From Phycisphaerales bacterium (GTDB lineage: Bacteria; Planctomycetota; Phycisphaerae; Phycisphaerales; SM1A02), in assembly GCA_046350355.1 (NCBI GenBank), contig JAXMAN010000002.1:70042-134041 (forward strand): a DNA stretch of 64,000 bases. Reading direction: 5' to 3'. This document shows positions 1 through 64,000 of the stretch, one piece after another (position 1 is the first letter of the stretch; the number at the start of each line of letters is the position of its first letter). Under the pieces are notes generated by a model. That model worked only from the letters and a program-made list of their open reading frames with translations, was not told the origin of the DNA and made no database searches. The position numbers and the translations under genes are program-made.

Positions 1-493
1 GCGCGCCCTCGGCGGTGCGCTCCGAGGCCATGCCCGCCTCGTAGATGAGCGCGATGCCCGGATGCTGCAGCCGGCCGTGGAGCTCCGCCTCGCGCTGGAA
101 GCGGCGCACCGCGTTCGCGCCGCCGAAGGCGCGGATGACCTTGAGCGCGACGGTGCGCCGCGGCGATTCCTGCTGCGCCAGGTAGACGACGCCCATGCCG
201 CCGGTGCCGAGCACGCCCTCGATGCGGTAGTCGCCGATCCACGCGGGAAGCTGCAGGTCCTCGCGCATCTGCGAGGCGAGCTGCGCGACCGCGCCGTCGA
301 GACGCCGCGTCAGCGTCGACGCCGACTGCGCGTCCGCGTCCGCCTCGAGCAGCGTCGCGAGCTCGGCGGCGAGCTCGGGATCCTCCTGCGCGAGCTCGCG
401 CATCCGGCCATGGCGCACCGCCTCGGGCGCATCCACGAGCGCGCGGAAGTGCTCCTGCAGGCGCCGCCAGCGCTCGGGGTCAGCGATCGGCAT
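1..493 (-). CDS. Ser/Thr protein kinase, N-terminal part (gene continues beyond window start)
   Basis: Minus-strand ATG at 493-491. Translation is [16 protein letters not shown]...GTGGMGVVYLAQQ...ALKVIR, with a glycine loop and a VAIK-type lysine. It overlaps the stop of the upstream sigma gene by about 14 nt. It is absent from the ORF track because there is no stop in the window. Confidence 0.8.
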   Translation of the reverse strand, partial: MPIADPERWRRLQEHFRALVDAPEAVRHGRMRELAQEDPELAAELATLLEADADAQSASTLTRRLDGAVAQLASQMREDLQLPAWIGDYRIEGVLGTGGMGVVYLAQQESPRRTVALKVIRAFGGANAVRRFQREAELHGRLQHPGIALIYEAGMASERTAEGA

Positions 494-1082
494 GGGAGAG
501 CTTCGAGGCCAGCCAGGCGCGCGCCATGCGCCAGTCGAGCTCGACGGTGCGCGTGCTCACGCCCAGCGCGTCGGCGACCTCGGCGACGGTCATGCCCGCG
601 AAGACGCGCATCTCGACGACCTGCGCCTGGCGCGGGTCGAGCGCCTCGAGCTGGCGCAGGCACTCGTCGACGGCGATGACCTCCTCGGGCGCGGAGTCGC
701 CGGAGGTCGCGTCCAGGTCCTCCAGGCTCAGCGGCCGCGCGCCGCCGCCACGCTTGAGCGCCGAGCGCGCGCGGGCGTTGTCCACCAGCACCTGCCGCAT
801 GGCGGTCGCCGCCACCGCCAGGAAGTGCGCCTTGTCGGCGACCTGCAGGTGGGGGTCGGAGCCCAGCTTCAGCCACGCCTCGTGCACCAGCGCGGTCGGC
901 TGCAACGTCTGCCCCTGGCCGCGCAGCATCGACCCCGCAAGCGCACGGAGTTCGCCGTAAAGGCCGTCCCGAAGGGCACTTCGGGCGCCATCGCCGCCCC
1001 CGCGCAGTTGCAGCAGCAGGGTGGTGGTGGCCTCGGCGGTGAGCATTCCCAAAATTCTACGGGAGAGCGTTGCGGGTTCCAC
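480..1082 (-). CDS. ECF-type RNA polymerase sigma-70 factor (kinase-associated subfamily)
   Basis: 200 aa. Sigma-70 region 2 is LVHEAWLKL and region 4 HTH is [21 protein letters not shown] kinase gene follows immediately downstream. Confidence 0.85.
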
Positions 1083-1186
1083 GGCCCGATTGCGTGGATC
1101 GTGGTGAGGGCCCTCCGGCGCGTGCCGGCCGGCGTCTCCTTCGAAGACGGACTCGTTTCCGTCCGGTCCATAAACGGAAGACTCTC

Positions 1187-2326
1187 ATGTCCAAGATCTG
1201 TTCCTTCGGGCGCCTGGCGCGCCTGGCTGCCGTGGCGATGGTCGCCACCGCCGCCCCTGCGTTCGGCCAGGTGGCCGTCTGTTCGTGCACCGGCGACATC
1301 ACCGGTGATGGCGTCGTCGACGGCGCCGACCTCGGTCGCCTGCTCGGCGCCTGGGGCACCGGCTTCGCCGAGGCGGACCTCGACAACAGCGGCATCGTCG
1401 ACGGTGCCGACCTGGGCATCCTGCTGGGCGCCTGGGGCAACTGCCCCGCGCCGGCGAACGACAGCTGCTCCAGCGCGGTCGTCATCGACTCGATGGGCGG
1501 CGCGTATCCCTTCTGCACGCTCCAGACGACGACGGACGGTCCCTCGGTGAGCTCCGCGAGCTGCTCGCAGGTCACCCAGATCCACAACGACGTCTGGTTC
1601 TACTACGAGGCGCTCAGCACCGGCCAGCTCACGCTCTCCACCTGCAACGACGCGAACTTCGACACCGTCATCGCGGTCTACGGCTCGACGATCCAGGGCC
1701 TCTCGCCCTGCCCGACCGACGGCATCGGCTTCGCGACCTTCCTCGGCTGCAGCGACGACGCCGCGGGCTGCTCGAACCTCACCTCGAAGCTCACGGTGAA
1801 CGTCAACGCGGGCAGCCGGTACCGCATCCGCGTCGGGGGCTTCAACTCGATCGCGCGCGGCAACGGCGTGCTGCATGTCACCTTCACCCACCCGGGCGAG
1901 TCCTGCGACAACCCGCGCATGGCGCAGAACTTCGTCGCTTCGCAGACGATCTTCGGCAACACGACGGACAACCCGAGCATCAGCAATCCCTTCCCGTGCT
2001 TCTCCGGCCTGCCCTCGGGCGGCACCGAGTGGATCCACTGGACCTCGGACTGCTGGGGCGTCGCGACCTTCAGCACCTGCCACGACGGCACGAACTTCGA
2101 CACCATCCTGACCGTGCTCCGCTACAACTTCAACGGCCAGTGCTGGGACGAGTACCTCTCGTGCAACGACGACTCGCCGATCGTCGGCTGCCAGATCAAC
2201 GGCAACAACCGCAAGTCGTACATCCAGCGCGTCGTGCAGCCCGGCGAGGTCCTCTACATCCTCGTCTCCGGCTTCAACGGAGCCCGCGGCAGCTACGAGC
2301 TGACCATCGACCGCTCCTGCGACTGA
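1187..2326 (+). CDS. Secreted protein with N-terminal dockerin-like repeats and two PPC (pre-peptidase C-terminal)-like domains
   Basis: Signal peptide [28 protein letters not shown]. There are two DxDGxVDGADLGxLLGAWG repeats. Two roughly 130-aa repeats ([15 protein letters not shown]...[11 protein letters not shown] and [14 protein letters not shown]...GSYELTID) match the PPC pattern. Confidence 0.8.
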
Positions 2327-2425
2327 TTCCACGGCTCTCCTGACAACCAACGCATGGGCGGCGGCTGCGTGTGTGCGGGCCGCCGCCTTTGCGTTGGTGC
2401 ATGCCTCGTGCCTACGATCGCGGCG

Positions 2426-3025
2426 ATGATGCGCGCAAATCTGACCGCCTTCGCCACGCTCGTGCTCTGCGGATGCGCCGCCCAGGCGCCCGCGCCCGCA
2501 CGTGCGCCCTCCGCGCCACCTCCAAGCGCGCCCGCGCCCTCCTTCCCGCAGGACTGGTGCGGCACCTGGGAGGGAACGATGACCCTCTCCGCCGCGGGCC
2601 GCGAGTCCGTGCAGCGCGTGCCCGTCACCTTCGAGATCGCGCCGACCGCCGAGGAGGGCGTCTACCGCTGGCGCACCACCTACAACCACGATCCCTCGAC
2701 GGGGCAGAAGGACTACCTCCTGCGCACCGTCGACATCGCCGCGGGGCGCTACGCGATCGACGAAGGCGGCGGCGTCGTGCTCGACGCCGACTGGATGGGG
2801 CGCGCGCTCATCAGCATCTTCGAGGTGCAGGGGCGCACCTTCGAGGCGCGCTACGCGCTCGAGGGGGAGACGCTCGTGCAGGACATCGTCTATTGGCAGT
2901 CGATTCCGCCCCGTGGCAGCGACGCCGATCCGAAGCGCCCGCCCGTCGCGACGGTTCGGATCGAAGGCCGCCAGCGCAGCGAGCTCCGGCGCGCCGCGGC
3001 CCCCGCGCGCGCACCGGGGCGATAG
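2426..3025 (+). CDS. Hypothetical lipoprotein
   Basis: MMRANLTAFATLVLCGCAAQ carries a lipobox (LCGC). The product is an ordinary soluble protein by composition. The upstream part of the listed ORF (2354) is probably not coding. Confidence 0.55.
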   Translation: MMRANLTAFATLVLCGCAAQAPAPARAPSAPPPSAPAPSFPQDWCGTWEGTMTLSAAGRESVQRVPVTFEIAPTAEEGVYRWRTTYNHDPSTGQKDYLLRTVDIAAGRYAIDEGGGVVLDADWMGRALISIFEVQGRTFEARYALEGETLVQDIVYWQSIPPRGSDADPKRPPVATVRIEGRQRSELRRAAAPARAPGR

Positions 3026-3083
3026 CCCGCGGCAGCAGCGTCGTACCGGCGCGACCCGCTTGGATCTCCCCGCCGTCCGCACT

Positions 3084-4010
3084 ATGGTGCTCGCCATGTC
3101 GACCCGTCTCCCCGTGCGTTCCCTGATCGCCGCCTCGCTCGCGGGCCTCTGCGCCGCCGCCGCCCTCGCCTCGGGCCCCGGTGGGATCATCGGGCACTGG
3201 GCCCTGGATGAGCCCGCGGGGGCGATCATGTACGACACCTCCGGCAACGGTAACAACGGCCTCTTCCCCCAGTACTTGCCACGTGTCGCGGGAGTCAGCG
3301 ACCTCGCGGCGCAGCTCGGCATGGGCTACGCCATCGTGAACGACAACCCCTCGCTCAATCCCGTCAACGCGATCACGATCTCCGCGTGGTACCGCGCGAC
3401 GATCCCGTGGGCCGGCGCGGGCAACGACCCCATCGTCGACAAGCCCTATGTCTGCCACTGCGGGGCGCCGTACTACCAGTACCACCTGGGCGTCACGGGA
3501 ACCGAGTACGGCGTCGCGCCCCGTTCGATCAGCTTCACCACCGCCGGAGGCGGGAGCGTCACGTCGCCTCCCGGGATCTTCGAGCTCGGCGAGTGGCACC
3601 ACTATGTCGCGACATCCGACGCGAACGCGTCGCGCCTCTACGTCGATGGCACGCTCGTCGCGACCGGTCCCGGCACCGGGCCGATCCCCAGCTACGGGCG
3701 CCCGATCTACATCGGCCGCTACGGAAACCTGCTCATCTACCTGCAGGGCAACGTCGACGAGATCCAGATCTACGACCGCGCGCTGACGTGCCGCGAGGTG
3801 AAGTACCTCCACGAGCACCCCGGCAGCCACCTCTTGACCATCGACACGACGCCGGCGGACCTCGACGGCGACGGCGTCGTCGGCGGCTCGGACCTGGGCA
3901 TCCTGCTTGGAAGCTGGGGCCCGTGCGCCGGCGACTGCGGCGCCGACCTCGACTGCAGCGGGAGCGTGGACGGATCCGACCTCGGCATCATGCTCGGTTC
4001 GTGGAGCTGA
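3084..4010 (+). CDS. LamG-like jellyroll (concanavalin A-like lectin) domain protein with C-terminal dockerin-like repeats
   Basis: Signal peptide MVLAMSTRLPVRSLIAASLAGLCAAAALA. LamG_3-type motifs are ITISAWYRAT, GEWHHYVATSD, LYVDGTLVA and VDEIQIYDRALTCREV. The C-terminus is DLDGDGVVGGSDLGILLGSWG ... DGSDLGIMLGSWS. Confidence 0.8.
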   Translation: MVLAMSTRLPVRSLIAASLAGLCAAAALASGPGGIIGHWALDEPAGAIMYDTSGNGNNGLFPQYLPRVAGVSDLAAQLGMGYAIVNDNPSLNPVNAITISAWYRATIPWAGAGNDPIVDKPYVCHCGAPYYQYHLGVTGTEYGVAPRSISFTTAGGGSVTSPPGIFELGEWHHYVATSDANASRLYVDGTLVATGPGTGPIPSYGRPIYIGRYGNLLIYLQGNVDEIQIYDRALTCREVKYLHEHPGSHLLTIDTTPADLDGDGVVGGSDLGILLGSWGPCAGDCGADLDCSGSVDGSDLGIMLGSWS

Positions 4011-4025
4011 TCGCGCGCCGCGCGC

Positions 4026-5033
4026 TCAACGCTTCGCCGCACCGTCGCGCACGCACCGGAATCCCAGGTGCTGCAGCGAGGTGTCGCTCGAGCACGCCAT
4101 GCGCGCCGCGGGGCGGTAGCTGGCGCAGTAGCTGTCGTTGCAGAGGAACGAGCCGCCGCGGTGCACGCGGCTGTCCTTCGACTGCGGATTGCGCGGGTCG
4201 AGGCAGCTCGTCGGTCCCTTGGGGTTGACCACGACCGTGCCCGGCCCCGCCTCGAGCACGCGGCGCGCGTACGCGTCGGCGCGGTAGAGGTCGCTGCACC
4301 ACTCCCAGACATTGCCCGCCATGTCGACGAGCCCGTAGCGGTTGGGCGGAAAGCTGCCCACCGGCGACGCACCCACGAAGCCATCCTCCGCCGAGTTGTG
4401 GTCGGGGAAGCTGCCTTGCCAGGTGTTCGCGCGCGCGGGCGTGACCGGCTCGTCCCCCCAGTCGTTGAGCTTGCCGTCGAGGCCGCCGCGCGCGGCGAAC
4501 TCCCACTCGGACTCGGTGGGGAGGCGCTTGCCCGCCCATCGGCAGTAGGCGACGGCGTCCTCGAAGGCGACCTGCACGACGGGAAAGTCGTCCATCCCCT
4601 CGATGCTCGTCTTCGGCCCGCCGGGATGGCGCCAGTTCGCGCCCGTGGTCCAGGTCCACCACTGGTCGACCGCGTCCAGCGGCACCGGCTGCGCGGGCGG
4701 AGTGAAGGCGAGCGAACCCGGAAGCAGCATCTCGTCCGCGGGCTTGGGCGTTCCGGGCGGGCACTGCTTCTTGAGCTCCTCCCAGTCGACGGGGCGCTCG
4801 GCGACGGTGCGGTAGCCGGTCGCATCCACGAAGGCGCGGAACTGCGCGTTGGTCACCTCGGTGCGGTCCATCCAGAAGCCGTCGACGCGCACGCGGTGGA
4901 TCGGCCGCTCGTCCGGGCGCGCGAGTTCGTGCACGCAGCCCATGCTGAACTCGCCGCCGGGGATCCAGACCATGCCACGGGGGATGCGCTCGGAGAGCGC
5001 GAGCAACGCAAGCAGCGAGGCCGCGGCGATCAT
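4026..5033 (-). CDS. Formylglycine-generating enzyme (FGE/SUMF1) family protein, secreted
   Basis: 335 aa with signal peptide MIAAASLLALLAL. Motifs are RVDGFWMDRTEVTNAQF, AYCRWAGKRLPTESEWEFAARGG, NVWEWCSD and RVHRGGSF. It overlaps the upstream GT gene by 4 nt (ATGA). Confidence 0.9.
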   Translation of the reverse strand: MIAAASLLALLALSERIPRGMVWIPGGEFSMGCVHELARPDERPIHRVRVDGFWMDRTEVTNAQFRAFVDATGYRTVAERPVDWEELKKQCPPGTPKPADEMLLPGSLAFTPPAQPVPLDAVDQWWTWTTGANWRHPGGPKTSIEGMDDFPVVQVAFEDAVAYCRWAGKRLPTESEWEFAARGGLDGKLNDWGDEPVTPARANTWQGSFPDHNSAEDGFVGASPVGSFPPNRYGLVDMAGNVWEWCSDLYRADAYARRVLEAGPGTVVVNPKGPTSCLDPRNPQSKDSRVHRGGSFLCNDSYCASYRPAARMACSSDTSLQHLGFRCVRDGAAKR

Positions 5034-6283
5034 GCGCGCATCGTACGCAGCGCCTGCGCGGCCTGTTCGCCGCCGTCGTCGGCGCCGACGCTCGGTCCGA
5101 GCGTCGCCGCGCGCTTCGCCGCCGCCGCGTCCGCGAGCAGCGCCTCCAGCTCCCGCGCGATCGTCCGCGCGTTCACCTTGCCGCGCGGCAGCGAGCGCGC
5201 GACCCCCAGCCGCACCGCGCGCGCGGCGTTGTCGAACTGGTCGTGCGCGTGCGGGATCACCAGCATCGGCCGCCCCGCGCGCAGCGCCTGCGCCGTGCTG
5301 CCGATCCCGCCGTGGTGCACCGTCGCCGCGCAGCGCGGCATCACCGCGCCGAAGGGGGCGTACGGCAGCGCGATCGAGCCCGCGGGCAGCGCGCGCGGCG
5401 CCTCGCGCCCCGCGCCCACCAGGAAGATGCCGCGCCGCTTCATCGCCGCGCAGGCGCGCGCGGCCTCCTCGTAGAAGTCGCCCGCCACATGCACCGCCGC
5501 GGTGCCCAGGCAGAAGAGCAGCGGGGGCTCGCCCGCCTCCAGGAACCGCTCGAGCGCGGGATCGAGCGCCGTCGGCGCGCCGATGCGGTCGTGCCAGGGG
5601 AAGCCGCAGATGCGCCCCGTCGCCGGATCGTCCGCGCACGGACCGCGGAAGTGCGTCGACCACATGCCCAGGTTGCGCAGCCCGCCGCGCGTGATCTGCG
5701 TGTAGTCGCGCGGCACCTTCGGCAGCCCCAGCCGCCGCCGCGTGCGCGCGACGCTGCGCTCGACCGTCCACCACAGCACCGCCGGCTGCATCGTGCGCAG
5801 CAGCCACCGCGCGAAGGGCCCCGGCCGCACCGGGTACTCGGCGACGGGGCAGATCGGATCGTCCTGCGCCATCCAGCACATGGGCGAAAGCACCACGCTC
5901 GCGCGCGGCACCCGCGCCTGGTCCGCTGCCCACGCCGCGCCCATCGCGATGTGGTGGTGCGCGACCAGGTCGAAGCGCCCGCGCTCGAGCATCGGCCGCA
6001 ACGTCTGCAGGCACTCGACCGCGAATCCGCCGATGAGCACGTCCATCACCGTGCGGATGCCGCGGCGCGGATGCATCACGTCGGGGTAGAGCTCGCCGAT
6101 GCGCGTGAGGTCGATGTGCTCGCCGATGGGCTGGAAGGCGATCCCCTCGCGCTCGATCTGCGCGCGGAAGTAGGGATTCGTCGCGATCGTCGCCTGGTCG
6201 CCCGCGGCCTGCAGCGCGCGCGCGATCGCGATGAAGGGATGGATGTCCCCGTGCGAACCCGTCGTGACCAGCAGCGCGCGCAT
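5030..6283 (-). CDS. Glycosyltransferase family 1 (MGT/UDP-glucuronosyl-glucosyltransferase-like)
   Basis: N-terminus is MRALLVTTGSHGDIHPF. The GT1 signature is HHGGIGSTAQALRAGRPMLVIPHAHDQFDNA. Confidence 0.85.
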   Translation of the reverse strand: MRALLVTTGSHGDIHPFIAIARALQAAGDQATIATNPYFRAQIEREGIAFQPIGEHIDLTRIGELYPDVMHPRRGIRTVMDVLIGGFAVECLQTLRPMLERGRFDLVAHHHIAMGAAWAADQARVPRASVVLSPMCWMAQDDPICPVAEYPVRPGPFARWLLRTMQPAVLWWTVERSVARTRRRLGLPKVPRDYTQITRGGLRNLGMWSTHFRGPCADDPATGRICGFPWHDRIGAPTALDPALERFLEAGEPPLLFCLGTAAVHVAGDFYEEAARACAAMKRRGIFLVGAGREAPRALPAGSIALPYAPFGAVMPRCAATVHHGGIGSTAQALRAGRPMLVIPHAHDQFDNAARAVRLGVARSLPRGKVNARTIARELEALLADAAAAKRAATLGPSVGADDGGEQAAQALRTMRA

Positions 6284-6319
6284 CGGAGCGACGAAGGTAC
6301 CGCACTACACTGCGCCGCG

Positions 6320-7765
6320 ATGCGCTACCTCCGAGACGCCGCGCGGGCGTTCGCCGCCACGCTTGCGGCGACCCTGCTCTCCGGCTGCACCGCCTTCACG
6401 CTGCCGACCGCGCCGAACCTCTACGCGGATCCCAAGGGCGACACCTCCGCCTTCGACCGCATCCCGGAGAAGCTCCGTTCGCCCGAGGTCACCGTCCTCT
6501 ACGCGACCGACCGCGATCCCGCGGACCACGACGGCCGCCCCGGCTACGGCATCGGCCGCTGCGAGCAGGTGGCGCTGGGCACCTGCGTCGTGCGCATGGA
6601 GGGCAAGTCGGGCACCTGGGAGGAGGTCGTCGCCGCGAGCACCATCGCCGGCAAGGGCGACGATGTGCGTCTGGCGATGGTCTCCTTCGAGGAGGTCGAG
6701 CGCTTCCGCGCCGTCGACGCGCGCCTGATGAGCAACGCGCCGATCCCGCTGCCGGAGCCTCCCGAGCTCGCGCAGTCGCGCCGCGACTTCGTCGAGCGCG
6801 TGCACGCGCTGCTCAAGCCGCGCCTGGACGCCGCGCCGCAGAAGGAGATCTTCCTCTTCGTGCACGGCTACAACAACACCTTCGAGGAGGGGGCGCTGCG
6901 CGCCGCGCAGATCTGGCACTTCGTCGGCCGCGAGGGAGTGCCGGTGCTCTGGTCGTGGCCCGCAGGAAGCCCCGGCCTGCTGCGCGGCTACACGCACGAC
7001 CGCGAGTCGAGCGAGTTCACCGTCCCGCACCTGAAGGCCTTCCTGCTGGCGCTCGCCTCGTGCCCGGGACTCGAGAAGATCAACATCGTCGCGCACAGCC
7101 GCGGCACCGACGTCGTCTTCAGCGCGCTGCGCGAGCTGCATCTGGAGGCGCGCGGCGCGGGCCGCGACACGCGCCAGGTGCTGCGCCTGGGCAACGTCGT
7201 CCTCGCCGCGCCGGACATCGACATGGAGGTCTTCCTCGCGCGCATGCGCTCGGACTACGTCGGCTACATCCCCGAGCGCTTCACCATCTACGTCTCCCCC
7301 AACGACAGCGCCATCGGCGTCTCCGCGTGGCTCTTCGGCAGCGTGCGGCGCCTGGGCCAGGCGGACGCGCGCTGGCTCCCGCCCGACCTGCAGGCGGGGC
7401 TGCGCGCGCATCCGGTGCTCAGCGTCGTCGATGTCCGCGCCTCGACGATCGGCATGGGGCACGACTACTTCCTGACGAATCCGGCGGTGCTCACCGACCT
7501 CATCCTCGTGCTGCGCGACCACCGCGCGCCCGGCGCCGAGAACGGACGGCCGCTCGAGCGCCAGCCGTCGGGCTTCTGGCGCCTGGACAACGGCTATCCC
7601 TTCCGCGCGCCGTCGAAGGTGCGCAGCGGCGACATCGGCGCGCCGCAGATCCCGCCGCTGCCGGAGGAGGAGCCGCCGCCGCCTGCGCCCGCGTCGTCCG
7701 CGCCCGCGGCGTCCGCGCCCTTCAGCTCCGCCGCCGGCGCGAACGCAGCAGCAGCGCACCCATGA
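6320..7765 (+). CDS. DUF900-family alpha/beta hydrolase lipoprotein
   Basis: MRYLRDAARAFAATLAATLLSGCTAF carries a lipobox. Motifs are IFLFVHGYNNTFEEGALRAAQI, VLWSWPAGSPGLLRGYTHDRESS and NIVAHSRGTDV (nucleophile elbow). Confidence 0.8.
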   Translation: MRYLRDAARAFAATLAATLLSGCTAFTLPTAPNLYADPKGDTSAFDRIPEKLRSPEVTVLYATDRDPADHDGRPGYGIGRCEQVALGTCVVRMEGKSGTWEEVVAASTIAGKGDDVRLAMVSFEEVERFRAVDARLMSNAPIPLPEPPELAQSRRDFVERVHALLKPRLDAAPQKEIFLFVHGYNNTFEEGALRAAQIWHFVGREGVPVLWSWPAGSPGLLRGYTHDRESSEFTVPHLKAFLLALASCPGLEKINIVAHSRGTDVVFSALRELHLEARGAGRDTRQVLRLGNVVLAAPDIDMEVFLARMRSDYVGYIPERFTIYVSPNDSAIGVSAWLFGSVRRLGQADARWLPPDLQAGLRAHPVLSVVDVRASTIGMGHDYFLTNPAVLTDLILVLRDHRAPGAENGRPLERQPSGFWRLDNGYPFRAPSKVRSGDIGAPQIPPLPEEEPPPPAPASSAPAASAPFSSAAGANAAAAHP

Positions 7766-8360
7766 CCGCCGCCGCGCCCGGCGCGGGCACCTGCACGAGC
7801 TGCACGCCCGTGACGCAGCCGATCGCGCCGTTGACGGTGAAGATGTCGATGTTCAGCGCCTGGTTGGCGGCGATCGTGACCGTGCTCAGCGAGTGCGTCA
7901 CGCCCTGCACGTAGCCGCCCGGCCACGCGCCGCCGACGACGGTGTATCCCGAGCCGTTCACGTTCACCGCGGTCGGGAGCTGCTGGAAGGTCCAGGTGTA
8001 GACGTAGACGTCGTAGGTCCCCGCGGCGAGCCCGCTGAAGCTGTAGCTCTCCAGGAAGGGGATCACGAGGCCGTCGTCGATGAGCGCCTCGTCGTCGCCG
8101 AAGGTGTTGGGATCGTTGTATCCCGCGAGCGATCCGCCGGTGCCCGTGAGCGTGACGCCCGTCGCGCCGCCGCCGAGTCCCGCGAGTCCCACGAGCGTGC
8201 CGCCCGCGTAGGTGTTCCACACGCCGGCCTGTCCCGCCGCGGCGCCGAAGCCCGAGCCCGGCGTGGGCGTCGTGTTGCCGAAGTCAATGTTGAACGACTG
8301 GGCCGAGGCGCTGCCGGCCACGATGCCCGCCGCAAGGCAGGCGAGTGCGATGTGACGCAT
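7722..8360 (-). CDS. PEP-CTERM sorting-domain secreted protein
   Basis: Signal peptide MRHIALACLAAGIVAGSASAQ. A Gly/Thr-rich beta-type body ends in the C-terminal VPAPGAAAVMGALLLRSRRRRS. Confidence 0.75.
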   Translation of the reverse strand: MRHIALACLAAGIVAGSASAQSFNIDFGNTTPTPGSGFGAAAGQAGVWNTYAGGTLVGLAGLGGGATGVTLTGTGGSLAGYNDPNTFGDDEALIDDGLVIPFLESYSFSGLAAGTYDVYVYTWTFQQLPTAVNVNGSGYTVVGGAWPGGYVQGVTHSLSTVTIAANQALNIDIFTVNGAIGCVTGVQLVQVPAPGAAAVMGALLLRSRRRRS

Positions 8361-8540
8361 GGATGGGCTCCGCGAAAGGGATGCGCGGCGGGGTGGAAAG
8401 GGAAGGGATCGGGAAGCGCCCCCGCCGGCGCGCGTCCCGCGACAAGTGTGCCTAGATTGCAGGGTGGGTCAAGGGACGGCGCGCGATCGGGCGCCGATAG
8501 ACTGCGCCCCCCGCGCCCGGCGCGGACGAGGAGCAGCACC

Positions 8541-10820
8541 ATGGCCACTTCCACGGGACATCGTTGGCGTTTCACGCGTTCGGGCGGCTCGGACCAGCCG
8601 CGCCTCGAGACGGCGGAGGACTTCGCCAACCTCGAGCACCTCGACCTCAAGCTCTGGGCGGCGCTCGCCTGCCCGGTGAAGGGGCTCGAGTTCGACGAGC
8701 GCACGCTCGCGCTCATCGACACCGACAACGACGGCCGTGTCCGCGCGCCCGAGATCATCGCCGCGGTGCAGTGGTGCGAGGACCACCTGCGCGACCTCGC
8801 CGCCCTCAAGGAGGGGACCGACGCGCTCCCGCTCTCGCAGATCAACGACCAGACCCCCAGCGGCAAGGCGATCCTCGCCTCCGCGAAGCAGATCCTGCGC
8901 GACCTGGGCAAGCCCGACGCGACCGCGATCACGCTGGCCGACGCCGCCGACACCGCCAAGATCTTCGCCGGCACGCGCTTCAACGGCGACGGCATCGTCC
9001 CCGCCGACGCGGCGGAGGACGACGCGACCAGGCGCGCGATCGCCGACGTCATCGCCTGCATGGGCGCGGTCGCCGACCGCAGCGGCAAGCCCGGCGTCGA
9101 CCAGGCGAAGCTCGACGCCTTCTTCGCGCAGTGCGCCGCCTTCGACGCGTGGGCGACGGCCGCGGAGTCCGATCCCTCGCTGCGCGCGCTCGGCGACTCC
9201 ACCGCGGCCGCGCTCGAGGCGCTGCAGGCGGTGCGCGCGAAGGTCGACGACTACTTCGCGCGCTGCCGCATGGCGGCCTTCGATCCGCGCGCCCTCGCCG
9301 CGGTCAACCGCCAGGAGGCGGACTACCTCGCCATCGCCGCGAAGGACCTCTCCGTCACCGCGGCGGAAGTGGCGGGCTTCCCGATCGCCAAGGTCGAGGC
9401 CGGCCGCGCGCTCCCGCTGGAGTCGGGCCTGAATCCCGCGTGGGAGGGCAGGATCGCCGCGATGCGCACGCTCCTGGTCGCGCCCCTGCTGGGCGCGCAG
9501 GTGCGCGAGCTCACGGAAGCGCAGTGGCGCGAGCTCTGCGGCAAGCTCGCCGCCTACGAGGCGTGGCTCACCGGCAAGCCCGCCGTCGCCGTCGAGCCGC
9601 TGGGCATCGCGCGCGTGCGCGAGCTCCTGCGCGGCGGCGCGCAGCAGGCGATCGCGGCGCTCATCGCGCAGGACCTCGCGCTGCAGACCGAAGCCAACAC
9701 GATCTGCGAGGTCGAGCGGCTGGTCCGCTACTACCGCGACCTCAACCAGCTCCTCAACAACTTCGTCAACTTCAGCGACTTCTACTCGCGCCGGCGCCGC
9801 GCCTCCTTCCAGGTGGGCACGCTCTACCTCGACGGCCGCGCCTGCGATCTCTGCGTGCGCGTCGACGACGCGGGCAAGCATGCCGCGCTCGCGGGCATGT
9901 CGAAGGCGTACCTCGCGTACTGCGACTGCACGCGCCCCTCGGGCGAGAAGCTCTCCGTCGCCGCGGCCTTCACCGGCGGCGACGCCGACTTCCTCATGGT
10001 CGGCCGCAACGGCATCTTCTACGACCGCAAGGGGCGCGACTGGGACGCGACGATCACCAAGGTCGTCGAGAATCCCATCAGCATCCGCCAGGCCTTCTGG
10101 GCGCCGTACAAGAAGCTCGTGCGCATGATCGAGGAGCAGGCCGCCAAGCGCGCCGCCGCGAAGGAGGCGGAGAACGACGCGCAGCTCGCCGCCGCCGCCA
10201 ACGCGACGGTGAACGCCGACAAGGCCGCGCCCGCCGGCGCCACGCCCACCGAGAAGAAGATCGACGTCGGCACGGTCGCCGCCCTGGGCGTCGCCTTCGG
10301 CGCGTTGGGCACCCTGATGGTCGCGGTCGTCAGCGGCATCACGGGGCTCTTCGAGCTTCCCTTCTGGCAGGCGGTGATCGTCGTCGGCGGCATCCTGGTG
10401 CTCATCTCGACGCCGAGCATGGTCGTCGCCTGGCTCAAGCTGCGCCAGCGCAACCTCGGCCCCATCCTCGACGCCAACGGCTGGGCGATCAACGGGCGCA
10501 TGATGCTCAACGTGCCCTTCGGCGGCTCGCTCACGAGCGTCGCGGCGGTCCCCGGCGGCTCGCTCGCGGCGGCGGCGGATCCCTTCGGCGAGAAGCGCAG
10601 CCCCTGGCCGCGCCTGGTGCTCGCGGTCGTGATCGTCTGCTTCCTCTTCAGCCTGCTCAACCACTTCGAGCTCATCGGCCGCGGCCTGGTCGCCGCCGGC
10701 GTCGAGGAGTCGAACCTGCCGGCCTTCATCCTGAAGCCCGGCGACGCGCAGCGGCTGGCCGAGGCGCGCCGTCAGGCGGAGCTCAAGGCCGCGGCGGAGA
10801 AGGCGGCGGAGAAGAAGTAG
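8541..10820 (+). CDS. Hypothetical membrane protein with a canonical EF-hand loop
   Basis: MATSTGHRWRF... The EF-hand loop is DTDNDGRVRAPE (DxDxDGxIxxxE). Two or three C-terminal TM helices are followed by a KAAAEKAAEKK tail. Composition is coding-like. The long antisense ORF 8469..11258 is rejected. Confidence 0.7.
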   Translation: MATSTGHRWRFTRSGGSDQPRLETAEDFANLEHLDLKLWAALACPVKGLEFDERTLALIDTDNDGRVRAPEIIAAVQWCEDHLRDLAALKEGTDALPLSQINDQTPSGKAILASAKQILRDLGKPDATAITLADAADTAKIFAGTRFNGDGIVPADAAEDDATRRAIADVIACMGAVADRSGKPGVDQAKLDAFFAQCAAFDAWATAAESDPSLRALGDSTAAALEALQAVRAKVDDYFARCRMAAFDPRALAAVNRQEADYLAIAAKDLSVTAAEVAGFPIAKVEAGRALPLESGLNPAWEGRIAAMRTLLVAPLLGAQVRELTEAQWRELCGKLAAYEAWLTGKPAVAVEPLGIARVRELLRGGAQQAIAALIAQDLALQTEANTICEVERLVRYYRDLNQLLNNFVNFSDFYSRRRRASFQVGTLYLDGRACDLCVRVDDAGKHAALAGMSKAYLAYCDCTRPSGEKLSVAAAFTGGDADFLMVGRNGIFYDRKGRDWDATITKVVENPISIRQAFWAPYKKLVRMIEEQAAKRAAAKEAENDAQLAAAANATVNADKAAPAGATPTEKKIDVGTVAALGVAFGALGTLMVAVVSGITGLFELPFWQAVIVVGGILVLISTPSMVVAWLKLRQRNLGPILDANGWAINGRMMLNVPFGGSLTSVAAVPGGSLAAAADPFGEKRSPWPRLVLAVVIVCFLFSLLNHFELIGRGLVAAGVEESNLPAFILKPGDAQRLAEARRQAELKAAAEKAAEKK

Positions 10821-12237
10821 CGGCGGCCTTCGCGGGCGCGGGCGCCTCCTTCTCCAGCCCCAGCAGCGTGCGCAGGAAGACCGTGTCGTCGTACTTCTCG
10901 CCGTCGCGGTCCATCTGCGCGAAGCGCACGACCACCAGCTCCTGCTCGGGCAGGATGTAGAGGCGCTGCTTTCCCGCGCCGGCGGCCATCGCCACGCGGA
11001 TCTCGTTGCCCTGCGCGTCGCGCACCGCCTCCACCTGCGCGGCCTGGCGCTGCTGCTGCGCCTGCACCTCGCGCGGCGACTGCGGCGCGAAGAAGGCCCG
11101 CTTTCGCGCGATCGGGTTGTCCGCGACCAGCGCGCCCTCGCCCTCCTTGCCGTTGAGCAGCCACCAGGTGAGGCCGTAGTGCTCGTTGCAGCGGCTGGGC
11201 TCGAAGCACTGCTGCAGCAGCGCGAGCGGGATGACCTGCTCGTCGTGCGTCTTTCCATCCGCGTCCTTCACGGTGGCGACGCCGCCGCGGCGCACGAACT
11301 CGCCGAACTTCGCCCACTCGCGGGCCGTCAGGTGGCCGCCGCCGGGCAGGTTGGGCCGTCCCGCCACATCGGGCGCGAAGCGGTCGACGCCCACGCCGAT
11401 GCCGCTGGGCACCAGCACGCGCGTCGTCAGGTATTCCCAGTAGCTCTTCTCGGGCCGCGTCGACTTCGCGAGCGCGCGCTCGAGGTAGGCGCCGAAGACG
11501 TAGTAGTGCGATCCGCCGTAGCGGAAGACGGTGCCCGGCTCGGTCTTCGCGGGAATCTGCAGCGCCGCGGCGAAGCGGTCGGGGGCGGTCTGCGCGGGCA
11601 GGCGCTGGCGGATCGCCTCCTTGACGAGCCCGTCCGAGCCGAGGTTGCGGATGCCCGCTCCCTGCGCGCCCAGCAGCGGACTGTTGGGATCGAGCCCCGA
11701 GGAGAGCGTGAGCAGCTCGCGCACCGTGATCTTCGAGCGGCGCGGATCGTCCTTCCACTCCACCAGCAGGTCGCTCACCGGCGCATCCAGGCTGGGGATG
11801 ACCCCGTCGGCGAGCGCCGCCATCGCCAGCACGCCCGTGAAGCTCTTCGTGCCGCTGGCAAGCGGATGCGGGCGCGACGCGCTCCAGCCGTTGCCGTACT
11901 GCTCGAAGACGATCTCGCCGCGCTGCATCACGAGCACCGCGCGACCCGAGACGGACTCCGAGTAGCGCGCGGCCGCGGCCATCGCCGCGGGATCCAGCGC
12001 GGCGGCGCGCGGCGCGTCGGGATGGAGGAAGGGCGCGCCCGCGGCGGAGGCGGTGGCGGGCGGCTTCGCCGGCGGGGCGGCCGACGTTGCTGCCGGCGCC
12101 GTCGGCGCCGCCGCGTCCGCCCCCGAATTGTGCTGTGCCTGGCGCGCGCCGCCCGTCGCGTGCGAACATCCGACGAGCGGCGTCGCCGCCGCCAGCGAAC
12201 AACACGCGATCGAGCCCAGCAGGTGCATGGTCTTCAT
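10783..12237 (-). CDS. Serine hydrolase (class C beta-lactamase/PBP-like) lipoprotein
   Basis: MKTMHLLGSIACCSLAAATPLVGCS carries a lipobox. The S-x-x-K motif is ASGTKSFTG, followed by a YGGSHYY region. Confidence 0.85.
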   Translation of the reverse strand: MKTMHLLGSIACCSLAAATPLVGCSHATGGARQAQHNSGADAAAPTAPAATSAAPPAKPPATASAAGAPFLHPDAPRAAALDPAAMAAAARYSESVSGRAVLVMQRGEIVFEQYGNGWSASRPHPLASGTKSFTGVLAMAALADGVIPSLDAPVSDLLVEWKDDPRRSKITVRELLTLSSGLDPNSPLLGAQGAGIRNLGSDGLVKEAIRQRLPAQTAPDRFAAALQIPAKTEPGTVFRYGGSHYYVFGAYLERALAKSTRPEKSYWEYLTTRVLVPSGIGVGVDRFAPDVAGRPNLPGGGHLTAREWAKFGEFVRRGGVATVKDADGKTHDEQVIPLALLQQCFEPSRCNEHYGLTWWLLNGKEGEGALVADNPIARKRAFFAPQSPREVQAQQQRQAAQVEAVRDAQGNEIRVAMAAGAGKQRLYILPEQELVVVRFAQMDRDGEKYDDTVFLRTLLGLEKEAPAPAKAAATSSPPPSPPRP

Positions 12238-12278
12238 GGCACCGGCATGACGCGCGGCCGCGCGCTTCGATTGCGTGG

Positions 12279-13730
12279 CTACGCGGGCTTCGCCGCCGCG
12301 GGGAAGTCCGGTAGTCCGAATCCGGGGCGGTACTCGCGCGTCACGATCGTGCGCGAGGCGTCCTCGTGGTTCGTGAACTTCAGCGCGGCGCGGTCCCACC
12401 GCAGCTCTTGGTTGGGGAAGCGCGCGGCGCGCGAGCAGAGGAGTCCCGCCTCCGCCATGCGCACGCCCGCGGAGAAGGGTGTCTGCACGAAGGCGTCCTG
12501 CTTGCCCAGGATGCGGTTCACCCACGAGTGCCAGTGGTTGCGCGCCTGGCAGGTGCCCAGTCCGGGCAGCGCCTTCCAGTCGACGGGCTTGCCCCCGCGC
12601 CAGACCTCGATCTCGCCTTCGGGCTGGACGCACAGCACGCCGTCCTCGCAGACCACCAGCGTGCCCGTGCCGCCGAACTTGCCCGGCGGCAGTCCAAGCG
12701 CGGCGCGGGAGGGCGCCTGGCCGCGGTCGCAGTAGTGCACCGGGAAGACCGGCCGCGCGAAGTGCTCGCCGCCGCCGGGATAGCTCAGCGTCGACTGCAC
12801 GCAGAGCGCGTGATAGAAGTCCGAGGGCGTGCGCGTCTGCGAGAGCACCGCCGTCGGCGAATCGAGCCCGTACGCGAAGACCAGCACATCCAGCAGGTGC
12901 GTGCACCAGTCGCCCAGCTGCCCGGTGCCGTAGTCCCACGAGGAGCGCCAGCGCTGGCCGACGAGCCCCTCGCGGCAGGGGGCGTCGACGGCGGCGCCCA
13001 GCCAGAGCGGCCAGTCGATGTTCGCCGGCGGGGGGGTCGGGTCCTTCAGGCCGCCGTAGTAGAAGTAGCCGTCGCCGCCGTCCGGCGGGCCGTTGACCCA
13101 GACATGCGCCTCGATCGCCTTGCCCAGGAGGTTCTTGCGCAGGATCTCGACCGCGTACTGGCGGCCCGTGTACCCCATGCGCTGGTTCCCGGTCTGGGTG
13201 ACCAGGTTCGGGCAGGCCGCGATCGCGCGGTCCATCGCCACCACCTCGGAAAGCTGCTGCACGAGCGGCTTCTGGCCGTAGACATGCTTCCCGGCCTTCA
13301 TCGCCGTGAGCATGATGAGCGCGTGGTTGTGGTCGGGGACGCAGACCACCACCGCGTCGAACGTGTCGCGGTGCTTGTCGAAGGCCTCCCGGAAGTCGGT
13401 GCAGACGAAGGCGTCGGGGAACTCGCCGTGGATCTGGGACCGCGCGTTGGCATCCACGTCGCAGAAGCCCGAGAAGACGACGTCGGGGTGCTGCTTCAGC
13501 TCGTGGCGGTCCGCCGGGGCGATGCTCCCCCCGACGCCGATCTGCAGGAGCTGCAGCTTCCCGAGCGCGCCGGCGCGGGCACGTGTGGAGGCGGGGGTCG
13601 GGAGGGCGGGGGTGGGGGCGTCGGCCGCCGTTGCCGGACGCACGAGGAGGGGGGCGGCCAGCCAGGCGCCCGCGGCCGCGGCTGCGGTCCGAAGGGCGTC
13701 GCGGCGGCTCCAGGAGGGGTCCATCGCCAT
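12279..13730 (-). CDS. Gfo/Idh/MocA-family oxidoreductase with TAT signal
   Basis: The twin-arginine signal is MAMDPSWSRRDALRTAAAAAGAWLAAP. The Rossmann motif is LQIGVGGSIA. Confidence 0.85.
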   Translation of the reverse strand: MAMDPSWSRRDALRTAAAAAGAWLAAPLLVRPATAADAPTPALPTPASTRARAGALGKLQLLQIGVGGSIAPADRHELKQHPDVVFSGFCDVDANARSQIHGEFPDAFVCTDFREAFDKHRDTFDAVVVCVPDHNHALIMLTAMKAGKHVYGQKPLVQQLSEVVAMDRAIAACPNLVTQTGNQRMGYTGRQYAVEILRKNLLGKAIEAHVWVNGPPDGGDGYFYYGGLKDPTPPPANIDWPLWLGAAVDAPCREGLVGQRWRSSWDYGTGQLGDWCTHLLDVLVFAYGLDSPTAVLSQTRTPSDFYHALCVQSTLSYPGGGEHFARPVFPVHYCDRGQAPSRAALGLPPGKFGGTGTLVVCEDGVLCVQPEGEIEVWRGGKPVDWKALPGLGTCQARNHWHSWVNRILGKQDAFVQTPFSAGVRMAEAGLLCSRAARFPNQELRWDRAALKFTNHEDASRTIVTREYRPGFGLPDFPAAAKPA

Positions 13731-14043
13731 GTGCGCGAGGGTACCGGACCCACTTCCACGCACCAGTGCAATTTTCCGTGAATTGACAGCCCCCGGATTG
13801 GCATTCTCGGACTTTCAGCCCCGGGTTCAGATCTGACTTCCGCGCACTTTTTCACAGACCCGAACTTGGAAATCCCCGGTTTGGAGTTAGGTTTGGCGTG
13901 CTGACTTTGGCCATCCACCCCAGCGTCCCCTTTCAAGCGTCGTGGGTCGATGAGCCGACTTTCGCGGGGGGATCAGGAAAAGGGCCAATCTGATCTGCTG
14001 CGCGCCTGCGGCGCATCTGTACTTCTGTTCGTTCCCCTTAGAG
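13731..14043. promoter_or_regulatory. Divergent intergenic region of lower GC than its surroundings, likely carrying promoters for both flanking genes
   Basis: A 313-nt non-coding gap between two divergently oriented genes. It is AT-richer than flanks and contains several TTCAG/TTGAC-like segments. No specific -35/-10 can be asserted. Confidence 0.3.
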
Positions 14044-14775
14044 ATGAAAGTGCAAACCCTCATGAAGACGACCACGACTCGTACCTCGCTCCTGAGCCTT
14101 GCTGCGCTGGCTCCCCTCGCGGCGGTCGCCGTGGCCAACGCCGGCCTCGCGTTCAGCTTCGCTGACCCGACCCCCGGCAAGCAGCTCCACAACGTCCAGG
14201 ACAACCACGCTGGTGCTGGCACCGGCCTGATGACCTACGACCAGGACGCTGCCATCACCTTCCTGGTGGACGGCTCCACCGAGGCGAACCCGTTCACGAC
14301 CTCGTGGACGAACGCCCGCATGGAGATGAACATGACGGTCTTCACCGGCTCGACCTCGGCTGGCGTCTTCAGCGCCCCGGTCAGCGGGTTCTTCCGCATC
14401 TATGACGCCAACACCGGCGCCACGATCGTCCGCGGCGACGCCACGGGCGGCGCGTTCCTCCGCTTCGCCGGCACGAGCACCATCCTGCTCTCCAGCGACT
14501 CGGGCTTCGCGTACACCTTCGGCCAGGCGCTGATCGACGCCCTCGCCTTCTACGGCAACGCCGGCTCCTCGCCGTTCGACCCGCAGGAAGGCAGCTTCTC
14601 GCTGACCGACGCCGTCGCCGTGAACGGTGGCGACATCATCGGCGAGGGTGGCGTGGTCCAGTCCTTCGACGCCAACGCCTCCTTCTCGGGCAACACCGAG
14701 ACCATCCCCGCTCCGGGCGCCCTCGCCCTGCTCAGCGTGGCTGGCCTGGTCTCCGCCCGCCGCCGTCGCGCCTAA
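14044..14775 (+). CDS. PEP-CTERM sorting-domain secreted protein
   Basis: Signal peptide MKTTTTRTSLLSLAALAPLAAVAVANA. The C-terminus is IPAPGALALLSVAGLVSARRRRA. Confidence 0.75.
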   Translation: MKVQTLMKTTTTRTSLLSLAALAPLAAVAVANAGLAFSFADPTPGKQLHNVQDNHAGAGTGLMTYDQDAAITFLVDGSTEANPFTTSWTNARMEMNMTVFTGSTSAGVFSAPVSGFFRIYDANTGATIVRGDATGGAFLRFAGTSTILLSSDSGFAYTFGQALIDALAFYGNAGSSPFDPQEGSFSLTDAVAVNGGDIIGEGGVVQSFDANASFSGNTETIPAPGALALLSVAGLVSARRRRA

Positions 14776-14896
14776 CCCGCGCGGCTCGCATCTCGCGAAT
14801 CACAGCCCGCCCAGGCGCATGCCTGGGCGGGTTGCTTTTTGCCGTGATGGAACCGACGTGTTGGAACCGGGGGGAGGGGGGCGCCACGCGCCCGGG

Positions 14897-17800
14897 TCAG
14901 CGGGCGCCGGCGACCGTCTGCCAGCGCTCGACGACCGCCCGCAGTTCGGGCTCGCTCGCCTCCTGGGCCTGCGGGCCGAAGAGGCGCGACTCCAGTCCCA
15001 CGATCTCCTCGCGCAGCGACTGCGCGCGGGCGGGCTCCAGGGCGGCCCCACGCTCGCGCTCCAGGCGGCGCAGCGAGGTGACGACCCCCAGCGGGGTCAG
15101 GCGCGCGGGGGCCCACGCCGGGGCGGGCGCGGCCTCGCGGCGCTTGGTCCAGTGACGGGCCAGCAGCACCGCCCCGCCCAGCAGCGCGGCGAGCGCCGCG
15201 GCGATGACCAGGCGGATCTGCGTCCAGCCGCCGCCGGCGACCGCGACCGTCGAGCCCTTCACGGGCACGATGTCCAGGTCGGCGTAGGCGCGCGACTCGA
15301 GCGTGGCGTCCACGCCAGGACGCAGGACCGGCAGCGTGAAGACGCTCCCGATGTCCCCGCCGGCGCGCGTGTAGGTCACCGTGTAGGTGCGCTCGATGGG
15401 CAGGTGGAAGATGCCGTTGCTGTCCGCCTCGGGGTAGCCGTCCTTGGGCTCGGCGCTCGGCGACATCATGCCAAAGCGCGAGGGCATCGCCGCATCGCCC
15501 GCCTGCATCACCACCATCGGCGCGGCGGCGATGCCGTCCGCGCCGAGCGTGTAGCCGGCGAGCGGCGCGTCGACGCCCTGCAGGATCTCCTGCAGCGCGG
15601 GGGGGACGCCCTCGCCCTTCACGCGCACTTCCAGCGTGACCGTCTGCTTGCCCTGCGCGAGCCCCTCGGCGCCGCGCACATCGACCAGCTGCGCGACCTC
15701 CAGCTTCGTCACCGGGCGCGGTGCGGCATCGTCGCCGCTGGCCAGCAGCGGCGTGTTGCTCGGCAGCGCCAGCGAGACGGGGCCCGTCTGGTCCGTGAAC
15801 TGCATGTCCAGCGTGACCGAGGGCAGCCGGTCCGTGACCGGCTCCTTGCGGCTGAGCACCACGTAGGCCATCGGCTTCTCGAGCCAGCCGTCCTGCCCCG
15901 CCTCGACGACGCCGCGCGGGGGCATGAAGGGGTCGAAGAAGCCGATCGCCTGCACATCGAAGGCGCGCGTGAAGGCGTCCTCGAGGGCCTTCTGCACCTG
16001 GTCGCGGTAGTTGATCTGCCGGTAGTTGTTGCCGACGCGGCCGAAGACGCCGTTCTGCAGGTACTTCGAGAAGCCGCCCGTCTCGCGGTCCACGGAGTGC
16101 GTGTAGCGCAGCGAGACCAGCACGCCGAAGGGCTTGCCCACGCCGACATGGTCCGGGCCGTCGAGCGTCAGGCGCAGCTTGATCTCGTCCTTCACCAGGT
16201 CGCGGTAGAGCTCCTGCATCGCGCGCAGGCCGGCGCCCGCGGGATGGTCGCCGATCACGCGCAGCGCGTGGTGCACCAGGCGCGGCTTGACCTCGGGATC
16301 GGCGCGCTCGATCGCGCCCTGCACGGCTGCGGCGAAGGCGGCCATGTGGCGGTCGTAGTCGTCGCGCGCGAGCGTCTGCAGCGACTTGCGCAGCAGGTCG
16401 ACCTGGTCGTCCTGGAGCGTGCCCTCCTTGGGCAGGTCGTCCACGCGCAGGAAGTTGAGCTCGGCGGTGCCCATCGCGGCGCCGAACCAGCGCAGGTGGA
16501 TGCTCGGATCGTCGCGCACCTTGCCCGCCTGCAGCGCGGCGATGTACGCGGTGGCAGCCTGTGCGAAGGCGTCGAAGGCGGCCTGCCGGTAGGCGCCGGT
16601 CTTCTCCGCGTCGGCGCCGGGCTGCTGCTGGCGGAACTGCATCCGGTCGAAGGTGAGCGCGGCCTTCATGGAGGCCAGCTCCCACGATCCCGGCTCGCGG
16701 GCGATCGCCGCGTCGGCGAGGTCGATCGCGACTCCGTAGCCCTTGTCCACGAGCGCGGCGATCTCGTTGTCCGAGCGCTTGGTGCCGGTGGCCTTCTGCG
16801 CGGCGCGGTTGCGCCAGTCTCCGTTGAGGCTGCTGCCCATGCGCTCGGCGAGCATCGCGGCCGTGGCGGGGGGCATGCCGCCGATGGGGCCGAAGACGCG
16901 CTCGATGTCGGCGCGGTCGTAGACCTCCGTCGAGGCGTGGCAGGCCATGAAGGCCGGGACGAGCCCGGGGAGCGCGCGCGCCTCGACGCCGTGCTCGCGC
17001 AGCGTGGCCAGGAGCGTGCCCAGGCGCTCCAGATTGCGCCGCTGCCGTCCGCGCGTGAGCGGCGCCATCGGCATCGCGTCGCGGTAGAAGGCGAAGTACT
17101 GCATCATCTCCGGCGGGTACTCCTGCACCGGAGTGAGGCGGATGCGCCACTTCTGGAGGAAGTCGTCCGCGAAGGAGGCGGCGTCGGCGGGGGAGCGGTC
17201 GATCGCGGTGTCGAGCATCGCCAGCGCCTGGTCGGTCTCGTCCGCGGTGGTCGCGAGCGCGATGCACGCCTTGCGCGCGCGCGAGGCGAGCGAGGGCTCG
17301 AGCGCCTGCAGCCACTTCTCGTTGGGGATCGCGCGCAGCAGGAGCTGCGCCTCGCGCGCGACCATGCGGTTCTGGCCGCGGCGCGAGACCGCCTGCTCCA
17401 TCTCCTGCACCAGCGCGGCGGTGACCATGCGCAGCGGCACGCGCAGCGAGGCGATGTCGATGTCCTCGCGCGCCAGCAGCAGGTCCACGGCCTCCTTCAG
17501 GCCCAGGAGCGCCTGCGCGCGCTGCTCCGTCTCCAGGCGCTGCTCGCCGACGCCGGTGGCGGCCAGCGCGAGCGCCTCGAGCGCGGCGGGGCCGAGCGAA
17601 GGATTGGCGAAAACCTTCGTGAGCCAGGGGCCCGCCTGCGCGCGCGGGACGCGGCTCATGAGGTCGATCGCCATCTTGAGCGCCTCGCGGCGCACGGCGA
17701 GGGTCTCGCGGTCGATCAGTGCGACGTCGCAGAAGATCTGCCAGGCCTCCAGGCGCAGCGCGTCCGCCTCGGGGCTGTCGCCGGCCTTCTCGGCGAGGTC

Positions 17801-18847
17801 GAGCTTGTAGCGGCCGTGCGCGTTCATCTGCGAGCCGTCGCCGGCGGCGCGCGCGGCCTCCAGCGGCGGGAGGAACTCGTAGGCGGGGCCGATGAGCCCG
17901 GCGCCGACGAGCAGCTCGACGGTGCGGCGGCGCGCCTCGGGGGTCGCGGTGCCGAAGGAGCGCGTGCCCTTGGCGAGCATCGCGAGCATCGGGCCGGTGC
18001 TGTACTTGGCGGATGCCGACTGCAGCATCTTGCCGAAGGCCTGCATCTGCCAGGGCTTGAGCTCGCCCGGCGAGGCGTCGGCGAGCGCGATCACTTCCTC
18101 GGGAAGCAGGCCCGCGTCGCCGCGGTTCATCGCCTGCAGGATCGCGGCGTAGACGGGCTCGGACTCGATGGCGGGACGCGAGGCGAGGAACTCCGAGAGC
18201 ACGCCCCATTCGCCGGCCATCGTCTGCAGGTGCAGCCAGCGCGCGAGGTCCTGCGGCTGCGCCGTCTCGGGGTTGGGGTTCGCGACCTGGCCGAAGCCCA
18301 GCTTGCTGCGCGCGGCGAGCACCGCGGCGGGCTTGCGCGCGAAGTCGAGCTCGCGCATCGCGTTGGCGATCTGCTGCCCGCGCTGGATCTGCGCGTTGCG
18401 CGCGGCGGTGATGCCCAGCGCGGCCTCGAGGTCGACGCCCAGGTCGGTGTAGTACGCGCGAAGCTGCTCCTGCTCCGCCTCGCTCGCGGCCGTGTAGAGC
18501 GCCTTCAGCTCCGCCAGCTCCGCCGCGGAAAATATGCCGGGCATGCCCGGCATATTTTCCGCGCCTTCGGGGGGTGCGCCGGGGGTGCCGGGGCGCACGA
18601 CGGCGCCGGCGGGCGCGGCTGTGCCCGGCATCGTCTGCGGCGCGGTCGCCGCGCCTGCGGGCTGCGCGGGCACCACCTGCACGGTTCCCGACTGCACCGG
18701 CACCGCCTGCGCGGGCGCGAGCGGCGTCGCCGGGACCGACTGCACCGTCACTTGCGCGGGCGCCGCGCCCGCGGGTGCGAGGACGAACGCCGCCATGGCG
18801 GCGCGGGACCAGATGCGCGAGTCGTGGATTCGCGTGCCGCGTGTCAT
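14897..18847 (-). CDS. BatD-like oxygen-tolerance protein, unusually large (about 1316 aa), with C-terminal TM anchor
   Basis: Last gene of the Bat operon. The C-terminal TM is WTQIRLVIAAALAALLGGAVLLARHW, followed by a charged tail. The first roughly 100 aa are A/P/Q/V low-complexity and include the 34-nt palindrome in-frame (ENMPGMPGIFSA), so the true start is uncertain (18847 or 18799). Confidence 0.65.
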   Translation of the reverse strand: MTRGTRIHDSRIWSRAAMAAFVLAPAGAAPAQVTVQSVPATPLAPAQAVPVQSGTVQVVPAQPAGAATAPQTMPGTAAPAGAVVRPGTPGAPPEGAENMPGMPGIFSAAELAELKALYTAASEAEQEQLRAYYTDLGVDLEAALGITAARNAQIQRGQQIANAMRELDFARKPAAVLAARSKLGFGQVANPNPETAQPQDLARWLHLQTMAGEWGVLSEFLASRPAIESEPVYAAILQAMNRGDAGLLPEEVIALADASPGELKPWQMQAFGKMLQSASAKYSTGPMLAMLAKGTRSFGTATPEARRRTVELLVGAGLIGPAYEFLPPLEAARAAGDGSQMNAHGRYKLDLAEKAGDSPEADALRLEAWQIFCDVALIDRETLAVRREALKMAIDLMSRVPRAQAGPWLTKVFANPSLGPAALEALALAATGVGEQRLETEQRAQALLGLKEAVDLLLAREDIDIASLRVPLRMVTAALVQEMEQAVSRRGQNRMVAREAQLLLRAIPNEKWLQALEPSLASRARKACIALATTADETDQALAMLDTAIDRSPADAASFADDFLQKWRIRLTPVQEYPPEMMQYFAFYRDAMPMAPLTRGRQRRNLERLGTLLATLREHGVEARALPGLVPAFMACHASTEVYDRADIERVFGPIGGMPPATAAMLAERMGSSLNGDWRNRAAQKATGTKRSDNEIAALVDKGYGVAIDLADAAIAREPGSWELASMKAALTFDRMQFRQQQPGADAEKTGAYRQAAFDAFAQAATAYIAALQAGKVRDDPSIHLRWFGAAMGTAELNFLRVDDLPKEGTLQDDQVDLLRKSLQTLARDDYDRHMAAFAAAVQGAIERADPEVKPRLVHHALRVIGDHPAGAGLRAMQELYRDLVKDEIKLRLTLDGPDHVGVGKPFGVLVSLRYTHSVDRETGGFSKYLQNGVFGRVGNNYRQINYRDQVQKALEDAFTRAFDVQAIGFFDPFMPPRGVVEAGQDGWLEKPMAYVVLSRKEPVTDRLPSVTLDMQFTDQTGPVSLALPSNTPLLASGDDAAPRPVTKLEVAQLVDVRGAEGLAQGKQTVTLEVRVKGEGVPPALQEILQGVDAPLAGYTLGADGIAAAPMVVMQAGDAAMPSRFGMMSPSAEPKDGYPEADSNGIFHLPIERTYTVTYTRAGGDIGSVFTLPVLRPGVDATLESRAYADLDIVPVKGSTVAVAGGGWTQIRLVIAAALAALLGGAVLLARHWTKRREAAPAPAWAPARLTPLGVVTSLRRLERERGAALEPARAQSLREEIVGLESRLFGPQAQEASEPELRAVVERWQTVAGAR
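18527..18560. repeat. 34-nt perfect palindrome GGAAAATATGCCGGGCATGCCCGGCATATTTTCC, copy A (extends to 40 nt with CGC/GCG flanks)
   Basis: Exact inverted repeat. AT-rich arms and a GC core in a 70% GC genome. It is read in-frame within the BatD-like ORF. Confidence 0.9.
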
Positions 18848-18863
18848 CGGTTGTTCCTGAGAT

Positions 18864-19736
18864 TCACCAGCCGTCGCCGATCTCGCCGTTCATGCCGGCT
18901 CCGTTTCTGGGCTGATCGCCCGGGCGCTTGCCCTTGCCCTTCTTCTTCTGCTTCCCCGGCAGGCCGCTGTTGCAGTTGCCGCCCGGGCAGTCCTTCGGGC
19001 GCGGACGCATCAGGAGCTGCTCGATCGAGCTCTGCTCCAGGTTCAGCACCAGCTCCCCGTTGCGCTCGAGATCGATCGCCGACTGCGGATCGCCCCCCGT
19101 CGCGCGCGCGCGCTCCGACAGGTAGCGGTAGTTCTGTCGCGCCAGACCGGAGAGCTCGCGCCACTCCGCGGTGGGCTTGCCCGCCATGCGCATCAGGCGC
19201 GCGCCGTAGTAGTAGGCCGTCGCCAGCTCGTTGCGCGCGGCCAGCACCAGCGGGCTCCCCTGGGTCTGCGGGGTCTCCGCGGTCTCCAGCAGGTCCTCCA
19301 GCTCCAGCGTGCCCGCCTCGATCTGCCCGGCGCGGACGCTCGCGCGCGCGTGCGCCAGCCGCAGCCGGTCGCGCAGCGCGGGATCGCCGTCGCCCACCAG
19401 CTCCTTCGCCGCCTGGATCGTCTCGGCGGTCGCCGCCCACGCGGTCTTCGCGGCGGAGGCGGTGCGCTCCTCCTCCTGCTCGGCGTCGCGCACGGCGGCG
19501 TTGAGCGCGGGATCGCTCGTGCCGGCCGCGGCCATGCGCGCGGCGATCGCGCGCAGGTGCGCCTGGTAGGCGGTCTCCTGCAGCGCGGCGGCAGAGTCCT
19601 GCTCGCGCTCGGCGCGCGTGACGATGCGCGCGGCCTTGTCCTCGTTCCAGAGCTGCTGCCCCGGCCCGAAGTGGTAGGTGACCAGCGCCACCGGCACGAG
19701 TGCCCAGACGGTCCATCCGAGGCGAGAGAGGATCAT
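18864..19736 (-). CDS. BatC-like TPR/helical repeat protein with N-terminal TM
   Basis: MILSRLGWTVWALVPVALVTYHF is a TM helix, followed by helical repeats and a C-terminal Lys/Gly-rich tail. It sits in the operon between BatB and BatD. Its ATG overlaps the BatB stop (ATGA). Confidence 0.65.
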   Translation of the reverse strand: MILSRLGWTVWALVPVALVTYHFGPGQQLWNEDKAARIVTRAEREQDSAAALQETAYQAHLRAIAARMAAAGTSDPALNAAVRDAEQEEERTASAAKTAWAATAETIQAAKELVGDGDPALRDRLRLAHARASVRAGQIEAGTLELEDLLETAETPQTQGSPLVLAARNELATAYYYGARLMRMAGKPTAEWRELSGLARQNYRYLSERARATGGDPQSAIDLERNGELVLNLEQSSIEQLLMRPRPKDCPGGNCNSGLPGKQKKKGKGKRPGDQPRNGAGMNGEIGDGW

Positions 19737-20773
19737 GCCGGAGTTCTCCCCGCGCCAAGCGCGGTCGAACGGGTTCCCTGGGTTTCCGCGCGCCCACCCG
19801 AGGTGCGCGGGCCCTGCAGGGCTGCAGCGTACGCGCGCGGCACGCCCAGGACCAAGAGCGCGGGGCCCAGAAGCCCCAGGATTCCGCATCCCAGGCCGAC
19901 CGCGACCAGCCCCGCCTCGCGCAGGCTGAGGGTCTCCGAGACCCGCGGCGAGACCATCGCCAGCGACTCCACCACCTCGCGCGGCAGGTGGCGCGTGTTG
20001 CCCTGGTGGTAGACGCCGCCGAGCGCGCTCGCCAGGCCGCGCAGCGCCCACTCGTCCTGGCGCGAGCTGTGCCCGGAGACGACCGTCGGCCGCGAGGGAT
20101 CGCCCACGCCGATGACGATCGCGTCCGCGATCGAGAGCGGCCGCGGCCCCGGATGCACGGGGCGGTTGAGGTCGCCGTCGGTGATGACCACGAGCGTCGT
20201 CGAGCGGCGTGCCCAGCCCTTGGCCATCGCGTAGGCGGCGTCGAGGCCCGCCTGCAGGTCCGTCTCGCCGGGCTTGAACGCGGTGTAGAGGGGCAGCCCG
20301 TCGAAGAAGTTCGCGAGCAGCTCCTTGTCCGTCGAGTCCTGCAGCATCGGGATCGCCCGCGTGTAGAAGGCGATCATCGAGACGCGCGTGTCCTTCATGT
20401 CCAGCCGGTCCAGGATGCCGCGCAGCAGCTTTCCCGCCCAGGACATGCGCGAGACCTTCTCCGCACCCGGGCCCGCGTCCGCCAGGTTCATGCTCGGCGA
20501 GACATCCAGCACCACCAGGAGCTGCCGCGAGGCGCGCGGATCCGGGCGCACCTCCGTCTCGACCGGATCGAACTGGTACAGCACGACCGCGCCCCAGGTG
20601 GCGAGCGCGAATGCGACGGTGCGCAGCACGGGCGCCGCGCGCGCCCAGCGCCGCGGCGCGCCCGTGGGGCCGAAGGCGAGCTTCGCGACGCGCGCGGTGC
20701 GGCGCGCGTGCAGCGCCTCGGCGCCGGCGACCAGCAGCAGCGCGGCGATCGCGGCCAGGGTGGCGGTCACCAC
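19733..20773 (-). CDS. BatB-like von Willebrand factor A domain membrane protein
   Basis: The N-terminal TM is MVTATLAAIAALLLVAG. The VWA MIDAS motif is LLVVLDVSPSM. Confidence 0.8.
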   Translation of the reverse strand: MVTATLAAIAALLLVAGAEALHARRTARVAKLAFGPTGAPRRWARAAPVLRTVAFALATWGAVVLYQFDPVETEVRPDPRASRQLLVVLDVSPSMNLADAGPGAEKVSRMSWAGKLLRGILDRLDMKDTRVSMIAFYTRAIPMLQDSTDKELLANFFDGLPLYTAFKPGETDLQAGLDAAYAMAKGWARRSTTLVVITDGDLNRPVHPGPRPLSIADAIVIGVGDPSRPTVVSGHSSRQDEWALRGLASALGGVYHQGNTRHLPREVVESLAMVSPRVSETLSLREAGLVAVGLGCGILGLLGPALLVLGVPRAYAAALQGPRTSGGRAETQGTRSTALGAGRTPA

Positions 20774-21666
20774 GGCGTGTACCTCAGCGCCAGCAGGCCG
20801 ATCGCGTGCGCGCCCAGCAGCGCCAGCAGCACGGTGGCGAAGGGGCGGAAATCGTCCATCGGCACCGTGCCCACCGGCGCGAAGCGCGCGGGCTTCATGC
20901 GGTCGATGTGCCGGAAGATCGCGCTCATGCTCGCGGCGTCCGTGGCCGCGAAGGCGTCGCCGCCCGTGGTCTGCGCGAGCTCGACGATCGGCGCGGGGAC
21001 GTCGCTCTCATCGATGTGGATGTGGTAGAGGACGATGCCCGCGTCCTTGAGCTCGTTGCCGATCTCCGTCTCCTCGCCGTTGCCCAGGTCGAAGCTCATG
21101 CCGTCGCTCACGAGCACGATGAGCTTGTCCCCCTGCGTCGCCTCGGCGAGCATGTTGCGCTTGCAGAACTGCACCGCCGCGCCGATGGCGGTGCCGCCCA
21201 TGTGCGAGGGCATGTAGTCGGGATTCGCGAAGGGCAGCGCGTTGCGGATCGCCTGCAGGTCCTTCGTCAGCGGCAGCCAGCGGATCTGCGCGACGCCGAA
21301 GAGCGTGAGCCCGAAGGCGTCCCCCTCGCGCGCGCGGGTGAAGTCCTCGACCGCCTTCGACGCGAGCTGGTAGTTGCGCCCGGACATGCTGCCGGAGACG
21401 TCGAAGCAGATCTGGATGTTGGTGAGCGAGCGCTCCTGCCGCGGCTGGCGCAGCGTCTGCGGATCGGCCAGGATCACGACGGCGCACGCCAGCAGCAGCA
21501 GCGGGATCGCGTCGAAGCAGCCCAGCAGCCGGCGCAGCCAGGGGCGCTCCGGATGCGCCGCATGGTCCGCAGGGCTCACGATGCCCGGGCCGCGCGCGAT
21601 CACCGTCCACATCAGCAGGACGGGCACCGCCAGCAGGACGAGCACCCAGGGATGCGCGAAGGTCAC
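20767..21666 (-). CDS. BatA-like VWA domain membrane protein (GTG start)
   Basis: VTFAHPWVLVLLAVPVLLMW is a TM helix. The MIDAS motif is ICFDVSGSMSG, and the body matches VWA (LIVLVSDG). The GTG start overlaps the upstream stop (GTGA). Confidence 0.8.
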   Translation of the reverse strand: MTFAHPWVLVLLAVPVLLMWTVIARGPGIVSPADHAAHPERPWLRRLLGCFDAIPLLLLACAVVILADPQTLRQPRQERSLTNIQICFDVSGSMSGRNYQLASKAVEDFTRAREGDAFGLTLFGVAQIRWLPLTKDLQAIRNALPFANPDYMPSHMGGTAIGAAVQFCKRNMLAEATQGDKLIVLVSDGMSFDLGNGEETEIGNELKDAGIVLYHIHIDESDVPAPIVELAQTTGGDAFAATDAASMSAIFRHIDRMKPARFAPVGTVPMDDFRPFATVLLALLGAHAIGLLALRYTPW

Positions 21667-22559
21667 GGGCGCGGCTCCTGCGTGGCGTCGGCGGTCGCGC
21701 CCGCCGTCTGCGCGCTCGCCTCGATCGCGGCGATCGCGGCGCTCGGGTCGCCGCCGCGCGGCGCGTGCAGCCAGCGCTCGACGGCGGCCACGGCGTCGGC
21801 GGTGCGCGGATCGGCGCGCAGCGCGGCGATCGCGCCGGCGAGGTCCGCGGGCGTCTCGGCGTGCCCGGGGCGCAGCGCCTGCAGCAGCAGCAGCTCCGCG
21901 CGCGAGCGCTCGGCCAGCGTGAGCTCGCGCTCGCGCGCCTGATGCACGAGCTCCAGCAGCAGCTCGCGCGGCGTCGGCGCGCGCGGCGCGGGGGCGGGCG
22001 GCGGCGCGGGCGCGCGGCGCATCGCGCGGCGCACCAGGATCACCGCGGGCACCGCCAGCCAGAGCGCGGCGACCGCGCCCAGCAGCAGGCCGTAGTGCGC
22101 CGCGAAGCCGAACTCGGGCGCCGCGTCGCCGAAGACATCCGTGCCGTGGCCGGGCGGAAGCTGCGTGAAGATCTCGACCGTCATCGGCGGCAGCGCCTCG
22201 GCGGGGCGGCCGTCGGCGCGCTCGACGAGCGGCGCGAGGTCGTAGCTGCCCGAGACGATGCCCAGGTAGTCGACGCGCGCGCGGTCGCCCGGCAGCGGCG
22301 TGATGCGCACGATGACGGGCGCGGCCACGTCGCCCATCGGCTTCGCGCGCAGGCGCACGCCGTTGGCCGCGGGCGGGTCGGGGATCTCGAAGCTGCCGAC
22401 CGCGCCGCGCGGCGCGCGCGAGACGGCGGCGGGGGGCGTGATCGCGCCGGTGGCGGGCGTCGCGGCAGGCGACGTCGTCGCGGGCGCCTGCGCCCAGGTG
22501 CGCGTCGCGCCCGCGCTCGCAAGCGCGACCACCGCGATCATCGTGCACGCGCGCCTCAT
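21663..22559 (-). CDS. Hypothetical signal-peptide/TM protein of the Bat operon
   Basis: Signal peptide MRRACTMIAVVALASAGATRTWAQ. An internal TM is YGLLLGAVAALWLAVPAVILV. It is flanked by ATGA and GTGA overlaps that couple it to the DUF58 and BatA genes. Confidence 0.6.
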   Translation of the reverse strand: MRRACTMIAVVALASAGATRTWAQAPATTSPAATPATGAITPPAAVSRAPRGAVGSFEIPDPPAANGVRLRAKPMGDVAAPVIVRITPLPGDRARVDYLGIVSGSYDLAPLVERADGRPAEALPPMTVEIFTQLPPGHGTDVFGDAAPEFGFAAHYGLLLGAVAALWLAVPAVILVRRAMRRAPAPPPAPAPRAPTPRELLLELVHQARERELTLAERSRAELLLLQALRPGHAETPADLAGAIAALRADPRTADAVAAVERWLHAPRGGDPSAAIAAIEASAQTAGATADATQEPRP

Positions 22560-23437
22560 CCGCGCCCCCGCAGCAGCCCGCCGCGCGTCGCCAGGAAGTG
22601 GCGCAATGCGGGCAGGAAGGGCTCGTCCGTCTCGATCTGCAGCGCGTCCGCGCCCGAGCGCAGCAGCTCCTCGCGCACGCGCGCCGGATCGGCCAGCCGC
22701 GAGCGTCCGCCCGCGACGAAGCTGCGTCCGGTCTCGGGCTCGCGCGCGCGCAGGAAGCCCGCGCGCAGCGGCGCCGTCTCCGCGGGATCCATCGTGTGGA
22801 TCACCATGCAGTCGTGCTTCTGCGAGGCGTGGCGGATCGCGCCGATCGCGCCCGGATCGTGCAGGTCGCTGATCACGACGATCACGCCCGAGCGCTGCGT
22901 GCGCGCCACGAGCTGCGCCAGCCGCTGCGAGAGCTGCGTCGACTCGCTGTAGTCGCCCGTGCGCAGCGGCTCGATCGCGCGCCAGAGGTCGCTGCGACGC
23001 AGGCTCGGAAGCATCGGCACGGTGCGCTCGCCCGCGCCGACGACCGCGACCGGGCTCATGCGCCGCTGCGCGACCAGCCCCAGCGCCGCCGCGATCCACA
23101 CCGCGACATCGTGCTTGCTGCGCGCGCCCGAGCGCACCGCCATCGACGCCGAGGTGTCGACGACCAGGTGCACCGTCACGCGCTTGAGCGCCTCGTACTC
23201 GCGCACGAAGGCGCGGCCGACGCGCGCGCTCAGGCGCCAGTTGATGAGGCGCACCGAATCGCCCGGCTCGTACGGCCGGCTGCTTGCGTACTCCAGCCCG
23301 CTTCCCAGCAGGCGCGAGGTGTCCGACCCGAAGGCCAGGTCGTCCGCGAGCCGCCGCACGACGATGTCGAAGTCCCCCCGCGCCAGCTGCTCCGGCGGCG
23401 GTAGGCCCAGGTCGAACTGCGTCGCGGTCGCGTCCAC
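22556..23437 (-). CDS. DUF58-family protein (MoxR-associated VWA-like)
   Basis: MDATATQFDL... The DUF58 motif is GLEYASSRPYEPGDSVRLINWRLSAR. A MIDAS-like motif is HLVVDTSASM. Confidence 0.85.
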   Translation of the reverse strand: MDATATQFDLGLPPPEQLARGDFDIVVRRLADDLAFGSDTSRLLGSGLEYASSRPYEPGDSVRLINWRLSARVGRAFVREYEALKRVTVHLVVDTSASMAVRSGARSKHDVAVWIAAALGLVAQRRMSPVAVVGAGERTVPMLPSLRRSDLWRAIEPLRTGDYSESTQLSQRLAQLVARTQRSGVIVVISDLHDPGAIGAIRHASQKHDCMVIHTMDPAETAPLRAGFLRAREPETGRSFVAGGRSRLADPARVREELLRSGADALQIETDEPFLPALRHFLATRGGLLRGRG

Positions 23438-23458
23438 GCGTGCTCCGTTTCGGATGCG

Positions 23459-24448
23459 CTACGCCATCGTCGCCAGGATGTCGCGCAGCACGGCGGCGCC
23501 GGAGCGCCCCTGCGCGAGCGCCTCGTACTTGAGGCGGATGCGGTGGAGGATGACGTCCTCGGCGAGCGCGAAGATGTCCTCGGGGATCACGTAGTCGCGG
23601 CCGTGGATGTAGGCGCGCGCGCGGGAGGCGTGCACCAGCGCGAGCGCGGCGCGCGGGCTGCAGCCCAGCTCGATCTCGGGATGGCGGCGCGTGAGGTTCA
23701 CGAGCTCGACGCAGTCGCGCACGAAGACGTCGCTCACGTGCACCGCCTGCACCGCGGACATCGCGGTGGTGAGGTCGCGCACATGGAGCTGGTGGTCGCT
23801 GGTGATCGCGTCGAAGGCGGACATCGGCACCGCGCCCTCGCCGTGGCGCTTCAGGCGAAGCTGCAGGCTGCGGCGCACGACCTCCGCCTCGTCCTGCGGG
23901 GTCGGATAGGTCAGGCGGTGGCGCAGCATGAAGCGGTCGAGCTGCGCCTCGGGAAGCTCGAAGGTGCCGGCCTGCTCGACGGGGTTCTGCGTCGCGATGA
24001 CCAGGAAGGGCGCGGGCAGGTCGTGCGTCGTGTCGCCGATGGAGACGCGCCGCTCCTGCATCGCCTCCAGCAGCGCCGACTGCACCTTCGGCGAGGCGCG
24101 GTTGATCTCGTCCGCCAGCAGCAGGTTCGTGAAGATCGGTCCCTTGTGGATGCGGAACTCGCCCGACTTCTGTTCCAGGATCTCGCTGCCCACGATGTCG
24201 CTGGGCAGCAGGTCGATGGTGAACTGCACGCGCGCGAAGTGCAGCTCGATCGCCTTCGCGACCGACTGCACCAGCAGCGTCTTGGCGATGCCGGGGACGC
24301 CCTCGAGCAGCAGGTGTCCGCCGGTCAGCAGCGCGATGAGCACGCGCTCGACGACGACCTCCTGCCCCACGACGGTGCGGGCGACCTGCGTGCGCACGTG
24401 GTCCACGAAGGGACAGCGGCCGGTGACGGTGGAAGTGGCGGTGGACAT
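23459..24448 (-). CDS. moxR: MoxR-family AAA+ ATPase
   Basis: MSTATSTVTGRCPF... Walker A is LLLEGVPGIAKT. Walker B / sensor is LLADEINRASPKVQSALLEAMQE. It is 329 aa. Confidence 0.9.
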   Translation of the reverse strand: MSTATSTVTGRCPFVDHVRTQVARTVVGQEVVVERVLIALLTGGHLLLEGVPGIAKTLLVQSVAKAIELHFARVQFTIDLLPSDIVGSEILEQKSGEFRIHKGPIFTNLLLADEINRASPKVQSALLEAMQERRVSIGDTTHDLPAPFLVIATQNPVEQAGTFELPEAQLDRFMLRHRLTYPTPQDEAEVVRRSLQLRLKRHGEGAVPMSAFDAITSDHQLHVRDLTTAMSAVQAVHVSDVFVRDCVELVNLTRRHPEIELGCSPRAALALVHASRARAYIHGRDYVIPEDIFALAEDVILHRIRLKYEALAQGRSGAAVLRDILATMA

Positions 24449-24467
24449 GTCGGTGTGTTCCTGCGGC

Positions 24468-25628
24468 TCAGGCGGCGGGCTCGGCGAGGAGCTGCTCCAC
24501 GATCGTGCGCACGCGCTCCATGCGCGCCCCGGCGATGCGCACCTTCCCCGAACGGTCGATGACGATCGTGACCGGCGCGAACTGCACGCCGTACGCGGTG
24601 GCGGTGACGCCGCGCGCGGGCGGCTTGGCGTCGGCGGGCTTGGTGTCCGCGGGCTTGGCATCCGCGGGCTTGGCGTCGCCCGCGGCCGGCGCGGCCGGCG
24701 TCGCCGCCGCGTCCTGCGCCACCGGCACCTCCAGCTTCGCGGCTGCAATCTGCTCGCCCATCGCCTTCCAGTCCGCCGAGGGCGCGCAGACGGCGGCGAC
24801 CACGACGCCCTGCGTCGCGAAGTCCTTGCGCAGGCGCGCGAGCTCCGCGAGCTGCGTCTGCGAGGCGCGGCTTCCCGGCGCCGTGAACTGCAGCACGACG
24901 ACCGATCCCTTCGTCGCCTCGGGCGTGACGGGCGTGCCGATCCACTGCTGCGCGCGCAGTTCGGGCGCGGGCTTGCCTTCGATCGCGCGCAGCGCGGTCG
25001 GGCGCTTGGCGCCGCCGGCATAGCACTCGGCGGGGAACTCGCCGACGGTCGCGGGGGCGGCGGCCGCGGTGGGCGCGCCCTCCTTCAGCAGCATCTCGGC
25101 GACCTCGGCGACGCGGTTGGGCAGCAGCCCCACCGCGCGCACGGTGCCGGTGCGGTCGATCGCGACGTAGGTCGGGAAGAACTGCAGGTTGTACGCCTTC
25201 GCGCTCGCGCCGCCCTTGTCCTTCGCGACGGGGTAGTTGATCTTCTTGTCCTTGACGACCTGCGGCGCCTTCTCCCAGCCGCTGTTGGTGTCGTGCATGC
25301 CGATGAAGACGAGGTCTCCGTCGGTGTGCGCGGACATCAGCTTCACGTTCTCGGGGACGGCGGCCATGCATGGGCCGCACCAGGTCGCCCAGAAGTCCAG
25401 GATGATGACCTTGCCGCGGTTGGCGGCGATGGTCTGCGAATCGCCGATCCACGACTCGGTGGAGATCTCGGGTGCGGGCTTGCCCTCGAGCTGCTTCAGC
25501 GTCGCGGGACGCTGCGCGCCCTCGAAGAACCAGTCGTCGGGAATCGAAGGTGGCGCGCCCAGGGCCCCCGGGGCGAGCATGGCGACAACAGTGAATGCGA
25601 TCGCCGCGGCAAGTGTCGTCCGTCGCAT
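24468..25628 (-). CDS. TlpA-like thiol-disulfide oxidoreductase with two thioredoxin-fold domains
   Basis: Signal peptide MRRTTLAAAIAFTVVAMLAPGALGA. Domain 1 carries WATWCGPC. Domain 2 is thioredoxin-like but lacks CxxC. Confidence 0.8.
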   Translation of the reverse strand: MRRTTLAAAIAFTVVAMLAPGALGAPPSIPDDWFFEGAQRPATLKQLEGKPAPEISTESWIGDSQTIAANRGKVIILDFWATWCGPCMAAVPENVKLMSAHTDGDLVFIGMHDTNSGWEKAPQVVKDKKINYPVAKDKGGASAKAYNLQFFPTYVAIDRTGTVRAVGLLPNRVAEVAEMLLKEGAPTAAAAPATVGEFPAECYAGGAKRPTALRAIEGKPAPELRAQQWIGTPVTPEATKGSVVVLQFTAPGSRASQTQLAELARLRKDFATQGVVVAAVCAPSADWKAMGEQIAAAKLEVPVAQDAAATPAAPAAGDAKPADAKPADTKPADAKPPARGVTATAYGVQFAPVTIVIDRSGKVRIAGARMERVRTIVEQLLAEPAA

Positions 25629-25743
25629 GGGCGCATTGAACCACGGCGGCGGCCCGTCACGCGCCGCGGGGCGGGGGCAATCCACCCGGAGCGCGGAATT
25701 TTCTTGGCGACCGCGCAAGGGCCCGGGTACGGTGGTGCCCATC

Positions 25744-26520
25744 ATGACGACGCTCCTGCTTGCCCCGGTGGTGCTCGCCCTCACGCCTCCGATGCCGCTG
25801 CAGCCGGTCTCCGCGACGGGGTCCAGCTGGGTCATCGCGACCGCCTCGGGCGTGGGCAACATCTACGAGTCGCGCACCCTCGTGCTCGGCGACCTGCTCA
25901 AGGGGTTCGAGTCGGATGTCGTGGCGACGGGAACCTCCAGCGTCGGCACCGCGGACACGCACGCGCGCCTGCTGCGCGGCGGGCTTGGCTGGCGGCTGAT
26001 CGCCGGCGGCGGCGGCGACACCTCGGTCGGCGGGGGGCAGAGCGCCTTCTCGCGAGCGGATGTGAGCGCCTCCGTGGAGTTTACGCTGGAGCGCGCGGGA
26101 CGCATCGGGCTCGCATGGGACCTCGGGGCGTATGGCATCAGCTCGGGCAATGTGCGGCTGGTCCGCCTGCCGGTCGTGGCGGGCAGCACGCTCTCCGAGT
26201 CGTGGGTGAGTTCCTACATCGTTCCCGACCTCAACTCGGGATCGGCCGTGCTGGAGCTGCCCGCCGGCAGCTATCGCCTCCAGGCGTCCGGCACGACGCA
26301 ATGCAACTCGGGCTTCGCGAACCCGGACACCGGCCGGTACGACCTGCAGGTCGACCTCGTCGCGCTCGACGCGCCCGACCTCAACGGCGACGGCGCGATC
26401 GACGGCGCGGACCTCGGCCTGCTGCTTGCCGGCTGGGGCACCGCCGACGCCGACCTCAACGGCGACGGCACCACCGACGGCGCGGACCTGGGCCTGCTGC
26501 TGGCGCAGTGGGGGAACTGA
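25744..26520 (+). CDS. Secreted protein with C-terminal dockerin-like repeats
   Basis: Signal peptide MTTLLLAPVVLALTPPMPLQPVSA. The C-terminus is DLNGDGAIDGADLGLLLAGWG ... DLNGDGTTDGADLGLLLAQWGN. Confidence 0.7.
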   Translation: MTTLLLAPVVLALTPPMPLQPVSATGSSWVIATASGVGNIYESRTLVLGDLLKGFESDVVATGTSSVGTADTHARLLRGGLGWRLIAGGGGDTSVGGGQSAFSRADVSASVEFTLERAGRIGLAWDLGAYGISSGNVRLVRLPVVAGSTLSESWVSSYIVPDLNSGSAVLELPAGSYRLQASGTTQCNSGFANPDTGRYDLQVDLVALDAPDLNGDGAIDGADLGLLLAGWGTADADLNGDGTTDGADLGLLLAQWGN

Positions 26521-26548
26521 CCGAAGCGACTTTCTCCTCTTTCGGGCG

Positions 26549-27661
26549 ATGATTGTCAAGCCACTCTCGGACGGGCCACTTCCTTCCGATCCGGCGCTTC
26601 GGGCGGGCGTCGAGGCGGAGCGGCAGCTCGCCCACTACCTGCATCGCGCCTTCGCCGCCTCGGATCGCCTCTTTGTCCTGCACGACCTGCGGATCGAGGA
26701 TCCCGCGCAGCCGGAGTCGACGGGCGCGCCGGGCGTCTGCCAGATCGACCACCTGATCGTCCATCGCTTCGGCGTCTTCATCGCCGAGAGCAAGTCGTTC
26801 CAGCTCCCGGTCGTGGTGCAGTCGGACGGTTCGGGCGGCGACATGTGGACGCGCGTGGTCGGAGGGCGCACGACCGGGATCCCGTCACCGATCCAGCAGG
26901 CCCGTCGACAGGGAGAGTTGCTTCGTGCCTATCTGCAGCGGCACCGCGAGCAGCTGCTCGGGAAGGTCGGGCTTGGCATGGGGCTGCTCGCCAAGGCGCT
27001 CGCGGGAACCGATCAACGCGGCTTCTCCGCGATGCCGGTGCAGCTCATCGTCGCGATCGGCGATCGCGGGCACGTGACGCGCAAGGGCGGATGGAGGGAG
27101 CCTGAGTCGCCGCTGCGCACCTTCGTGACCAAGGCGGACCAGGTCCCCGCGAAGATCGAGGAGCAGCTCCGGCGCCATGAGTCTGCAAGCGGGCTGCTTG
27201 CGGCGGACGACGGCGCGTACGGCGTCTGGTCCATGCAGCTCGCGGAAGCGGCGCGCGTCGCCGACTTCCTCCGGGCGAGCCACACGCCGTTGCGTCGCGC
27301 CGCGGCCGCCGCACGGGCCGCTGCACCGTCCCCGGCACCAGCCGCCGCAACGACTGCCGCGCCTGCCGCCACCCCGGCTGCCACTCCGCCCGCCGCGCCG
27401 GCGATGCCTGCGCCTCCCGCCCGGCTCGCCTGCAGCGGGTGCGGCCGCAGCGATCTGAATCCACTGACCGGCAAGTACGGCTGCTACTGGAAGTGCGCCG
27501 CCTGCGGAGCCAACATGAAGATGCCCGAGACCTGTCGCCGCTGCGGTGCGCGGCGCGTCGATGGCGCGAAGGTGCAGGTGTCGCAGGAAGGGACGGACTT
27601 CCGCCGCCGCTGCGGTGCGTGCGGCTTCGATGAGGTGCTTGCCAGCTCACCGCGCCGATAG
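26549..27661 (+). CDS. NERD (nuclease-related domain) protein with C-terminal topoisomerase-type C4 zinc fingers
   Basis: MIVKPLSD... The NERD core is QIDHLIVHRFGVFIAESK. The C-terminus is CSGCGRSDLNPLTGKYGCYWKCAACGANMKMPETCRRCGAR...CGACG. Confidence 0.8.
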   Translation: MIVKPLSDGPLPSDPALRAGVEAERQLAHYLHRAFAASDRLFVLHDLRIEDPAQPESTGAPGVCQIDHLIVHRFGVFIAESKSFQLPVVVQSDGSGGDMWTRVVGGRTTGIPSPIQQARRQGELLRAYLQRHREQLLGKVGLGMGLLAKALAGTDQRGFSAMPVQLIVAIGDRGHVTRKGGWREPESPLRTFVTKADQVPAKIEEQLRRHESASGLLAADDGAYGVWSMQLAEAARVADFLRASHTPLRRAAAAARAAAPSPAPAAATTAAPAATPAATPPAAPAMPAPPARLACSGCGRSDLNPLTGKYGCYWKCAACGANMKMPETCRRCGARRVDGAKVQVSQEGTDFRRRCGACGFDEVLASSPRR

Positions 27662-27673
27662 GAGGCTTCATCC

Positions 27674-27907
27674 ATGCCCGAATTCACCCCCAAGATGGAG
27701 CGACTCGCCGCGCTCGCCGTGCCGCTGCTGGTGTGGCTGGGGCTGTGGGTGCTTCTTTCGGTGTGCTTCATGCTGCCGATCCCGATCATCTCCGACTGGG
27801 TCGCCCTGCTGGGCGTTCGGCCGTGGAGCTTCGCGATGGCGGGCGTCGCGTTTCTGTTCGCGCTGGTCCTCTACGCGATGGATTCGCGCCGACATATTCA
27901 GCGCTGA
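27674..27907 (+). CDS. Small 2-TM membrane protein (77 aa)
   Basis: A strong SD (GGAGG) lies 8 nt upstream of ATG, 12 nt after the NERD gene stop. MPEFTPKMERLAALAVPLLVWLGLWVLL carries two hydrophobic helices. Confidence 0.6.
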   Translation: MPEFTPKMERLAALAVPLLVWLGLWVLLSVCFMLPIPIISDWVALLGVRPWSFAMAGVAFLFALVLYAMDSRRHIQR

Positions 27908-28096
27908 AAACCGCGCTGGCGCGCTCCCAGGGGCGGTGCGTGCACGATCTTGCGCAAATCGGGCGAAGTCGCCGTTGCGCGCGCCGTTTGCCGGTATCGT
28001 TCCGGGTTCAGCGATGGTTGTTCAGTCCGAAGTGTCTGCAGCTCTCTGACGATTCCAGATAGAGACGGCCCGAAGCGGCCAGCTCACCGATGATGG

Positions 28097-28131
28097 AAGA
28101 ACGCCCCGGCCTCAAGCTGGGGCGTTTGCGT
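28097..28131 (+). terminator. Candidate intrinsic terminator
   Basis: Hairpin AACGCCCCGG-loop-GGGGCGTT followed by TGCGTTTT, in the convergent intergenic gap downstream of the NERD/small-membrane genes. Confidence 0.4.
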
Positions 28132-28183
28132 TTTGGGAGGGATTGGGGCGGCGCGCGTCTCGCGCTCCCCGTGCGCCCCGCAC

Positions 28184-30793
28184 CTACGGCGCCGCGCGCG
28201 CCTTCCACGACGCCGCCTGCTCGGGCTTGCCCCACTTCTCGTAGAGCGTCGAGATCGCCTTCGCCGCATCCTTCAGCCGCTGGTGCCCCGCGGGCAGCGA
28301 CGCCGTCAGGCTCTCGTAGCCCGCGAGCTCCAGCTTCTCCGCCTCCTCGTAGCGCTGCTGGTCGACGAGGCACTCCGCGACGTTGAGCATCGCCTGCCCC
28401 TGCATCCAGTGCTTCTCGGGGAGCGCCTTCTGGATCCCCGCGAGCATCGCGCGGAAGATCGGCTCCGCCTCCTGCGGCTTCTTGCGGTCCAGCAGCAGCA
28501 GGCCCAGGTTGTTCATCACCACGAGCGTCGGCTGCGCCTGCTCGCCCAGCGTGCGCCGGCGCGTCTCGAGCGCCTGGCGCATGAGCCGTTCCGCCTCGTC
28601 CAGATTGCCCAGGAGCTGCTCCTGCCGCGCGAGGTTCGCCAGGTAGGTGACGGTCGTGTCGTGGTCGACGCCCAGCGAACGCGAGGCCGCGTCGAGGCAG
28701 TGGCGCAGCATCGTGCGCGCCTCGTCGTACTTGCGCTGCATCTCCAGCGCGAGCGCGAGCGAGTTCTCCGTCGTCAGCGAGTGCGGATGGTCCGCGCCGT
28801 AGATGCGCCGCTTGGACGCGAGCACCTCGCGGTTGAGCTTCTCCGACTCCTCGTAGCGCGAGAGGTCCTTCAGGATCGAGGCGCGAATGCTCTTGGCCAT
28901 CAGCGTGGTCGGCCCGTCCGCGCCCTGCGCGGCCATCGCCGCGTCGACCAGCTTCTGCGCGGTGCGGTCCGCGTCCTCGAGCCGCCCCAGGTGCTGCAGC
29001 GTGTCCGCGACGCTCGCCATCGTCTCCAGCGTCGCCTTCTCCTTCAGTCCCACGACGCGCTCCTGGATCTCCAGCGTGCGCCCGTATTCGACGAGCGCCG
29101 CCTCCAGGTCCCCCGACATCTGCAGCGTCTGCGCGAGCATGCTGCGCGTGGCGAGCGTGTCCGGCGCCTCCGCGCCCAGCGCCGCGGTGCGGTCGGCGAG
29201 GTTCTTCTCCAGGTCGCGCCGCGCCGCCTCGATGTTGCCCATCATGAGCTCCGCGGCCGCGATGTTGAAGGCGCTCGTGAGCGTCTCGCGGTCGGCCGGG
29301 CCCAGCGCCTTCGTGCGCAGCTCCAGCGCGCGCGCGAGCTGCTCCTTCGACTCCTGGTAGCGCGCGAGCGCGAAGTAGGTCTCGCCGAGGGTCTCGCGCA
29401 GCATCGCCTCCGTCACCGGGTCCTCGCTCAGCGCGGGGCCCAGCCGCTTCGCCGCGTCGTCCACGAGGTCCTTCACGGTCGGCTCGCGTCCGCCGCTGCG
29501 CTCGGGGTCGATGGACGAGAGCATGTCCTGGAGGAAGCTCGCGGTCGCCTCGGCGCGGCGGCGCTGCTGCTCCGCCGTCTCGCGCGCGTGGCGCTCGCGC
29601 TCGGCGGCGTCCTCCGCGCGGAAGTAGCCGATGCCGGTGCCGACGACCGCCGCGACCAGCGCCAGCGCGACCGCCGCCGTCGCCGCGACCAGCCCGCGCC
29701 GGCGCCGCACGAACTTGCGCGCGCGGTACGCGGCGCTCTCGGGGCCCGCCAGCAGCGGGAGCCCGCGCAGGTAGTTGCGCACGTCGTCGGCGAGCTCGCT
29801 CGCGGAGCGGTAGCGCTCGCCGCGGTCCTTGCGCATCGCCTTCAGCGGGATCCACTCGAGCTCGCGGTGCAGCGCGCGGCGCAGCTCGTCGAGATCGATG
29901 CGCCGGCGCCGCGCGAACTCCGCGGCGATCGCGCCCAGGCTGCTCAGGCGCGCGCTCGGGCGCGGCGGGTCGACCTCGCGGATGATGCGCTGGATCTCCG
30001 CGTCGGCGGCGGAGCGCAGCGTGCGGCTGTCGAAGGGGGTCGCGCCCGTGAGCAGCTCGTAGAGGAGCACGCCCAGCGAATAGACGTCCGTGCGCGTGTC
30101 GATGTCGGGGCTGCCCTCGGCCTGCTCCGGACTCATGTACTCGGGCGTGCCGATGAGCTGGCGATGGCGCGTGACGAGCGTCTTCTCCGTCAGCGGGCCC
30201 GCGGTCGCCTTGGCGATGCCGAAGTCGATCACCTTGGGCACCGGCGTGCCGTCGTGCATCGAGACGAGGATGTTCGAGGGCTTGATGTCGCGGTGGATCA
30301 GCCCCTTCTGGTGCGCGTGCTGCACCGCCTGGCAGACCTGCACGAAGAGCTCCAGCCGCTCGCGGATCGTCAGGTTGTGCTTGTCGCAGAACTCGGTCAT
30401 GGGCTCGCCGCGGCACAGCTCCATGACGAAGTAGGGGCGCCCCGAGGCGGTCGCGCCCGCGTCGAGCACCTTCGCGATGTTGGGATGGTCCATCATCGCC
30501 AGCGCCTGCCGCTCCTGCTCGAAGCGCGCGACGACGGCGCGGGTGTCCATCCCCGCCTTGATGATCTTGAGCGCGACGCGCTGCACCATCGGATCGCGCC
30601 GCTCGGCCATCCACACGGTGCCGAAGCCGCCTTCGCCGATCACCTCCAGCAGCCGGTACGGACCGACCTGCGCGTGCACCTGCTCCGCCTCGTGCGGCGA
30701 GCCCGCGGGCAGCAGCGTCGGCGGCAGGTCGGAGCGCGGCGTCGCGTCGCGCGGCGTCGCGTCGCGCGCGGGGGTCTCGTCGGCGGGGGCCAT
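28184..30793 (-). CDS. Ser/Thr protein kinase with C-terminal TPR repeat array
   Basis: 869 aa. Kinase motifs are GEGGFGTVW, VALKIIK, HRDIKPSNIL, DFGIA and GTPEYMSPE. A TM helix (LVAATAAVALALVAAVVG) is followed by about 10 TPR-like repeats. Confidence 0.9.
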   Translation of the reverse strand: MAPADETPARDATPRDATPRSDLPPTLLPAGSPHEAEQVHAQVGPYRLLEVIGEGGFGTVWMAERRDPMVQRVALKIIKAGMDTRAVVARFEQERQALAMMDHPNIAKVLDAGATASGRPYFVMELCRGEPMTEFCDKHNLTIRERLELFVQVCQAVQHAHQKGLIHRDIKPSNILVSMHDGTPVPKVIDFGIAKATAGPLTEKTLVTRHRQLIGTPEYMSPEQAEGSPDIDTRTDVYSLGVLLYELLTGATPFDSRTLRSAADAEIQRIIREVDPPRPSARLSSLGAIAAEFARRRRIDLDELRRALHRELEWIPLKAMRKDRGERYRSASELADDVRNYLRGLPLLAGPESAAYRARKFVRRRRGLVAATAAVALALVAAVVGTGIGYFRAEDAAERERHARETAEQQRRRAEATASFLQDMLSSIDPERSGGREPTVKDLVDDAAKRLGPALSEDPVTEAMLRETLGETYFALARYQESKEQLARALELRTKALGPADRETLTSAFNIAAAELMMGNIEAARRDLEKNLADRTAALGAEAPDTLATRSMLAQTLQMSGDLEAALVEYGRTLEIQERVVGLKEKATLETMASVADTLQHLGRLEDADRTAQKLVDAAMAAQGADGPTTLMAKSIRASILKDLSRYEESEKLNREVLASKRRIYGADHPHSLTTENSLALALEMQRKYDEARTMLRHCLDAASRSLGVDHDTTVTYLANLARQEQLLGNLDEAERLMRQALETRRRTLGEQAQPTLVVMNNLGLLLLDRKKPQEAEPIFRAMLAGIQKALPEKHWMQGQAMLNVAECLVDQQRYEEAEKLELAGYESLTASLPAGHQRLKDAAKAISTLYEKWGKPEQAASWKARAAP

Positions 30794-30916
30794 CGCGGTG
30801 AATCTATCCGCACGCCCGCGCCGCAGGATGCATGCGGCCACCTGCGCCCGGATACACTTGCGCCGCTCCGGAGGCGGGCGCGCGCTTGTACTCCGGTCGC
30901 TGTGGGGATCCCCGCC

Positions 30917-33085
30917 ATGCTGCATCCATCGATCGTCCAGTCGTCGCTCGCTCCCGCCGCCCCGATGCTGCTGGCCGAGCCGGTGCTTCCGGCGATCGTG
31001 GTCACCATCGCCTGGATGCTGGGCGGGGGACTCGTCGCCCTCGTGGCGCTCTACTTCCTGATCACGCGCTGGGTGGTGAACGTCGGCTCCACCGAGATCG
31101 CCATCACCGAGCGGCGCTTCTCCGGACGCCGCCTGCCCGCGGGACGCGTCTTCGCCGCCAACGGCGAGGTCGGCATCCAGGCCGCGTACCTCGCGCCCGG
31201 ACTGCACATCGTCCCCTGGCCTTTCATCCGCGTCGTCGCGAAGGTGCCCTTCGTCACGATCGGACCCGACGAGCTCGGCGTCATCACCGCCACCGACGGC
31301 GAGCCGATGCCCTCCGGTCGCATCTACGCCGAGGACAAGGCGGGCGCCTCGCACGACAACTTCCAGAACCCGACCGCCTTCCTCAACGGCGGCGGCATCC
31401 GCGGCAAGCAGCTGCGCTTCCTGACCAACGGCACCTTCAAGATCCATCCGCAGCTCTTCCGCGTCGAGAAGATCAAGAAGACGGTCGTCCCGCAGGGCGC
31501 CATCGGCGTCGTCACCGCGGCCGACGGCGTGGCGCTCGAGCAGGGCCAGCTCCTGGGCAAGAGCGTCTCCGACCACGACTGCTTCCAGAAGGCCGAGATC
31601 TTCCTCACGCAGGGCGGGCAGAAGGGCCCGCAGATCGAGTTCCTGCGCCCCGGCACCTACAACATCTTCACCGACATGTTCCAGGTCGAGCTGCAGGTGG
31701 CGATCACCATCGGCGACGACCAGGTCGGCATGGTCGAGGCGCGCGACGGCCGCCCGATGCCGCGCGAGGACGTCGTCGCGCCGACGCCCGATGTCGGCCT
31801 GCACAACAGCTTCCAGGATGGCCAGGCCTTTCTGAACGCGGGTGGCTACCGCGGTCCGCAGGAGGCCGTGCTGCGCCCCGGCACCTACTACATCAACCCG
31901 TACCTCTTCTCCGTCGTGGGCGCGCCGCTCACGGTGATCCGCCAGGGCGAGGTGGGCGTGCTCATCTCCAACATCGGCAAGGATCCCGCCTCGCTGCCGC
32001 AGGATGCGATGGAGGCCGCCCCCGGCCCGCTCGAGCGCGGCGCGAAGGATCCCGACGAGACGCGCGTCGACGCCGGCGTGCGCACGCGCCACGTCGTGCC
32101 CGACGGCTTCCGCGGCATCCAGCGCAATGTGCTCGGGCCCGGCAAGTACAACATCAACCCGCGCGCCTTCACCGTCATCCCGATCCCGACGACCACGCGC
32201 TCGGTGGAGTGGGGCGGCGGCGGCAACGAGGGCAACTTCGATCCCTTCCAGGTCGTCTCGCACGACGGCTTCGAGATGCGCGTCGAGGTGCGCTGCCAGT
32301 ACCGCATCCTGCCCGAGAACGCCCCCTACGTGGTGCAGAAGCTCGGCTCGATCGCGGACCTCGAGGCGAACGTCATCCACCCGCAGATCGACGGCATCTT
32401 CCGCGCGCAGGTCTCCAAGTCGCCCGCGATCTCGTACCAGCAGAACCGCGCCGAGGAGCAGACCGCCGCCGAACGCGCGGTGCGCGAGGACCTCTCGCTC
32501 TACAAGGTCGAGGTGGTCTCGGTGATGATCACCAACATCCACCTGCCCGAGGCGCTGATGAAGACCACCCAGGAGAAGAACCTGGCGGAGCAGCGCAAGT
32601 CGATGTTCGACGCGCAGGAGCAGGCGGAGAAGCGCCGCATCGAGTTCCAGAAGACCAAGTCGCAGGCCGACCAGCAGGACGCGCTCATCAAGGCCGAGAT
32701 CGGCATCGCGATCGCCAAGCACGAGGCCTCGCAGGCGCAGGAGCGCGCGCACGGCACCGCGGCGCAGATCCGCATCCAGGCGGAGGCCGAGGCGAGCCGC
32801 AACAAGCAGATCGGCGACGCCGAGGCCGCGGTCATCGAGGCCAAGGGCTCCGCGCAGGCCGAGGCGTACCGCCGCCAGGTCGCGGCGCTCACCGCCAACG
32901 GCGTGACGATGGTCGAGGTGACCAAGTCGATCGCCGCGGCGGGGCTGAAGATCACCCCCGACGTGGTCGTCGCCGGCAGCGGCGGACGCGAGGGCGGCGG
33001 TCTGGTCGACCTGCTGCTGGCGAACATGCTGCGCGAGCAGCGCGCGGCGCCCGCGGTGGCGGGGCCGGCGGCGTCCGGGCAGTGA
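30917..33085 (+). CDS. Flotillin-like SPFH/Band-7 domain protein
   Basis: The N-terminal TM is MLHPS...VVTIAWMLGGGLVALVALYFLI. An SPFH body is followed by a C-terminal EA-rich coiled coil (QAEAEASRNKQIGDAEAAVIEAKGSAQAEAYRRQVAAL). Confidence 0.85.
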   Translation: MLHPSIVQSSLAPAAPMLLAEPVLPAIVVTIAWMLGGGLVALVALYFLITRWVVNVGSTEIAITERRFSGRRLPAGRVFAANGEVGIQAAYLAPGLHIVPWPFIRVVAKVPFVTIGPDELGVITATDGEPMPSGRIYAEDKAGASHDNFQNPTAFLNGGGIRGKQLRFLTNGTFKIHPQLFRVEKIKKTVVPQGAIGVVTAADGVALEQGQLLGKSVSDHDCFQKAEIFLTQGGQKGPQIEFLRPGTYNIFTDMFQVELQVAITIGDDQVGMVEARDGRPMPREDVVAPTPDVGLHNSFQDGQAFLNAGGYRGPQEAVLRPGTYYINPYLFSVVGAPLTVIRQGEVGVLISNIGKDPASLPQDAMEAAPGPLERGAKDPDETRVDAGVRTRHVVPDGFRGIQRNVLGPGKYNINPRAFTVIPIPTTTRSVEWGGGGNEGNFDPFQVVSHDGFEMRVEVRCQYRILPENAPYVVQKLGSIADLEANVIHPQIDGIFRAQVSKSPAISYQQNRAEEQTAAERAVREDLSLYKVEVVSVMITNIHLPEALMKTTQEKNLAEQRKSMFDAQEQAEKRRIEFQKTKSQADQQDALIKAEIGIAIAKHEASQAQERAHGTAAQIRIQAEAEASRNKQIGDAEAAVIEAKGSAQAEAYRRQVAALTANGVTMVEVTKSIAAAGLKITPDVVVAGSGGREGGGLVDLLLANMLREQRAAPAVAGPAASGQ

Positions 33086-33094
33086 CGGACGCGG

Positions 33095-33811
33095 CTACTC
33101 CTCGGTCTCGGCGGCGTAGCCCTCTTCGTGCGGCTGCACGACGACGAATCCGTCGCCGCGGAAGTGCATCTGCAGCGCCTCGCCGCCGCCGCGGCCCAGC
33201 AGCGTGCGGAAGCTCATGTCCGTCTTGAGCTCGGGCTCGAGGTTGCCGCTCCACAGAATCGTCGCGTTGGGGTCGGTGGAGACGGGGCGGTCCGGCGTGA
33301 CGCGCAGCGTGAGCGGGTCGTGGTGGCTGGTGACCGCGACGATGCCGTGGCCCTCGAAGCGCACGTTGAAGAGGCCGCCGGCGAGCATCGTCGCGATCCC
33401 CTTCATCATGCGCATGTCCCAGCGCACCGTCTCCTGGAAGGCGAGCACGTCGTTGCCGTTGACGACGATCGCATCGCCCGCGAGCTGCAGCAGGACGACC
33501 TTCTTGCCGCGGTCCGCGAGGTAGACGGTGCCGCGCCCCTCGGCCTTCGCGAGCGGCATCGACTCCCCGCCGATCGCGCGCTTGAGCATGCGGCCGATGC
33601 CGTGCTCGAGCATGCCCTCGCGCGTGAAGCGGACATCGCCGGTGTGCGCGATCATCGTGCCCAGGCGCATCCAGACGCGGCCGTCGAGGTTGAGCTCGAG
33701 GATGCGGTCGCTCTCGAGCTCGAAGACGCCGTGCCCGCGGTCGCGCTGCGTGGTGCGCGAGACGAACTCGGCGATGGTCTGCGTCGGCCGGGCGATGGGA
33801 GGGGTGGACAT
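33095..33811 (-). CDS. AIM24-family (DUF124) protein
   Basis: MSTPPIARP... An AIM24-like pattern (GDGVL...NGNDVLAF...GHGIVAV...GDGFVVVQP). 238 aa. Confidence 0.7.
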   Translation of the reverse strand: MSTPPIARPTQTIAEFVSRTTQRDRGHGVFELESDRILELNLDGRVWMRLGTMIAHTGDVRFTREGMLEHGIGRMLKRAIGGESMPLAKAEGRGTVYLADRGKKVVLLQLAGDAIVVNGNDVLAFQETVRWDMRMMKGIATMLAGGLFNVRFEGHGIVAVTSHHDPLTLRVTPDRPVSTDPNATILWSGNLEPELKTDMSFRTLLGRGGGEALQMHFRGDGFVVVQPHEEGYAAETEE

Positions 33812-33831
33812 GCCCTGAAAATACGCCCCCC

Positions 33832-33865
33832 GGATAATATGCCGGGCATGCCCGGCATATTTTCC
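33832..33865. repeat. 34-nt palindrome copy B (one mismatch: GGATAAT) with an extra degenerate left half-site (GAAAATACGCC) at 33817-33827
   Basis: It lies in the divergent intergenic region, about 20 nt upstream of the AIM24 ATG. Confidence 0.85.
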
Positions 33866-34090
33866 GCGCGACGGGGTCCGATTCTTCGAAGAAGCCGCCC
33901 GGGAGCGCGGGGCGCGCGCACGACCGCCGCCGCGCCGCGCGCGCTGCGGCATCCGCGCGTCTGGGGCGTGCGCCGCGCGAGTTCTCCGAAGACCCGGCAC
34001 GCGCGCGTGCGCACGCGCGCGCCGAGCGCATTTGTTCTGCGGGGAAGCATCGCCGCTTGCGATGCGCACCTGCGTTTGTAGGCTCGGTTC

Positions 34091-34426
34091 ATGCGATTCC
34101 GCATTCGCGGACGCGAGCGCGACAGCGATGAAGTCGTCGAGCTGGATGTGGAGGCGACGAACTCCCTCGAAGCGCTCGAGTCCATCCGATCCCAGGGAGT
34201 GGAGCCGTTTGGCATCATCGGCATCGCTCCCCACGAACCACCCCGCGCCGGGGGCCCAGGGGCGGCGCTCTGGGTCCTCGGTGGCGCGGCGCTGATCGCT
34301 GCGACCGCGCTGCTCGTGTGGACGCTCTTCCCGGCGCCGGCATCGGCGCCGGACCGCGCGCCGGACCACGCGCCCGACCACGCGGCGCAGGCCGACGCGC
34401 CACCGCCCTCCGCGGCAGGTGAGTGA
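34091..34426 (+). CDS. Hypothetical small protein with C-terminal TM
   Basis: MRFRIRGRERDSDEVVELDVEATNSLEALESIRSQG... then ALWVLGGAALIAATALLVWTLF. Weakly supported. Confidence 0.4.
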   Translation: MRFRIRGRERDSDEVVELDVEATNSLEALESIRSQGVEPFGIIGIAPHEPPRAGGPGAALWVLGGAALIAATALLVWTLFPAPASAPDRAPDHAPDHAAQADAPPPSAAGE

Positions 34427-34490
34427 CCGTGCGCGCGGGCGAGGTCTGGCCCGCCCAGGCCGCCCGCGCCGCCGCATCTACGATGCGCGC

Positions 34491-35012
34491 ATGCTCACAC
34501 GACGATCCCCGATCGGCACGCCCCGAAGCGGCGCCGCGCACGCCGCGGTGCTCGCCGCGACGCTCGCCGCCGCCGGCGCGCTTGCGGGATGCGCCACGCG
34601 CCCCGCGACGCCCGCGAAGCCCGCCTACGACGCCGCGCTCGCGAAGTCGCTGGGCGCGAACGCCAACGGGATGCGCTCCTACATCTTCGTGCTCCTGCGC
34701 ACCGGCCCCAAGCGCATGCCCGACGGCCCCGCGCGCAACGCGATGTTCGAGGGGCACATGGCCAACATCCAGCGGCTCGCGAAGGAGGGCAAGCTCGTCC
34801 TCGCGGGCCCCTTCGACGGCAAGGACGGCTGGCGCGGGATGTTCGTCTTCGCGGTCGCGACGATCGAGGAGGCGAAGGCCTGCGTCGACACCGATCCCGT
34901 CATCCAGAACGGCGAGATGGTCGCCGAGTACCACACCTGGTTCGGCAGCGCCGCGGTGATGCAGGTGACATCGATTCACGAGCGCCTGGTGGCCCCGCAG
35001 CCCGCCAAGTAG
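34491..35012 (+). CDS. YciI-like domain lipoprotein
   Basis: The lipobox is LAGC. The YciI-like pattern is NAMFEGHMANIQRLAKEGKLVLAGPFDGKDGWRGMFVFAVATIEEAKACVDTDPVIQNGEMVAEYHTW. Confidence 0.6.
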   Translation: MLTRRSPIGTPRSGAAHAAVLAATLAAAGALAGCATRPATPAKPAYDAALAKSLGANANGMRSYIFVLLRTGPKRMPDGPARNAMFEGHMANIQRLAKEGKLVLAGPFDGKDGWRGMFVFAVATIEEAKACVDTDPVIQNGEMVAEYHTWFGSAAVMQVTSIHERLVAPQPAK

Positions 35013-35133
35013 GCCACGCAGCCTGCAAATCACGGGTTTCCGCTGGTGCCGCGGGGGGCCGGAGGTACCCTTTGGCCAGTGGCGCGCGTGGGGCGCGTCC
35101 GTGCCGACAGCCCGTCCTCGTGAGGAGCCAACG

Positions 35134-37359
35134 ATGAGCATCGCCGCCTTCTCCGCCCGTGCCGCGATCGCGGCGACGGCGGCCCTCGGATGCGCCGCCT
35201 TTGCACAGGTCGACCCGGGGGACTGTGGCGCCTGCTGCGCCGTGCCGCCGCAGGTCTCGGGCTTCACCGCGCCCGCGCTTGTCAGCACCATGGGCGGCGT
35301 CGTCGGCTCGGACTTCGTGGTCCACGCCTTCGGCGTCGGCGGCTGCACCACGCAGCCGCCCGGTCCGTGGGTCAACCCGCCCGCGTTCCGCCATCCCGAC
35401 TGGACGCTCGCGAAGCTCGGCTCGGTCTTCGGCGTGACCGTCGACAGCCAGGGCAACGTCTATGTCGCGCACACTTCCGTCTACGACATCGACGCGCTCG
35501 GCACCGTCGGCGGCGGCGGGGCGGGCGCGATCTACAAGCTCGACAGCGCCACCGGCACGCCGAGCCTCTTCTGCACGCTCCCGAACTCCGCGCCCTGCTC
35601 GACGCCCGGCACCTTCTGCGCGCCCGGCATCGGCAACCTCACTTATTCCTGCGAGCACCACTGCATCTACGCGACCGACTTCGAGGACGGCCGCATCTAC
35701 CGCATCAGCATGACCGGCGCGCTGCTCGAGGCCTACAGCTTCGGCGACCAGGCGATCCAGAGCGCGGCGCCGATGCAGAACGACCCCATCGGCATCGCGC
35801 CCTGGGGCAAGCGCACCTGGGCGGTGGCGGTCGCGGGCGACCGGCTCTACTTCAGCGTCGTCCGCGCGGACATGAGCTACTTCCCGCAGATGCCCGGCGG
35901 CCCGCCGGGACCGCCGTATCCGCCGCCGGCCGCCGACCAGGAGATCTGGAGCATCCCGCTGACGCCCGTGACCGGCGCATTCGCGAGCGGCAACTCCACG
36001 CTCGAGATCCGCGTGCCCAAGTGCAACGTCGGCATCGTCAATCCCTTCAACACGCCGCTGCCGCCGGGCATCCTCTCGAACCCCGTCTCCGACATCGCCT
36101 TCGACGGCGACTGCTGCATGTACCTCGCCGAGCGCACGATGAACGACGCGACGACGACGGGCGCGCACTGCTCGCGGCTGCTCAAGTACTGCCGCGGCAC
36201 CGACGGGACGCCGTGGTCGCCCTCGAACGACCTCTTCGAGGTGGGGCAGACCACCTGCTCGAACATCTCGCTGGCCGCGCCCAACTCCGACGCGGGCGGC
36301 GTGGGCATCGATCCCAGCACCTGCAACCTGGTGTGGACGACCGCCGACTACATGGAGATGCCCTGGTGCAACGGCCCGGGCTGGTACTACGGCATCAACG
36401 GCCTGCCGCTCACCGGCGGCGTGAACGCCGCGGGCCTGCATATCGACATGAACGGCGACGTGAGCTACTTCGACAAGACGCGCATCGGCAGCGTCGAGGT
36501 CGCATGCCGCGTCGCGGATCCGTGCACGGCCAGCGCGGTGGCGACCTGCCATCTTGGCCCCGACGGGCTGCCCGACGGCACCTACGACCTCTCGATCACC
36601 GTGCACAACGGGCTCGACGGGCAGGCCGCGAACTTCATCCTGCTGCCGGATCTGGGCACCTACATCCCGCTGGTGCCGCCGCTGAATCCGGGCGAGTCGC
36701 GCAAGCTCACGACGACCGTCACGGGGCAGGGGCCGGGCACGCTCACGCTCGACATCGGCCTCTTCAACAGCTTCGGCGCCGATGGGCAGTGCTGCGGCAT
36801 CCTCGATGTCGAGGTGGAGCTGCCCGACTGCGACTGCATGCTCGTCGAGCACCTGACCGTCGACTGCACGGACGACCGCGATCCGACGACCTTCTGGTAC
36901 GACGTGCAGTTCACGGTGCGCAACACGAGCGCCTTCGTGGCCTCGCACTTCTTCATCATCCCGGTCTCCGCAGGCGTGACGACCGTGCCGCAGTACGTGG
37001 CGCTGCCGGCGCTGCTGCCGGGCCAGACCGCGCCGATCTCGTTCACCCTCAAGTTCCCCGGTCCGCCGCCGGTCGGACCCGACGGCCTCTGGCACACCTC
37101 GATCAGCTTCAGCATGCACAGCGCGAACCTGGCGATCTGCTGCAAGAAGGTCTGGGAGATCAGCGGTCCGCGCGAGTGCGCCGCGCCGCTGCTGGGCGAC
37201 CTCGACGGCGATGGCGATGTCGACGGCGCCGACCTCGGCCGCATGCTCGCGGCGTGGGGCGCCGCGGCGGCGCCCGGCGCGCCGGGCGACCTCAACGTCG
37301 ACGGCACGGTCGACGGCGTGGATCTGGGCGTGCTGCTGGGCGCGTGGGCGCCCCGCTGA
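35134..37359 (+). CDS. Large secreted protein (741 aa) with C-terminal dockerin-like repeats
   Basis: Signal peptide MSIAAFSARAAIAATAALGCAAFAQ. The body is Cys-rich with beta-propeller-like motifs (NVYVAH, RIYRIS). The C-terminus is [23 protein letters not shown] ... DLNVDGTVDGVDLGVLLGAWAPR. Confidence 0.8.
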   Translation: MSIAAFSARAAIAATAALGCAAFAQVDPGDCGACCAVPPQVSGFTAPALVSTMGGVVGSDFVVHAFGVGGCTTQPPGPWVNPPAFRHPDWTLAKLGSVFGVTVDSQGNVYVAHTSVYDIDALGTVGGGGAGAIYKLDSATGTPSLFCTLPNSAPCSTPGTFCAPGIGNLTYSCEHHCIYATDFEDGRIYRISMTGALLEAYSFGDQAIQSAAPMQNDPIGIAPWGKRTWAVAVAGDRLYFSVVRADMSYFPQMPGGPPGPPYPPPAADQEIWSIPLTPVTGAFASGNSTLEIRVPKCNVGIVNPFNTPLPPGILSNPVSDIAFDGDCCMYLAERTMNDATTTGAHCSRLLKYCRGTDGTPWSPSNDLFEVGQTTCSNISLAAPNSDAGGVGIDPSTCNLVWTTADYMEMPWCNGPGWYYGINGLPLTGGVNAAGLHIDMNGDVSYFDKTRIGSVEVACRVADPCTASAVATCHLGPDGLPDGTYDLSITVHNGLDGQAANFILLPDLGTYIPLVPPLNPGESRKLTTTVTGQGPGTLTLDIGLFNSFGADGQCCGILDVEVELPDCDCMLVEHLTVDCTDDRDPTTFWYDVQFTVRNTSAFVASHFFIIPVSAGVTTVPQYVALPALLPGQTAPISFTLKFPGPPPVGPDGLWHTSISFSMHSANLAICCKKVWEISGPRECAAPLLGDLDGDGDVDGADLGRMLAAWGAAAAPGAPGDLNVDGTVDGVDLGVLLGAWAPR

Positions 37360-37364
37360 CCTCC

Positions 37365-37398
37365 GGAAAATATGCCGGGCATGCCCGGCATATTTTCC
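37365..37398. repeat. 34-nt palindrome copy C (exact)
   Basis: It begins 6 nt after the stop of the 35134..37359 gene and ends 12 nt before the next ATG. Confidence 0.9.
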
Positions 37399-37409
37399 AC
37401 CCGATCCGG

Positions 37410-38327
37410 ATGACCGCAGAGCAGACGATCCAGCGTCCGATCCAGCCGCCATTCGCCAGCGCCGCCTGTCCGCGCTGCGGGCATCGGTGCGAGATCGATC
37501 CGGAACAGCCGCTCGCGCCGGTGCGGTGTCCGGATTGCGGGGGGGAGTTCGTTGGTGGGCGGGTGTGGGACGTCGCGCTCGCGGATCCGGCCGCGCGTCG
37601 GCGCTTCGCGTGGGCGCTGATCGTTGGTGGAGGGGCGTGCGTGCTTGGGATAGTCGCTCGAGAGGCGGGCCCGGTGCTCGTCGCGCTGGGTGTGCAGGTC
37701 GCCCGCGACGGACGCGGTTTTCAAAGCGCATGGATTGAACCGCTCCTGACGCTGATGGCGCATGTCGCGCAGTTCGTTTCCATCCCGGCGCAGTGGATGC
37801 TGCTTCGTGCTGGCCTGGCCGAGGCACGGCGCCCGCGCGCGATCTGGGCAGCGTGGGCGTGGCTGGTCGTGCAGTCGCTGTGCGTGTTGTTCAGCCTGCT
37901 TGTCCTTGCGGTGTGGATGAAGGATCGCGATCCGGGACAGTTCAGGCAGATGCAGGCGACGTATGAATCGATCAGCGGGTCGCTTGGAGGCGTGCCGGGG
38001 AACCTGCACCTTTCGATCGCGTTCGCCATCCCGGCGGGCGTGGCCATCATGCTCCTGCTCCTGGGCCTGCCTTCCCCCGGTTTGGTCGGACGATCGGTGA
38101 AGTTGGCATGCTTGATCATCGCCGCTGGCATCGTGCTGCCGTTCATGGTCCGCAGTGCGATGTCGATCCTGTCTGCGGTGGACTCAAACACGACCGTGCA
38201 GTTGGCCCAATCGGCCGCGTTCCGCGTGATCCACAGCGCAGCCACGCATTGGATCCCGTCTGCCACTGTCGCCATCGGCGGACTCATGCTCCTGCGGACG
38301 GGGATCCGCATGCGGGGCGCGCGATGA
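37410..38327 (+). CDS. Polytopic membrane protein with N-terminal C4 zinc ribbon
   Basis: MTAEQTIQRPIQPPFASAACPRCGHRCEIDPEQPLAPVRCPDCGG is followed by 5-6 TM helices. Its stop overlaps the next start (ATGA). Confidence 0.7.
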   Translation: MTAEQTIQRPIQPPFASAACPRCGHRCEIDPEQPLAPVRCPDCGGEFVGGRVWDVALADPAARRRFAWALIVGGGACVLGIVAREAGPVLVALGVQVARDGRGFQSAWIEPLLTLMAHVAQFVSIPAQWMLLRAGLAEARRPRAIWAAWAWLVVQSLCVLFSLLVLAVWMKDRDPGQFRQMQATYESISGSLGGVPGNLHLSIAFAIPAGVAIMLLLLGLPSPGLVGRSVKLACLIIAAGIVLPFMVRSAMSILSAVDSNTTVQLAQSAAFRVIHSAATHWIPSATVAIGGLMLLRTGIRMRGAR

Positions 38328-38911
38328 AGCCCCGCGCGCCGCGCCGCCTCCGCATCGCCGCGTGGATCGCGATCGCGGTCGCGCTCGGGGCGGCCACGCT
38401 GCAGGTCGCGAGCGTCCGCTGGTCGATGCGCTACGCCTTCGAAGCCGGCCCGCTCAGCGTCTCGCTTGACGCGGCCGATGGGCTCGCCGCGATCTGGGTC
38501 GCGACCAAGACGGGCGTCATGGGCGTCTACGACGTGGGCTGGCACGCCTCCCGCACTTCGCCGGCGCCGGACGAGGGGATCTTCGGTCGCGCGCTCGGCG
38601 GCTCCTGGCGATGGATCCTCGCCGAAGGCGGCAACGAGGTCATCCCGCCGCACGCGCACACGGTCTGGCGGCTGCCCGGCATCATCGAGTACGAGAGCGA
38701 TCCCGGCATGTGGGCGGATGGCGGCGTCGCGCGCACGCTCTCCTTCGTGGTGTGGCCGATCCCCGTGATCGCCGGCGCCTGCGCCTGGTGGCTTTTCGGC
38801 GCGGCGCGCCGCGCGCAGCGGCGCGCGACGGGTCGATGCGTCCGCTGCGGCTACGACCGGACCGGCGTCGCCGCGGGCGCGTTGTGCCCCGAATGCGGCA
38901 CCGCCGCCTGA
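38324..38911 (+). CDS. 2-TM membrane protein with C-terminal C4 zinc ribbon (family member)
   Basis: The N-terminal TM is MKPRAPRRLRIAAWIAIAVALGAA. The C-terminus is WWLFGAARRAQRRATGRCVRCGYDRTGVAAGALCPECGTAA. Confidence 0.7.
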   Translation: MKPRAPRRLRIAAWIAIAVALGAATLQVASVRWSMRYAFEAGPLSVSLDAADGLAAIWVATKTGVMGVYDVGWHASRTSPAPDEGIFGRALGGSWRWILAEGGNEVIPPHAHTVWRLPGIIEYESDPGMWADGGVARTLSFVVWPIPVIAGACAWWLFGAARRAQRRATGRCVRCGYDRTGVAAGALCPECGTAA

Positions 38912-38942
38912 AAATATGCCGGGCATGCCCGGCATGTTTTCC
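38909..38942. repeat. 34-nt palindrome copy D (two mismatches: TGAAAAT... and ...CATGTTTTCC)
   Basis: It overlaps the TGA stop of the 38324..38911 gene. The next gene's ATG is 31 nt downstream. Confidence 0.85.
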
Positions 38943-38972
38943 GCCACGCGCATCTACGATCCGCGCAGCACG

Positions 38973-39701
38973 ATGGAACTCCGCCCCGCGAGCATCGTCA
39001 TCCTCGACATCAGCGGATACACGAAGTTCATCCGGATGCACCGGCTCGCGGTCCTGCACGCGGAGCACATCATCAACGACCTGCTCGAGCACGCGATCGC
39101 CGCCACCGGCGCGCCGCTGGTCGTCAACAAGCTCCAGGGCGACGCCGTCCTCATGTACGCGGTCGCCGACGACCACGCGCCCGCCGCGCGCGCGATCGTC
39201 GAGATGGTCACGCGCTCCTTCGACGCCTTCCGCCGCCGCGAGCTCGAGCTCGTCAGCGACTGCAAGCTCTGCCCGTGCTCCGCGTGCACCAGCGTCCAGA
39301 ACCTGCGCCTGAAGGCGATCCTCCACCACGGCGACGTCGTCTTCAAGCGCATGCGCCAATTCGAGGAGATCGCCGGCCAGGAGGTCATCGTCGCGCACCG
39401 GCTGCTGAAGAACTCGATCGAGGCGGACGAGTACATCCTCGCCACCGACGCCTTCGACCGGCTCTTGGGCGGCGCGATCCCGGGCCACCGCCGCGAGGCG
39501 CGCCAGGAGCAGTGCGAGGGCATCGGCCCCGTCGCGGTCGCCGCGTACTTCGCCCAGGGCGCCGCGCCCGTCGCGCCGCCGCGCCGTACGCTGCTGCAGC
39601 GCGTGGGGATGTCGCTCTCGATGGACATGCACCTGCTCAAGCGCATCTTCCACCGCCCCGAGGGATTCGAGAATCTGCGGGCGGCGCAGGGCGGGCGCTG
39701 A
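38973..39701 (+). CDS. Hypothetical cytoplasmic protein (possibly DUF2652-like)
   Basis: MELRPASIVILDISGYTKFIRMHRLAVLHAEHIINDLLE... A conserved-looking core. A Cys cluster is CKLCPCSAC. The family assignment is from memory only. Confidence 0.6.
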   Translation: MELRPASIVILDISGYTKFIRMHRLAVLHAEHIINDLLEHAIAATGAPLVVNKLQGDAVLMYAVADDHAPAARAIVEMVTRSFDAFRRRELELVSDCKLCPCSACTSVQNLRLKAILHHGDVVFKRMRQFEEIAGQEVIVAHRLLKNSIEADEYILATDAFDRLLGGAIPGHRREARQEQCEGIGPVAVAAYFAQGAAPVAPPRRTLLQRVGMSLSMDMHLLKRIFHRPEGFENLRAAQGGR

Positions 39702-39755
39702 CAGCTGCGCATCGCCGCGCACCGTTTCGATGCACCGCTCACCGAGGAGAGATCC

Positions 39756-40901
39756 ATGACCCGCTTCCGGATGGCGTTCGTTTCGACCCTGCTCGCACTG
39801 CTCGCGGCCGCCGTGGCGCATGCCGGAGAGGAGAAGGCGATCCCGATCGGCGGCGCGACGCTGCACATCGCGGTGCCCGAGGGATGGAGCAGCAGCATCG
39901 ACAACCAGACGCCGCCCACGATCACGCTCAAGGCCGCCGATCCGTCGAAGGCGAACCTGCTGCTCACCGCGGTCGGTCCGCAGACGACCGACGCCGCGCT
40001 GCGCAAGGCCGCGCTCACGACGGGGAACTTCTACGCCCCCGGTTCGGTGGAGAAGAAGGTCACGTTCACGGAGGTCAAGGGCAAGGCGATCCACGGCTTC
40101 ATGTCCAGCTACACCGACGCGAGCAAGGGCACGGTCGAGTTTCGATATGTGACGGCGGGAAACCTCGTCAGCGGCAAGCGGGAGTTCATCGCGACCCTGC
40201 TGACGCAGTCGAAGGACGCGCCCGAACGCGCCGCCGGGCTCGAGGCGATCCGCTCGATCTCCGTCGTCGCGGACGGTCCCGAGGGCGCGCCCGCGGGTGC
40301 ACCCGCCGGCGGGGCCGCGTCGAAGTCCGCATCGCGCGACGAACTGCGCATTCCCAGCCCCGACGGCTCCTGGGTGCTGGTCCTGCCCGGGAAGTGGCGG
40401 TCGCGCGGCGTGCAGGTTTCGCCGGACGGCAAGGCCGCGCAGGCCTCGGCGATCTCGGCCAACGGGCTGATGATGACGATCTTCCTGGAGCCGGCCGCGC
40501 AGTCCGACGGGAACGCCGAAGCCGCGCGCGCCTTCTACCTCGAGCGGATGAAGGAGAACCCGCTGGGCATGGACGGCCTCAAGCAGCAGCTCGTCGGCGA
40601 GGTCGCCACGCTCGAGTACGACCAGGGCCTGGGCGACTTCACGCAGCACAACCTGAACGCGTACCTCGCGCACAAGGGCATCTGGGTCGACGTCCATGTC
40701 TCGAAGCCCGGCTTCAACGAACGCACCGACCGCGCGACGATCGACGCGCTCGTGAAGGGCATGCGCGCGGAGGATCGGACGCAGAAGTCGCTGGATGGCG
40801 GCTCGGGGTCCAAGGCGCAGGGGACGAAGCAGCAAGGGTCGAAGCAGCAGGGCTCGAAGCAGCAAGGCACGAAGCAGGGGGCGACGCCGCAGAATCCGTA
40901 G
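39756..40901 (+). CDS. Secreted hypothetical protein
   Basis: GGAGAG lies upstream. Signal peptide MTRFRMAFVSTLLALLAAAVAHA. The C-terminal repeats are QGTKQQGSKQQGSKQQGTKQ. Confidence 0.7.
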   Translation: MTRFRMAFVSTLLALLAAAVAHAGEEKAIPIGGATLHIAVPEGWSSSIDNQTPPTITLKAADPSKANLLLTAVGPQTTDAALRKAALTTGNFYAPGSVEKKVTFTEVKGKAIHGFMSSYTDASKGTVEFRYVTAGNLVSGKREFIATLLTQSKDAPERAAGLEAIRSISVVADGPEGAPAGAPAGGAASKSASRDELRIPSPDGSWVLVLPGKWRSRGVQVSPDGKAAQASAISANGLMMTIFLEPAAQSDGNAEAARAFYLERMKENPLGMDGLKQQLVGEVATLEYDQGLGDFTQHNLNAYLAHKGIWVDVHVSKPGFNERTDRATIDALVKGMRAEDRTQKSLDGGSGSKAQGTKQQGSKQQGSKQQGTKQGATPQNP

Positions 40902-41077
40902 CAGGGGAACACGCCGTCGGCGCCGCAGGGGTGAGGGATGAAAGGCCGCGTCACCTGCGCGGTTATCAAGCAGGAATGCCACTTGCGCAGGTGCCGGAGA
41001 GACCCTATGATTCCCCGTTCCGAGATGGGGCGCGCGCGATGTTCGAAGTAGCGCACGCGCGCCCCTCCGGAAGTTTT

Positions 41078-41149
41078 GCGGGTGTAACTCAGTGGTAGAG
41101 TGCCACCTTGCCAAGGTGGATGTCGAGGGTTCAAGTCCCTTCACCCGCT
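41078..41149 (+). tRNA. tRNA-Gly (anticodon GCC)
   Basis: GCGGGTG-TA-ACTC-AGTGGTA-GAGT-G-CCACC-TTGCCAA-GGTGG-ATGTC-GAGGG-TTCAAGT-CCCTT-CACCCGC-T. The cloverleaf has a 7-bp acceptor stem, a GTTCAAGT T-loop and a GCC anticodon. No CCA is encoded. Confidence 0.9.
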
Positions 41150-41155
41150 CTCCGA

Positions 41156-41188
41156 AAAGGCCCTCCTTGCGAGGGCCTTGTCGTTTTT
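41156..41188 (+). terminator. Intrinsic terminator of tRNA-Gly
   Basis: GGCCCTC-cttgc-GAGGGCC followed by TTGTCGTTTTTGG. Confidence 0.6.
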
Positions 41189-41209
41189 GGCACCGAAACT
41201 GGCACCGAG

Positions 41210-41446
41210 TCATCTCTGTCGATGCACAAGATCGCCTGCGCGAGGAAGCTCCACCTCGGCGTAGACCTCGGTCACCGGAGTGTGCTGGTGGCCAGCGACG
41301 ATGACGCCCTCGGCGTCCACCACGATGGGCTGGCGGAAGCCGAACTGGCGGATGCTCTGGGCGACCGCGGCGACGGCGTCGTCGTTGTCGCGGGGGTTGC
41401 CCGGGTAGGGACGGATCGAGCCGGTCGGCCGCAGCTCGACCTTCAC
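41210..41446 (-). pseudogene. ParB-like nuclease N-terminal domain fragment (truncated)
   Basis: 78 aa: ELRPTGSIRPYPGNPRDNDDAVAAVAQSIRQFGFRQPIVVDAEGVIVAGHQHT matches the ParB/Srx N-domain (NPR ... SI..G...PI.V...G.iiaGh.R). It stops after the domain, 58 nt from the tRNA 3' end. There is no partner C-terminal domain. Confidence 0.5.
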
Positions 41447-41580
41447 GTGGTCCCCCGGCGGTTCAGGTTGTCGGCAAGGCGATCGCTCACGCAGGGCTCC
41501 TGCGGGGCGACGCGCTCATCGTCGCATGCGCAGGGGCGGTGTCAAGCGGGCGGGAAGGGAATCTGAACTACGCTGCGGGC

Positions 41581-42057
41581 GTGCGCTTCCTGAAGCGGCT
41601 GACGATCCGGCTCCGGTGGCCAGCGGTGGTGGTGGCCGCCGCATTGCTAGCCGTCATCGCGCTGTCATGTCGCTATTCGTGGTTCGGCAGACTGCAGTGG
41701 GGGAACTCGACCTGGTCGCTGGGGGTCAACGCCACGGTCGTCGGGGGCCGCTGGAATGCGGACGTCTATCGGGACAACCTCGAGTACTTCCAATGGTTGG
41801 GACGGGCCGATTGGTCCGCATGGAGCATGGGAACCTACTTCGTCGCGAAAGCCTATGAGGACGTCCTGGCAGGCGCGTGGTTCGCGATGTGTCCGATCTG
41901 GTGGCTTGCGCTTCCGCCTGCGCTGCTCGCAGTCGCGGGCTTCCGCCTGAAGCGCCGCGAACAGACGCCCGGCCAGTGCAAACGCTGCGGCCACCCGCTA
42001 GCCGGCGCGGTGGTGTGCCCCGAGTGCGGCACGCCTGCGCCAGCATCGGCCGCGTGA
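41581..42057 (+). CDS. 2-TM membrane protein with C-terminal C4 zinc ribbon, tandem paralog 1 (GTG start inferred)
   Basis: VRFLKRLTIRLRWPAVVVAAALLAVIALS is TM1. The middle is a W-rich loop. TM2 is WWLALPPALLAVAGF. The tail is RLKRREQTPGQCKRCGHPLAGAVVCPECGT. Start is placed at the conserved GTG shared by the three paralogs. Confidence 0.6.
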   Translation: MRFLKRLTIRLRWPAVVVAAALLAVIALSCRYSWFGRLQWGNSTWSLGVNATVVGGRWNADVYRDNLEYFQWLGRADWSAWSMGTYFVAKAYEDVLAGAWFAMCPIWWLALPPALLAVAGFRLKRREQTPGQCKRCGHPLAGAVVCPECGTPAPASAA

Positions 42058-42259
42058 GCACGCGTCGACCGCGCGAAGAGTTATCTCAGCGGCCACTCGC
42101 ATCGCCGATTTGGACCAGATTTGGACCAGCGCATCCGTGCGCGTGTGTTTCCGTCTGCGCGTATCCGTCGCGACTATCGGCACTCAACCCCTTGTCCCCG
42201 CGTGCGTTGTGTGCTGATGTGTTCCGAAGTGGTGCGGAGTGCTACGCGACATTTCGCAC

Positions 42260-42306
42260 TTTGCCAAGGTGGATGTCGAGGGTTCAAGTCCCTTCCCCCG
42301 CTCTCC
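42260..42306 (+). repeat. Direct copy of the 3' half of tRNA-Gly (anticodon loop to 3' end plus 4-nt trailer), 45/46 identity
   Basis: TTGCCAAGGTGGATGTCGAGGGTTCAAGTCCCTTCCCCCGCTCTCC versus tRNA TTGCCAAGGTGGATGTCGAGGGTTCAAGTCCCTTCACCCGCTCTCC. Confidence 0.85.
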
Positions 42307-42307
42307 T

Positions 42308-42340
42308 GACGGCGCTCTGACGAGCGCCGTCTTTCGTTTT
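42308..42340 (+). terminator. Intrinsic terminator following the tRNA-fragment copy
   Basis: GACGGCGCTC-tgac-GAGCGCCGTC followed by TTTCGTTTTGG. Confidence 0.5.
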
Positions 42341-42452
42341 GGCATGCGGGGGAACTGATCGCTTCGAGCTGCCGCGCTGCGACACGCCGACGCCCGTGCG
42401 CGGAGGGCCGGTGTGGGGCGAACAACGTGGGGGCGCTCACTACGCTGCGCGC

Positions 42453-42941
42453 GTGCGCTTCCTGAAGCGGTTGACGATCCGGCTCCGGTGGCCCGCTGCG
42501 GTGCTGGTTGGGCTGCTCACACTCGGATTCGTCTGTTCGGCTTTCTGGGGGTGTCGAGTCGACCTGAGCTTCCTCGGGAGTTGGTGGATCCTCGACCTTG
42601 GAAACACGATCGCCACCCTCACTCAATACGATTCACAGCTCGATCCTGGGCGACCCTCTCCGGATTTGGTTGTGACCGGCTACTCAGTCAAGTGGTATCC
42701 GATCGAGGATTTCGACCTCTTCCTCAATGCGTGGGTCCGGAAGGGATCTTGGCCGGGGGTCGACTGGGTCGCACGGCTGCCACTCTGGTATCTCGCACTA
42801 CCTCCGGCCCTGCTCGCCATCGCGGGGTTTGTCATGAAGCGCCGCGAACCGAAGCCCGGCCAGTGCCAGCATTGCCGCCACCCGCTCGCCGGCGCGGTGG
42901 TGTGCCCCGAGTGCGGCACGCGACCACTCGCCGCGTCCTGA
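42453..42941 (+). CDS. 2-TM membrane protein with C-terminal C4 zinc ribbon, tandem paralog 2 (GTG start inferred)
   Basis: VRFLKRLTIRLRWPAAVLVGLLTLGF... The C-terminus is LAIAGFVMKRREPKPGQCQHCRHPLAGAVVCPECGT. Confidence 0.6.
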   Translation: MRFLKRLTIRLRWPAAVLVGLLTLGFVCSAFWGCRVDLSFLGSWWILDLGNTIATLTQYDSQLDPGRPSPDLVVTGYSVKWYPIEDFDLFLNAWVRKGSWPGVDWVARLPLWYLALPPALLAIAGFVMKRREPKPGQCQHCRHPLAGAVVCPECGTRPLAAS

Positions 42942-43141
42942 TCTCGCCTTGAATCCAACGAGCTGCCTCCGCTGCCACTCATCACGCAACATCGGCCCCT
43001 CCGCCGTCCCGTAATCGCATTCGTTGACTGTCGCGCGTGACTCCACGCGCGTTCAATGCGACGCTCTGGTTGCCGCGGAGTGCGCCACCGGCCATCCGCG
43101 CACGCCCGCTCATCCACTCAATCGCCCCACCTCCCCCAACC

Positions 43142-43831
43142 ATGCCGCGCATTCCCGGGACCATCGCCGCGACCCTCCTCGCCGCACTCGGGGCGGCCCA
43201 CGCGCACGGCGAGGTCCTCTGCCTCGAGGGCACCCATCACTCCACCGACTTTCGGCTGCGCCCACACGACCTGATCATCGCGACGGCAGACCTCACGCTC
43301 TCGTGCGCGCGGACCCTGCGGATCGAGGGGCGCATCGTGGCGGCGCCGAGCTGCTCGATCCACCTCGTCGCGACCGAGCTGATCATCGACGACGGCCGGG
43401 TCTACGCGGGCGACGGTCTCTCGACCCACGCGATCGACGGCGACGGCGGCAAGGGGGGCGATGTCGTGCTGAACGCGCAGCGGATCACGATGTCCGACAC
43501 TGTCATCCGCGCGGGTCGTGGCGGGAACGCGGGACCGTCGGGCAACGGCGGCGCGGGAGGGGATATCCGAATCATCGGGACCCCCGAGAACAGCATCGAT
43601 GCAACCGTGATTCTCGACACGGGCGCCGCCGGCGAGGGCGGCGACGGCATCAGCGGCTTCTCCGAGGCCGCGCGCGCCGGAGGCAATGGCGGAGACGCGG
43701 GCAACCTCATCGTCAACGTCGCCTGGTGGTCGACGGGGGAGCGGCCCGCGCCGCCTCCAGTCCGGTCGCCAGTCAAGAACGCGCAGCGTGCCGTGGGTGC
43801 TTCGCGGATGGGGTGCGTGGCGGTGGATTGA
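43142..43831 (+). CDS. Secreted Gly-rich beta-helix-like repeat protein
   Basis: Signal peptide MPRIPGTIAATLLAALGAAHAHG. Repeats are GDGGKGGDVV, GRGGNAGPSGNGGAGGDIRI and GAAGEGGDGISG. Confidence 0.6.
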   Translation: MPRIPGTIAATLLAALGAAHAHGEVLCLEGTHHSTDFRLRPHDLIIATADLTLSCARTLRIEGRIVAAPSCSIHLVATELIIDDGRVYAGDGLSTHAIDGDGGKGGDVVLNAQRITMSDTVIRAGRGGNAGPSGNGGAGGDIRIIGTPENSIDATVILDTGAAGEGGDGISGFSEAARAGGNGGDAGNLIVNVAWWSTGERPAPPPVRSPVKNAQRAVGASRMGCVAVD

Positions 43832-43895
43832 GGGGTCGGGCGGCGGGGGACGCTGCGTCCGATGGCGAAGAAACCTCCCGCGATACGCTGCCTTC

Positions 43896-44423
43896 GTGCG
43901 CTTCCTAAAGCGGCTCGCAATCAAGCTCCGGTGGCCCGCGGCGATCGTGGCCGGGCTGCTCGTCGCGGTGGCGGGCTGGTCCTGCCTCTACTGCCAGTCC
44001 GTGGTGATGCGCACATCCTCGCGGATGCTCTCGATCCAGTACGAGCGGCTGCGGTGTGGCGTGGTGCTGATGGAGTCGGGCGTCGACTGGGGCAACGAGT
44101 GGGACCTGCGGTTCAACTCGCGCGACGCGAATTGGCAGACGGTCGCGCGCGCGCCGTGGGATTCGCTCTGGCGGACGATTTGGACCGCCCCGCGGCGCAG
44201 CGGCCTCGCGAACACGGTCTCGGGCGTCTCGTTCCCGATCTGGTACCTCGTGCTTCCGTCGGCGGCGCTTGCGATCGTGGGCTTTCGACTCAAGCGTCGG
44301 GAGCCGCGGCCCGGGCATTGCGTTCGCTGCCGGTATCCGCTCGCGGGCGCGGCGGCGTGTCCGGAGTGCGGGACGGCGGCGCCGCTCACTCCGGACGCAC
44401 CCCCGCCCCCGCCCGCGACGTAG
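43896..44423 (+). CDS. 2-TM membrane protein with C-terminal C4 zinc ribbon, tandem paralog 3 (GTG start inferred)
   Basis: VRFLKRLAIKLRWPAAIVAGLLVAVAGW... The C-terminus is LAIVGFRLKRREPRPGHCVRCRYPLAGAAACPECGTAAPL. Confidence 0.6.
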   Translation: MRFLKRLAIKLRWPAAIVAGLLVAVAGWSCLYCQSVVMRTSSRMLSIQYERLRCGVVLMESGVDWGNEWDLRFNSRDANWQTVARAPWDSLWRTIWTAPRRSGLANTVSGVSFPIWYLVLPSAALAIVGFRLKRREPRPGHCVRCRYPLAGAAACPECGTAAPLTPDAPPPPPAT

Positions 44424-44474
44424 CATCGCCCCACCGGGCCGCGACCGCCGCCCAGCGCTTTCCCGGAGGCCTCC

Positions 44475-45863
44475 ATGCTCGGCACGCTGCTCCTGACCCA
44501 CGCCGTCGCGATCGCGCTCGCCCAGGACGCGCCGCATGCCGACCCCGCGACGACGGCGCCGCCCGATCCGCCGCGCCACCCCGCGCTCGACAACCCGAAC
44601 TTCCAGCGCGGAAAGGTGGTCGAGTTCCCCAACGGCCTCACCGGACGCATCGGCTCCAGCTGCGTCTCGCCGCCCTTGAGCACGCTCCTGACGCCCGAGA
44701 CATGGATCGACGTCGCTCGCGCGACGACTGCGCTCGACCTGGATCCCGCGGGCGCCGCGGCGGGCTCGCTTCGTTCCGCCGCAGAGGCCTTTCGAGCGGC
44801 GCTTCGGGAGCGGCGCACCCGGGACTGGCGTCCGGCCGCGGACCGGATCAATGCGTCGATCGCCGAGAACGAGGCGCACCAGGTCGTCGATGACGAGCGG
44901 CTGCGCGCCGCCACCGCCGTCTTCTACCGCGACTGCGCGCTGGAGTCGATGCGCAACTTCGACGAGGAGTCGGCCGCGCTCGTGCGCGCGCTCGCCAGCG
45001 CTTCGGGCGGGGAGCTCGATCCGCAGGTCGCGCAGCGCGCATCGCGGTCGCTCTGGCGGACGCGCGTCACGGAGTTCCTTGGCGATTGGTCATCGATCCC
45101 GATGCCGCCGGTCGTCTCGATCCTGCTGCGCACGGAGATCGCCGGCGCACAGGTGAAGGCCGGCCACAAGGATGCCGTCGAAGCCATCCTCCAGCAGTTC
45201 GAGCCGCTGTGGGACGCTTCCTTGCGCGATCTCCTCAATGCGCACGCACGCGCTTTCACGAAGACCGAGGACACTCCGAGCGTGCTGCGTCCGGTCTCGG
45301 CCATCGTCGACCGCATGACCGACGCGGACGCGCGCGCGATCGCGGAGCTCGCGCCCCACCTGGACGATCCGGAGCTGCGGTGGACGCACGCTGTCCTCGT
45401 CCGCCGCTGTCCGCACGCGCGCGCCGTCGCCGATGCTTGGCTCGGCATCTCGCACCTGGCCGCGACCGCCGCCGATCCCGCGATTCGCACGCGGCTCGTG
45501 GCCGCCTCGGAGCTCCTTCGATCGCAGGTCGACGCGATGGCGCTCGTCTACCGCGATGGTTGGCGCGGGATCATCATCCACGGCGCGACGCCGACCCATC
45601 CGGAAGTCGCGAACTACGGCCCCGAGATGCGCAAGATCGCTCGGGATGCGCAGCGGCAGGCGCTGGCGCTGATCGCGACCATCGATGGCGCTGCCTCCGA
45701 GGCCGGGCCCGCCGACGCGATGATGGTCGCGCGCGCCACCCGCGACGCGCTGGTGCCGGTGACTGGCAAGCTGGAAGACGGCAAGCTTGCCGCGAAGGCC
45801 ATCGCGCCCGGCTGGCCGCCGATGGTGTGGACCAATGATGCCGGGGCGATGGTGCCGCGGTGA
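44475..45863 (+). CDS. Secreted hypothetical protein
   Basis: Signal peptide MLGTLLLTHAVAIALAQDAP. 462 aa, soluble, helical composition. Confidence 0.65.
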   Translation: MLGTLLLTHAVAIALAQDAPHADPATTAPPDPPRHPALDNPNFQRGKVVEFPNGLTGRIGSSCVSPPLSTLLTPETWIDVARATTALDLDPAGAAAGSLRSAAEAFRAALRERRTRDWRPAADRINASIAENEAHQVVDDERLRAATAVFYRDCALESMRNFDEESAALVRALASASGGELDPQVAQRASRSLWRTRVTEFLGDWSSIPMPPVVSILLRTEIAGAQVKAGHKDAVEAILQQFEPLWDASLRDLLNAHARAFTKTEDTPSVLRPVSAIVDRMTDADARAIAELAPHLDDPELRWTHAVLVRRCPHARAVADAWLGISHLAATAADPAIRTRLVAASELLRSQVDAMALVYRDGWRGIIIHGATPTHPEVANYGPEMRKIARDAQRQALALIATIDGAASEAGPADAMMVARATRDALVPVTGKLEDGKLAAKAIAPGWPPMVWTNDAGAMVPR

Positions 45864-47434
45864 GCGGGGAGGAGTCCCTTCTCGCTGTGATGCGCGACAC
45901 CGGTGCCTCCCGAGGTACGCTGTCGCCTGTGCGCACTCGACCGTGGGGAACTCCGCGCCATTCGCGCTTCGGCGCACCGCTCATCGCGGGCGTACTCACA
46001 CTTTCCCTCGCCTCCGCCACCTGTCTCGCGCAGTCGCCATCTGAGCCACCGCCGGCGACTCCATCCACGCGCGGGGACGACACGACGCCGCCCGTCCCCG
46101 TCGCCGAGGCGCCGCCTGCGACCGTCCTGTTCCCGGAGAGCCACTTCTCGATGTACTACCCGCCGCGGCCGATCGACCGGTCCGACGCGGCGTTCTATGT
46201 CTGGATCTCGGGCGCGGAAGGCGTCGACGCGGAGCAGATCCGGCAGTGGACGCTTGCACTCGCGGATCTGGATCCGGCGTGGATCAAGAGCGCCTTCGCG
46301 AACGTGCGCACCACGGCCAATGCATGCGCACTCGCGGGGATGAAGCATCCGCCGGCGGCGGAGCGTGCGCGCGACCTCGAAGCCTTGGCAAACATGCGCG
46401 ACACCGCGGCGGAGGGTATCGCCGCCAAGGAGCGCGCATTCCTGTGCTCCTTCCTCTCGCCCGATGCAGGCGATGCCGACCGGCGATCCGTGCTGATCGA
46501 CCGCGTCATGCAGGCCCGCAACGCGGAAGCGATCGAACTGACCATCACTGCGTCCGGCCACTGCGACGCTATGCCGATGCGCCTGCTGCACCGTGCCGCC
46601 ACAGACCAGCGCATTTCGCCTGAAGGGGCCGTCGCGCTTCGCCAGCTCGCCATAGACAACGCGGCGCGCGTCTATCAGCTTCGTCTGAGCACTGTTGCCG
46701 AAGCCATCCACCTGGCGCACCGCGCGGCGGCATCCCGAGCCGCGGCGGAGAGCCGTGGCGAATCGCAGGTTGGTGCGTCCGCTCCCGCTTACCGCGCCGT
46801 CGTTCTCGCCGCGGAACGTGCCGCGGAACTTCACCGCGAGCTGCTCCGGCTTGCCAGCACCTCCATGCCAGAAGCACTCGCTTCGGAGATCGACGCCGCC
46901 TACAAGGAGCAGGCATACGATCTCCTCGGCCGTGACGCGTTCTCCTTCGACCCAATCGTGGCGGCGCTTCGGCCACTCATGGCGCCGGAGGCACAGCACA
47001 CCGCCGACGAGTTGACTGCCGCCGACCGCAGCTATCGACGGGCGATGCACGATGCGGCGCTCGAACTCTTCGACCGGACCGTGAATCGCATGGTCCGCCG
47101 TGGACGCGTGGTGGATCCAGAGGAATCCGCACGTTTCGCGAACGCGCTCATCGCGTATCACGAGAACGCGTACAGGAGCGCGGGGCGCACGATCGACTCC
47201 CTCGCCGAGCTCGCCCGAGCGCGGGATGGTTGGGACGAACCGACTTACCAGCGGCTCCGCGCAGACTGGGAGAAAACTGTCCGATCGCGACTCAAGGAAC
47301 TGATGAACCGCGGCGTGACATCGCGCGCGGCGAGCGATGACCTGTTCGACCGCGAGGGCACCATCACGCCCGCGTCGGACTCCGTCATGCTTCGGAAGCA
47401 GAGGGCCCCGAACATGCATGCAGCCCCCCGGTGA
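45860..47434 (+). CDS. Secreted hypothetical protein (GTG start overlapping upstream stop, GTGA)
   Basis: An internal signal-like segment is RFGAPLIAGVLTLSLASATCLAQS. Alternative starts at M11 are possible. 524 aa. Confidence 0.55.
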   Translation: MSGEESLLAVMRDTGASRGTLSPVRTRPWGTPRHSRFGAPLIAGVLTLSLASATCLAQSPSEPPPATPSTRGDDTTPPVPVAEAPPATVLFPESHFSMYYPPRPIDRSDAAFYVWISGAEGVDAEQIRQWTLALADLDPAWIKSAFANVRTTANACALAGMKHPPAAERARDLEALANMRDTAAEGIAAKERAFLCSFLSPDAGDADRRSVLIDRVMQARNAEAIELTITASGHCDAMPMRLLHRAATDQRISPEGAVALRQLAIDNAARVYQLRLSTVAEAIHLAHRAAASRAAAESRGESQVGASAPAYRAVVLAAERAAELHRELLRLASTSMPEALASEIDAAYKEQAYDLLGRDAFSFDPIVAALRPLMAPEAQHTADELTAADRSYRRAMHDAALELFDRTVNRMVRRGRVVDPEESARFANALIAYHENAYRSAGRTIDSLAELARARDGWDEPTYQRLRADWEKTVRSRLKELMNRGVTSRAASDDLFDREGTITPASDSVMLRKQRAPNMHAAPR

Positions 47435-48164
47435 TTCGTTCGTACTCGCCGTGACTCCGCCGCGCTCGTCCAACTCCCTTCGCACGGCCTTCCTTCCCGC
47501 TCCCGTCCCCGCGCCGGTGCGGACGCTCGCCATCGCTTCGCGCCTCTGCCTGATCGCGGCTTGGGTTGGCGCGTTGCTCGTCACGGGCGAGCTTGCCTGC
47601 GACGCCATTCTCAGAAACTTCGGCACGCCCTCCACGAGCGCGTGGGTCTGGGCCTTGGGCGCGCGCTGGGGCGCAATCCTCACCGCGCTCGCCGTGCTGA
47701 CCGCGCTGCTGTGCCCGCTCGTCTCGATCACCCTCGACCGCATGCGCCTGAGCCGCACGGAGGAGATGGCGCGCGCCCGTGCCTGCAATCGCTGCGGCTA
47801 CGCCGACGCGGGCACCGGCGAACGCTGCAGCGAGTGCGGCGCGGCGCCGGTGCAGCACGTCGCGCCGCCGCTCTCGGCGGTGCTCGCCTACACGGGCGGC
47901 GGGTTCTTCGGCCTCGGCGCGGGCCGCGGCGCGAACGCGCAGCTGGGCGATTCCGTGGGGAACGCGCTCCACGCGGCCGCCTCTGCGCAGTGGATTCAAC
48001 GCATCGACCGCGCGCTGTTCACCCTCATCGTCGTCAACATCGTGCTCACGCAGCGGCCGCTTGGCGTCCCGATGTCGATGAGCCTGGTGCTCCTGCCCTT
48101 CGTCGCGGCGGCAATCCTGCTGCGGATCACGATCCGCCACTGCATGTCATTTCGGGCGCTGTGA
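47418..48164 (+). CDS. Membrane protein with internal C4 zinc ribbon (divergent family member)
   Basis: TM helices flank the zinc ribbon ARACNRCGYADAGTGERCSECGAAP. The start is uncertain and overlaps the upstream gene end. Confidence 0.5.
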   Translation: MQPPGDSFVLAVTPPRSSNSLRTAFLPAPVPAPVRTLAIASRLCLIAAWVGALLVTGELACDAILRNFGTPSTSAWVWALGARWGAILTALAVLTALLCPLVSITLDRMRLSRTEEMARARACNRCGYADAGTGERCSECGAAPVQHVAPPLSAVLAYTGGGFFGLGAGRGANAQLGDSVGNALHAAASAQWIQRIDRALFTLIVVNIVLTQRPLGVPMSMSLVLLPFVAAAILLRITIRHCMSFRAL

Positions 48165-50192
48165 TGCGTCGCCGCGCGGATCTTCCGGCGCCGCGGCCGG
48201 GATCGCCGCCCGCAGCCGCTGCGCCTCCTCCGCGATGCGCGTCTCCGCCGCGTGCGGCTCGATCGCGGGCGCCCACTCCTCGCTCGCCAGCAACGCGAGC
48301 GCCGGCGAGGCCTCCGACGCGCCCACCGGCGGCGCCGTATCGAAGGCCTTGAGCTGCGCGATCCGGCCCCGCATGCGGTCGAGTGGCGCGTCCTCCCACA
48401 GCATCGCGCCGAGTGCGCGCGTGTGGCGCTCGGAGCGGTCGTCCGGCAGCGCGTCCGCGGCGTCCAGCACCAGCGTGATGGCCAGCAGCCGCTGCTCCGG
48501 GAGCTTGTCAAGTTCGGCCTGGATCCGCCGGCACCAGTCGCCCAACTGTGCGGTGGAGTCCGCATCCGGTCGCAGCATGAGGCGCACCGCGAGGCGCGTG
48601 CGCTGCTTGCCCGCCCACGCCGCGAGGTCGACCGGCGGCATCGTCGCCAGCGCTTCGAGCGCGTCGCGCAGCGCCGCGCGCGTCGACGCGTCCGCGGCTC
48701 CGAGCATGCCCAGCACGACATCCAGCTCCCGCAGCGTCTGCGCAACGGACGCGCGCAGCACGCATCGTGCGACGGGATCCTCCACGCTGCACGCCGCGCG
48801 CGCTGCGCGCAGCCACAGCAGCGTCTCGCGCGCGCAGGCCGGCACATCGCCGGACCGCGCGGCGCATCGCGCGCGCTCGACCACCAGCGCGAGCGCATCC
48901 GCCGTCCGCAGCGCCGCGAACGATGCCGGCACGCCGCGTGCCCGCCACTGCGCCGGCTGCGACCAGTCGAGCGGGGGGTTCGTCGCGGCCAGCGCCTGGA
49001 AGAGGCGCTCGAGCGGCGGCAGGTGCAACTCGTCGCACTCCCCGTCGGACGCGGGCGCGCTCGCGGTCGCGGAGAGCTCCCGTATCCGCGTCAGCGTCGG
49101 CGACTGCGCGACCTGCGCGTCGATCCGGTCGAGCCAGTACGCGGCCCGCCGGCGCGCGGCGGAGTTGTCGTAGCGCTCCGGCACGAGCGCCTCCGCGATC
49201 GCGCGCCGCGCACGCAGGTCGCGCGCGACGGTCGCGGCGCGCTCCAGGAGCGCGCAGGGCGTCTCGCCGAGGATCGACTCCGAGAGCAGCGCACGCTCGA
49301 ACGCGCCCCATTCCGATGCGCGCAGCGCGTCGCAGACCGGCGGTGCAGGCGCCGCTCCCGGAGCGTCCGCAGGCACCGCCAGCGCGAGCGCCTGGGCCGA
49401 GCGCTTCCAGAGCGCGGCCACACGCTGCGCCCCGGCGGCCCACTCGCCCTCGGACATCGACCGGAGCTGCGTCAGCGGAGCGACCAGGTCTGGCGTGGCG
49501 CTCGGCGGGGGCGAGATCTTCCTGGCTCCCTCCGCGCCTGCGTCCTGGGCGCGCTCGCGCCGTAGCCACGTGACCCACGCGTCGCACACGTCGGCGAGCG
49601 CGCGCGCGCGCCCCGTCGGATCGGCCGAATCCAGCCGCTGCATCGCGCTGAGGATCCTCCCCGCGTCCAATGCGGAGACGCGGTCGAGCTCGAGCGCCCC
49701 GTCAAAGGCCTGCATCGCCTGCGCGAGCACCCACTCGGAGAACATCGAGCCCGCGATGGTGCGATCGCGCGCAAGCTGCCCACCGAGCGAGAAGAGCGTG
49801 GCGATCGAACCGATCGCGCGGTCGTGCTCCGGTCCGTCGAGTTGCGCCCGCGCGCTCAGCAACAGGAGCGCCGTCGCCCGCCGGACCGCCATTCCGTCGG
49901 CGGGGAAGTACTCCGGCGGCGCGTCCGGGTCATCCTTGTCGTCCGTGGGCGCCGCGCCCGGCCCCCGCACATGCGCCGCACGCGCGAGCGCGGCCAGCGT
50001 CTTCGCCTGGCTTGCCAGGATCGCGCGGGCGCGGGCGGTCACCAGGGCGTCCGCGTCGAGCCCCCCGACCTCCACGATCACGGTCTCGACCGGCCGCAGC
50101 TCCGATGCATCAAGAATCGCTCGATAGTCCGGCCGGCCCGTGGGCTGCGCGGCCTGGAGCGCGAGTGCGCTGACGAGCGTGAGCATCACCAT
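48147..50192 (-). CDS. Secreted hypothetical protein (681 aa)
   Basis: Signal peptide MVMLTLVSALALQAAQP. Coding-like helical composition. It is convergent with the 47418..48164 gene. Confidence 0.6.
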   Translation of the reverse strand: MVMLTLVSALALQAAQPTGRPDYRAILDASELRPVETVIVEVGGLDADALVTARARAILASQAKTLAALARAAHVRGPGAAPTDDKDDPDAPPEYFPADGMAVRRATALLLLSARAQLDGPEHDRAIGSIATLFSLGGQLARDRTIAGSMFSEWVLAQAMQAFDGALELDRVSALDAGRILSAMQRLDSADPTGRARALADVCDAWVTWLRRERAQDAGAEGARKISPPPSATPDLVAPLTQLRSMSEGEWAAGAQRVAALWKRSAQALALAVPADAPGAAPAPPVCDALRASEWGAFERALLSESILGETPCALLERAATVARDLRARRAIAEALVPERYDNSAARRRAAYWLDRIDAQVAQSPTLTRIRELSATASAPASDGECDELHLPPLERLFQALAATNPPLDWSQPAQWRARGVPASFAALRTADALALVVERARCAARSGDVPACARETLLWLRAARAACSVEDPVARCVLRASVAQTLRELDVVLGMLGAADASTRAALRDALEALATMPPVDLAAWAGKQRTRLAVRLMLRPDADSTAQLGDWCRRIQAELDKLPEQRLLAITLVLDAADALPDDRSERHTRALGAMLWEDAPLDRMRGRIAQLKAFDTAPPVGASEASPALALLASEEWAPAIEPHAAETRIAEEAQRLRAAIPAAAPEDPRGDASQRPK

Positions 50193-50281
50193 GCGAGCCT
50201 CCCCGACTGTGAGGCTACGCGCCTGCGGAGCTCCGCACCGGTGCTCCGGCGCAGTGGCCCCCGCACTCGCTCACCCGCCAC

Positions 50282-52462
50282 TCACCCCCAACTCCCCAGC
50301 AGCAGCCCCAGGTCCGCGCCGTTCACGACGCCGTTGCCGTCGATGTCGGCGCGGCCGTCGGCGCCGCCGGTGCTGCCCCAGGCGCCCAGGAGCAGGCCGA
50401 GGTCGCTGCCGTCGGTGACGCCGTCGCCGTTGAGGTCGCCGGGGCTGGCGACGCCGCCCTGCGTGAGCACCTCCTGCGGCACGATCTCCGTGCTGCGGCC
50501 GGGGCCGCTCCACTTGAACTGGAAGCCGGCGCCGCCGCCGTTCTCGAAGAACTCCAGCCGCACCGGGTGCTTGCCCGCGCGCAGCGCGACCGTGCCGCTG
50601 CGCGTGGTCATGCCGTGCAGGCCGTCGTTGTCGGCGATCACCGTGCTGCCGATGCGCATGCGCGAACCGTCGTCCGAGGTGATCGAGAAGGTCCAGCGTC
50701 CGTCGGTGGGCACCTCGACCCAGCCTTCGTAGACCGCGCCGACCTCGTCCGCGCGGCCGCTGCCCGCGTAGACGCCGTCGGTGCTCGCGTAGTTCACGTT
50801 CGCGACCGTCTCCACCAGGTAGGGGGTGAGCGCGGCCCAGTTGGGCAGCGCCTGCGGTGCGGTGAGCGCGTAGTAGCTGCAGCGCAGCCCCGCGGTCGCG
50901 CCCGCGGGCGCCCACGGCGCGCGCGGCTGGTCGAGCGTCACGGTGACGGTCGCATTGGCCGTCGCGCCCGAGACCGGCTCGCGGAGCTGGTAGCTGAAGG
51001 TGCGCGCGCCGCTCGTCGCGTCGGGCGCGGGCACGAGCTGCACCAGGTCACGGCCGCCGATGCCCGCCCCGGGAAGCACCGTCAGCGCGTCGCCCTTGGA
51101 GGTCAGCGTCGCGCAGCTCGCGATCTCCAGCGCGTCCATGTTGGGGTCGTAGTCGTTGCTGAGCACATCGAGCGCCATCGTCACCGTCGTCACGCCGAAG
51201 AAGATGTCTGCGTTCGCGACCGGCGCCGCCGGCACCGACGCGTTCACCGCGGCCTGCACCGCCTTGCGCAGGTTGATGCGCCCGAAGCCCAGCGCCTCCG
51301 TCTCCGCCGCGCCGCCCCACGCGTCGCAGGTGTGCATCAGGTAGTACTCGGCCTGCGCCGCGCTCAGCGCGGGATTGGCGGCGCGGATCAGGCCCAGCGC
51401 GCCGTTGGCCACGGGCGCGGCCATGCTCGTGCCGCTCGCGAATCCGTAGCCGCCGTCGTTGGTGGTGCTGAGGATGCTGCTGCCGGGGGCGAAGAGATCC
51501 ACGCCGCGTCCGTAGCTGGAGAAGCTCGAGCGCTGGTCGGAGCTGTTGCTCGCGCCGACGACGATCACATGCTCGAAGTCCCAGCCCGCGTGGTCGTCGG
51601 CGGAGTTGCCCGCGGCCCAGAGCAGGCTCGCGTCGAGCGTGCGGATGTACTCGCCGGTGGTCTCGATCGCCTCGTAGCCGATGCCGCTGTAGCTGGCGCT
51701 CACGGACTTCGCGCCGTGTTCGGCCGCCCAGCGCGCGCCGGAGAGCAGCGCGTCGAAGCTGGCGCCGCCGCTGGCCGCCTCGCTGACGCGGATGGGCATG
51801 ATGCCCAGGTTCCAGCCCATGCCGCAGACGCCGACGCCGTTGTTGCCGCTCGCCGCGGCGCAGCCCGCGACGTGCGTGCCGTGGCCGTGGATGTCGGTCA
51901 TCACGCCGCCGTTGGCCTCCGCGACCCCCGAGACCGCGTTGTAGCCCGAGACGCGGTTGGTGAGGTCCGCGTGCGTGATGATCCCGGTGTCGGTCACGGC
52001 GACGACCACCGCGGTCGTGCCCGTCACGATGTCCCACGCGAGCGGGCTCTGCATCATCGAGTGGTGCCACTGCTCGCCGAAGCGCGGATCGTTCGGCACG
52101 CCCACGGGGTAGACGGTCCAGTTCGGATGCGCGTACTGGAAGAGACCGGTCGCCATGAGCTGCGCCGCCACGCGCGACTCCGCGGCGCCCGGGCGCTCCG
52201 GTCCCTTGGCGACGCCGATCACCAGCTCGCCCGTCTCGGGGTAATCGCGACGCACCACTCCCGCGAGCTGCTGCTGCGCGAGCGCGCGCGCCGCGATGCC
52301 CAGGTCCTGGCGCGGCCGCACGATGAGCTCGCCGCTGAACTCGCGCTCGCCGGGGATCTCCGTGAAGGGCATCGCGCTGCCGCTGGCGGGGGCGATGGGC
52401 GAGGGGACGCCGGCGGCAACCTGCTGCATCGGCGCGAGGGCGAGGATCAGGATCGGGAGCAT
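50282..52462 (-). CDS. Subtilisin-like S8 serine protease with PA14 domain and C-terminal dockerin-like repeats
   Basis: Signal peptide MLPILILALAPMQQVAAG. The catalytic triad motifs are VAVTDTGI, HGHGTHVAG and GTSMAAP. The PA14-like region is GLRCSYYALT...GRWTFSITSDDGSRMRIG. The C-terminus is DLNGDGVTDGSDLGLLLGAWG ... DIDGNGVVNGADLGLLLGSWG. Confidence 0.9.
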   Translation of the reverse strand: MLPILILALAPMQQVAAGVPSPIAPASGSAMPFTEIPGEREFSGELIVRPRQDLGIAARALAQQQLAGVVRRDYPETGELVIGVAKGPERPGAAESRVAAQLMATGLFQYAHPNWTVYPVGVPNDPRFGEQWHHSMMQSPLAWDIVTGTTAVVVAVTDTGIITHADLTNRVSGYNAVSGVAEANGGVMTDIHGHGTHVAGCAAASGNNGVGVCGMGWNLGIMPIRVSEAASGGASFDALLSGARWAAEHGAKSVSASYSGIGYEAIETTGEYIRTLDASLLWAAGNSADDHAGWDFEHVIVVGASNSSDQRSSFSSYGRGVDLFAPGSSILSTTNDGGYGFASGTSMAAPVANGALGLIRAANPALSAAQAEYYLMHTCDAWGGAAETEALGFGRINLRKAVQAAVNASVPAAPVANADIFFGVTTVTMALDVLSNDYDPNMDALEIASCATLTSKGDALTVLPGAGIGGRDLVQLVPAPDATSGARTFSYQLREPVSGATANATVTVTLDQPRAPWAPAGATAGLRCSYYALTAPQALPNWAALTPYLVETVANVNYASTDGVYAGSGRADEVGAVYEGWVEVPTDGRWTFSITSDDGSRMRIGSTVIADNDGLHGMTTRSGTVALRAGKHPVRLEFFENGGGAGFQFKWSGPGRSTEIVPQEVLTQGGVASPGDLNGDGVTDGSDLGLLLGAWGSTGGADGRADIDGNGVVNGADLGLLLGSWG

Positions 52463-52613
52463 GCGTGGGGTCCTTGGGACAAGTGGGGGGAGGCCCTGAA
52501 GTATGCCCTCGCATTCGCAGCGCGCCACCATGCAGTTCCCGGACCGGGGGTAGACTCCGCACGCCGACCGCTGGGCGTGCGTCCGCGTCGGCTGCCTGAC
52601 CCCGGATCCCCAC

Positions 52614-55004
52614 ATGCTCAGCTCGATCGCCGTCGCGTCTCTGCTGGCCGCCTCGCTCGCGATGCAGGCCCCGCCGCCGCCCGCCGCCCCGGCGCCCTCG
52701 GGTGCCGCCGCGACCCCCGCGCAACTCAACGTCTGGCCGCAGCAGATCCTGGCCAACGGCAAGCAGTACACGATCTTCCAGCCCGTCGTCACGGGCATCG
52801 ACGGCTCGCGCGCGTACCTCGTGACGCAGGTCGCGATGGACAGCGCCGACGGCAAGCGCGTGACCGCGAAGGCCCTCCTCCAGGCGGACATGTTCCCCGC
52901 GGACATCCCCGGCGAGGTCGAGATCAACGGCTTCCGCGTCCGCCAGCTCATGGTCGACAACAAGCCCGCGGCGCAGGCCGACTCGCAGGCGCTCGGGCAG
53001 GCGCTCTTCGTCGTCGCGATGACCATCGACCGCGCCTCGCTCGTGCAGAACATGCGGCTGATGAACGCGCGCGGCAGCTCGACGCCGGGCCTGCGCATGG
53101 ATCCGCCCGCGATCCTCGTGAAGTCCGCCCCCGCCGTGCTCGTGGAGATCGCCGGCGAGCCGGCCCTCATGCCGCTGGGCAACACCGGCTGGTCGTACGT
53201 GCGCAACTCGCCCTTCGTCCTGCTGCAGTCCAAGGACGGCCTCTGGTGGACGAGCGTCAACGGCGCGTGGATGACCTCCAAGTCGCTCACGGGCGATTTC
53301 GCGGCGGGCGACCAGCAGCCCAGCGCGGACGTCGTGAAGGCGATCGGCTCGCTGGGCATGGGCGCTCCCGACATCAGCGCGACGCCGCGCCGCATCGCGC
53401 GTCCCACGGCCGCGCGCGCGCCGGTCGCGGTCGTCGCCACCAAGCCGACGGTGCTCGTGAGCATCGACGGCGCGCCGAAGCTGGCGAAGGTCGGCGAGGG
53501 CGTCTGGGCCGTCTCCAACTCCAACGCGACGCTGCTCAGCGCCGACGAGGGCAAGAGCTTCTACCTGCTCGCCTCGGGCCGCTGGTTCACGACCACGAAT
53601 CTCACCGGCGGCGCGTGGAAGTACGTCGCGCCCATCGACGCGCCCCGCGCCTTCACGCACCTGCCGCGCACCAAGCGCTGGGACGCCGCGCGCGCCGCGC
53701 TGCCGGGCACGCCCGAGTCCAACGAGGCCGCGCTTGCGGTCCGCGAGATCCGCACCGTCACCGTCACCCGCGCCGGAGCCAACTGCGGCGTCGCCTGGTC
53801 GGGCACGCCGCAGTTCAAGGCGATCGCCGGCAGCGAGGCGCAGTACGCCGTGAACGCCACGCGTCCGGTCGTGCGCCTGGGCAAGTCCTTCTTCTGCTGC
53901 GACGACGGCGTCTGGTTCACCGCCGACGCCGCCGCGGGCCCGTGGACCGTCGCGGACAAGCTCCCGCCGGCCATCTTCACGATTCCCGCGAGCTGCCCGA
54001 TCTACCCCGCGACCTACGTGGAGATCTTCGGCGCGACCCCCGACAGCGTGACCTTCGGCTTCGGCGCGGGCTACTTCGGCTCGTACCTCAACGACGGAAC
54101 GCCCGTCTACGGCACCGGCTTCGACTACGGCACCACCGGCACGGGCGCCAATTTCTGGGCGTATCCGCAGACCTACGGCATGGATCCGCAGTACGACGCG
54201 CAGACCGGCACCTTCACGCCGCCGGACGATCCGACCGACGACTACGCCTACTTCGGCTCGCCCGACATCAACCCGCTGAACACCGCCAACGGCGCGTGGG
54301 GCGGCTGGGGCTGGTGCTCCGGCTGGAACACCGCGTGGGCCACGGGCTGGAACAACTGGTGGGGCTGGGATCACTGGGGCTGGTGGATGGCCCACTGGCA
54401 CCCGTACTTCGCGCGCTGGCTGCCCGCGCACCACGACTGGCAGAAGCAGACCGCCAAGGACGCGCAGTCGCGCGCCGCGCAGCGCGGCACGCCGATGGCG
54501 CAGCGCACCTGGCCCGCGCCCCGCGGCGAGATGGCCAAGGCCGGCAGCGTGACGATCCAGAACGCGGCCGCCCCGACCGGCGGCGGCGCCGCGCCGAAGG
54601 CCGATCCCGCGATGCAGGCGGCCGCAGAGAACCAGGCCGCGCTCGCGAAGCAGTTTCAGGGCACCGCGGGCGACACGCCCGTCGCCTTCCGCGGACCCAA
54701 CGACGAGTACGCGGGCTACTCGCGCGACGCGTACCGCCCGTGGACCGGCACCGGCACGCCGCTGGGCGGCAACTGGGGCTACGCGCCGCTCGCCGCCCCC
54801 AACGGCTTCCACCCGCCGCAGCAGTTCGCGACGCCGGGCGCCTACTGGGGCTCGGGCATCGCCGCGGGCAACAACGTCGGTCCCAACGCGGGCCCGTACT
54901 CGACCCCGCAGGGCCACGGCGGATGGGGCACCTACGACCACTGGGCCGGCGAAGGCCTGGCGAACACGCAGTTCACCGGCTACAGCAACGTCGGCAGTCC
55001 CTAA
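52614..55004 (+). CDS. Secreted hypothetical protein with Trp/Gly-rich C-terminal region
   Basis: Signal peptide MLSSIAVASLLAASLAMQAPPPPAAPA. The C-terminal segment is GWGWCSGWNTAWATGWNNWWGWDHWGWWMAHWHPYFARW. Confidence 0.7.
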   Translation: MLSSIAVASLLAASLAMQAPPPPAAPAPSGAAATPAQLNVWPQQILANGKQYTIFQPVVTGIDGSRAYLVTQVAMDSADGKRVTAKALLQADMFPADIPGEVEINGFRVRQLMVDNKPAAQADSQALGQALFVVAMTIDRASLVQNMRLMNARGSSTPGLRMDPPAILVKSAPAVLVEIAGEPALMPLGNTGWSYVRNSPFVLLQSKDGLWWTSVNGAWMTSKSLTGDFAAGDQQPSADVVKAIGSLGMGAPDISATPRRIARPTAARAPVAVVATKPTVLVSIDGAPKLAKVGEGVWAVSNSNATLLSADEGKSFYLLASGRWFTTTNLTGGAWKYVAPIDAPRAFTHLPRTKRWDAARAALPGTPESNEAALAVREIRTVTVTRAGANCGVAWSGTPQFKAIAGSEAQYAVNATRPVVRLGKSFFCCDDGVWFTADAAAGPWTVADKLPPAIFTIPASCPIYPATYVEIFGATPDSVTFGFGAGYFGSYLNDGTPVYGTGFDYGTTGTGANFWAYPQTYGMDPQYDAQTGTFTPPDDPTDDYAYFGSPDINPLNTANGAWGGWGWCSGWNTAWATGWNNWWGWDHWGWWMAHWHPYFARWLPAHHDWQKQTAKDAQSRAAQRGTPMAQRTWPAPRGEMAKAGSVTIQNAAAPTGGGAAPKADPAMQAAAENQAALAKQFQGTAGDTPVAFRGPNDEYAGYSRDAYRPWTGTGTPLGGNWGYAPLAAPNGFHPPQQFATPGAYWGSGIAAGNNVGPNAGPYSTPQGHGGWGTYDHWAGEGLANTQFTGYSNVGSP

Positions 55005-55708
55005 GCCTCGCGACGCATCGTCGCGACCAACCGACCGGACATCGGCATGCGCCGCAGCCGCTGCACCCGCAGCCCTGCGGCGCGTGCTCGTTCATGCATC
55101 TCGGCGGGGGTGAAGCCCTTGTCGACGCTGAGGATCGCGTCGTGGCGCACCACCGGCGCGCTGGCGAGCGTCATCACGCGCACCGCCGCCTGGCTCAGCG
55201 GCTGGCGCCAGAGGTCGTTCCACAGCACCGTGCGCGCGGCGGCCCCCATCGCGGCAAGCGCGCGCTCGACGCCGGGGTCGTCGAAGTGGTGCAGCAGCAT
55301 CGCGGCGTGGGCGAGGTCGTAGCCATCGTTGGGGTCGAGCGCCTCCACCCCCGCCACGCGCAGCGCGATCGGCGCGTCGGGCGCCTCGCGCTGCAGCCGC
55401 GCGCGCGCGAGCTCGATCGTCGCGGAGCTCGGGTCGATCCCCACGATCGCGATCTCCAGCCCGCGCCGCTTCGCCCAGCGCCAGGCGGCCTCGGGCAGGT
55501 CGGCGATCCCGGTACCGACATCCAGCAGGTGCAGCGGGCGGTCGCGCGGCCACTCGCCCGCGGCGTGCAGCGACTCCAGCGCCTCCACCAGCGCGCGCGC
55601 GCCGCCGAGCCACCGGTTCACGCCGCGGATGAAGCGGAAGCTCTCCTCCAGCTCGGCGACGCCGATGGCCGGATCGTCCATGAGCTCGGGTGCGCTGGCG
55701 CGTGGCAT
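55001..55708 (-). CDS. Class I SAM-dependent methyltransferase
   Basis: A GGAGGAG SD lies upstream. MPRASAPELMDDP... Motif I is LLDVGTGIADL. The upstream 480 codons of the listed long ORF are not coding. Confidence 0.8.
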   Translation of the reverse strand: MPRASAPELMDDPAIGVAELEESFRFIRGVNRWLGGARALVEALESLHAAGEWPRDRPLHLLDVGTGIADLPEAAWRWAKRRGLEIAIVGIDPSSATIELARARLQREAPDAPIALRVAGVEALDPNDGYDLAHAAMLLHHFDDPGVERALAAMGAAARTVLWNDLWRQPLSQAAVRVMTLASAPVVRHDAILSVDKGFTPAEMHERARAAGLRVQRLRRMPMSGRLVATMRREA

Positions 55709-55731
55709 GGTCGTTCTCCTCCGGAGTCCGC

Positions 55732-57426
55732 TCAGAGCGCGCCGCGCACCTTGTCGGCGACCGCGAAGCCCTCGAGCAGGCACGTCTCCACCGCGGGCAG
55801 CAGCCAGTTGTCCTGGTTCGCGAACCAGATGCGCCCGTCGACGGGCCGTCGCAGCGCCGCGGGCAGCCCGCCCGAGAGCGCGCCCGGCCGCGCGTAGGGC
55901 ATCGCGTGCCCCCAGCGCGTCAGGCGCACCTGCAGGACATCGCTCGGCGCGAGCCCCACCAGCGAGAGCATGTGCGCGATCTGCGGCGCGCCCATCGCGG
56001 CGTAGTCGCGCCACTGCTCGGGCTGCACGATCGTGAAGCGCGCCGTGTGCCAGGGCAGCGGCCAGTAGAGCGTGAGCACCGCGCCCGGCCCCAGCGTGCG
56101 GTCGGCGAAGGTGCCGTTCACCGCGTCGGCGATGATCGGCCGCTGCGAGAAGGCGTAGTCGTCCATCGGGTACGACGCGTCGCCGCCCAGGAAGAGGTCG
56201 TAGAGCTCCGGCGGCACCGGGCGCGAGAGGATCACGTTCGCGACCACGTACGCGACGGTGGGCACCTGCTCCATCGCCTCGAACTTCTCCGGCTCGGCCT
56301 GCGCGAGCCAGGGCATCAGGTGCCGCGCGATGTGCTTGGCGTTCGCGAGCACGACGTGCCGCGCCAGGCTGCGGTGCACGCGGCCGTCGGCGTCGCGCCA
56401 GCGCACGAGCGCGCCCTGCGGATGGCGGTCGATCGTGGTGACCGTCGCGCCGGGACGCAGCAGCGGTCCGCCCGCGATGTTCCCCAGCAGCCCGCCCGAG
56501 CCGTGGCGCCGCTCCTCGCGCGCGAGCGCGCGCCAGAGCGCGTGCGCCAGCCCGGCGTTCCCGCCCGGCAGGATCCAGCGCCCGAACTCCTCGGCGGCGA
56601 CGAAGTTCCATCCCGCCGCGGCGCTCAGCTCGTGCATGCCCACGCCGAAGCTCGAATAGCAGTACGCCTGCAGCGCGTACGCCAGGCGCGCGGGCAGGGG
56701 GCCGCCGCACGCCTCCTCGAGCGCGGCCTGGAAGCTCTGCGCGTCCAGCGCGGCCAGCTCGCGGCTGGGCGCTCCTTCGAAGGGAATGTCGGGGTACGCG
56801 TCGTTGGCGTAGTACGCCACGCGCGCGCGGTACGCGGCGACCTGCGCGAGCTCCTCGCGCGTCGCGCGCGGGCCCGCGAGCTCCGCCGTCACCTGCGACT
56901 CCCACTCGAAGGTCAGCGGCGACTCGTCGACGCGCACCTGCGCGTCCACGCCCAGCTCGGTGTAGAGCTGCGCGAGGCGGCTTCCGCGGTCCGGGCTCAT
57001 GAAGTACGCGCTGCCCAGGCTCCACTGCAGCCCGCGCCAGCGCTCGCCCATCGCGTTGCCGCCGAAGCGCGGACGCAGGTCAAAGAGCGCGACGCGTCGG
57101 TCGCGCAGCGCGTGCGCAGTCGCCAGGCCGCTCAGCCCGCCGCCGACGACGGCGACGTCGAGCACCTCGTCCGCCACCGGACGACGGCCGTCGCAGTCCT
57201 CGCAGTTGTGGAAGGGGAGCGCGTTCTCGCGGAAGACATCGCCGTACCAGCGCGGCGAGAAGGGCAGTCCCCCGACGACCTCGCCCTCGCCCAGCGAGGG
57301 AAGCGTCGCGATCGGATCGCCGGCCGCCGGAGCCGCGCTCCCGGCCTGGGCGTGCGCGAGTCGCCGCGGAAGCGCGGCGGCTGCGAGCACGCCCAGACCC
57401 GCGAAGAGCGCGGTCCGGCGGTCCAC
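55732..57426 (-). CDS. FAD/NAD(P)-binding oxidoreductase (amine-oxidase-like) with TAT signal
   Basis: The twin-arginine signal is MDRRTALFAGLGVLAAAALPRRLAHA. The dinucleotide-binding motif is VAVVGGGLSGLATA. Confidence 0.8.
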   Translation of the reverse strand: MDRRTALFAGLGVLAAAALPRRLAHAQAGSAAPAAGDPIATLPSLGEGEVVGGLPFSPRWYGDVFRENALPFHNCEDCDGRRPVADEVLDVAVVGGGLSGLATAHALRDRRVALFDLRPRFGGNAMGERWRGLQWSLGSAYFMSPDRGSRLAQLYTELGVDAQVRVDESPLTFEWESQVTAELAGPRATREELAQVAAYRARVAYYANDAYPDIPFEGAPSRELAALDAQSFQAALEEACGGPLPARLAYALQAYCYSSFGVGMHELSAAAGWNFVAAEEFGRWILPGGNAGLAHALWRALAREERRHGSGGLLGNIAGGPLLRPGATVTTIDRHPQGALVRWRDADGRVHRSLARHVVLANAKHIARHLMPWLAQAEPEKFEAMEQVPTVAYVVANVILSRPVPPELYDLFLGGDASYPMDDYAFSQRPIIADAVNGTFADRTLGPGAVLTLYWPLPWHTARFTIVQPEQWRDYAAMGAPQIAHMLSLVGLAPSDVLQVRLTRWGHAMPYARPGALSGGLPAALRRPVDGRIWFANQDNWLLPAVETCLLEGFAVADKVRGAL

Positions 57427-57428
57427 GG

Positions 57429-60400
57429 CTACTTGTCCGCCGGCGCGATGCCCATGCCGTCGCGCTTGGGATAGGCCGGGCGCTGCGGCGCCACGGGCGG
57501 GTTCTTCTTCAGCTCCGCCAGCAGGAGCTCGACCGCCTTGTCCATCTGGGGATCGGTGCCGCCGTAGTGCGGTCCGCCCTTCATGACGCCGGGGTCGTCG
57601 AGCACCTCGTAGTCGGGATCGACGCCGTGGCCTTCGATGCCCCAGGTGCCGTCGGTCTCGTAGAAGGCGAAGACGGGCACGCGGACGCCGGCGCCATCGA
57701 TGAGGCCGGGGTTGCCGCTGATGCCCACGAGGCCGCCCCAGGTGCGCGTGCCCACGAGCGGGCCGAGCTTCGAGTGGCGGAAGAGCCAGGGGAACATGTC
57801 GCCGCCGCTGCCCGCGAGGCCGTTGATGAGCATCGCCTTGGGGCCGTTGTGCGCATCGGGCGGCCAGATCCAGTCATGCTGGTCGCGACGCGCCCAGTAG
57901 TTGGTGGTCGGGCGGTTGAGCAGCTCGATGAAGCGGTTGGGGATCTGCCCGCCGCCGTTCCAGCGGTCGTCGACGATGACCGCGGGACGGAAGCGCTGGC
58001 TCTGGAACTGCCGCACCAGGTCGCTCTGCCCATCGATGCCCGTGTTGGGCACGTAGATGTAGCCGACCTGGCCGCCGGACTTCTCGGCGACGTACTTGCG
58101 GTTGGCCTCGATCCAGTCGCGGTAGCGGAGGCTGTCCTCCTCGCCCATCGGGCGCACGACCACCTCGCGCACCTTGTCGTCCATCGTCGGGTTGGGGCCG
58201 ACGGTGAGCGTCACGATCTTGCCCGCCATGCCCTGGAAGGGCGCCCACGGATCCTTCGATCCGTCGACGGGCAGGCCGTTGACGGCCAGGAGGTACTCGC
58301 CCTCCTTGACCTCGACGCCCAGGTCGTCCAGCGGGTTGCGCGCGTCGGCGTCCCAGGGAGCGCCGCGGACGATGTGCCCGAAGCGGTAGACGGTCTTGCC
58401 GTCGGGGCCGGTGCCCGCCTCCCAGTCGACGCCGAGCATGCCGACGTTCATGCTGGGACCGCGCTCGGACTCGCGGCCGTTGTAGTACGCGTGGCCGACG
58501 TTGAGCTCGCTGATCATCTCGCTGATGATGTAGGAGATGTCCTCGCGGCTGTTGGCGTGGTCGACCATCGCCAGGTAGCGCTTGCCGACCGCGTCCCAGT
58601 CGACGCCGTGCATGTTGGGGTCGTAGAAGTAGTCGCGGAAGATGCGCCAGGCATCCTTCACGAGCTGGCGCCACTCGGTGCGCGGCTCGATCTCCACGAG
58701 CATCGGCGAGGTCACGATCGGCTTGCCCGAGGCGCCCGCGCTCGCGTCGAAGATCTGGTTGCCCACGAGGAGCTTCTTGCCGTCGGCGCTCATCTGGTAG
58801 CCGCCGCCGTCGCAGACCTTCTTCGCTTCCTTCTTCTTGTCGTTGATGTCGAAGACCTTGATCTGGCCATTCTGCGAGAAGATCAGGTGGCCACGGTCGT
58901 TCACCGAGGTGTTGCCCATGCGGCCGGAGCCGACGGGCAGCTCGAAGGCGCGCGCCTCGAAGCCTTCATAGTCGATGGTGAAGGGCTTCTTCTCCTCCTT
59001 CTTCTTCTCGTCCTTCTTCTCGTCGCCCTTCTTGTCGTCGGGCTTGGCGGCCTCGCTCTTGGCGCGGGTGCCGCTGAGCTCGTAGCGCGCGGTGTTGTCG
59101 CCGGCCTTCGCGGTGCCCGTGCCCTTGAGGCTGTCGCCGTCGATCGTCGCCTCGATCTCGTAGGTCGCGTCCTTGCCGGTGCCGGAGACCTTGAGCGTCT
59201 TGCCCTCGGCGTTCCAGGTGCCGGTCAGGTCGCCGGAGTAGCGCTCCGAGGTGAACTTCGCGGTCACCGCGCTGCCCTCGCCCATGGTCACGACCAGCGC
59301 GAAGGGGATCGTCTCCTTGTCGCTCTTGGCGGTGCAGTTCCACATGCCGGCGGGGCCGGTGGCCGCGGCGGGGGCGTCCTTCTTCTCGTCGTCGACGGCG
59401 ATCTCGACGTCGCTGTTGGGACGGCGGCGGCGGGGACGGTCGCCGTTGCCGGCGGGCGGGGCGCCACCGGCGTTGCCGCCGTCGCCCTCCTTCTTCTCGT
59501 CCTTCTTCTCGTCGCCCTTCTTCTCGTCCTTCTTGGCGTCCTTGCCCTTCTCCTCGTCGACCTCGGCGAGCCAGGGGTTCTTCACGTTCTTGCGCAGGGG
59601 CACCGCGTAGAGGCGCGCGGTGTCCTGGTAGACCCAGCTCGTGTCGAGCTCGCTGTACTCGGCGCGGTTGAAGCCGCGCTGGCTGGTGAAGTAGAGCCAG
59701 TCGCCGGCGCGGTCGAAGGCGGGATCGCCGTCGTTGAAGGTGCCGCTGGTGACCTCCTTCGCCTCGCCCTTGGCGACGTCGTAGATCCAGATGCTGCTGG
59801 TGCGGCGCTCCGGCAGCGACTTGCCGTACGCGATGTACGCGCTGTCGCCGCTCCAGCTCGTGCCGATGCCGCCGTCCCACGGCTCCTTGTCGACGACCTT
59901 GCGGTCGCCGCTCTCGACGTCGACCAGGTAGAGGGTCGCGGTCTTGTCCTGGTAGAGCAGCTTCTTCGAGTCGGGCGCCCAGTCGATGCCCGTCTTGAAG
60001 GGGCCGCCGTCCTTGGTGAGCTGGCGCTTCTCGCCCTTGCCGTCGGCGGGCATGAGCCAGAGCTCGTACTCGCCGGTGGAGTCGTCGAAATAGGCGATCC
60101 ACTTGCCGTCGGGGCTCCACGCGGGGCTGCGCTCGGCGACGCCGTTGGTGCGCGTCATGTTGCGCGGCGTGCCGTGCTCGGCCGGCGTGTTCCAGATGTC
60201 GCCGCGCGCGGCGACCGCGACGCGCTTGCCGCTGGGGCTGATCGAGGCGCCCTGGAGCTCGTCCGCCACGTCCTCGGTGCGCGGGCGCACGGTGGGGCGG
60301 TCGCCGGGGATGCGGACCTCGACCTCGCGGGTGGCGCCGCTGGCCAGGTCGAGCACCATGAGCTTCGTGCCCTTCTGGAAGACGATCTCGCCGTCGCCCA

Positions 60401-61190
60401 GGGAGGGCCACTTCACGTCCTCGTCCGTGAAGCGCGTGACCTGCGCGCGCTTGCCGGACTTGCTGTCGTAGCTCCAGATGTTGAGCTTGTGCGCGGCCTT
60501 GGGATCGTCGGTCTGGTCGCTCAGGTAGTAGACGGTCGTGCCGTTCCACATCGGAAGGGTGTCGATGCCCTCCCAGTCGGTGATGCGCTTGGCCTCGCCC
60601 GACTTGAGGTTGTAGAGCCAGATGTCGGTCTGCATGCCGCCCCGGTAGCGCTTCCAGGTGCGGTTGTCGATGCTGTGGGGCGTGTACGCCAGCCACTCGC
60701 CGTCGGGGCTGATCGCGCCGTTGGTGCCGTAGGGAACGGGCAGCGGCTGCGGGAGGCCGCCCGACTCCTTCACGCGGTAGAGGCGCGCCGCGCGGGCGAT
60801 GCCCTCCATGCCGCTGGCGGTGAAGAGCAGGTCCCCGTCCGGAGTCCACTCGTTGACGACTTCGCCGGAGGGGTGGTGCGTCACGCGCTTGGGCGCGCCG
60901 CCGCCGGCGGGAATCACATAGATGTCGCGGTTGCCGTCGTAGTTGCCCACGAAGGCGATGCGCGTCCCGTCCGGCGAGAAGCGGGGCATGACCTCGGCGC
61001 CCGCGGCGCTCGTCAGCGGGCGGGCGACGCCGCCGTTCTTGGAGACGACCCAGAGGTTGTTGGCGAAGACGAAGACGATCTCGTCCTTGCCGATGTCCGG
61101 GTAGCGGAGCATCGCCGCGTCCGGGATGGTGACAGGATCGGCCGCGACCGCGGCAGTCAGCACGACGGAGGAGAGGAGCGTGTGAATCAT
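57429..61190 (-). CDS. Tricorn protease homolog (S41 family with N-terminal PD40 beta-propellers)
   Basis: Signal peptide MIHTLLSSVVLTAAVA. PD40-like repeats are SPDGTRIAF, SPDGEWLAY and SPDGKWIAY. The C-terminal S41 domain carries GGQVGYIYVPNTGIDG and LINGLAGSGGDMF. 1253 aa, including Lys/Glu-rich low-complexity insertions. Confidence 0.9.
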   Translation of the reverse strand: MIHTLLSSVVLTAAVAADPVTIPDAAMLRYPDIGKDEIVFVFANNLWVVSKNGGVARPLTSAAGAEVMPRFSPDGTRIAFVGNYDGNRDIYVIPAGGGAPKRVTHHPSGEVVNEWTPDGDLLFTASGMEGIARAARLYRVKESGGLPQPLPVPYGTNGAISPDGEWLAYTPHSIDNRTWKRYRGGMQTDIWLYNLKSGEAKRITDWEGIDTLPMWNGTTVYYLSDQTDDPKAAHKLNIWSYDSKSGKRAQVTRFTDEDVKWPSLGDGEIVFQKGTKLMVLDLASGATREVEVRIPGDRPTVRPRTEDVADELQGASISPSGKRVAVAARGDIWNTPAEHGTPRNMTRTNGVAERSPAWSPDGKWIAYFDDSTGEYELWLMPADGKGEKRQLTKDGGPFKTGIDWAPDSKKLLYQDKTATLYLVDVESGDRKVVDKEPWDGGIGTSWSGDSAYIAYGKSLPERRTSSIWIYDVAKGEAKEVTSGTFNDGDPAFDRAGDWLYFTSQRGFNRAEYSELDTSWVYQDTARLYAVPLRKNVKNPWLAEVDEEKGKDAKKDEKKGDEKKDEKKEGDGGNAGGAPPAGNGDRPRRRRPNSDVEIAVDDEKKDAPAAATGPAGMWNCTAKSDKETIPFALVVTMGEGSAVTAKFTSERYSGDLTGTWNAEGKTLKVSGTGKDATYEIEATIDGDSLKGTGTAKAGDNTARYELSGTRAKSEAAKPDDKKGDEKKDEKKKEEKKPFTIDYEGFEARAFELPVGSGRMGNTSVNDRGHLIFSQNGQIKVFDINDKKKEAKKVCDGGGYQMSADGKKLLVGNQIFDASAGASGKPIVTSPMLVEIEPRTEWRQLVKDAWRIFRDYFYDPNMHGVDWDAVGKRYLAMVDHANSREDISYIISEMISELNVGHAYYNGRESERGPSMNVGMLGVDWEAGTGPDGKTVYRFGHIVRGAPWDADARNPLDDLGVEVKEGEYLLAVNGLPVDGSKDPWAPFQGMAGKIVTLTVGPNPTMDDKVREVVVRPMGEEDSLRYRDWIEANRKYVAEKSGGQVGYIYVPNTGIDGQSDLVRQFQSQRFRPAVIVDDRWNGGGQIPNRFIELLNRPTTNYWARRDQHDWIWPPDAHNGPKAMLINGLAGSGGDMFPWLFRHSKLGPLVGTRTWGGLVGISGNPGLIDGAGVRVPVFAFYETDGTWGIEGHGVDPDYEVLDDPGVMKGGPHYGGTDPQMDKAVELLLAELKKNPPVAPQRPAYPKRDGMGIAPADK

Positions 61191-61263
61191 GTGAGGTAGG
61201 GGTTGTACCCTCTCACACGCACGGGGCCGCAGCAACCTTGCAGCCCCAAGGGCCGTTTTCAGG

Positions 61264-61986
61264 TTATTTGGAGGGCGTCCCGGCGGGTCCCGGCGGCGAG
61301 GATCCGCCCTCCCCCGAGGGGTCGACCACGCCCTGCTGCGCGAGCAGCTCGCGCAGGCGGATGAGGCCACGGCGCGCGTGCGTCTTGACCGTCCCGAGCG
61401 GAAGTCCCGTGCTGCGCGCGATTTCCTCGTGCGAGGTTCCCCGGAAGATCGCCAGTTGCAGCACACGCCGCTGCTCCGGCCGAAGCTGCTCGAAGGCCTC
61501 CTGCGCCAGTCGCGACGCCTCCGCCACCTCGGTGCTGCGACCGACCGGCGGCTCCTCCGCGGCGGGGGGCGACTCCGGCAGCGCCGCGTTGTCCAGCCGC
61601 CGCGAGCGACGGCGCCCGCGGTCGATGAGGCGCCGCCGCGCGATCATCGCGACGAAGGTCGACTCGCTCGCGACCGAGGGATCGAAGCGCGCCGCGCTCT
61701 TCCACAGGTCGATGAAGATCTCCTGCACCGCGTCGTCGGCGTCCGAGGGGGTGGGACTCAGCCGCCGCGCGAGCGCCCAGACCAGGCCGCCGTAGCGGTC
61801 CATGCACTCGCGCATGGCCGAGGGGCCGCCCGATGCCAGCCGCAGGAGGATGTTCGAGTCGTCTGGCAGGGGAGTCTCCGTCGTTCGCGCGGCCGGGCCT
61901 CGGCCGCGCGCCTCAGCCGGTGGCCTGCATCGCGTCGCGCTCGGCGCGCCGGCGCTTGAGCTCCGCGTCGATGAACCCGCCGACAT
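61264..61986 (-). CDS. ECF RNA polymerase sigma-70 factor
   Basis: Region 2 is DDAVQEIFIDLWKSAARFD. Region 4 is SHEEIARSTGLPLGTVKTHARRG. ATG is at 61986. The N-terminal 25 codons overlap the prfB 3' end by 74 nt, so the exact start is uncertain. Confidence 0.75.
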   Translation of the reverse strand: MSAGSSTRSSSAGAPSATRCRPPAEARGRGPAARTTETPLPDDSNILLRLASGGPSAMRECMDRYGGLVWALARRLSPTPSDADDAVQEIFIDLWKSAARFDPSVASESTFVAMIARRRLIDRGRRRSRRLDNAALPESPPAAEEPPVGRSTEVAEASRLAQEAFEQLRPEQRRVLQLAIFRGTSHEEIARSTGLPLGTVKTHARRGLIRLRELLAQQGVVDPSGEGGSSPPGPAGTPSK

Positions 61987-63038
61987 CGCCGTCGATGACC
62001 TTCTGCGGATTCATGACTTCGTAGCCGGTTCGGTGGTCCTTCACGCGGTTGTCGTAGAAGACATAGGAGCGGATCTGGGTGCCCCAGCCGCGGTCGACCT
62101 GCCCGCCCGTGGCGGCGTCGAGCTCGGCCTGGCGCCGCTCCTCCTCGAGCGCCTCCAGCTTCGAACGAAGGACGCTGAAGGCCTGCTTCTTGTTCTGGAG
62201 CTGGTCGCGGTAGGTGCTGGCGACCACCTGGATGCCGGTGGGGATGTGCGTGATGCGGATCGCGCTGGCGACCTTGTTCACGTTCTGGCCGCCGGGGCCG
62301 CTGGCGCGCACGAAGGCGACGACCTCGATGTCCTTCTCGGGGATCTCCAGGTCCGTCTCCTCGAACTCGGGCGTGACATCCACGGTCGCGAAACTGGTCT
62401 GGCGCTTGGCTTCCGCGTTGTACGGGCTGACGCGGGCCAGGCGGTGCGTGCCGCGCTCGCAGCTCATGTAGCCGTAGACGAAGGGGCCGCTGAGCCGGTA
62501 CGCGACCTCGGAGATGCCCACCTCGCTGCCGGGCAGCCGGTGCATCTCCTCGACCTTGAAGCCCATCTTGCTCCACCAGCGCAGGTACATGCGCTCGAGC
62601 ATCTCGGCCCAGTCGTTGGCCTCGGTGCCGCCCACGCCTGCCTGGATGGTGACGAAGCAGTTGCGGTGGTCGTGCTTGTTGGAGAGCAGGCTCTGCGACT
62701 CGACGGCGGCCATCTTGTCCACGAGCCCGTGGAGGTTCTCGTCGACCTCGGCGAGCAGATCCTGGTCGCCGGACTCGCGGGCCAGCTCATAGCCGACCTG
62801 CGCGTCCTCGAAGCCCTTCATCACCTCCTCGAGGGGCTCGATCTGCGCGCGGACCACCTTCAGCTCGTCGATGGTGCGCTGCGCCGCCTTCTGGTCGCCC
62901 CAGAAGTCGGGGGCCTCCATCTTGGCCGTGAGACGCTCGCGCTCCTTGACCTTTGCTGGGTAGTTAAAGAGAGTCGCGGATGGTTGTGATCCGCGCCTCA
63001 AGGTCGTCCAGCACGGGCTGGTGTGCGTCGTAGTGCAT
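61913..63038 (-). CDS. prfB: Peptide chain release factor 2 with programmed +1 ribosomal frameshift
   Basis: Frame 0 reads ATG(63038)...MHYDAHQPVLDDLEARITTIRDSL and ends at CTT-TAA-C (62969-62963). The +1 frame continues NYPAKVKERERLTAKMEAPDFWGDQ... It carries GGQ (SGPGGQNVNK) and an SPY tripeptide at the RF2 SPF position. It matches ORF 61913..63001 in the +1 frame. Confidence 0.9.
62963..62969 (-). promoter_or_regulatory. prfB +1 frameshift site CUU UAA C
   Basis: Minus-strand CTTTAAC (plus-strand gttaaag). The in-frame stop is TAA rather than the common TGA. No obvious SD-like GGAGG lies immediately upstream; the upstream sequence is GCGACTCT. Confidence 0.8.
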
Positions 63039-63107
63039 CCGCCGAGTGTACGGGCGCCGGGCGCGCCGCCGCGTCCGACGCGCCAACTTGCGCGCGCGAA
63101 ACTAGAC

Positions 63108-64000
63108 TTCCCGGTCCATGAAGGTCGCCAGCCGCGTCGCCCGCATGAAGGAAAGCGCCACCCTCGCCGTCGCCGCGCGGGCGCTGGCGCTGCAGAAGCA
63201 GGGGGTCGATGTGGTGGCCTTCGGCACCGGCGAGCCCGACTTCGACACCCCGCGCGAGATCAAGGCCGCCGCCGAGCGCGCGCTCGAGGCGGGGATGACC
63301 AAGTATGTGGCGACCCCCGGCACGCCCGACGCGCGCGCCGCCATCGCGCGCAAGCTCCGCGAGGAGAACGGCGTCGACTGCGCGCCCGAGCACATCTCGA
63401 TCACCGCCGGCGCGAAGCACGCGATCTACCTGGTGATGCAGACGCTGCTGGATCCGGGCGACGAGGTGATCGTCCCCACCCCCGCGTGGGTGAGCTACCG
63501 CCCGCTGGTGGAGCTCGCCGGCGGATCCGTGGTCGAGGTCCCCGGCAGCGTGGAGAGCGGCTTCAAGGTCACGCCGCAGCAGATCGCCGCCGCGGTCACG
63601 CCGCGCACGCGCGCGATCATCCTGAACTCGCCCTCGAATCCCTGCGGCATCGCGTATTCCGAGCAGGAGCTGCGCGCGATCGTCGCCGCCCTCGCGCCCC
63701 ATCCGCAGGTCACGATCGTCAGCGACGAGATCTACGAGAAGCTGGTCTATCCCGAGATGGCGCCGGGCCTGAAGGCCTGGAGCCCCGGCAGCGATCCCGC
63801 GGTCGCGCAGCGCACCATCACCGTCAACGGCATGAGCAAGGCCTTCGCGATGACCGGCTGGCGCGTGGGCTATGTCTGCGCTCCCGGCGGCGGCGGCGCG
63901 TTCGCGCGCGAGCTCATCAAGCTCCAGGGCCAGATGACCAACAACATCCCGGCCTTCTTCATGCCCGCGATCGTCGAGGCGCTCAGCGAGCGCGTCGCGC
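63108..64000 (+). CDS. Pyridoxal-phosphate-dependent aminotransferase class I (aspartate/aromatic), 3' end beyond window
   Basis: MKVASRVARMKESATLAVAARALALQKQGVDVVAFGTGEPDF... Motifs are SNPCG and the PLP-lysine motif NGMSKAFAMTGWRVGY. It is not in the ORF track because there is no stop within the window. Confidence 0.85.

Follow-up and report, generated by a model that had tools for sequence, protein, structure and literature searches.

The window, a 64-kb stretch of DNA with a GC content of 67-75% taken from a metagenome-assembled genome (uncultured Phycisphaerales bacterium), contains the palindrome GGAAAATATGCCGGGCATGCCCGGCATATTTTCC at four sites (Table 1), without mismatches in copies 1 and 3, with one mismatch in copy 2 and with two in copy 4. 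This had been claimed in the initial annotation and was borne out by sequence search, as 0 of 100 shuffles matched GGAAAATATGCCGGGCATGCCCGGCATATTTTCC and no copies were expected in place of the four observed. Copy 1 becomes a perfect palindrome of 40 nt once its flanks are added (18524-18563), and each mismatch found among the copies is a singleton relative to one shared consensus. As had also been noted, the palindrome is open in all six frames, and all three of its peptides recur in spurious ORFs. However, 25% of composition-matched random palindromes are open in six frames as well and therefore this property alone means little; the idea that the lack of stops reflects design was rejected.

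Table 1. Palindrome copies and adjoining features in the window.
Feature	Position	Strand	Context
Copy 1, perfect 34-nt palindrome	18527..18560		in frame within 1316-aa gene 14897..18847 (-)
Degenerate extra half-arm TGAAAATACGCC	33816..33827		4 nt left of copy 2; read from sequence
Copy 2 (A4->T)	33832..33865		divergent spacer, 20 nt upstream of AIM24-family start codon
Strain-variable 625-nt segment adjoining copy 2	33866..34490	+	absent from relative L127
Copy 3, perfect	37365..37398		5 nt past TGA 37357-37359 of gene 35134..37359 (+)
Two-gene unit (37410..38327, 38324..38911)	37399..38908	+	bounded by copies 3 and 4
Copy 4 (G1->T, A28->G)	38909..38942		T1 makes stop of gene 38324..38911 (+)

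Copy 1 encodes ENMPGMPGIFS, amino acids 97-107 of the gene product; GC3 stays at 0.93-0.97 on either side of it in this gene, and the whole ORF is annotated by NCBI (P0001). Three copies had been described as lying 3' of genes or in intergenic gaps, and copies 2-4 are indeed non-coding, but only copies 3 and 4 follow stop codons. Copy 2 is found not after a stop but upstream of the AIM24-family gene (33095..33811, minus strand, start at 33811). The half-arm next to it is also present in the relative L127, and the 625-nt segment on its other side carries a 111-aa ORF (34091..34426) with a weak coding signal and without a match in a Pfam search. Copy 3 ends 11 nt before ATG 37410 of the gene for a 305-aa membrane protein. 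In copy 4, it is the change G1 to T itself that creates the TGA at 38909-38911, and 30 nt separate this copy from the likely true start of a DUF2652 gene (38973, MELRP).

Assemblies obtained with SPAdes, MEGAHIT, and by Logan and JGI from different samples reproduce the copies including their private mismatches, and every window copy was confirmed in independent assemblies. The palindrome is found at the same sites in independent assemblies of related strains, which shows it to be a genuine dispersed repeat instead of an artefact. Dispersal, as proposed in the initial annotation, is evident also from three further loci on other metagenome contigs (L111, L112, and L113), whose flanks are unrelated. 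An assembly collapse or chimera, or alternatively a repeated coding motif MPGMPG, can for practical purposes be dismissed as an explanation: the 20-nt core alone is a common MPGMPG-encoding sequence, present at at least 110 loci in unrelated GC-rich genomes, but the AT-rich arms are absent at all of those loci, only one of the four window copies is coding, and the arm-less core loci together with the independent assemblies rule this reading out. Viral contigs, plasmids, and phages contained no match to the palindrome. A profile of the frame-1 and frame-3 peptides, when compared with 5.8 billion proteins, found no candidate sharing three 5-residue words; the frame with the ATG starts (MPGMPGIFS) cannot reach the E-value limit in simulation. 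The family is thus rare, since only three contigs among 241 million metagenome records matched the palindrome and no public protein shared three words with it.

A perfect palindrome of 34-36 bp occurs at seven or more unrelated loci and nearly always in very short spacers. At five of the seven sites it is located 0-8 nt after a TGA stop, the distance being 5 nt for copy 3 (and for the haplotype L115/L130), 6 nt in L113, 7 nt in L112 and 8 nt in L111, with the TGA of copy 4 inside the palindrome; the remaining two are copy 2, between divergent gene starts, and copy 1, in frame within a gene. The stop-proximal palindromes sit in spacers of 50-80 nt, and of seven intergenic sites five to six fall within spacers of at most 80 nt, whereas spacers of at most 100 nt account for only 15% of the window's intergenic bases. 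The neighbors at the three further loci are FtsK-gamma/deaminase, P-II/small gene/EamA, and upstream ORF/cupredoxin. No functional coherence was found among the neighboring genes, which argues against a regulon. A possible extension of the element by CTGACC was discarded, as TGACC occurs at four of seven stops compared with 5 of 30 TGA stops elsewhere in the window, which is marginal, and as the spacing varies. Similarly, a selenocysteine or read-through signal (UGA plus hairpin) was rejected because the genes are unrelated and read-through would only add a short tail up to the next TGA.

At six of the seven intergenic sites start codons are located 11-36 nt from the palindrome edge, and in L127 the palindrome occupies the center of a 74-nt spacer that separates the divergent start codons of AIM24 and YCII, which are 18 and 20 nt from it. 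The palindrome might thus be an operator or a bidirectional promoter element controlling the nearby genes, and TATTTT in each arm could be compatible with TANNNT. We consider this very improbable, as L113 adjoins the two gene ends of a convergent pair, with stops on both sides and no adjacent start, copy 1 is intragenic, the neighboring genes are unrelated in function, the region 30-42 kb yielded no sigma-70-like promoter, and, unlike in operators, all 34 positions are conserved including the center.

RNA of either strand folds into a 15-bp hairpin of about -25 kcal/mol (-25.2 kcal/mol for the 34-mer, z = -6.6), so that the strong hairpin suspected earlier is confirmed by folding. Its top consists of GCCGGG/CCCGGC with a CAUG loop and is followed by AUAUUUUCC. 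By itself, the GC core forms a 6-bp stem (-11.2 kcal/mol), after which comes AUAUUUUCC, where 5 of 8 positions are U, and the overall layout is A-tract, GC hairpin, T-tract. A simple terminator scan did not flag the palindrome copies because the full stem absorbs the T-run and because the U-tract begins with AUA. An Rfam scan at gathering scores gave no match at the palindromes, sub-threshold matches being chance-level sRNA 3' ends. The remaining terminator-like hairpins, both those of the window and those of a relative, are each unique in sequence and lack T-runs.

A sequence-conserved, palindromic, bidirectional, and stop-codon-proximal motif, TRIT, has been described with 147 copies (Gardner et al., 2011, PMC3152330). 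The palindrome resembles TRIT, compared here by description only, in being a bidirectional palindromic motif with near-identical copies by stop codons of a GC-rich genome, a conservation that hints at a binding factor. However, TRIT is restricted to Mycobacterium with 147 copies per genome and lies around position -8 relative to the stop, whereas the palindrome lies at 0 to +8 and is also found in coding and divergent-promoter contexts. The bidirectional terminator suggested in the initial annotation agrees with this anatomy and with five of seven sites, and the stop-proximal copies probably act as bidirectional terminators or mRNA-end hairpins, as proposed for TRIT; copies 1 and 2 cannot be terminators, the one being coding and the other lying between divergent starts. 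It is possible, albeit unlikely, that all copies are ordinary host bidirectional intrinsic terminators, non-mobile, sharing their sequence through a host factor as in TRIT and spread by local duplication or gene conversion. Such a view would agree with the terminator-like layout, the position just past stops at five of seven sites, the convergent pair in L113, the conservation of copies 3 and 4 despite 11% divergence of their flanks, and the lack of T-runs in other hairpins, which makes the T-run hairpin a special class. Yet it leaves copies 1 and 2 unaccounted for, genes only 11-30 nt downstream (copy 3, copy 4, and L111) would require read-through, the simple terminator scan leaves the copies unflagged, and identical sequence at unrelated loci requires a copying process anyway. 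Inverted pairs of DNA uptake sequences, DUS in Neisseria and USS in Haemophilus, are terminators according to Kingsford et al. (2007), as cited in PMC3152330, and likewise place an identical short sequence as terminator-like hairpins 3' of genes. Uptake sequences, however, are 9-12-mers that occur on both strands roughly once per kb and mostly singly, whereas the 9-nt arm GGAAAATAT is confined to the four palindromes in the 64-kb window and, as it is found nowhere outside them, no solo half-sites are present.

When the copies were compared between related strains, copy 3 in L128 (88.6% identical) had all of its 27 visible nt unchanged. Between L128 and the window 175 of 1570 positions differ (11.1%) compared with only 1 of 57 in the visible palindrome, and this sole difference is a change private to the window. 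In copy 4, T1 is common to L124, L128, and L131, and the change A28 to G is private to the window strain. In L129 (91% identical) copy 1 has 5 changes among the 9 positions of one arm and none in the other 24 nt. Copy 2 is perfect in L122 (contig 99.8% identical), and L127 has it in a 36-nt form with 5 A and 5 T, both arms having gained one A/T pair symmetrically. One palindrome consensus is kept across lineages whose flanks are 5-11% divergent. Selection is supported for copies 3 and 4 only, as copies 1 and 2, with 5 of 34 and 4 of 34 differences against 9% and 5% in their flanks, are no better conserved than their surroundings; moreover, gene conversion could mimic selection. Among the nearest relatives there is no clean empty site for copy 1, as these are represented by identical contigs that end at the palindrome edge (L125 and L126) or by L129 with its half-decayed copy. 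The more distant relative GCA_044230125.1 (63-69% amino acid identity) has no copy in 44 kb, where synteny is lost, so that this says little.

In two cases a strain-level rearrangement has its breakpoint exactly at the edge of a palindrome. L115 and L130 are 98-99% identical to the window rightwards from the palindrome and unrelated leftwards, and in this alternative haplotype the two-gene unit is missing left of the palindrome and a different gene is the left neighbor, so that this haplotype cannot have arisen by mere excision of the DNA from copy 3 to copy 4. Exactly the two-gene unit is covered by the Logan contigs L123 and L128, which end inside both palindromes; short-read contigs break at the palindrome, as they do at repeats. 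Some strains carry the 625-nt segment beside copy 2 and others lack it; this segment has a palindrome at one end only. As an alternative to the repeat reading, and in keeping with the protein-binding site also considered in the initial annotation, the palindrome could be bound as duplex DNA by a dimeric protein. The most interesting case would be a site-specific recombinase, with palindromes bounding exchangeable modules as in dif modules or integron cassettes. Much of its structure would suit such a site: the 34 bp show perfect two-fold symmetry and can be read as 13-bp arms with an 8-bp center, the full primary sequence including the loop is kept across copies and lineages, the A/T gain in L127 affected both arms, copies 3 and 4 bound the two-gene unit, and both the one-sided match of L115 and L130 and the variable 625-nt segment place strain differences at palindromes. 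Nevertheless, this explanation is quite unlikely. No transposase, RAYT, integrase, or recombinase was found among about 45 window genes scanned, a fully symmetric site has no directionality, the 625-nt segment lacks a second palindrome, and excision alone would not give the alternative haplotype. A symmetric indel can come from hairpin-templated correction without selection, and the breakpoints are accounted for just as well by fragility of the hairpin or by homologous recombination between repeats.

Sites of the dif type have an 11-6-11 layout, whereas the AT-rich parts of the palindrome lie far from its center. The dif modules of Acinetobacter, flanked by pdif (XerC/XerD) sites (PMC6449649), also have short symmetric sites as borders of small gene modules that one close relative may possess and another lack. 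In contrast to them, the palindromes are chromosomal and fully symmetric, lack the 11-6-11 architecture, and have no Xer-type gene nearby or recombinase in the window, so that only the module-boundary aspect is seen, with two or three junctions observed as its evidence. Still more doubtful is the specific proposal that the palindromes are recombination sites bounding exchangeable chromosomal modules in Phycisphaerales, that is, a cassette system with a symmetric 34-bp site and a putative recombinase, which is suggested by strains of 98-99% identity differing exactly at palindrome edges and by the two-gene unit being flanked by two copies. If the breakpoints did result from site-specific exchange, the repeat would point to a novel mechanism by which gene modules of the chromosome are shuffled.

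We cautiously favor, as somewhat probable, a family of REP-like short interspersed palindromic repeats that is restricted to one lineage and carried by a group of Phycisphaerales genomes; it is most readily understood as a novel family within the well-known REP-type hairpin repeats rather than as something unprecedented. Rickettsia palindromic elements (RPEs) are about 100-150 bp long and frequently intragenic. Like an RPE, copy 1 is a palindromic repeat in frame within a protein-coding gene and without a stop; however, the unit described here has 34-36 bp and is intragenic at one of seven sites (RPEs are mentioned in PMC3733652 and PMC10969869). REPs are 20-40-bp palindromes downstream of ORFs, at times supplying stop codons or lying inside ORFs, and GTAG- and CGTC-tagged superfamilies are distinguished (Di Nocera et al., 2013, PMC3733652). 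The palindrome shares with REPs the size range of a dispersed hairpin-forming unit, its location mainly downstream of ORFs (five of the seven unrelated loci) between co-directional or convergent genes, one copy that supplies a stop codon and one that is intragenic; the roles proposed for REPs are termination and mRNA stabilization. It differs from them by a perfect stem of 15-17 bp, REP stems being imperfect and 5-13 bp long, by AT-rich arms, by the absence of dimers or clusters, of an unpaired GTAG/CGTC tetranucleotide at the stem end, and of a RAYT (IS200/IS605-type Y1 transposase) among the window genes, by an apparently low copy number and by its host, a Phycisphaerales lineage. No GTAG/CGTC tag occurs in the flanks of any copy, where the bases beside the palindrome are mostly C...G. 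Thus, of the REP/MITE type proposed in the initial annotation, the REP likeness holds for size, hairpin, and position, whereas the tags and MITE features are absent: the arms abut without internal sequence, the flanks have no direct repeats, and no target-site duplication was detected in the flanks inspected (window copies and the three metagenome loci).

Under the REP-like reading, the copies would have arisen by copy-and-paste of the hairpin-forming unit through a trans-acting enzyme encoded outside the window. Transcription from either strand would then yield the 15-bp hairpin with its GC-rich top followed by AUAUUUUCC, and because of this arrangement stop-proximal copies would serve, where genes are tightly packed, to terminate transcription intrinsically in both directions, to attenuate it or, as hairpins, to protect 3' ends, in line with the proposals for REPs and TRIT. 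Copies elsewhere, in a coding region or a divergent promoter spacer, would be passengers, tolerated but decaying. By forming a hairpin or cruciform, the unit may also make its sites fragile or recombinogenic, which would account for the breakpoints at palindrome edges.

Short palindromic repeats have barely been described in Planctomycetota, and this family adds to them a perfectly symmetric type that has no tag and whose arms resemble those of a terminator. If its stop-proximal copies terminate transcription, they would constitute, in parallel to TRIT, a sequence-defined terminator class for a GC-rich lineage poor in U-tract terminators. The location of copy 1 inside a gene and the coincidence of palindrome edges with strain-level rearrangement breakpoints had both been missed in the initial annotation. 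On a practical level, the repeat breaks short-read assemblies, and ATGs within it attract false gene starts, as exemplified by the DUF2652 gene, for which the NCBI start is the ATG produced by mutation in copy 4.

The four near-identical copies of the 34-mer GGAAAATATGCCGGGCATGCCCGGCATATTTTCC reported in the initial annotation were recovered in the window, whereas none of 100 shuffled controls contained a match. Copy 1 can be extended to a perfect palindrome of 40 nt, as had been claimed. The 18-nt core has no other good match in the window, where GC content is 67-75%, and the 9-nt arm GGAAAATAT is absent outside the four palindromes. All six reading frames are indeed open, but this property is little special, being shared by 25% of composition-matched random palindromes. 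Folding bore out the expected strong hairpin: as RNA, the 34-mer is predicted to form a 15-bp stem capped by a CAUG loop (-25.2 kcal/mol, z = -6.6) that is dominant on both strands when folded in context, as DNA it reaches -16.4 kcal/mol, and the GC core, which AUAUUUUCC follows, gives -11.2 kcal/mol by itself. A consensus scan did not call the palindrome a terminator because the T-run sits inside the maximal stem, the same scan detected no sigma-70-like promoter in 30-42 kb, and Rfam has no family for the palindrome. Other hairpins following genes, in the window and in GCA_044230125.1, a relative with 63-69% identity and no copy of the palindrome in 44 kb, are each unique in sequence; the GC-rich hairpin CAGCCCGCCCAGGCGCATGCCTGGGCGGGTTG, which is devoid of a T-run, is typical of these.

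Positions of palindrome copies and accompanying features; contig names denote metagenome or strain contigs
Feature	Position	Mismatches	Context
Copy 1	18527-18560	0	in frame in ORF 14897..18847 (-), aa 97-107, ENMPGMPGIFS
Copy 2	33832-33865	1	20 nt upstream of AIM24-family gene start, minus strand
Copy 3	37365-37398	0	TGA of gene 35134..37359 lies 5 nt before; ATG of membrane-protein gene 11 nt after
Copy 4	38909-38942	2	overlaps TGA of gene 38324..38911
L111 palindrome			between FtsK-gamma gene end and deaminase gene
L112 palindrome			between ORF end and downstream gene; cupredoxin gene next
L113 palindrome			between convergent ends of P-II gene and small gene
1316-aa ORF	14897..18847 (-)		identical to U0625_06685 (MAG Phycisphaerales bacterium), encoded on a 1.3-Mb contig
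MoxR (AAA_3)-DUF58-VWA-VWA operon	14897-25862		closes with the 1316-aa protein
GC-rich hairpin	14803-14834		between convergent ends of 14131..14775 and 14897..18847
Degenerate half-arm	33816-33827		4 nt left of copy 2
10-mer, first site	34475-34484		upstream of YCII start
10-mer, second site	38951-38960		right of copy 4
tRNA-Gly(GCC)	41078-41150		
Hairpin with T-run	41157-41179		follows tRNA-Gly(GCC)
L131 parts not matching the window	1-346 and 954-1057		

Copies were placed by means of third-position GC profiles, translations and Pfam. Coding signal persists on either side of copy 1, which lies within the final gene of the MoxR-DUF58-VWA operon. Pfam gives no domain for the encoded 1316-aa protein, a conserved but uncharacterised companion of Bat/MoxR systems with more than 100 full-length homologues in Phycisphaerae/Planctomycetota metagenomes. 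In copy 4, mismatch G1->T creates the stop of the upstream gene, and the copy ends 30 nt ahead of the probable true start of the DUF2652 gene (38973, MELRP). As homologues begin at the equivalent Met, the palindrome ATGs draw false starts: the NCBI start (protein P0235, MFSATR) uses an ATG made by A28->G, and ENA calls use the second palindrome ATG. When seven sites were compared, the TGA of the upstream gene was found 0-8 nt from the palindrome in five, and in L113 stop codons flank it on either side. Palindrome-bearing spacers measure 50-80 nt, yet only about 15% of intergenic bases in the window belong to spacers of at most 100 nt. If insertion were random among intergenic bases, a rough binomial estimate would give such placement a chance of a few in 10,000. 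TGACC is frequent among the adjacent stops, its excess over other stops being marginal.

Beyond the window, a reference-genome scan detected the 20-nt core ATGCCGGGCATGCCCGGCAT, coding MPGMPG, in at least 110 unrelated GC-rich genomes (L001-L110), none of which carried the AT-rich arms, and the element is therefore defined by its arms. A Met-Pro-Gly repeat alone can yield this GC-rich perfect palindromic 20-mer in GC-rich bacteria. Among 241 million metagenome records, a 26-nt pattern was found in three contigs of about 70% GC (L111-L113), each with the complete palindrome between unrelated flanks, which upholds the earlier claim of a dispersed repeat. The palindrome was absent from the viral contigs, plasmids and phages searched, and in a search with a peptide profile of frames 1 and 3 none of 5.8 billion proteins shared three words with it. 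The palindrome family is thus genuine and dispersed, and is seldom met in public data. That it might be an operator or promoter element is unlikely, as the adjoining genes have no relation to one another and no start adjoins one of the sites.

Contigs of related strains were retrieved via the proteins adjoining the palindromes. L122 (99.8% identity to 33072-34222) carries a perfect copy 2, so A4->T is private to the window, and L124 carries copy 4 with both window mismatches. L123 (100% identity) and L128 (88.6%) both cover precisely 37371/2-38938/9, with their ends within copies 3 and 4, and L125 and L126 terminate at the edge of copy 1. Contigs ending at or in palindromes reflect assembly-graph behaviour at repeats, and this excludes an artefact of one assembly, considered initially. 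Of 1570 positions aligned between L128 and the window, 175 differ, yet only one of the 57 palindrome positions visible does so (the window-private A28->G), where about six differences were expected. In L127 (AIM24 identity 94.7%) the copy 2 site reads GGAAAAATATGCCGGGCATGCCCGGCACATTTTTCC, with one A and one T added symmetrically and one substitution. L129 (91.2% identity over 4.5 kb) has a copy 1 site of the same length in which five of nine positions of one arm are changed (ADIAPGMPGIFS) and the remaining 24 nt are identical. The ATA TTT codons kept there are foreign to a gene whose third positions are 96% GC, so this half-site derives from the palindrome and the insertion is older than the 9% split; decay in L129 is the simpler reading, and hairpin-templated perfection in the window lineage a possible alternative. 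In these alignments, the stop-proximal copies 3 and 4 are conserved well above their flanks and copies 1 and 2 are not. Variation in every copy consists of singletons around one consensus, implying that selection or gene conversion acts on some of the family or on all of it.

Strain rearrangements coincide with palindrome edges. Two independent MEGAHIT assemblies, L115 and L130, share 98-99% identity with the window from 38910 rightwards, and left of their perfect palindrome have an unrelated gene ending ...DFDCAR-TGA-CCCCG; the window arrangement is backed by L124, L128 and L131. In L127 the YCII start codon lies 18 nt from the palindrome, whereas in the window and in L122 an additional 625 nt (33866-34490), including a 111-aa ORF (34091..34426) with no Pfam match, are inserted exactly between both. 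The main rival reading, a duplex-DNA site for a protein or recombinase at gene-module borders, comparable to dif modules (PMC6449649), accounts for these breakpoints and for strict sequence conservation, but the 625-nt indel lacks a second site and no recombinase was found; searches of about 45 window genes revealed no transposase, integrase or RAYT. Copies 3 and 4 flank a two-gene unit (37399-38908). A role of palindromes as cassette boundaries has a low probability and, if true, would be of higher value. L131 (SPAdes, coverage 1.1) matches the window across 38359-38965 only. Its similarity stops 23 nt to the right of copy 4 on one side and within the N-terminus of the 195-aa gene on the other, so that it represents a chimera or else one more rearrangement.

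The palindrome is a real repeat whose general kind is known, here in a phylum that has been little studied. REPs are palindromes of 20-40 bp that follow ORFs where neighbouring genes are co-directional or convergent, whose ends can provide stop codons and some of which are intragenic (PMC3733652); the present family resembles them in size, place after ORFs, stop-supplying end and an occasional intragenic copy, but lacks the defining GTAG/CGTC tag and has a longer, perfect stem. Its closest functional parallel is the mycobacterial TRIT, a sequence-conserved, palindromic, bidirectional and stop-codon-proximal element that numbers 147 copies and has been suggested to have a binding factor (PMC3152330). 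We therefore read the palindrome as a probable new, lineage-restricted REP-like family. We infer that stop-proximal copies would probably act as terminators, attenuators or 3'-end hairpins at the RNA level, that other copies would be tolerated and decaying, and that the hairpin would turn the palindrome into a breakpoint hotspot.

Right of tRNA-Gly(GCC), GC content falls to about 0.67 (41200-47500) and two long stretches (42058-43141 and 45864-47516) have no confident gene, so that this region may be a tRNA-adjacent island. The degenerate half-arm TGAAAATACGCC, also present in L127, may be a remnant of a second copy or a piece of the AIM24 leader. The 10-mer CATCTACGAT occurs exactly at two sites, embedded in each case in a similar stretch of about 25 nt; its TACGAT fits a TANNNT -10 box, and it may be a shared promoter/leader motif or a longer repeat unit.

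Follow-up and report, generated by a model that had tools for sequence, protein, structure and literature searches.

A palindrome within a reading frame

The locus considered here raises the question of how a perfect palindrome, copies of which are dispersed through the window (the whole 64,000-nucleotide stretch of Phycisphaerales DNA that was analysed), comes to lie inside a long open reading frame: whether it is translated as a part of the protein or the gene begins only at or beyond it, what kind of element it is, and in which way it arrived there. The features concerned are as follows.

14897 to 18847, minus strand: host gene, 1316 aa, in NCBI hypothetical protein U0625_06685 of the MAG Phycisphaerales bacterium
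18527 to 18560, unstranded: palindrome copy A, perfect 34-nt core GGAAAATATGCCGGGCATGCCCGGCATATTTTCC, a 15-bp RNA hairpin with a CAUG loop
18524 to 18563, unstranded: extended perfect palindrome of 40 nt, in which the CGC/GCG flanks pair too
18524 to 18559, minus strand: 12 codons, GAA AAT ATG CCG GGC ATG CCC GGC ATA TTT TCC GCG, for residues E97-A108, ENMPGMPGIFSA
18560 to 18754, minus strand: A/P/Q/V/G-rich linker with VPA(Q/R) repeats, codons 32-96, predicted to be disordered
18485 to 18526, minus strand: start of the conserved helical domain (A108-AELAELKALY...), the first helix being residues 108-120 (AlphaFold)

The open reading frame 14897-18847 reads the palindrome without a frameshift, as E97-N-M-P-G-M-P-G-I-F-S-A108, and the element contains no stop codon in any frame; on both points the first-pass annotation, which had been made from the letters of this DNA, was right. 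Four of the 12 codons end in A or T, compared with 3.45% in the remainder of the gene (binomial P = 5.6e-4), and the ATA among them is the only ATA codon of the host gene. These codon endings suggest that the sequence at copy A is foreign or constrained at the level of DNA. Its hairpin has a folding energy of -25.2 kcal/mol (z = -6.6).

Copy A is not an assembly artefact of the MAG, because independent assemblies carry the same junctions: in contigs from other samples (L125, L127 and L128) the palindrome is joined to the same coding flanks with 100% identity, and the Logan contigs L125 and L126 encode the exact product of the upstream gene (18864-19736) and run into the palindrome. As to the odd ends of Logan contigs, a mixture with the allele of the sister lineage was tried as their cause and rejected, since in simulation it gives an end at 18551, not at 18528/18559.

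Within the protein, the palindrome takes up the linker's final 12 codons, immediately ahead of helix 1 of the AlphaFold model, in which pLDDT is 43-58 over residues 1-100 and exceeds 94 from residue 111. The linkers of the orthologs contain homologous VPAxR repeats; that of the host protein is 97 residues long, the median of the orthologs being 79 (range 51-120), and the indels of the host linker relative to the sister lineage L137, of 3 and 9 nt, are both in frame. The low complexity that had been ascribed to about 100 codons around the element is confirmed for the ~75 upstream codons, rich in A/P/Q/V; directly downstream, however, follows the helical domain, the fold of which is modelled with confidence.

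We consider it probable that copy A really belongs to a lineage-specific family of dispersed hairpin repeats, as an in-frame member that lies inside a gene and is read through in a disordered linker. The host protein should, accordingly to this scheme, consist of a signal peptide, a disordered A/P/Q/V linker of ~75 residues and a conserved helical domain, with the palindrome filling the final 12 linker codons and the peptide ENMPGMPGIFSA being translated and tolerated. Ribosomes evidently read through copy A, which would contribute 12 harmless linker residues.

The repeat family

Besides copy A, the window contains three copies of the palindrome.

33832 to 33865, unstranded: copy B, 1 mismatch (perfect in the ENA contig L140); intergenic, 20 nt 5' of the start of an AIM24-family gene (33811, minus strand)
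37365 to 37398, unstranded: copy C, 0 mismatches; 5 nt past the stop codon 37357-37359 and 11 nt before ATG 37410
38909 to 38942, unstranded: copy D, 2 mismatches; begins with 3 nt that form the stop codon TGA of gene 38324-38911, and a DUF2652 gene comes next (ATG 38973, or 38934 in the PGAP call)

These four copies with at most 2 mismatches compare with 0 expected in shuffles. Metagenome contigs add three further copies (L111, L112 and L113), of which one belongs to the species of this MAG. Six of the seven known loci are intergenic, copy A being the only intragenic one in the window and the metagenome contigs. Copies C, D, L111 and L113 are situated 0-19 nt past a stop codon, the L113 copy between two convergent stop codons, while downstream of B, C, D, L111 and L112 a gene start follows within 11-60 nt. 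Three intergenic copies precede the next co-directional gene by 11-30 nt, and this spacing argues against strong termination. The flanking genes encode AIM24, DUF2652, deaminase, P-II, cupredoxin-like and dockerin-repeat proteins. Direct repeats or target-site duplications flank none of the seven copies, and an ATG of the element shares the frame of the downstream gene in three of five cases, no more often than by chance, with B and C out of frame.

At least 110 unrelated GC-rich genomes contain the 20-nt core ATGCCGGGCATGCCCGGCAT as ordinary coding sequence for MPGMPG; the full element was found in none of the 110 GC-rich genomes matching this core, among the matches listed. A scan of viral contigs with a 23-mer of the element yielded no match, and Rfam 15, at the gathering threshold, has none at the palindromes, the sole match in the window being a tRNA (41078-41149). 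Between sister lineages the copies diverge to unequal degrees, by 0-9% each, and the pooled divergence is not clearly below that of the flanks. Copies C and D are identical at 56 of 57 visible nt in a lineage with flanks 11.4% different, and copy B of L139 exhibits a symmetric +A/+T change, by which both arms are 1 nt longer.

The core of the repeat, a 34-nt perfect palindrome made up of an A-tract, a GC stem with a CAUG loop and a U-tract, would have its usual home in a short gap just past a stop codon, between genes or at gene ends. The intergenic copies most likely act at the RNA level, and the function that we infer for them is that of a REP-like, bidirectional terminator-like or mRNA-end-protecting stem-loop.

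Comparison with known elements

The description that suits the element best is that of a hairpin repeat which is both REP-like and terminator-like. The existence of such a repeat in Phycisphaerales is of interest in itself, as, to our knowledge, elements of this kind have not been described in this order before. REP elements of Proteobacteria, for which a role in the protection of mRNA 3' ends or in weak termination has been proposed, are likewise dispersed palindromes of ~35-40 nt that occupy gaps past stop codons and within operons and form stable RNA stem-loops; with its 34-nt perfect palindrome, 36-40 nt including the flanks, the element falls within their size range. In contrast to REP elements, it is a perfect palindrome, occurs as single copies and not as BIME pairs, resides in a Planctomycetota host and is known from 7 loci. 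The GTAG/CTAC tetranucleotide, recognised by RAYT in the case of REP, is absent from the element and its immediate flanks.

The MIRU-type intercistronic repeats of mycobacteria overlap the flanking stop and start codons with their ends, but are tandem-type repeats of 46-101 bp and not palindromes. Copy D is reminiscent of them, as it provides the stop codon TGA for the gene before it and ATGs in frame with the gene behind it. Terminal inverted repeats combined with a target-site duplication, which define MITEs, were not found, the whole unit being one 34-nt hairpin.

With bidirectional intrinsic terminators the element shares the succession of A-tract, GC hairpin and U-tract as well as the position past stop codons, including the one between convergent genes (L113); ordinary terminators differ in that they are not sequence-identical between loci. 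The window contains one clear terminator (14803-14834), with another stem and a CTTTTT tail. The terminator consensus scan did not flag the palindrome, the tail of which, AUAUUUUCC, has only 4 U, paired to the A-tract, behind the stem of -25.2 kcal/mol. A dispersed repeat with an intrinsic-terminator-like sequence is known (PMC10969869); however, it is unrelated in sequence, size and host, whereas here the short U-tract pairs with the A-tract in a bidirectional design.

Rickettsia palindromic elements (RPE) are palindromic repeats located in frame within protein genes and tolerated as surface or linker peptides (PMC10969869). The sole resemblance of copy A to RPE is that it, too, is in frame and tolerated. 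RPE are ~100-150 bp in length, encode conserved peptides of 30-50 aa and are intragenic in nearly half of the cases, while the corresponding values here are 34-36 nt, 12 aa and one locus of seven; the element is not a member of the RPE. An in-frame palindrome in a protein linker is a known kind of event, encountered here in an unstudied lineage.

Age and origin of copy A

At the site of copy A, the sister lineage L137 has a stretch of equal length, without an indel. Its centre and right arm (28 nt) are identical to those of copy A, and all 6 differences are in the left arm; the hairpin is lost in L137 because this arm has diverged. To judge from its presence at the same place in lineages 9% apart in nucleotide sequence, copy A is old, and a disordered secretion linker can apparently host such a repeat in the long term. 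In the next ortholog, P0002 (69% aa identity), an 8-residue gap is opposite the element, and the Phe-Ser of the element (TTT TCC) aligns with the conserved [FL][ST] motif. The locus of a relative carrying a 69% ortholog (L114, 24 kb) has neither a copy of the element nor a similar palindrome.

The idea of a 12-codon insertion tolerated in a linker, put forward in the first-pass annotation, is therefore to be kept only in part. The location in the linker and the read-through are supported, a clean insertion of 12 codons is not: the alignment of orthologs, which had been proposed as a check for an exact 12-aa indel, has a gap of 8 residues in P0002 and none in L137, and the Phe-Ser coincides with the conserved [FL][ST] motif, an agreement not to be expected from a simple insertion of 36 nt. 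Copy A could have arrived either as an insertion of 30 or 36 nt or by conversion of a native quasi-palindromic stretch coding for xPGxPG.

In a strict form of the latter scenario there was no net insertion of 12 codons at all: a native xPGxPG-I/L-F/L-S/T stretch, quasi-palindromic by virtue of its GC-rich codons, was overwritten by ectopic gene conversion with an intergenic copy as donor or by hairpin-templated strand switching, and the palindrome became perfect in the window lineage. We regard this as rather unlikely, though several observations are in line with it. The Phe-Ser matches [FL][ST], which keeps a constant distance to the MRAYY anchor, the gap to P0002 is just 8 residues long, P0002 has GCG CCG GGG GCG CCC GGT GCG (APGAPGA) nearby, the core ATGCCGGGCATGCCCGGCAT codes for MPGMPG in more than 100 unrelated GC-rich genomes, and the location of six of six L137 differences in one arm is what one templated event would give. 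Template switching at quasi-palindromes is a mutational mechanism and not an element family; it would explain both the clustering of differences in one arm and the symmetric +A/+T change. On the other hand, the linker exceeds the median of the orthologs by 18 residues, intermediate alleles were not found, and the fast evolution of the linker near the left arm (~25-40% divergence) makes six ordinary substitutions plausible.

A broader version, which we find improbable, considers the palindromes an actively maintained structural element of the Phycisphaerales clade. Hairpin-templated correction or gene conversion between copies would keep them symmetric; they could overwrite coding DNA that resembles their GC-rich core (xPGxPG linkers) or be excised from it symmetrically, and copy A would be polymorphic in natural populations, with a filled allele and an allele shorter by 10 codons (junction CGCGG/CCGCG). 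If this is true, one can observe at this locus how a hairpin repeat moves into a protein linker and out of it again without loss of the frame.

In this suspected allele, shorter by 30 nt, GAAGGCGCGG would be joined to CCGCGGCGGAG. Should it be real, the locus would provide a natural test case for the gain and loss of an in-frame palindrome.

Possible roles of the palindrome in RNA and DNA

Returning to copy A as a translated copy of a dispersed repeat, one may ask whether its hairpin is kept in the window lineage as useful, either by making translation pause between the signal peptide/linker and the folded part or by attenuating transcription where the operon ends. The perfection of copy A over 40 nt amid a fast-evolving linker and the RNA fold around it, which reaches -52 kcal/mol across 91 nt, are consistent with such a role; nevertheless, we think it quite improbable, as the hairpin is lost in the sister lineage, where the reading frame is kept, and is missing from the orthologs.

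Alternatively, the palindrome might serve a dimeric regulator as an operator in double-stranded DNA, so that its copies would mark a regulon and copy A would be an intragenic site. Perfect dyad symmetry and the gene starts that follow five copies (B, C, D, L111 and L112) at 11-60 nt could be expected of an operator. However, the identity extends over 34-40 nt including the centre, far beyond the typical operator length, the flanking genes are functionally incoherent, the L113 copy lies between convergent stops, and a symmetric lengthening of both arms by 1 nt is tolerated, all of which makes the operator highly improbable.

The host gene and its translation start

The host gene is the last one in an operon with the order MoxR-DUF58-VWA-VWA, and its product has a transmembrane helix at the C-terminus. 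It had been called 'BatD-like', a name which derives from its operon position: neither the BatD profile (Pfam PF13584) nor any other Pfam family matches the host protein (E<=0.01 for the whole protein, E<=1 for each of two halves), and its resemblance to Bat/MoxR operons is one of gene context only (MoxR, DUF58 and two VWA genes). The product of the adjacent upstream gene has no match in a Pfam search either. The features around the start are the following.

18864 to 19736, minus strand: upstream operon gene, 290 aa, stop TGA at 18866-18864
18854 to 18858, minus strand: Shine-Dalgarno-like AGGAA, 6 nt 5' of ATG 18847 and 5 nt past the stop of the upstream gene
18755 to 18847, minus strand: Sec-type signal-peptide-like N-terminus MTRGTRIHDSRIWSRAAMAAFVLAPAGAAPA, followed after the cleavage point by QV; codons 1-31, heuristic, kept in L137 and L138

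As predicted from its sequence, the host gene starts at ATG 18847, which is also the start in the NCBI annotation, and encodes a Sec-type signal peptide. The AGGAA is identical in L137 and L138, and ATG 18847 together with the first ~50 codons is kept in L137 (91% nucleotide identity). GC3 is 0.88-0.94 in the frame of the ORF 5' of the palindrome, and the codon-position periodicity of GC is kept from 18847 through the palindrome. Signal peptides were called by a heuristic (hydrophobic 10-mer score plus AxA-Q site), and the host protein has 4 Arg among residues 1-15, a hydrophobic 10-mer with a score of 2.01 and APA-Q at residue 31. The signal-peptide-like N-terminus had been recognised correctly in the first reading, but its start, 'MAAFVL...', was misplaced by 17 codons, the real ATG 18847 being further upstream. 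The orthologs, 113 proteins of ~1300 aa, exhibit the same succession, in which a signal peptide is followed by a VPA-rich linker, [FL][ST]P[AE]E..ELK and MRAYYADLGVDL with the helical domain; among the 93 whose sequence opens with a start codon and contains the anchor motif, 90 have a hydrophobic N-terminus and 73 an AxA-Q-type cleavage site.

The opposite possibility, also raised earlier, that the real start is at or downstream of the palindrome (e.g., at M99 or M102 inside it), the upstream 96 codons being a GC-rich artefact and the protein having no signal peptide, could appeal to the ATGs inside the palindrome, to a GAAGG 10 nt 5' of the first of them and to callers that begin other genes within the element (PGAP the DUF2652 gene at 38934, JGI a 164-aa deaminase from the element's ATG), but is contradicted by the GC3 upstream of the palindrome, the conserved Shine-Dalgarno sequence and ATG 18847, the in-frame indels of the sister lineage, the signal peptide and linker of the orthologs and the Ala that L137 has in place of M99.

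For annotation, these copies are of practical importance. Gene callers start in, or read through, copies C and D, the copy at the L111 deaminase and that at P0127 (JGI calls in the last two cases), so that the N-termini of proteins encoded near such repeats need checking.

A palindrome probably translated within a long gene

The palindrome at 18527-18560 (GGAAAATATGCCGGGCATGCCCGGCATATTTTCC; copy A) is perfect over its 34 nt, and together with the flanks its perfect palindromy extends to 40 nt (18524-18563). In the window, whose G+C content is 71%, this element is found in four copies at no more than 2 mismatches, as against none in 100 shuffles; copies B, C and D are intergenic, as judged by codon-position G+C.

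Copies of the element in the window
18527, copy A: within the minus-strand ORF 14897-18847 (the host gene)
33832, copy B: 20 nt ahead of an AIM24-family gene (minus strand)
37365, copy C: 5 nt past a stop codon, 11 nt before ATG 37410
38909, copy D: gene 38324-38911 takes its TGA stop from this copy; a DUF2652 gene follows

As stated in the first-pass annotation, copy A is read in frame as 12 codons with no frameshift: the host gene (1316 codons) passes straight across it as E97-NMPGMPGIFS-A108 (18559-18524). The stop-free design noticed there was also confirmed: all three frames of the element are free of stop codons, which holds in both orientations since the element is a palindrome. The 1316-aa product is annotated identically by NCBI (U0625_06685, Phycisphaerales bacterium MAG). 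An assembly artefact is ruled out, because the palindrome and the same flanks are present at 100% identity in independently assembled contigs from other sequencing runs, L127 (SRR14234082), L128 and L125 (SRR26348422). Four of the 12 codons in the element end in A or T (GAA, AAT, ATA, TTT) versus 3.45% of the remaining 1304 (binomial P = 5.6e-4). Nowhere else does the host gene use ATA, and TTT accounts for 2 of its 36 Phe codons. The DNA at copy A was therefore shaped by something besides the codon usage of the host gene.

Start of the host gene and its predicted signal peptide

Five lines of sequence evidence indicate that the N-terminal ORF is real. GC3 is 0.88-0.94 in the host-gene frame from 18847 through the palindrome, and the gene upstream, which is in a different frame, ends at TGA 18866-18864. 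AGGAA is located 6 nt 5' of ATG 18847. In L137, a JGI metagenome contig of a sister lineage with 91% nucleotide identity across 4.5 kb, AGGAA, ATG and the first ~50 codons are nearly unaltered, and the linker indels relative to the window (3 and 9 nt) are both in frame. Homologs of ~1300 aa numbered 113; among the 93 surveyed, all of them having the anchor motif and an initial start codon, a hydrophobic N-terminal segment is present in 90 and an AxA-Q-like cleavage site in 73 (signal peptides were called by heuristics only). The orthologs share one order: a signal-like N-terminus, VPA(V/Q)R-type repeats, a linker rich in A, P and G (51-120 residues, median 79), the conserved [PA][FL][ST]P[AE]E..ELK and, 21 residues on, MRAYYADLGVDL. 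Finally, the window protein, with a linker of 97 residues, follows the same plan (MTRGTRIHDSRIWSRAAMAAFVLAPAGAAPA|QVTVQSVPATPLAPAQAVPVQ...). These observations refute the alternative raised in the first-pass annotation, namely that the upstream ORF is a GC artefact and that the real start lies downstream of the palindrome, leaving the protein without a signal peptide.

One contig, L138 (ENA ERZ27268159 k141_52564; approximately window 18755-19300), has the same upstream gene end, Shine-Dalgarno sequence and first 31 host-gene codons, which encode the signal peptide, followed by a 133-aa His/Gly-rich ORF (P0130) in place of the linker; either recombination or a chimera formed in assembly would explain this contig. 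In the JGI annotation the sister-lineage host gene starts from an internal Met (P0127).

AlphaFold2 (residues 1-330, 41-sequence alignment, mean pLDDT 81) predicted residues 1-100 as disordered (pLDDT 43-58), helix 1 at residues 108-120 and pLDDT above 94 from residue 111 on. As disorder extends to 100 and helix 1 begins at 108, the element-encoded residues 97-108 are predicted to form the end of the disordered linker, adjoining helix 1, which supports the reading that the element is tolerated within a linker. The low complexity ascribed to the surrounding 100 codons is true of the upstream side, but not of the downstream one, where helix 1 begins.

Insertion or overwriting

Copy A site in the window and in L137
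Window: GAA GGC GCG GAA AAT ATG CCG GGC ATG CCC GGC ATA TTT TCC GCG (EGA-ENM-PGMPGIFSA)
L137: GAA GGC GCC GAC ATT GCG CCG GGC ATG CCC GGC ATA TTT TCC GCG (EGA-DIA-PGMPGIFSA)

The site is of equal length in L137 and in the window, the 28 nt of the centre and right arm are identical, and all 6 differences are in the left arm; copy A is therefore older than the split of the lineages. On this comparison the hairpin is destroyed in L137 and the frame is kept. That the differences cluster in one arm does not settle the matter, since the adjoining linker is 25-40% diverged anyway. The next ortholog, P0002 (69% amino acid identity, locus L114), gives an 8-residue alignment gap at the site.

A few codons 5' of the site P0002 has GCG CCG GGG GCG CCC GGT GCG (APGAPGA). 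Within the element the 20-nt core, ATGCCGGGCATGCCCGGCAT, also forms a perfect palindrome, and it is found as MPGMPG-coding DNA in at least 110 unrelated GC-rich genomes, including those of Streptomyces, Nocardioides and Mycobacterium (loci L001-L110); in many of these genomes it belongs to a longer ATGCC[CG]GG[CG] run that translates as (MPG)n. Low-complexity coding DNA rich in PG is therefore intrinsically palindromic, and a native xPGxPG linker is accordingly quasi-palindromic and core-like.

Two histories are possible. A native PG stretch could have been overwritten, through hairpin-templated switching or through gene conversion with an intergenic copy as donor; this is favoured by the small gap relative to P0002 and by the coincidence of the last codons of the element, TTT TCC (F106, S107), with the conserved [FL][ST] of the orthologs (e.g., PFTP, AFSP, GLTP). 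Alternatively, 30-36 nt could have been inserted at the boundary of linker and domain, in line with the long linker (97 versus a median of 79). Thus, of the 12-codon insertion proposed in the first-pass annotation, the location in a linker and the read-through are supported, but a clean insertion is unproven, given the equal length in L137, the 8-residue gap and the F-S coincidence.

A possible shorter allele

Logan assemblies are built with k = 31, and fold-back predicts that their contigs break ~27 nt into the palindrome, as L127 does at 18553. Contig L129 ends at 18528, and L125 and L126 end at 18559, so that from either side the contigs reach only 2 nt inside the core (SRR26348422/23). In a 31-mer graph simulation these ends were exactly reproduced with a second allele lacking precisely 18529-18558, which is 30 nt (10 codons) shorter, in frame, with the junction CGCGG|CCGCG; neither a 36-nt-shorter allele nor a mixture with the sister allele reproduced them. 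The ends may be due to a real in-frame polymorphism or to the polymerase skipping the hairpin in library preparation.

The element family elsewhere

Scanning metagenome contigs for a 23-mer of the element yielded three further copies, all intergenic: between an FtsK-like C-terminus and a deaminase gene (L111), upstream of a cupredoxin-like gene (L112) and between two convergent stop codons (L113). The L113 genes are identical or >90% identical to U0625_00325/00330, which lie on another contig (1.48 Mb) of this MAG, so members of the family are dispersed in the genome. No match to the element was found in viral contigs and no Rfam family at the element.

Several gene models touch copies of the element. 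The PGAP model U0625_06770 starts at GTG 37344 and so reads across copy C as GKYAGHARHIF, and the PGAP start of the DUF2652 gene, ATG 38934, is inside copy D; ATG 37410 and ATG 38973 look more plausible. In the JGI annotation the deaminase starts from the ATG of the element (P0121). Adjoining copy B, ~690 nt without coding periodicity (33868-34554) are missing from L139, a 95%-identical sister-lineage contig with only 44 nt between the neighbouring gene and the element; this is a structural variant with the palindrome as its boundary.

Structure, conservation and likely role

The 34-mer RNA forms a hairpin whose 15-bp stem is capped by a CAUG loop (-25.2 kcal/mol, z = -6.6), and the order A-tract, GC stem, AUAUUUUCC is the design of a bidirectional intrinsic terminator. 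A terminator consensus scan did not flag the element, because its U-run is short and paired. The only clear intrinsic terminator nearby, 14803-14834, differs from the element in appearance: it has a GC stem of 14 bp, a GCAU loop and the tail CUUUUUG (-38 kcal/mol over 61 nt), and it lies where gene 14044-14775 (plus strand) and the host gene (minus strand, stop at 14897) converge. Those copies that are situated 11-30 nt before the next co-directional gene argue for a REP-type intercistronic stem-loop (stabiliser, attenuator or processing site) over a strong terminator.

Logan contig L141 (88.6% identical, gapless) spans exactly copy C to copy D, and 56 of its 57 visible element nucleotides are identical, versus flanks differing by 11.4%. 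In L139 copy B reads GGAAAAATATGCC...GGCACATTTTTCC, with a symmetric +A/+T in the two arms and 1 mismatch; the L113 locus in L117 and L124 has 3 changes per 34 nt, two of them keeping G·U pairing. Such orthologous copies in sister lineages show the element to be long-lived. Pooled intergenic copies diverge no faster than their mostly coding flanks and tend to stay symmetric, in a small sample of uneven conservation. The intragenic copy has lost an arm in a sister lineage. This pattern would fit a structural role for the copies between genes and no more than toleration of the one within a gene, a view that we hold loosely.

REP elements and terminator-like repeats such as SPRITE are closest to the family in function and position, while Rickettsia palindromic elements and other in-frame MITE insertions are analogous to copy A (PMC10969869). 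The element has no GTAG motif, which rejects REP/RAYT membership; it does not combine TIRs with a target-site duplication, none of the latter being found at its copies, which rejects MITE membership; its size does not fit RPE. We call it a dispersed hairpin repeat, occasionally in frame within genes and belonging to no named family. In-frame palindromic repeats in genes are known in principle; this case is of interest for its phylum, for a palindrome that is perfect and seems to have been maintained over a long time, and for an in-frame polymorphism of 30 nt that may exist.

Genomic context of the host gene and other features of the window

In its operon the host gene comes last, after genes for a MoxR AAA+ ATPase, a DUF58 protein, a product of 298 aa, two VWA proteins and a product of 290 aa. 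This MoxR-DUF58-VWA layout, with the heuristically called signal peptide and a C-terminal TM helix of the host product, recalls Bat operons. However, no Pfam profile, BatD included, matches the product even at E<=1, and we therefore do not file it under BatD, as the first-pass annotation had done.

A dockerin-like repeat of 64-95 nt, encoding D-L-[ND]-G-D-G-x-[IV]-D-G-x-D-L-G-x-L-L-x-x-W-G, is present in at least five genes (1293-1437, 3856-4006, 26375-26513, 37196-37349, 50285-50445), and Pfam Dockerin_1 weakly matches 35134-37359. Three paralogous segments in 41567-44376 (157 nt at 70-80% identity, 69 nt at 78-91%), ~0.9-1.5 kb apart, point to a small family of tandem genes immediately downstream of the tRNA gene 41078-41149. 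Plus-strand CTTCTTCTC(G/C)TC repeats with a 15-nt period (58971-59583) encode a K/E/D-rich low-complexity tract of the large minus-strand ORF 57429-61466. The minus-strand ORF 61913-63001, with strong GC3 and beginning ...KMEAPDFWGDQKAAQRTIDELK, may encode peptide chain release factor 2; genes for this factor often carry a programmed +1 frameshift close to their 5' end.

Follow-up and report, generated by a model that had tools for sequence, protein, structure and literature searches.

Arrays of orphan Rhs/YD C-terminal toxin and immunity cassettes are reportedly known, as are polyimmunity islands of acquired interbacterial defence, which are said to hold orphan immunity genes. In Rhs systems, immunity is encoded by the small ORF that lies directly 3' of the C-terminal toxin domain, and toxin/immunity cassettes accumulate one after another, as orphan arrays and as polyimmunity loci (Zhang et al. 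2012, PMC3482391). Some immunity families have two transmembrane (TM) helices, for example Imm17, a small protein of polyimmunity loci reported in Bacteroidetes, Firmicutes, Fusobacteria and Spirochaetes, which is recognised by a WxW motif and by an Arg located between its helices and has no zinc ribbon (Zhang et al. 2012, PMC3482391). The 'planctosome' proposal (PMC6461901) concerns surface proteins of Phycisphaerae that carry dockerins. Here we describe the 35.1-50.2 kb region of a 64,000-nucleotide stretch (the window, meaning the whole of that stretch) from a Phycisphaerales MAG (Planctomycetota; locus tags U0625_067xx). We propose, with a probability of about 0.45, that this locus may be a polyimmunity-like variable islet, that is, an uncharacterised interbacterial-defence locus, because relatives of its zinc-ribbon (ZnR) membrane proteins occupy the immunity position in Rhs toxin cassettes.

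The 15-kb stretch is composed of two segments and is not one unit (Table 1). The first, at 35.1-40.9 kb, has native codon composition in four of its five genes (the exception is the ZnR gene at 37455-38327, GC3 0.80) and holds sec741, a DUF2652 protein, a further exported protein (sec381) and two ZnR membrane proteins. The second, at 41.15-50.2 kb, starts at tRNA-Gly, is mosaic among close relatives and has low GC3 (0.76-0.91 versus 0.92-0.98 in the rest of the window), with a GC content of 0.655 at 41-43 kb. It contains a 1.15-kb relic, comprising a ParB pseudogene and ZnR1, with a copy of the tRNA 3' half on either side. Next comes the same-strand block sec229-ZnR3-sec462-sec524-ZnRmid (43.1-48.2 kb), whose genes are closely spaced, as in an operon, and enclose no predicted terminator; the low-GC3 segment ends at sec681. 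The accessory character that a preliminary description had given to the entire stretch thus holds for the second segment and only in part for the first, where sec741 is lineage-wide; gene order is not kept there either in the one related genome available. The DUF2652 protein is cytoplasmic and belongs to neither the secreted nor the zinc-ribbon class, and the supposedly recurrent order of a ZnR gene and then a secreted one is loose, without strict alternation or a repeating unit.

Table 1. Features of the 35.1-50.2 kb region, and Rhs/YD cassettes of two metagenome contigs
Feature	Position	Strand	Evidence or property
sec741 (U0625_06765), exported	35134..37359	+	native GC3 0.95
34-nt perfect palindrome GGAAAATATGCCGGGCATGCCCGGCATATTTTCC, intergenic	37365..37398	.	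15-bp stem, 4-nt loop, -26.7 kcal/mol
Membrane protein, N-terminal zinc ribbon (CPRC...CPDC), ~4 TM helices	37410..38327	+	GC3 0.80
ZnR_195: TM1, ~110-aa outer loop, TM2, C-terminal zinc ribbon	38324..38911	+	TM prediction
34-nt palindrome, second copy, between ZnR_195 and DUF2652 gene	38909..38942	.	1 mismatch
DUF2652 protein, cytoplasmic	38916..39701	+	PF10851, 103.9 bits
sec381, exported, two similar halves, C-terminal (QQGSK)n tail	39756..40901	+	signal peptide
tRNA-Gly(GCC)	41078..41150	+	ARAGORN; Rfam RF00005, 71.2 bits
attL-like copy (tRNA 3' half)	41104..41153	+	followed by terminator hairpin, 41157-41179
ParB-like (phage/plasmid type), truncated N-terminus, pseudogene remnant	41210..41446	-	weak ParB_N match
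ZnR1 (U0625_06800), 2-TM, C-terminal zinc ribbon	41581..42057	+	GC3 0.82; ORF opens at 41539
attR-like copy of tRNA-Gly 3' half	42257..42306	+	followed by own terminator hairpin, 42308-42331
ZnR2 (U0625_06805), ZnR1 paralog	42456..42941	+	43% aa identity, E 1e-34; GC3 0.76
sec229, exported, Gly-rich (GGxGGxAG repeats)	43142..43831	+	GC3 0.87
ZnR3 (U0625_06815), third paralog	43896..44423	+	40-42% aa identity to ZnR1/ZnR2
sec462, exported, all-alpha, Ala/Arg/Leu-rich	44475..45863	+	L022 ortholog 69% aa
sec524/514, exported, Ala/Arg-rich	45890..47434	+	GC3 0.78
ZnRmid membrane protein, ribbon between helices (TM-TM-ZnR-TM-TM)	47418..48164	+	motif, TM prediction
sec681, exported, Ala/Arg-rich	48147..50192	-	convergent with + strand block
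L006 cassette, then ZnR-2TM at 8261-8647	7128-8246		TIGR03696 37.7 bits (cut-off 32.5)
L006 cassette, then ZnR-2TM at 9764-10234	8669-9550		TIGR03696 36.6 bits (cut-off 32.5)
L006 cassette, then ZnR-2TM at 11602-12141	10307-11647		TIGR03696 44.6 bits (cut-off 32.5)
L006 cassette, then ZnR-2TM at 12861-13676	12250-12936		TIGR03696 25.6 bits (cut-off 32.5)
L008 cassette, then ZnR-2TM at 1065-1859, then further YD fragment	2-1354		TIGR01643 20.1, 19.7 bits (cut-off 15.8)

One alternative is that there is no functional unit here: lineage-specific envelope genes would make up a patch that is ordinary for a planctomycete, in which copies of a common small membrane-protein family, multiplied in tandem, and a decayed tRNA-integrated element came together by chance, the ZnR proteins having some housekeeping envelope role; we consider this unlikely. 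Since about 60% of all window genes carry a signal peptide or TM segment by a crude hydrophobicity test, a run of envelope proteins is only weakly unusual. Six ORFs do have signal-peptide-like N-termini (starts 35134, 39756, 43142, 44475, 45860/45890 and 50192 on the minus strand), in agreement with the six secreted hypotheticals reported before, but they show no detectable similarity to one another, and paired duplication fails in the form proposed, only the ZnR genes being paralogous. In Pfam, NCBIfam, PADLOC and PHROGs, none of the exported or ZnR proteins scores above a curated cut-off, and the secreted proteins were not assigned to ordinary periplasmic metabolism. The claim that they match no housekeeping family stands at that threshold. 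sec741 is an ordinary surface protein of a Phycisphaerales-wide family: nearly all of its 37 homologs are from Phycisphaerales, and one is a paralog in the same MAG. Its AF2 model (pLDDT 84.7) shows a beta-propeller of six blades, a pair of Ig-like sandwiches and, at the C-terminus, a GC-type dockerin, with Foldseek matches to YWTD/NHL-type propellers and no toxin fold. Dockerin_1 scores 19.6 bits, under the 22.9 cut-off, and the NCBI name tied to the family is 'GC-type dockerin domain-anchored protein'; the same two-segment dockerin-like module is found at the C-termini of sec741, of the neighbouring S8 peptidase (50282-53554) and of three more window proteins. Individually, sec229, sec381, sec524/514 and sec681 gave no family match, and sec381, which has a 15-nt tandem repeat at 40806-40880, none in the PDB either. 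Differences per codon position of 0.19, 0.13 and 0.43 from its L022 ortholog mark sec462 as a real gene, its single-sequence AF2 model reaching a pLDDT of 46, too low to be used, and sec524/514 probably also has an all-alpha fold. For the DUF2652 gene, the true start is likely 38973 (MELRP...), the ortholog in L002 (60% identical, in a different neighbourhood) beginning MMEIRP.

The distribution of the ZnR genes argues against a chance patch. Six ORFs, all on the plus strand, combine a zinc ribbon (CxxC...CPxCG) with hydrophobic helices, as had been noted, and the six-frame translation of the window contains the motif six times, all within 37.5-47.8 kb, that is 10 of 64 kb, where 0.01 are expected in dinucleotide-matched simulated sequence. 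This clustering is strongly unusual. By amino-acid identity (40-44% overall) ZnR1, ZnR2 and ZnR3 are paralogs. Each starts with a basic N-terminus and TM1, continues through a loop of about 100 aa, which is hypervariable, into TM2 and ends in the tail KRREPKPGQCxxCRHPLAGAAxCPECG; all 23 invariant columns of their alignment lie within TM2 and the tail. Their N block is conserved at every codon position (identity 0.74-0.84 at positions 1 and 2, 0.70-0.81 at position 3), and in the centre identity is at chance level (0.3-0.4). ZnR1 and ZnR2 share 91% nt identity over 69 nt of the N block and 80% over 157 nt of the C block, inside which (in ZnR2) the assembly breaks in four independent short-read assemblies. 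A crude hydropathy calculation predicts that the loop is periplasmic. ZnR_195, with 40-44% identity to ZnR1/ZnR3 over TM2 and the ribbon (E 1e-5) and matches to many metagenome members, is by this similarity a distant member of the same superfamily; the 37410-38327 protein, whose architecture differs from the ZnR-2TM family, and ZnRmid have no family match.

Near-identical DNA from other samples (L003, L021 and L022) carries mosaic variants of the locus, with no sign of order-wide synteny or conservation. One variant has a 2.1-kb gene insertion with another exported helical protein, and another retains, beside unrelated genes, a relic consisting of a ZnR 3' block and the first 19 codons of sec462. 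The adjacency of a ZnR gene and sec462 is kept in L022 and survives as a relic in L021, while the loop of the ZnR protein upstream of sec462 orthologs is unalignable, though sec462 itself is 69% identical. Replacement of the centre of one ZnR gene between flanks that are still 95% identical, the displaced gene fragments and the low GC3 all speak against an ordinary patch of envelope genes. The absence of synteny in the sole related genome available (sec741 ortholog 79% identical) fits a variable islet; the poor conservation of gene order in the lineage generally would favour an ordinary patch.

On sequence matches (3,377 at E<=1e-3, 76 at <=1e-10 and 10 at <=1e-30), the TM2 and zinc-ribbon module defines a hitherto undescribed superfamily, which comprises about 3,400 clusters at 50% identity and is typically found in same-strand tandem arrays of 2-7 copies. 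Three loci (L009, L019 and L013) consist of nothing but ZnR-2TM genes, 3-7 in each array, and hhalign links the window subfamily to array members with 98.3% probability (E 1.4e-14) over TM2 and the ribbon. In two unrelated metagenome contigs (L006 and L008), all five Rhs/YD C-terminal cassettes, each an RHS-core or YD-repeat end with a variable Cys-rich C-terminal domain, are directly followed by one ZnR-2TM gene. This linkage weighs against an ordinary patch of envelope genes, and it brings the locus closest to the polymorphic secreted-effector system, among the three mechanisms proposed earlier, in so far as the superfamily occupies the immunity slot.

The ZnR-2TM proteins may therefore be membrane-anchored immunity proteins whose predicted periplasmic loop would neutralise polymorphic toxins acting in the periplasm. 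The window cluster would then be an orphan-immunity islet whose diversity arises when its ZnR genes recombine at their conserved 5' and 3' blocks, and the invariant cytoplasmic ribbon could serve in anchoring, in oligomerisation or in contact with a conserved partner. Against the polyimmunity reading, the window has no Rhs/YD core and no recognisable toxin domain, and other superfamily members have neighbours of unrelated kinds (AbiE and TolC-like genes, a nearby IS110 transposase, dockerin proteins), a point in favour of the ordinary-patch alternative. Homology between window and Rhs-linked proteins is limited to the 56 columns of TM2 and ribbon, so that function could differ. A strictly conserved ribbon and a conserved N-terminal segment are atypical for immunity proteins and suggest a conserved intracellular partner.

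The tRNA, att-like repeat and nuclease fragment of the preliminary description are real, being tRNA-Gly(GCC), a 50-nt tRNA 3' half whose second copy is 48/50 identical (0 expected by chance) and a ParB N-terminal fragment. The first 53 aa of this fragment are 96% identical to a longer version in L003 (PF02195 42.2 bits; phrog_620 E 2e-28), the sequences diverging beyond. The three palindromic elements of that description resolve into two copies of one 34-nt hairpin, besides two terminator hairpins; further copies of the 34-nt hairpin outside the region (18.5 kb and 33.8 kb) make it a genome-wide REP/terminator-like repeat that is not region-specific. The duplicated tRNA half with a terminator for each copy, the strong PHROG matches of the ParB-like relic, the position of ZnR1 between the repeats and the low GC content (0.653 in L003) might suggest that the ZnR genes were carried by a prophage or integrative element, now degraded, and encode, for example, membrane proteins for superinfection exclusion or receptor masking at its attachment-site end. 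We regard this as improbable, since a search of 2.9 million viral contigs gave no superfamily member, no ZnR or exported protein has a PHROG match, integrase, recombinase and structural genes are absent, ZnR2 and ZnR3 lie outside the repeats and the family occurs mostly in chromosomal tandem arrays. There is no third copy of the repeat, the low-GC3 tract running 8 kb past the second, and with no integrase and a relic of this size the outer limit of the 'island' is set by composition alone.

The signalling pair suggested earlier found no support: that the ZnR proteins are transmembrane modules whose loop detects a ligand, perhaps the exported protein encoded next to it, and whose N-segment and ribbon signal to a conserved partner in an anti-sigma-like manner would suit the near-invariant cytoplasmic segments beside a variable loop, the ZnR3-sec462 adjacency and the operon-like block, but is hardly probable with no sigma factor, kinase or regulator within or adjoining the cluster, a C-terminal ribbon without the HxxxCxxC anti-sigma motif, a loop that is unalignable beside conserved sec462, and tandem arrays and Rhs linkage that are unexpected for sensors.

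Returning to the polyimmunity-like islet, we can compare it with the systems described above. Likeness to the Phycisphaerae dockerin surface proteins covers sec741 alone and does not extend to the ZnR family or the variable segment. As in tRNA-linked genomic islands, there is a border tRNA, a direct repeat of its 3' end, a ParB relic and deviant composition; unlike them, the window has no integrase, and its low-GC3 DNA extends far beyond the short repeat-bounded segment. Imm17 shares the two TM helices and is set apart by its description, which includes no zinc ribbon; a search of the Zhang et al. 2012 catalogue (PMC3482391) for zinc-ribbon terms gave no immunity family. Polyimmunity loci and acquired defence islands resemble the locus in that genes of immunity type, with no cognate toxin, cluster in DNA that is variable and horizontally acquired, and the pure ZnR arrays would be their counterpart; known defence islands, however, mix soluble immunity families, often with recombinases, whereas the window has a single membrane family, interleaved with exported proteins, and no recombinase. 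Orphan Rhs/YD toxin-immunity arrays differ from the window in their Rhs/YD genes and toxin domains, and the candidate immunity protein here has two TM helices and a cytoplasmic zinc ribbon that does not vary. Nevertheless, L006 and L008 match such arrays in full layout (Rhs-core/YD end, variable C-terminal domain, small same-strand ORF, in tandem), and the window has in common with them paralogs in tandem, hypervariable sequence between conserved recombination blocks, gene fragments out of place, replacement at the strain level and an atypical composition.

Because the G+C content of the window is about 72%, raw lists of its open reading frames consist mostly of shadow frames. Genes were called on the basis of codon usage and third-position G+C content (GC3), and the resulting list agrees with the spacing of locus tags in an NCBI Phycisphaerales MAG (1.3-Mb contig) whose proteins match those of the region at complete or 99% identity. 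The preliminary description had portrayed 35134-50192 as an accessory-looking stretch of 15 kb in which essentially every gene encodes either a secreted protein or a zinc-ribbon (ZnR) membrane protein, the two kinds alternating. This picture was largely right: we find six ZnR matches and six plausible signal peptides, with the DUF2652 protein as the exception, but the alternation is loose, and strict cassette pairing was not borne out. A four-cysteine ribbon pattern, run against all six translated frames of the 64 kb, matched six times, always on the plus strand between 37.5 and 47.8 kb, against 0.01 expected in simulated sequence of the same dinucleotide content. Since about 60% of the window's genes look exported or membrane-bound in a crude hydropathy test, it is this clustering of ribbons, and not the run of envelope proteins, that is statistically striking. 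Scans against Pfam, NCBIfam, PADLOC and PHROGs yielded a ParB relic and sub-threshold zinc-ribbon and dockerin matches, and no exported or ZnR protein passed the curated thresholds of these collections.

Features of the ZnR cluster and repeats of the window (window coordinates)
Feature	Position	Strand	Locus tag or detection
sec741, exported 741-aa protein	35134-37359		U0625_06765
Membrane protein, N-terminal ZnR, about four TM helices	37410-38327		
ZnR_195, distant ZnR member	38324-38911		
DUF2652 protein	38916/38973-39701		
sec381, exported	39756-40901		
tRNA-Gly(GCC)	41078-41150		ARAGORN and Rfam
ParB fragment	41210-41446	minus	
ZnR1	41581-42057		U0625_06800
Copy of tRNA 3' half	42257-42306		
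ZnR2	42456-42941		U0625_06805
sec229, exported	43142-43831		
ZnR3	43896-44423		U0625_06815
sec462, exported	44475-45863		
sec524, exported	45890-47434		
TM-ZnR-TM protein	47418-48164		
sec681, exported	48147-50192	minus	
Palindrome, four copies (0-1 mismatch)	18527-18560, 33832-33865, 37365-37398, 38909-38942		
Dockerin-like modules	1292-1435, 3858-4007, 26377-26511, 37191-37348, 50288-50440		

The tRNA and the att-like repeat that had been reported for the stretch are both real. The 3' half of the tRNA-Gly gene recurs 1,153 nt downstream as a direct repeat (48 of 50 nucleotides identical), with a terminator-like hairpin and a T-tract behind each of the two copies. GC3 lies between 0.92 and 0.98 for nearly all genes of the window. 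The genes that extend from the ParB relic through sec681 (41.2-50.2 kb) all have values of 0.76-0.91, and the sole low-GC3 gene upstream of the tRNA is the one at 37.4-38.3 kb (0.80). No third tRNA-fragment repeat bounding the whole low-GC3 tract was found. The ParB fragment, a 78-codon open reading frame, corresponds to the N-terminus of a ParB-like gene, of which a longer version is present in the related contig L003 (PF02195, 42.2 bits; phrog_620, E 2e-28).

Comparison with relatives shows a mosaic. In JBGARR01, the one related Phycisphaerales MAG with which synteny was compared, the DUF2652 ortholog (60% identical) has neighbors that, from names read off the translations, we take to be lepA, lpxA, a purF-like gene, rpsD, a ppiD/surA-like gene, a sulfatase and ileS, while the sec741 ortholog (79% identical) lies on a different contig, with a beta-helix protein on one side and a repeat protein on the other. 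Apart from these two, no protein of the window has a match within 10 kb of either ortholog. The region is therefore not syntenic at that distance, so that the conserved synteny which would have spoken against the preliminary description is not seen. Among the close relatives of the variable segment, L003 matches the window at the tRNA end and hairpin (98.5%) and in the ParB/ZnR1 5' region (95.4%), but between the two it carries 2.1 kb absent from the window, which encode a 474-aa exported helical protein and the longer ParB relic. The ZnR gene of L003 keeps conserved blocks, with flanks 95% identical, around a center of about 260 nt that cannot be aligned. In L022 (about 76% nucleotide identity), a sec462 ortholog (69% amino acid identity) comes after a ZnR gene, and the upstream gene differs from that of the window. 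In L021, a ZnR gene is followed by a 469-aa TM-ZnR-TM protein that the window lacks, then by a relic that retains a ZnR 3' block, the spacer and 19 codons from the start of sec462 (92.5% nucleotide identity), and then by a different, 514-aa exported helical protein. The differences between sec462 and its L022 ortholog (0.19, 0.13 and 0.43 at the three codon positions) indicate that sec462 is a real gene. Together, these comparisons and the composition describe a tRNA-Gly-linked, compositionally deviant and recombination-prone segment. Four independent short-read assemblies of the window's strain (Logan SRR26348419, -20, -22 and -23) all end in the C block of ZnR2, near 42892, because the blocks shared by the ZnR paralogs act as assembly-breaking repeats, and the arrangement of ZnR1, ZnR2 and ZnR3 in the MAG hence deserves long-read confirmation.

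The window holds three ZnR paralogs and one distant member. The overall identity of ZnR1, ZnR2 and ZnR3 is 40-44% (E 1e-27 to 1e-34) and is very unevenly distributed: among eight sequences, an N block (MRFLKRLTIRLRWPA) and a C block (PxWYLALPPALLAxAGFxLKRREPKPGQCxxCRHPLAGAAxCPECG) are nearly invariant, and the approximately 100 residues separating the two predicted TM helices are unalignable, with DNA identity at chance level. The C block is under constraint at the protein level (identity 0.85-0.92 at codon positions 1+2 versus 0.60-0.69 at position 3). In the N block, the DNA is as well conserved at position 3 (0.70-0.81) as at positions 1+2 (0.74-0.84), a pattern that points to gene conversion or to constraint at the DNA or RNA level. 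The ribbon's four-cysteine motif is directly visible in ZnR1, despite scores below the Pfam gathering thresholds (DZR PF12773, 19.2 bits versus 27.3; Zn_ribbon_3 PF13248, 18.0 versus 27). The close subfamily is tiny, with seven matches in a word-indexed search of 5.8 billion proteins, but a profile search of 1.84 billion representatives returned 3,377 proteins at E<=1e-3 (10 at E<=1e-30), most of them 145-200 aa long and matched over their full length; the longer ones offered no informative fusion partners, being merely concatenated ZnR modules. A wider signature, PLW-TM-RRxPPGHCxxCGYNLTGNxSGxCPECG, occurs at seventeen metagenome loci, usually in same-strand tandem arrays of two to seven genes, and profile-profile comparison joins the window's subfamily to these array members over TM2 and the ribbon only (98.3% probability, E 1.4e-14). 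The ZnR genes are thus paralogs that keep their ends and vary in the center, and they belong to a large superfamily that forms tandem arrays. A PDB sequence search with the ZnR profile gave nothing significant, and in the literature we found no description of the motif or family, including among zinc-ribbon proteins of Planctomycetes or zinc-ribbon immunity proteins. In three ENA contigs (L031-L033), a ZnR gene (L031, 10001-10693) directly adjoins an AbiEi/AbiEii toxin-antitoxin pair; its downstream neighbor varies between contigs that do not otherwise differ, being a TolC-like gene of 474 aa in two of them and an open reading frame of 171 aa in the third, another sign of ZnR genes at variable junctions.

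Several features of the window lie apart from this family. The exported protein sec741 is an ordinary lineage-wide surface protein, as judged from its homologs, its modeled structure and its tail. Nearly all of the 37 homologs detected are from Phycisphaerales (one is named 'GC-type dockerin domain-anchored protein' at NCBI, and several carry PF00404), and a 57% identical paralog is present elsewhere in the same MAG. Its AlphaFold2 model (pLDDT 84.7, 30-sequence alignment) comprises a six-bladed propeller, two beta-sandwich domains and a dockerin-like tail of two short C-terminal helices; where the preliminary description had looked to structure prediction for toxin or enzyme folds, Foldseek returned YWTD/NHL-type propellers and no toxin fold. 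The tail (Dockerin_1, 19.6 bits versus a cut-off of 22.9) includes an internal 90-nt duplication at 37191-37348, and five proteins of the window share such a duplicated C-terminal module (DLxGDGxVDGxDLGxLLxxWG, twice), among them sec741 and the neighbor just outside the region, an S8 peptidase/PA14 protein (50282-53554). Dockerin modules of Phycisphaerae have been discussed in terms of a 'planctosome' (PMC6461901). The C-terminus of sec381 consists of four to five QQGSK/QQGTK units encoded by a 15-nt tandem repeat (40806-40880), and a PDB sequence search with sec381 gave nothing significant.

The palindromic elements noted earlier correspond to a 34-nt perfect palindrome, GGAAAATATGCCGGGCATGCCCGGCATATTTTCC (15-bp stem, CATG loop, -26.7 kcal/mol), which is not confined to the region, since copies are also found at 18.5 and 33.8 kb. 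Three of the four copies are intergenic. Two of these precede the likely start of the following gene by 12-31 nt, and one precedes the start of an AIM24 gene, on the minus strand, by about 20 nt; the 18.5-kb copy falls inside a 1316-aa gene call, whose true start may be downstream of it. The element, absent from 22 related loci (L001-L022), looks like a REP-like or bidirectional-terminator repeat. GC3 is also depressed at 26549-27907, in the genes of a 370-aa protein (0.84) and a 77-aa two-TM protein (0.86), which might mark a further small patch of foreign DNA. Six tightly spaced minus-strand genes occupy 18864-24406, four of them overlapping a neighbor by 4-7 nt; the two that were family-scanned, a MoxR-type AAA+ ATPase (23459-24406) and a VWA-domain membrane protein (20767-21666), resemble an ordinary BatA/MoxR-type operon, separate from the ZnR cluster.

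The evidence that bears most directly on function comes from outside the window. In L006, taken from a 208-kb contig, four consecutive plus-strand cassettes (7128-13676) share one layout, in which an RHS repeat-associated core (...RQYDPxxRRFxQRDP) leads into a variable Cys-rich domain and is followed immediately by a ZnR-2TM gene; three of the four exceed the TIGR03696 cut-off of 32.5 bits (37.7, 36.6, 44.6 and 25.6). In L008 (2-2376), from an unrelated organism, the end of a YD-repeat protein, with a Cys-rich tail, precedes a ZnR-2TM gene, after which comes a further YD-repeat fragment (TIGR01643, 20.1 and 19.7 bits versus a cut-off of 15.8). The ZnR-2TM gene thus occupies the immunity slot, on the same strand and directly downstream, in all five cassettes, the C-terminal domains of which are Cys-rich and belong to no known family. 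In two of the L006 cassettes (8669-9550 and 12250-12936), the Rhs junction motif is fused directly to an initial signal peptide, as though these had turned into standalone Sec-exported toxins. With this support from relatives outside the window, which had not been expected, the 'polymorphic' reading becomes the best of the three that the preliminary description had offered.

We therefore favor, at a probability of roughly 45%, a reading of the window's ZnR proteins as immunity-type proteins and of their cluster as an orphan or polyimmunity islet. The periplasmic loop would neutralize incoming toxins, and the islet would diversify through exchange at the conserved ZnR blocks. Against this reading, no toxin domain was found in the window, homology to the Rhs-linked members is restricted to 56 columns, other members have heterogeneous contexts (AbiE/TolC-like, IS110, dockerin proteins), and the reading does not account for the invariant cytoplasmic segments. 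That the genes make up no functional unit is an alternative we regard as unlikely but worth keeping in mind. Distinctly doubtful is the more ambitious proposal that the exported Ala/Arg-rich helical proteins (sec462, sec524 and sec681, and the 474-, 514- and 383-aa proteins at the same locus in L003, L021 and L022) are cognate effectors and that this Phycisphaerales lineage has a polymorphic effector-immunity system independent of Rhs. Each module would then contain one exported protein and one ZnR-2TM protein, swapped at the invariant 5' and 3' ZnR blocks, and the L006 cassettes with signal peptides, in which a ZnR-2TM gene comes after the C-terminal toxin domain, have the appearance of an intermediate on the way to such a system. 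Among the helical exported proteins, blastp, phmmer and hhalign detected no similarity, composition alone being shared, and a single-sequence AlphaFold2 model of sec462 is all-alpha, with a pLDDT (46) too low for a fold search. Very unlikely, finally, is that the ZnR genes are cargo of a mobile element, a scan of viral contigs with the ZnR alignment having found no relatives.

If the ZnR-2TM proteins are indeed immunity proteins, they would be among the larger immunity superfamilies (about 3,400 clusters at 50% identity), with an unusual design in which a variable periplasmic loop lies between two invariant cytoplasmic segments, and they would provide a sequence signature by which toxin/immunity loci, as well as islands that vary between strains, could be found in the genomes and MAGs of planctomycetes. 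To our knowledge, interbacterial antagonism in Planctomycetota is experimentally almost unexplored, and the five Rhs C-terminal domain/ZnR pairs of L006 and L008 are concrete candidate toxin-immunity pairs. Should the immunity reading prove wrong, the locus would still have been cleanly described as a tRNA-linked hot spot of recombination.

A signaling role for the ZnR proteins, which we consider as improbable as mobile cargo, would recall the zinc-binding anti-sigma factors; in those, a cytoplasmic HxxxCxxC domain lies at the N-terminus and an ECF sigma gene is adjacent, whereas here the ribbon is C-terminal (CxxC...CPxC), without the His motif, and there is no sigma gene within the cluster. 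Orphan modules of Rhs C-terminal toxins, in which a small downstream open reading frame is the immunity gene, have been described, as have polyimmunity loci in which immunity genes accumulate and two-TM immunity families such as Imm17; a zinc-ribbon immunity family is not mentioned in that catalog (Zhang et al. 2012, PMC3482391). The layout of L006 and L008 is canonical for such orphan modules. The window differs from these two in having no RHS/YD toxin open reading frame (no Rhs-core match in the six-frame translation, best E 0.35), and upstream of its ZnR genes stand exported proteins without assigned function or relics, not recognizable toxins. With tRNA-integrated islands, the segment shares the tRNA border, the 3'-end repeat, the atypical composition and the presence or absence of DNA between relatives, but not an integrase, none having been found in Pfam scans of the called open reading frames from 33 to 53.5 kb; the ParB fragment is the only mobile-element relic at the locus. 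With polyimmunity loci, it shares tandem, strain-hypervariable paralogs, as seen in the center swap of L003 and in the mosaics of L021 and L022.
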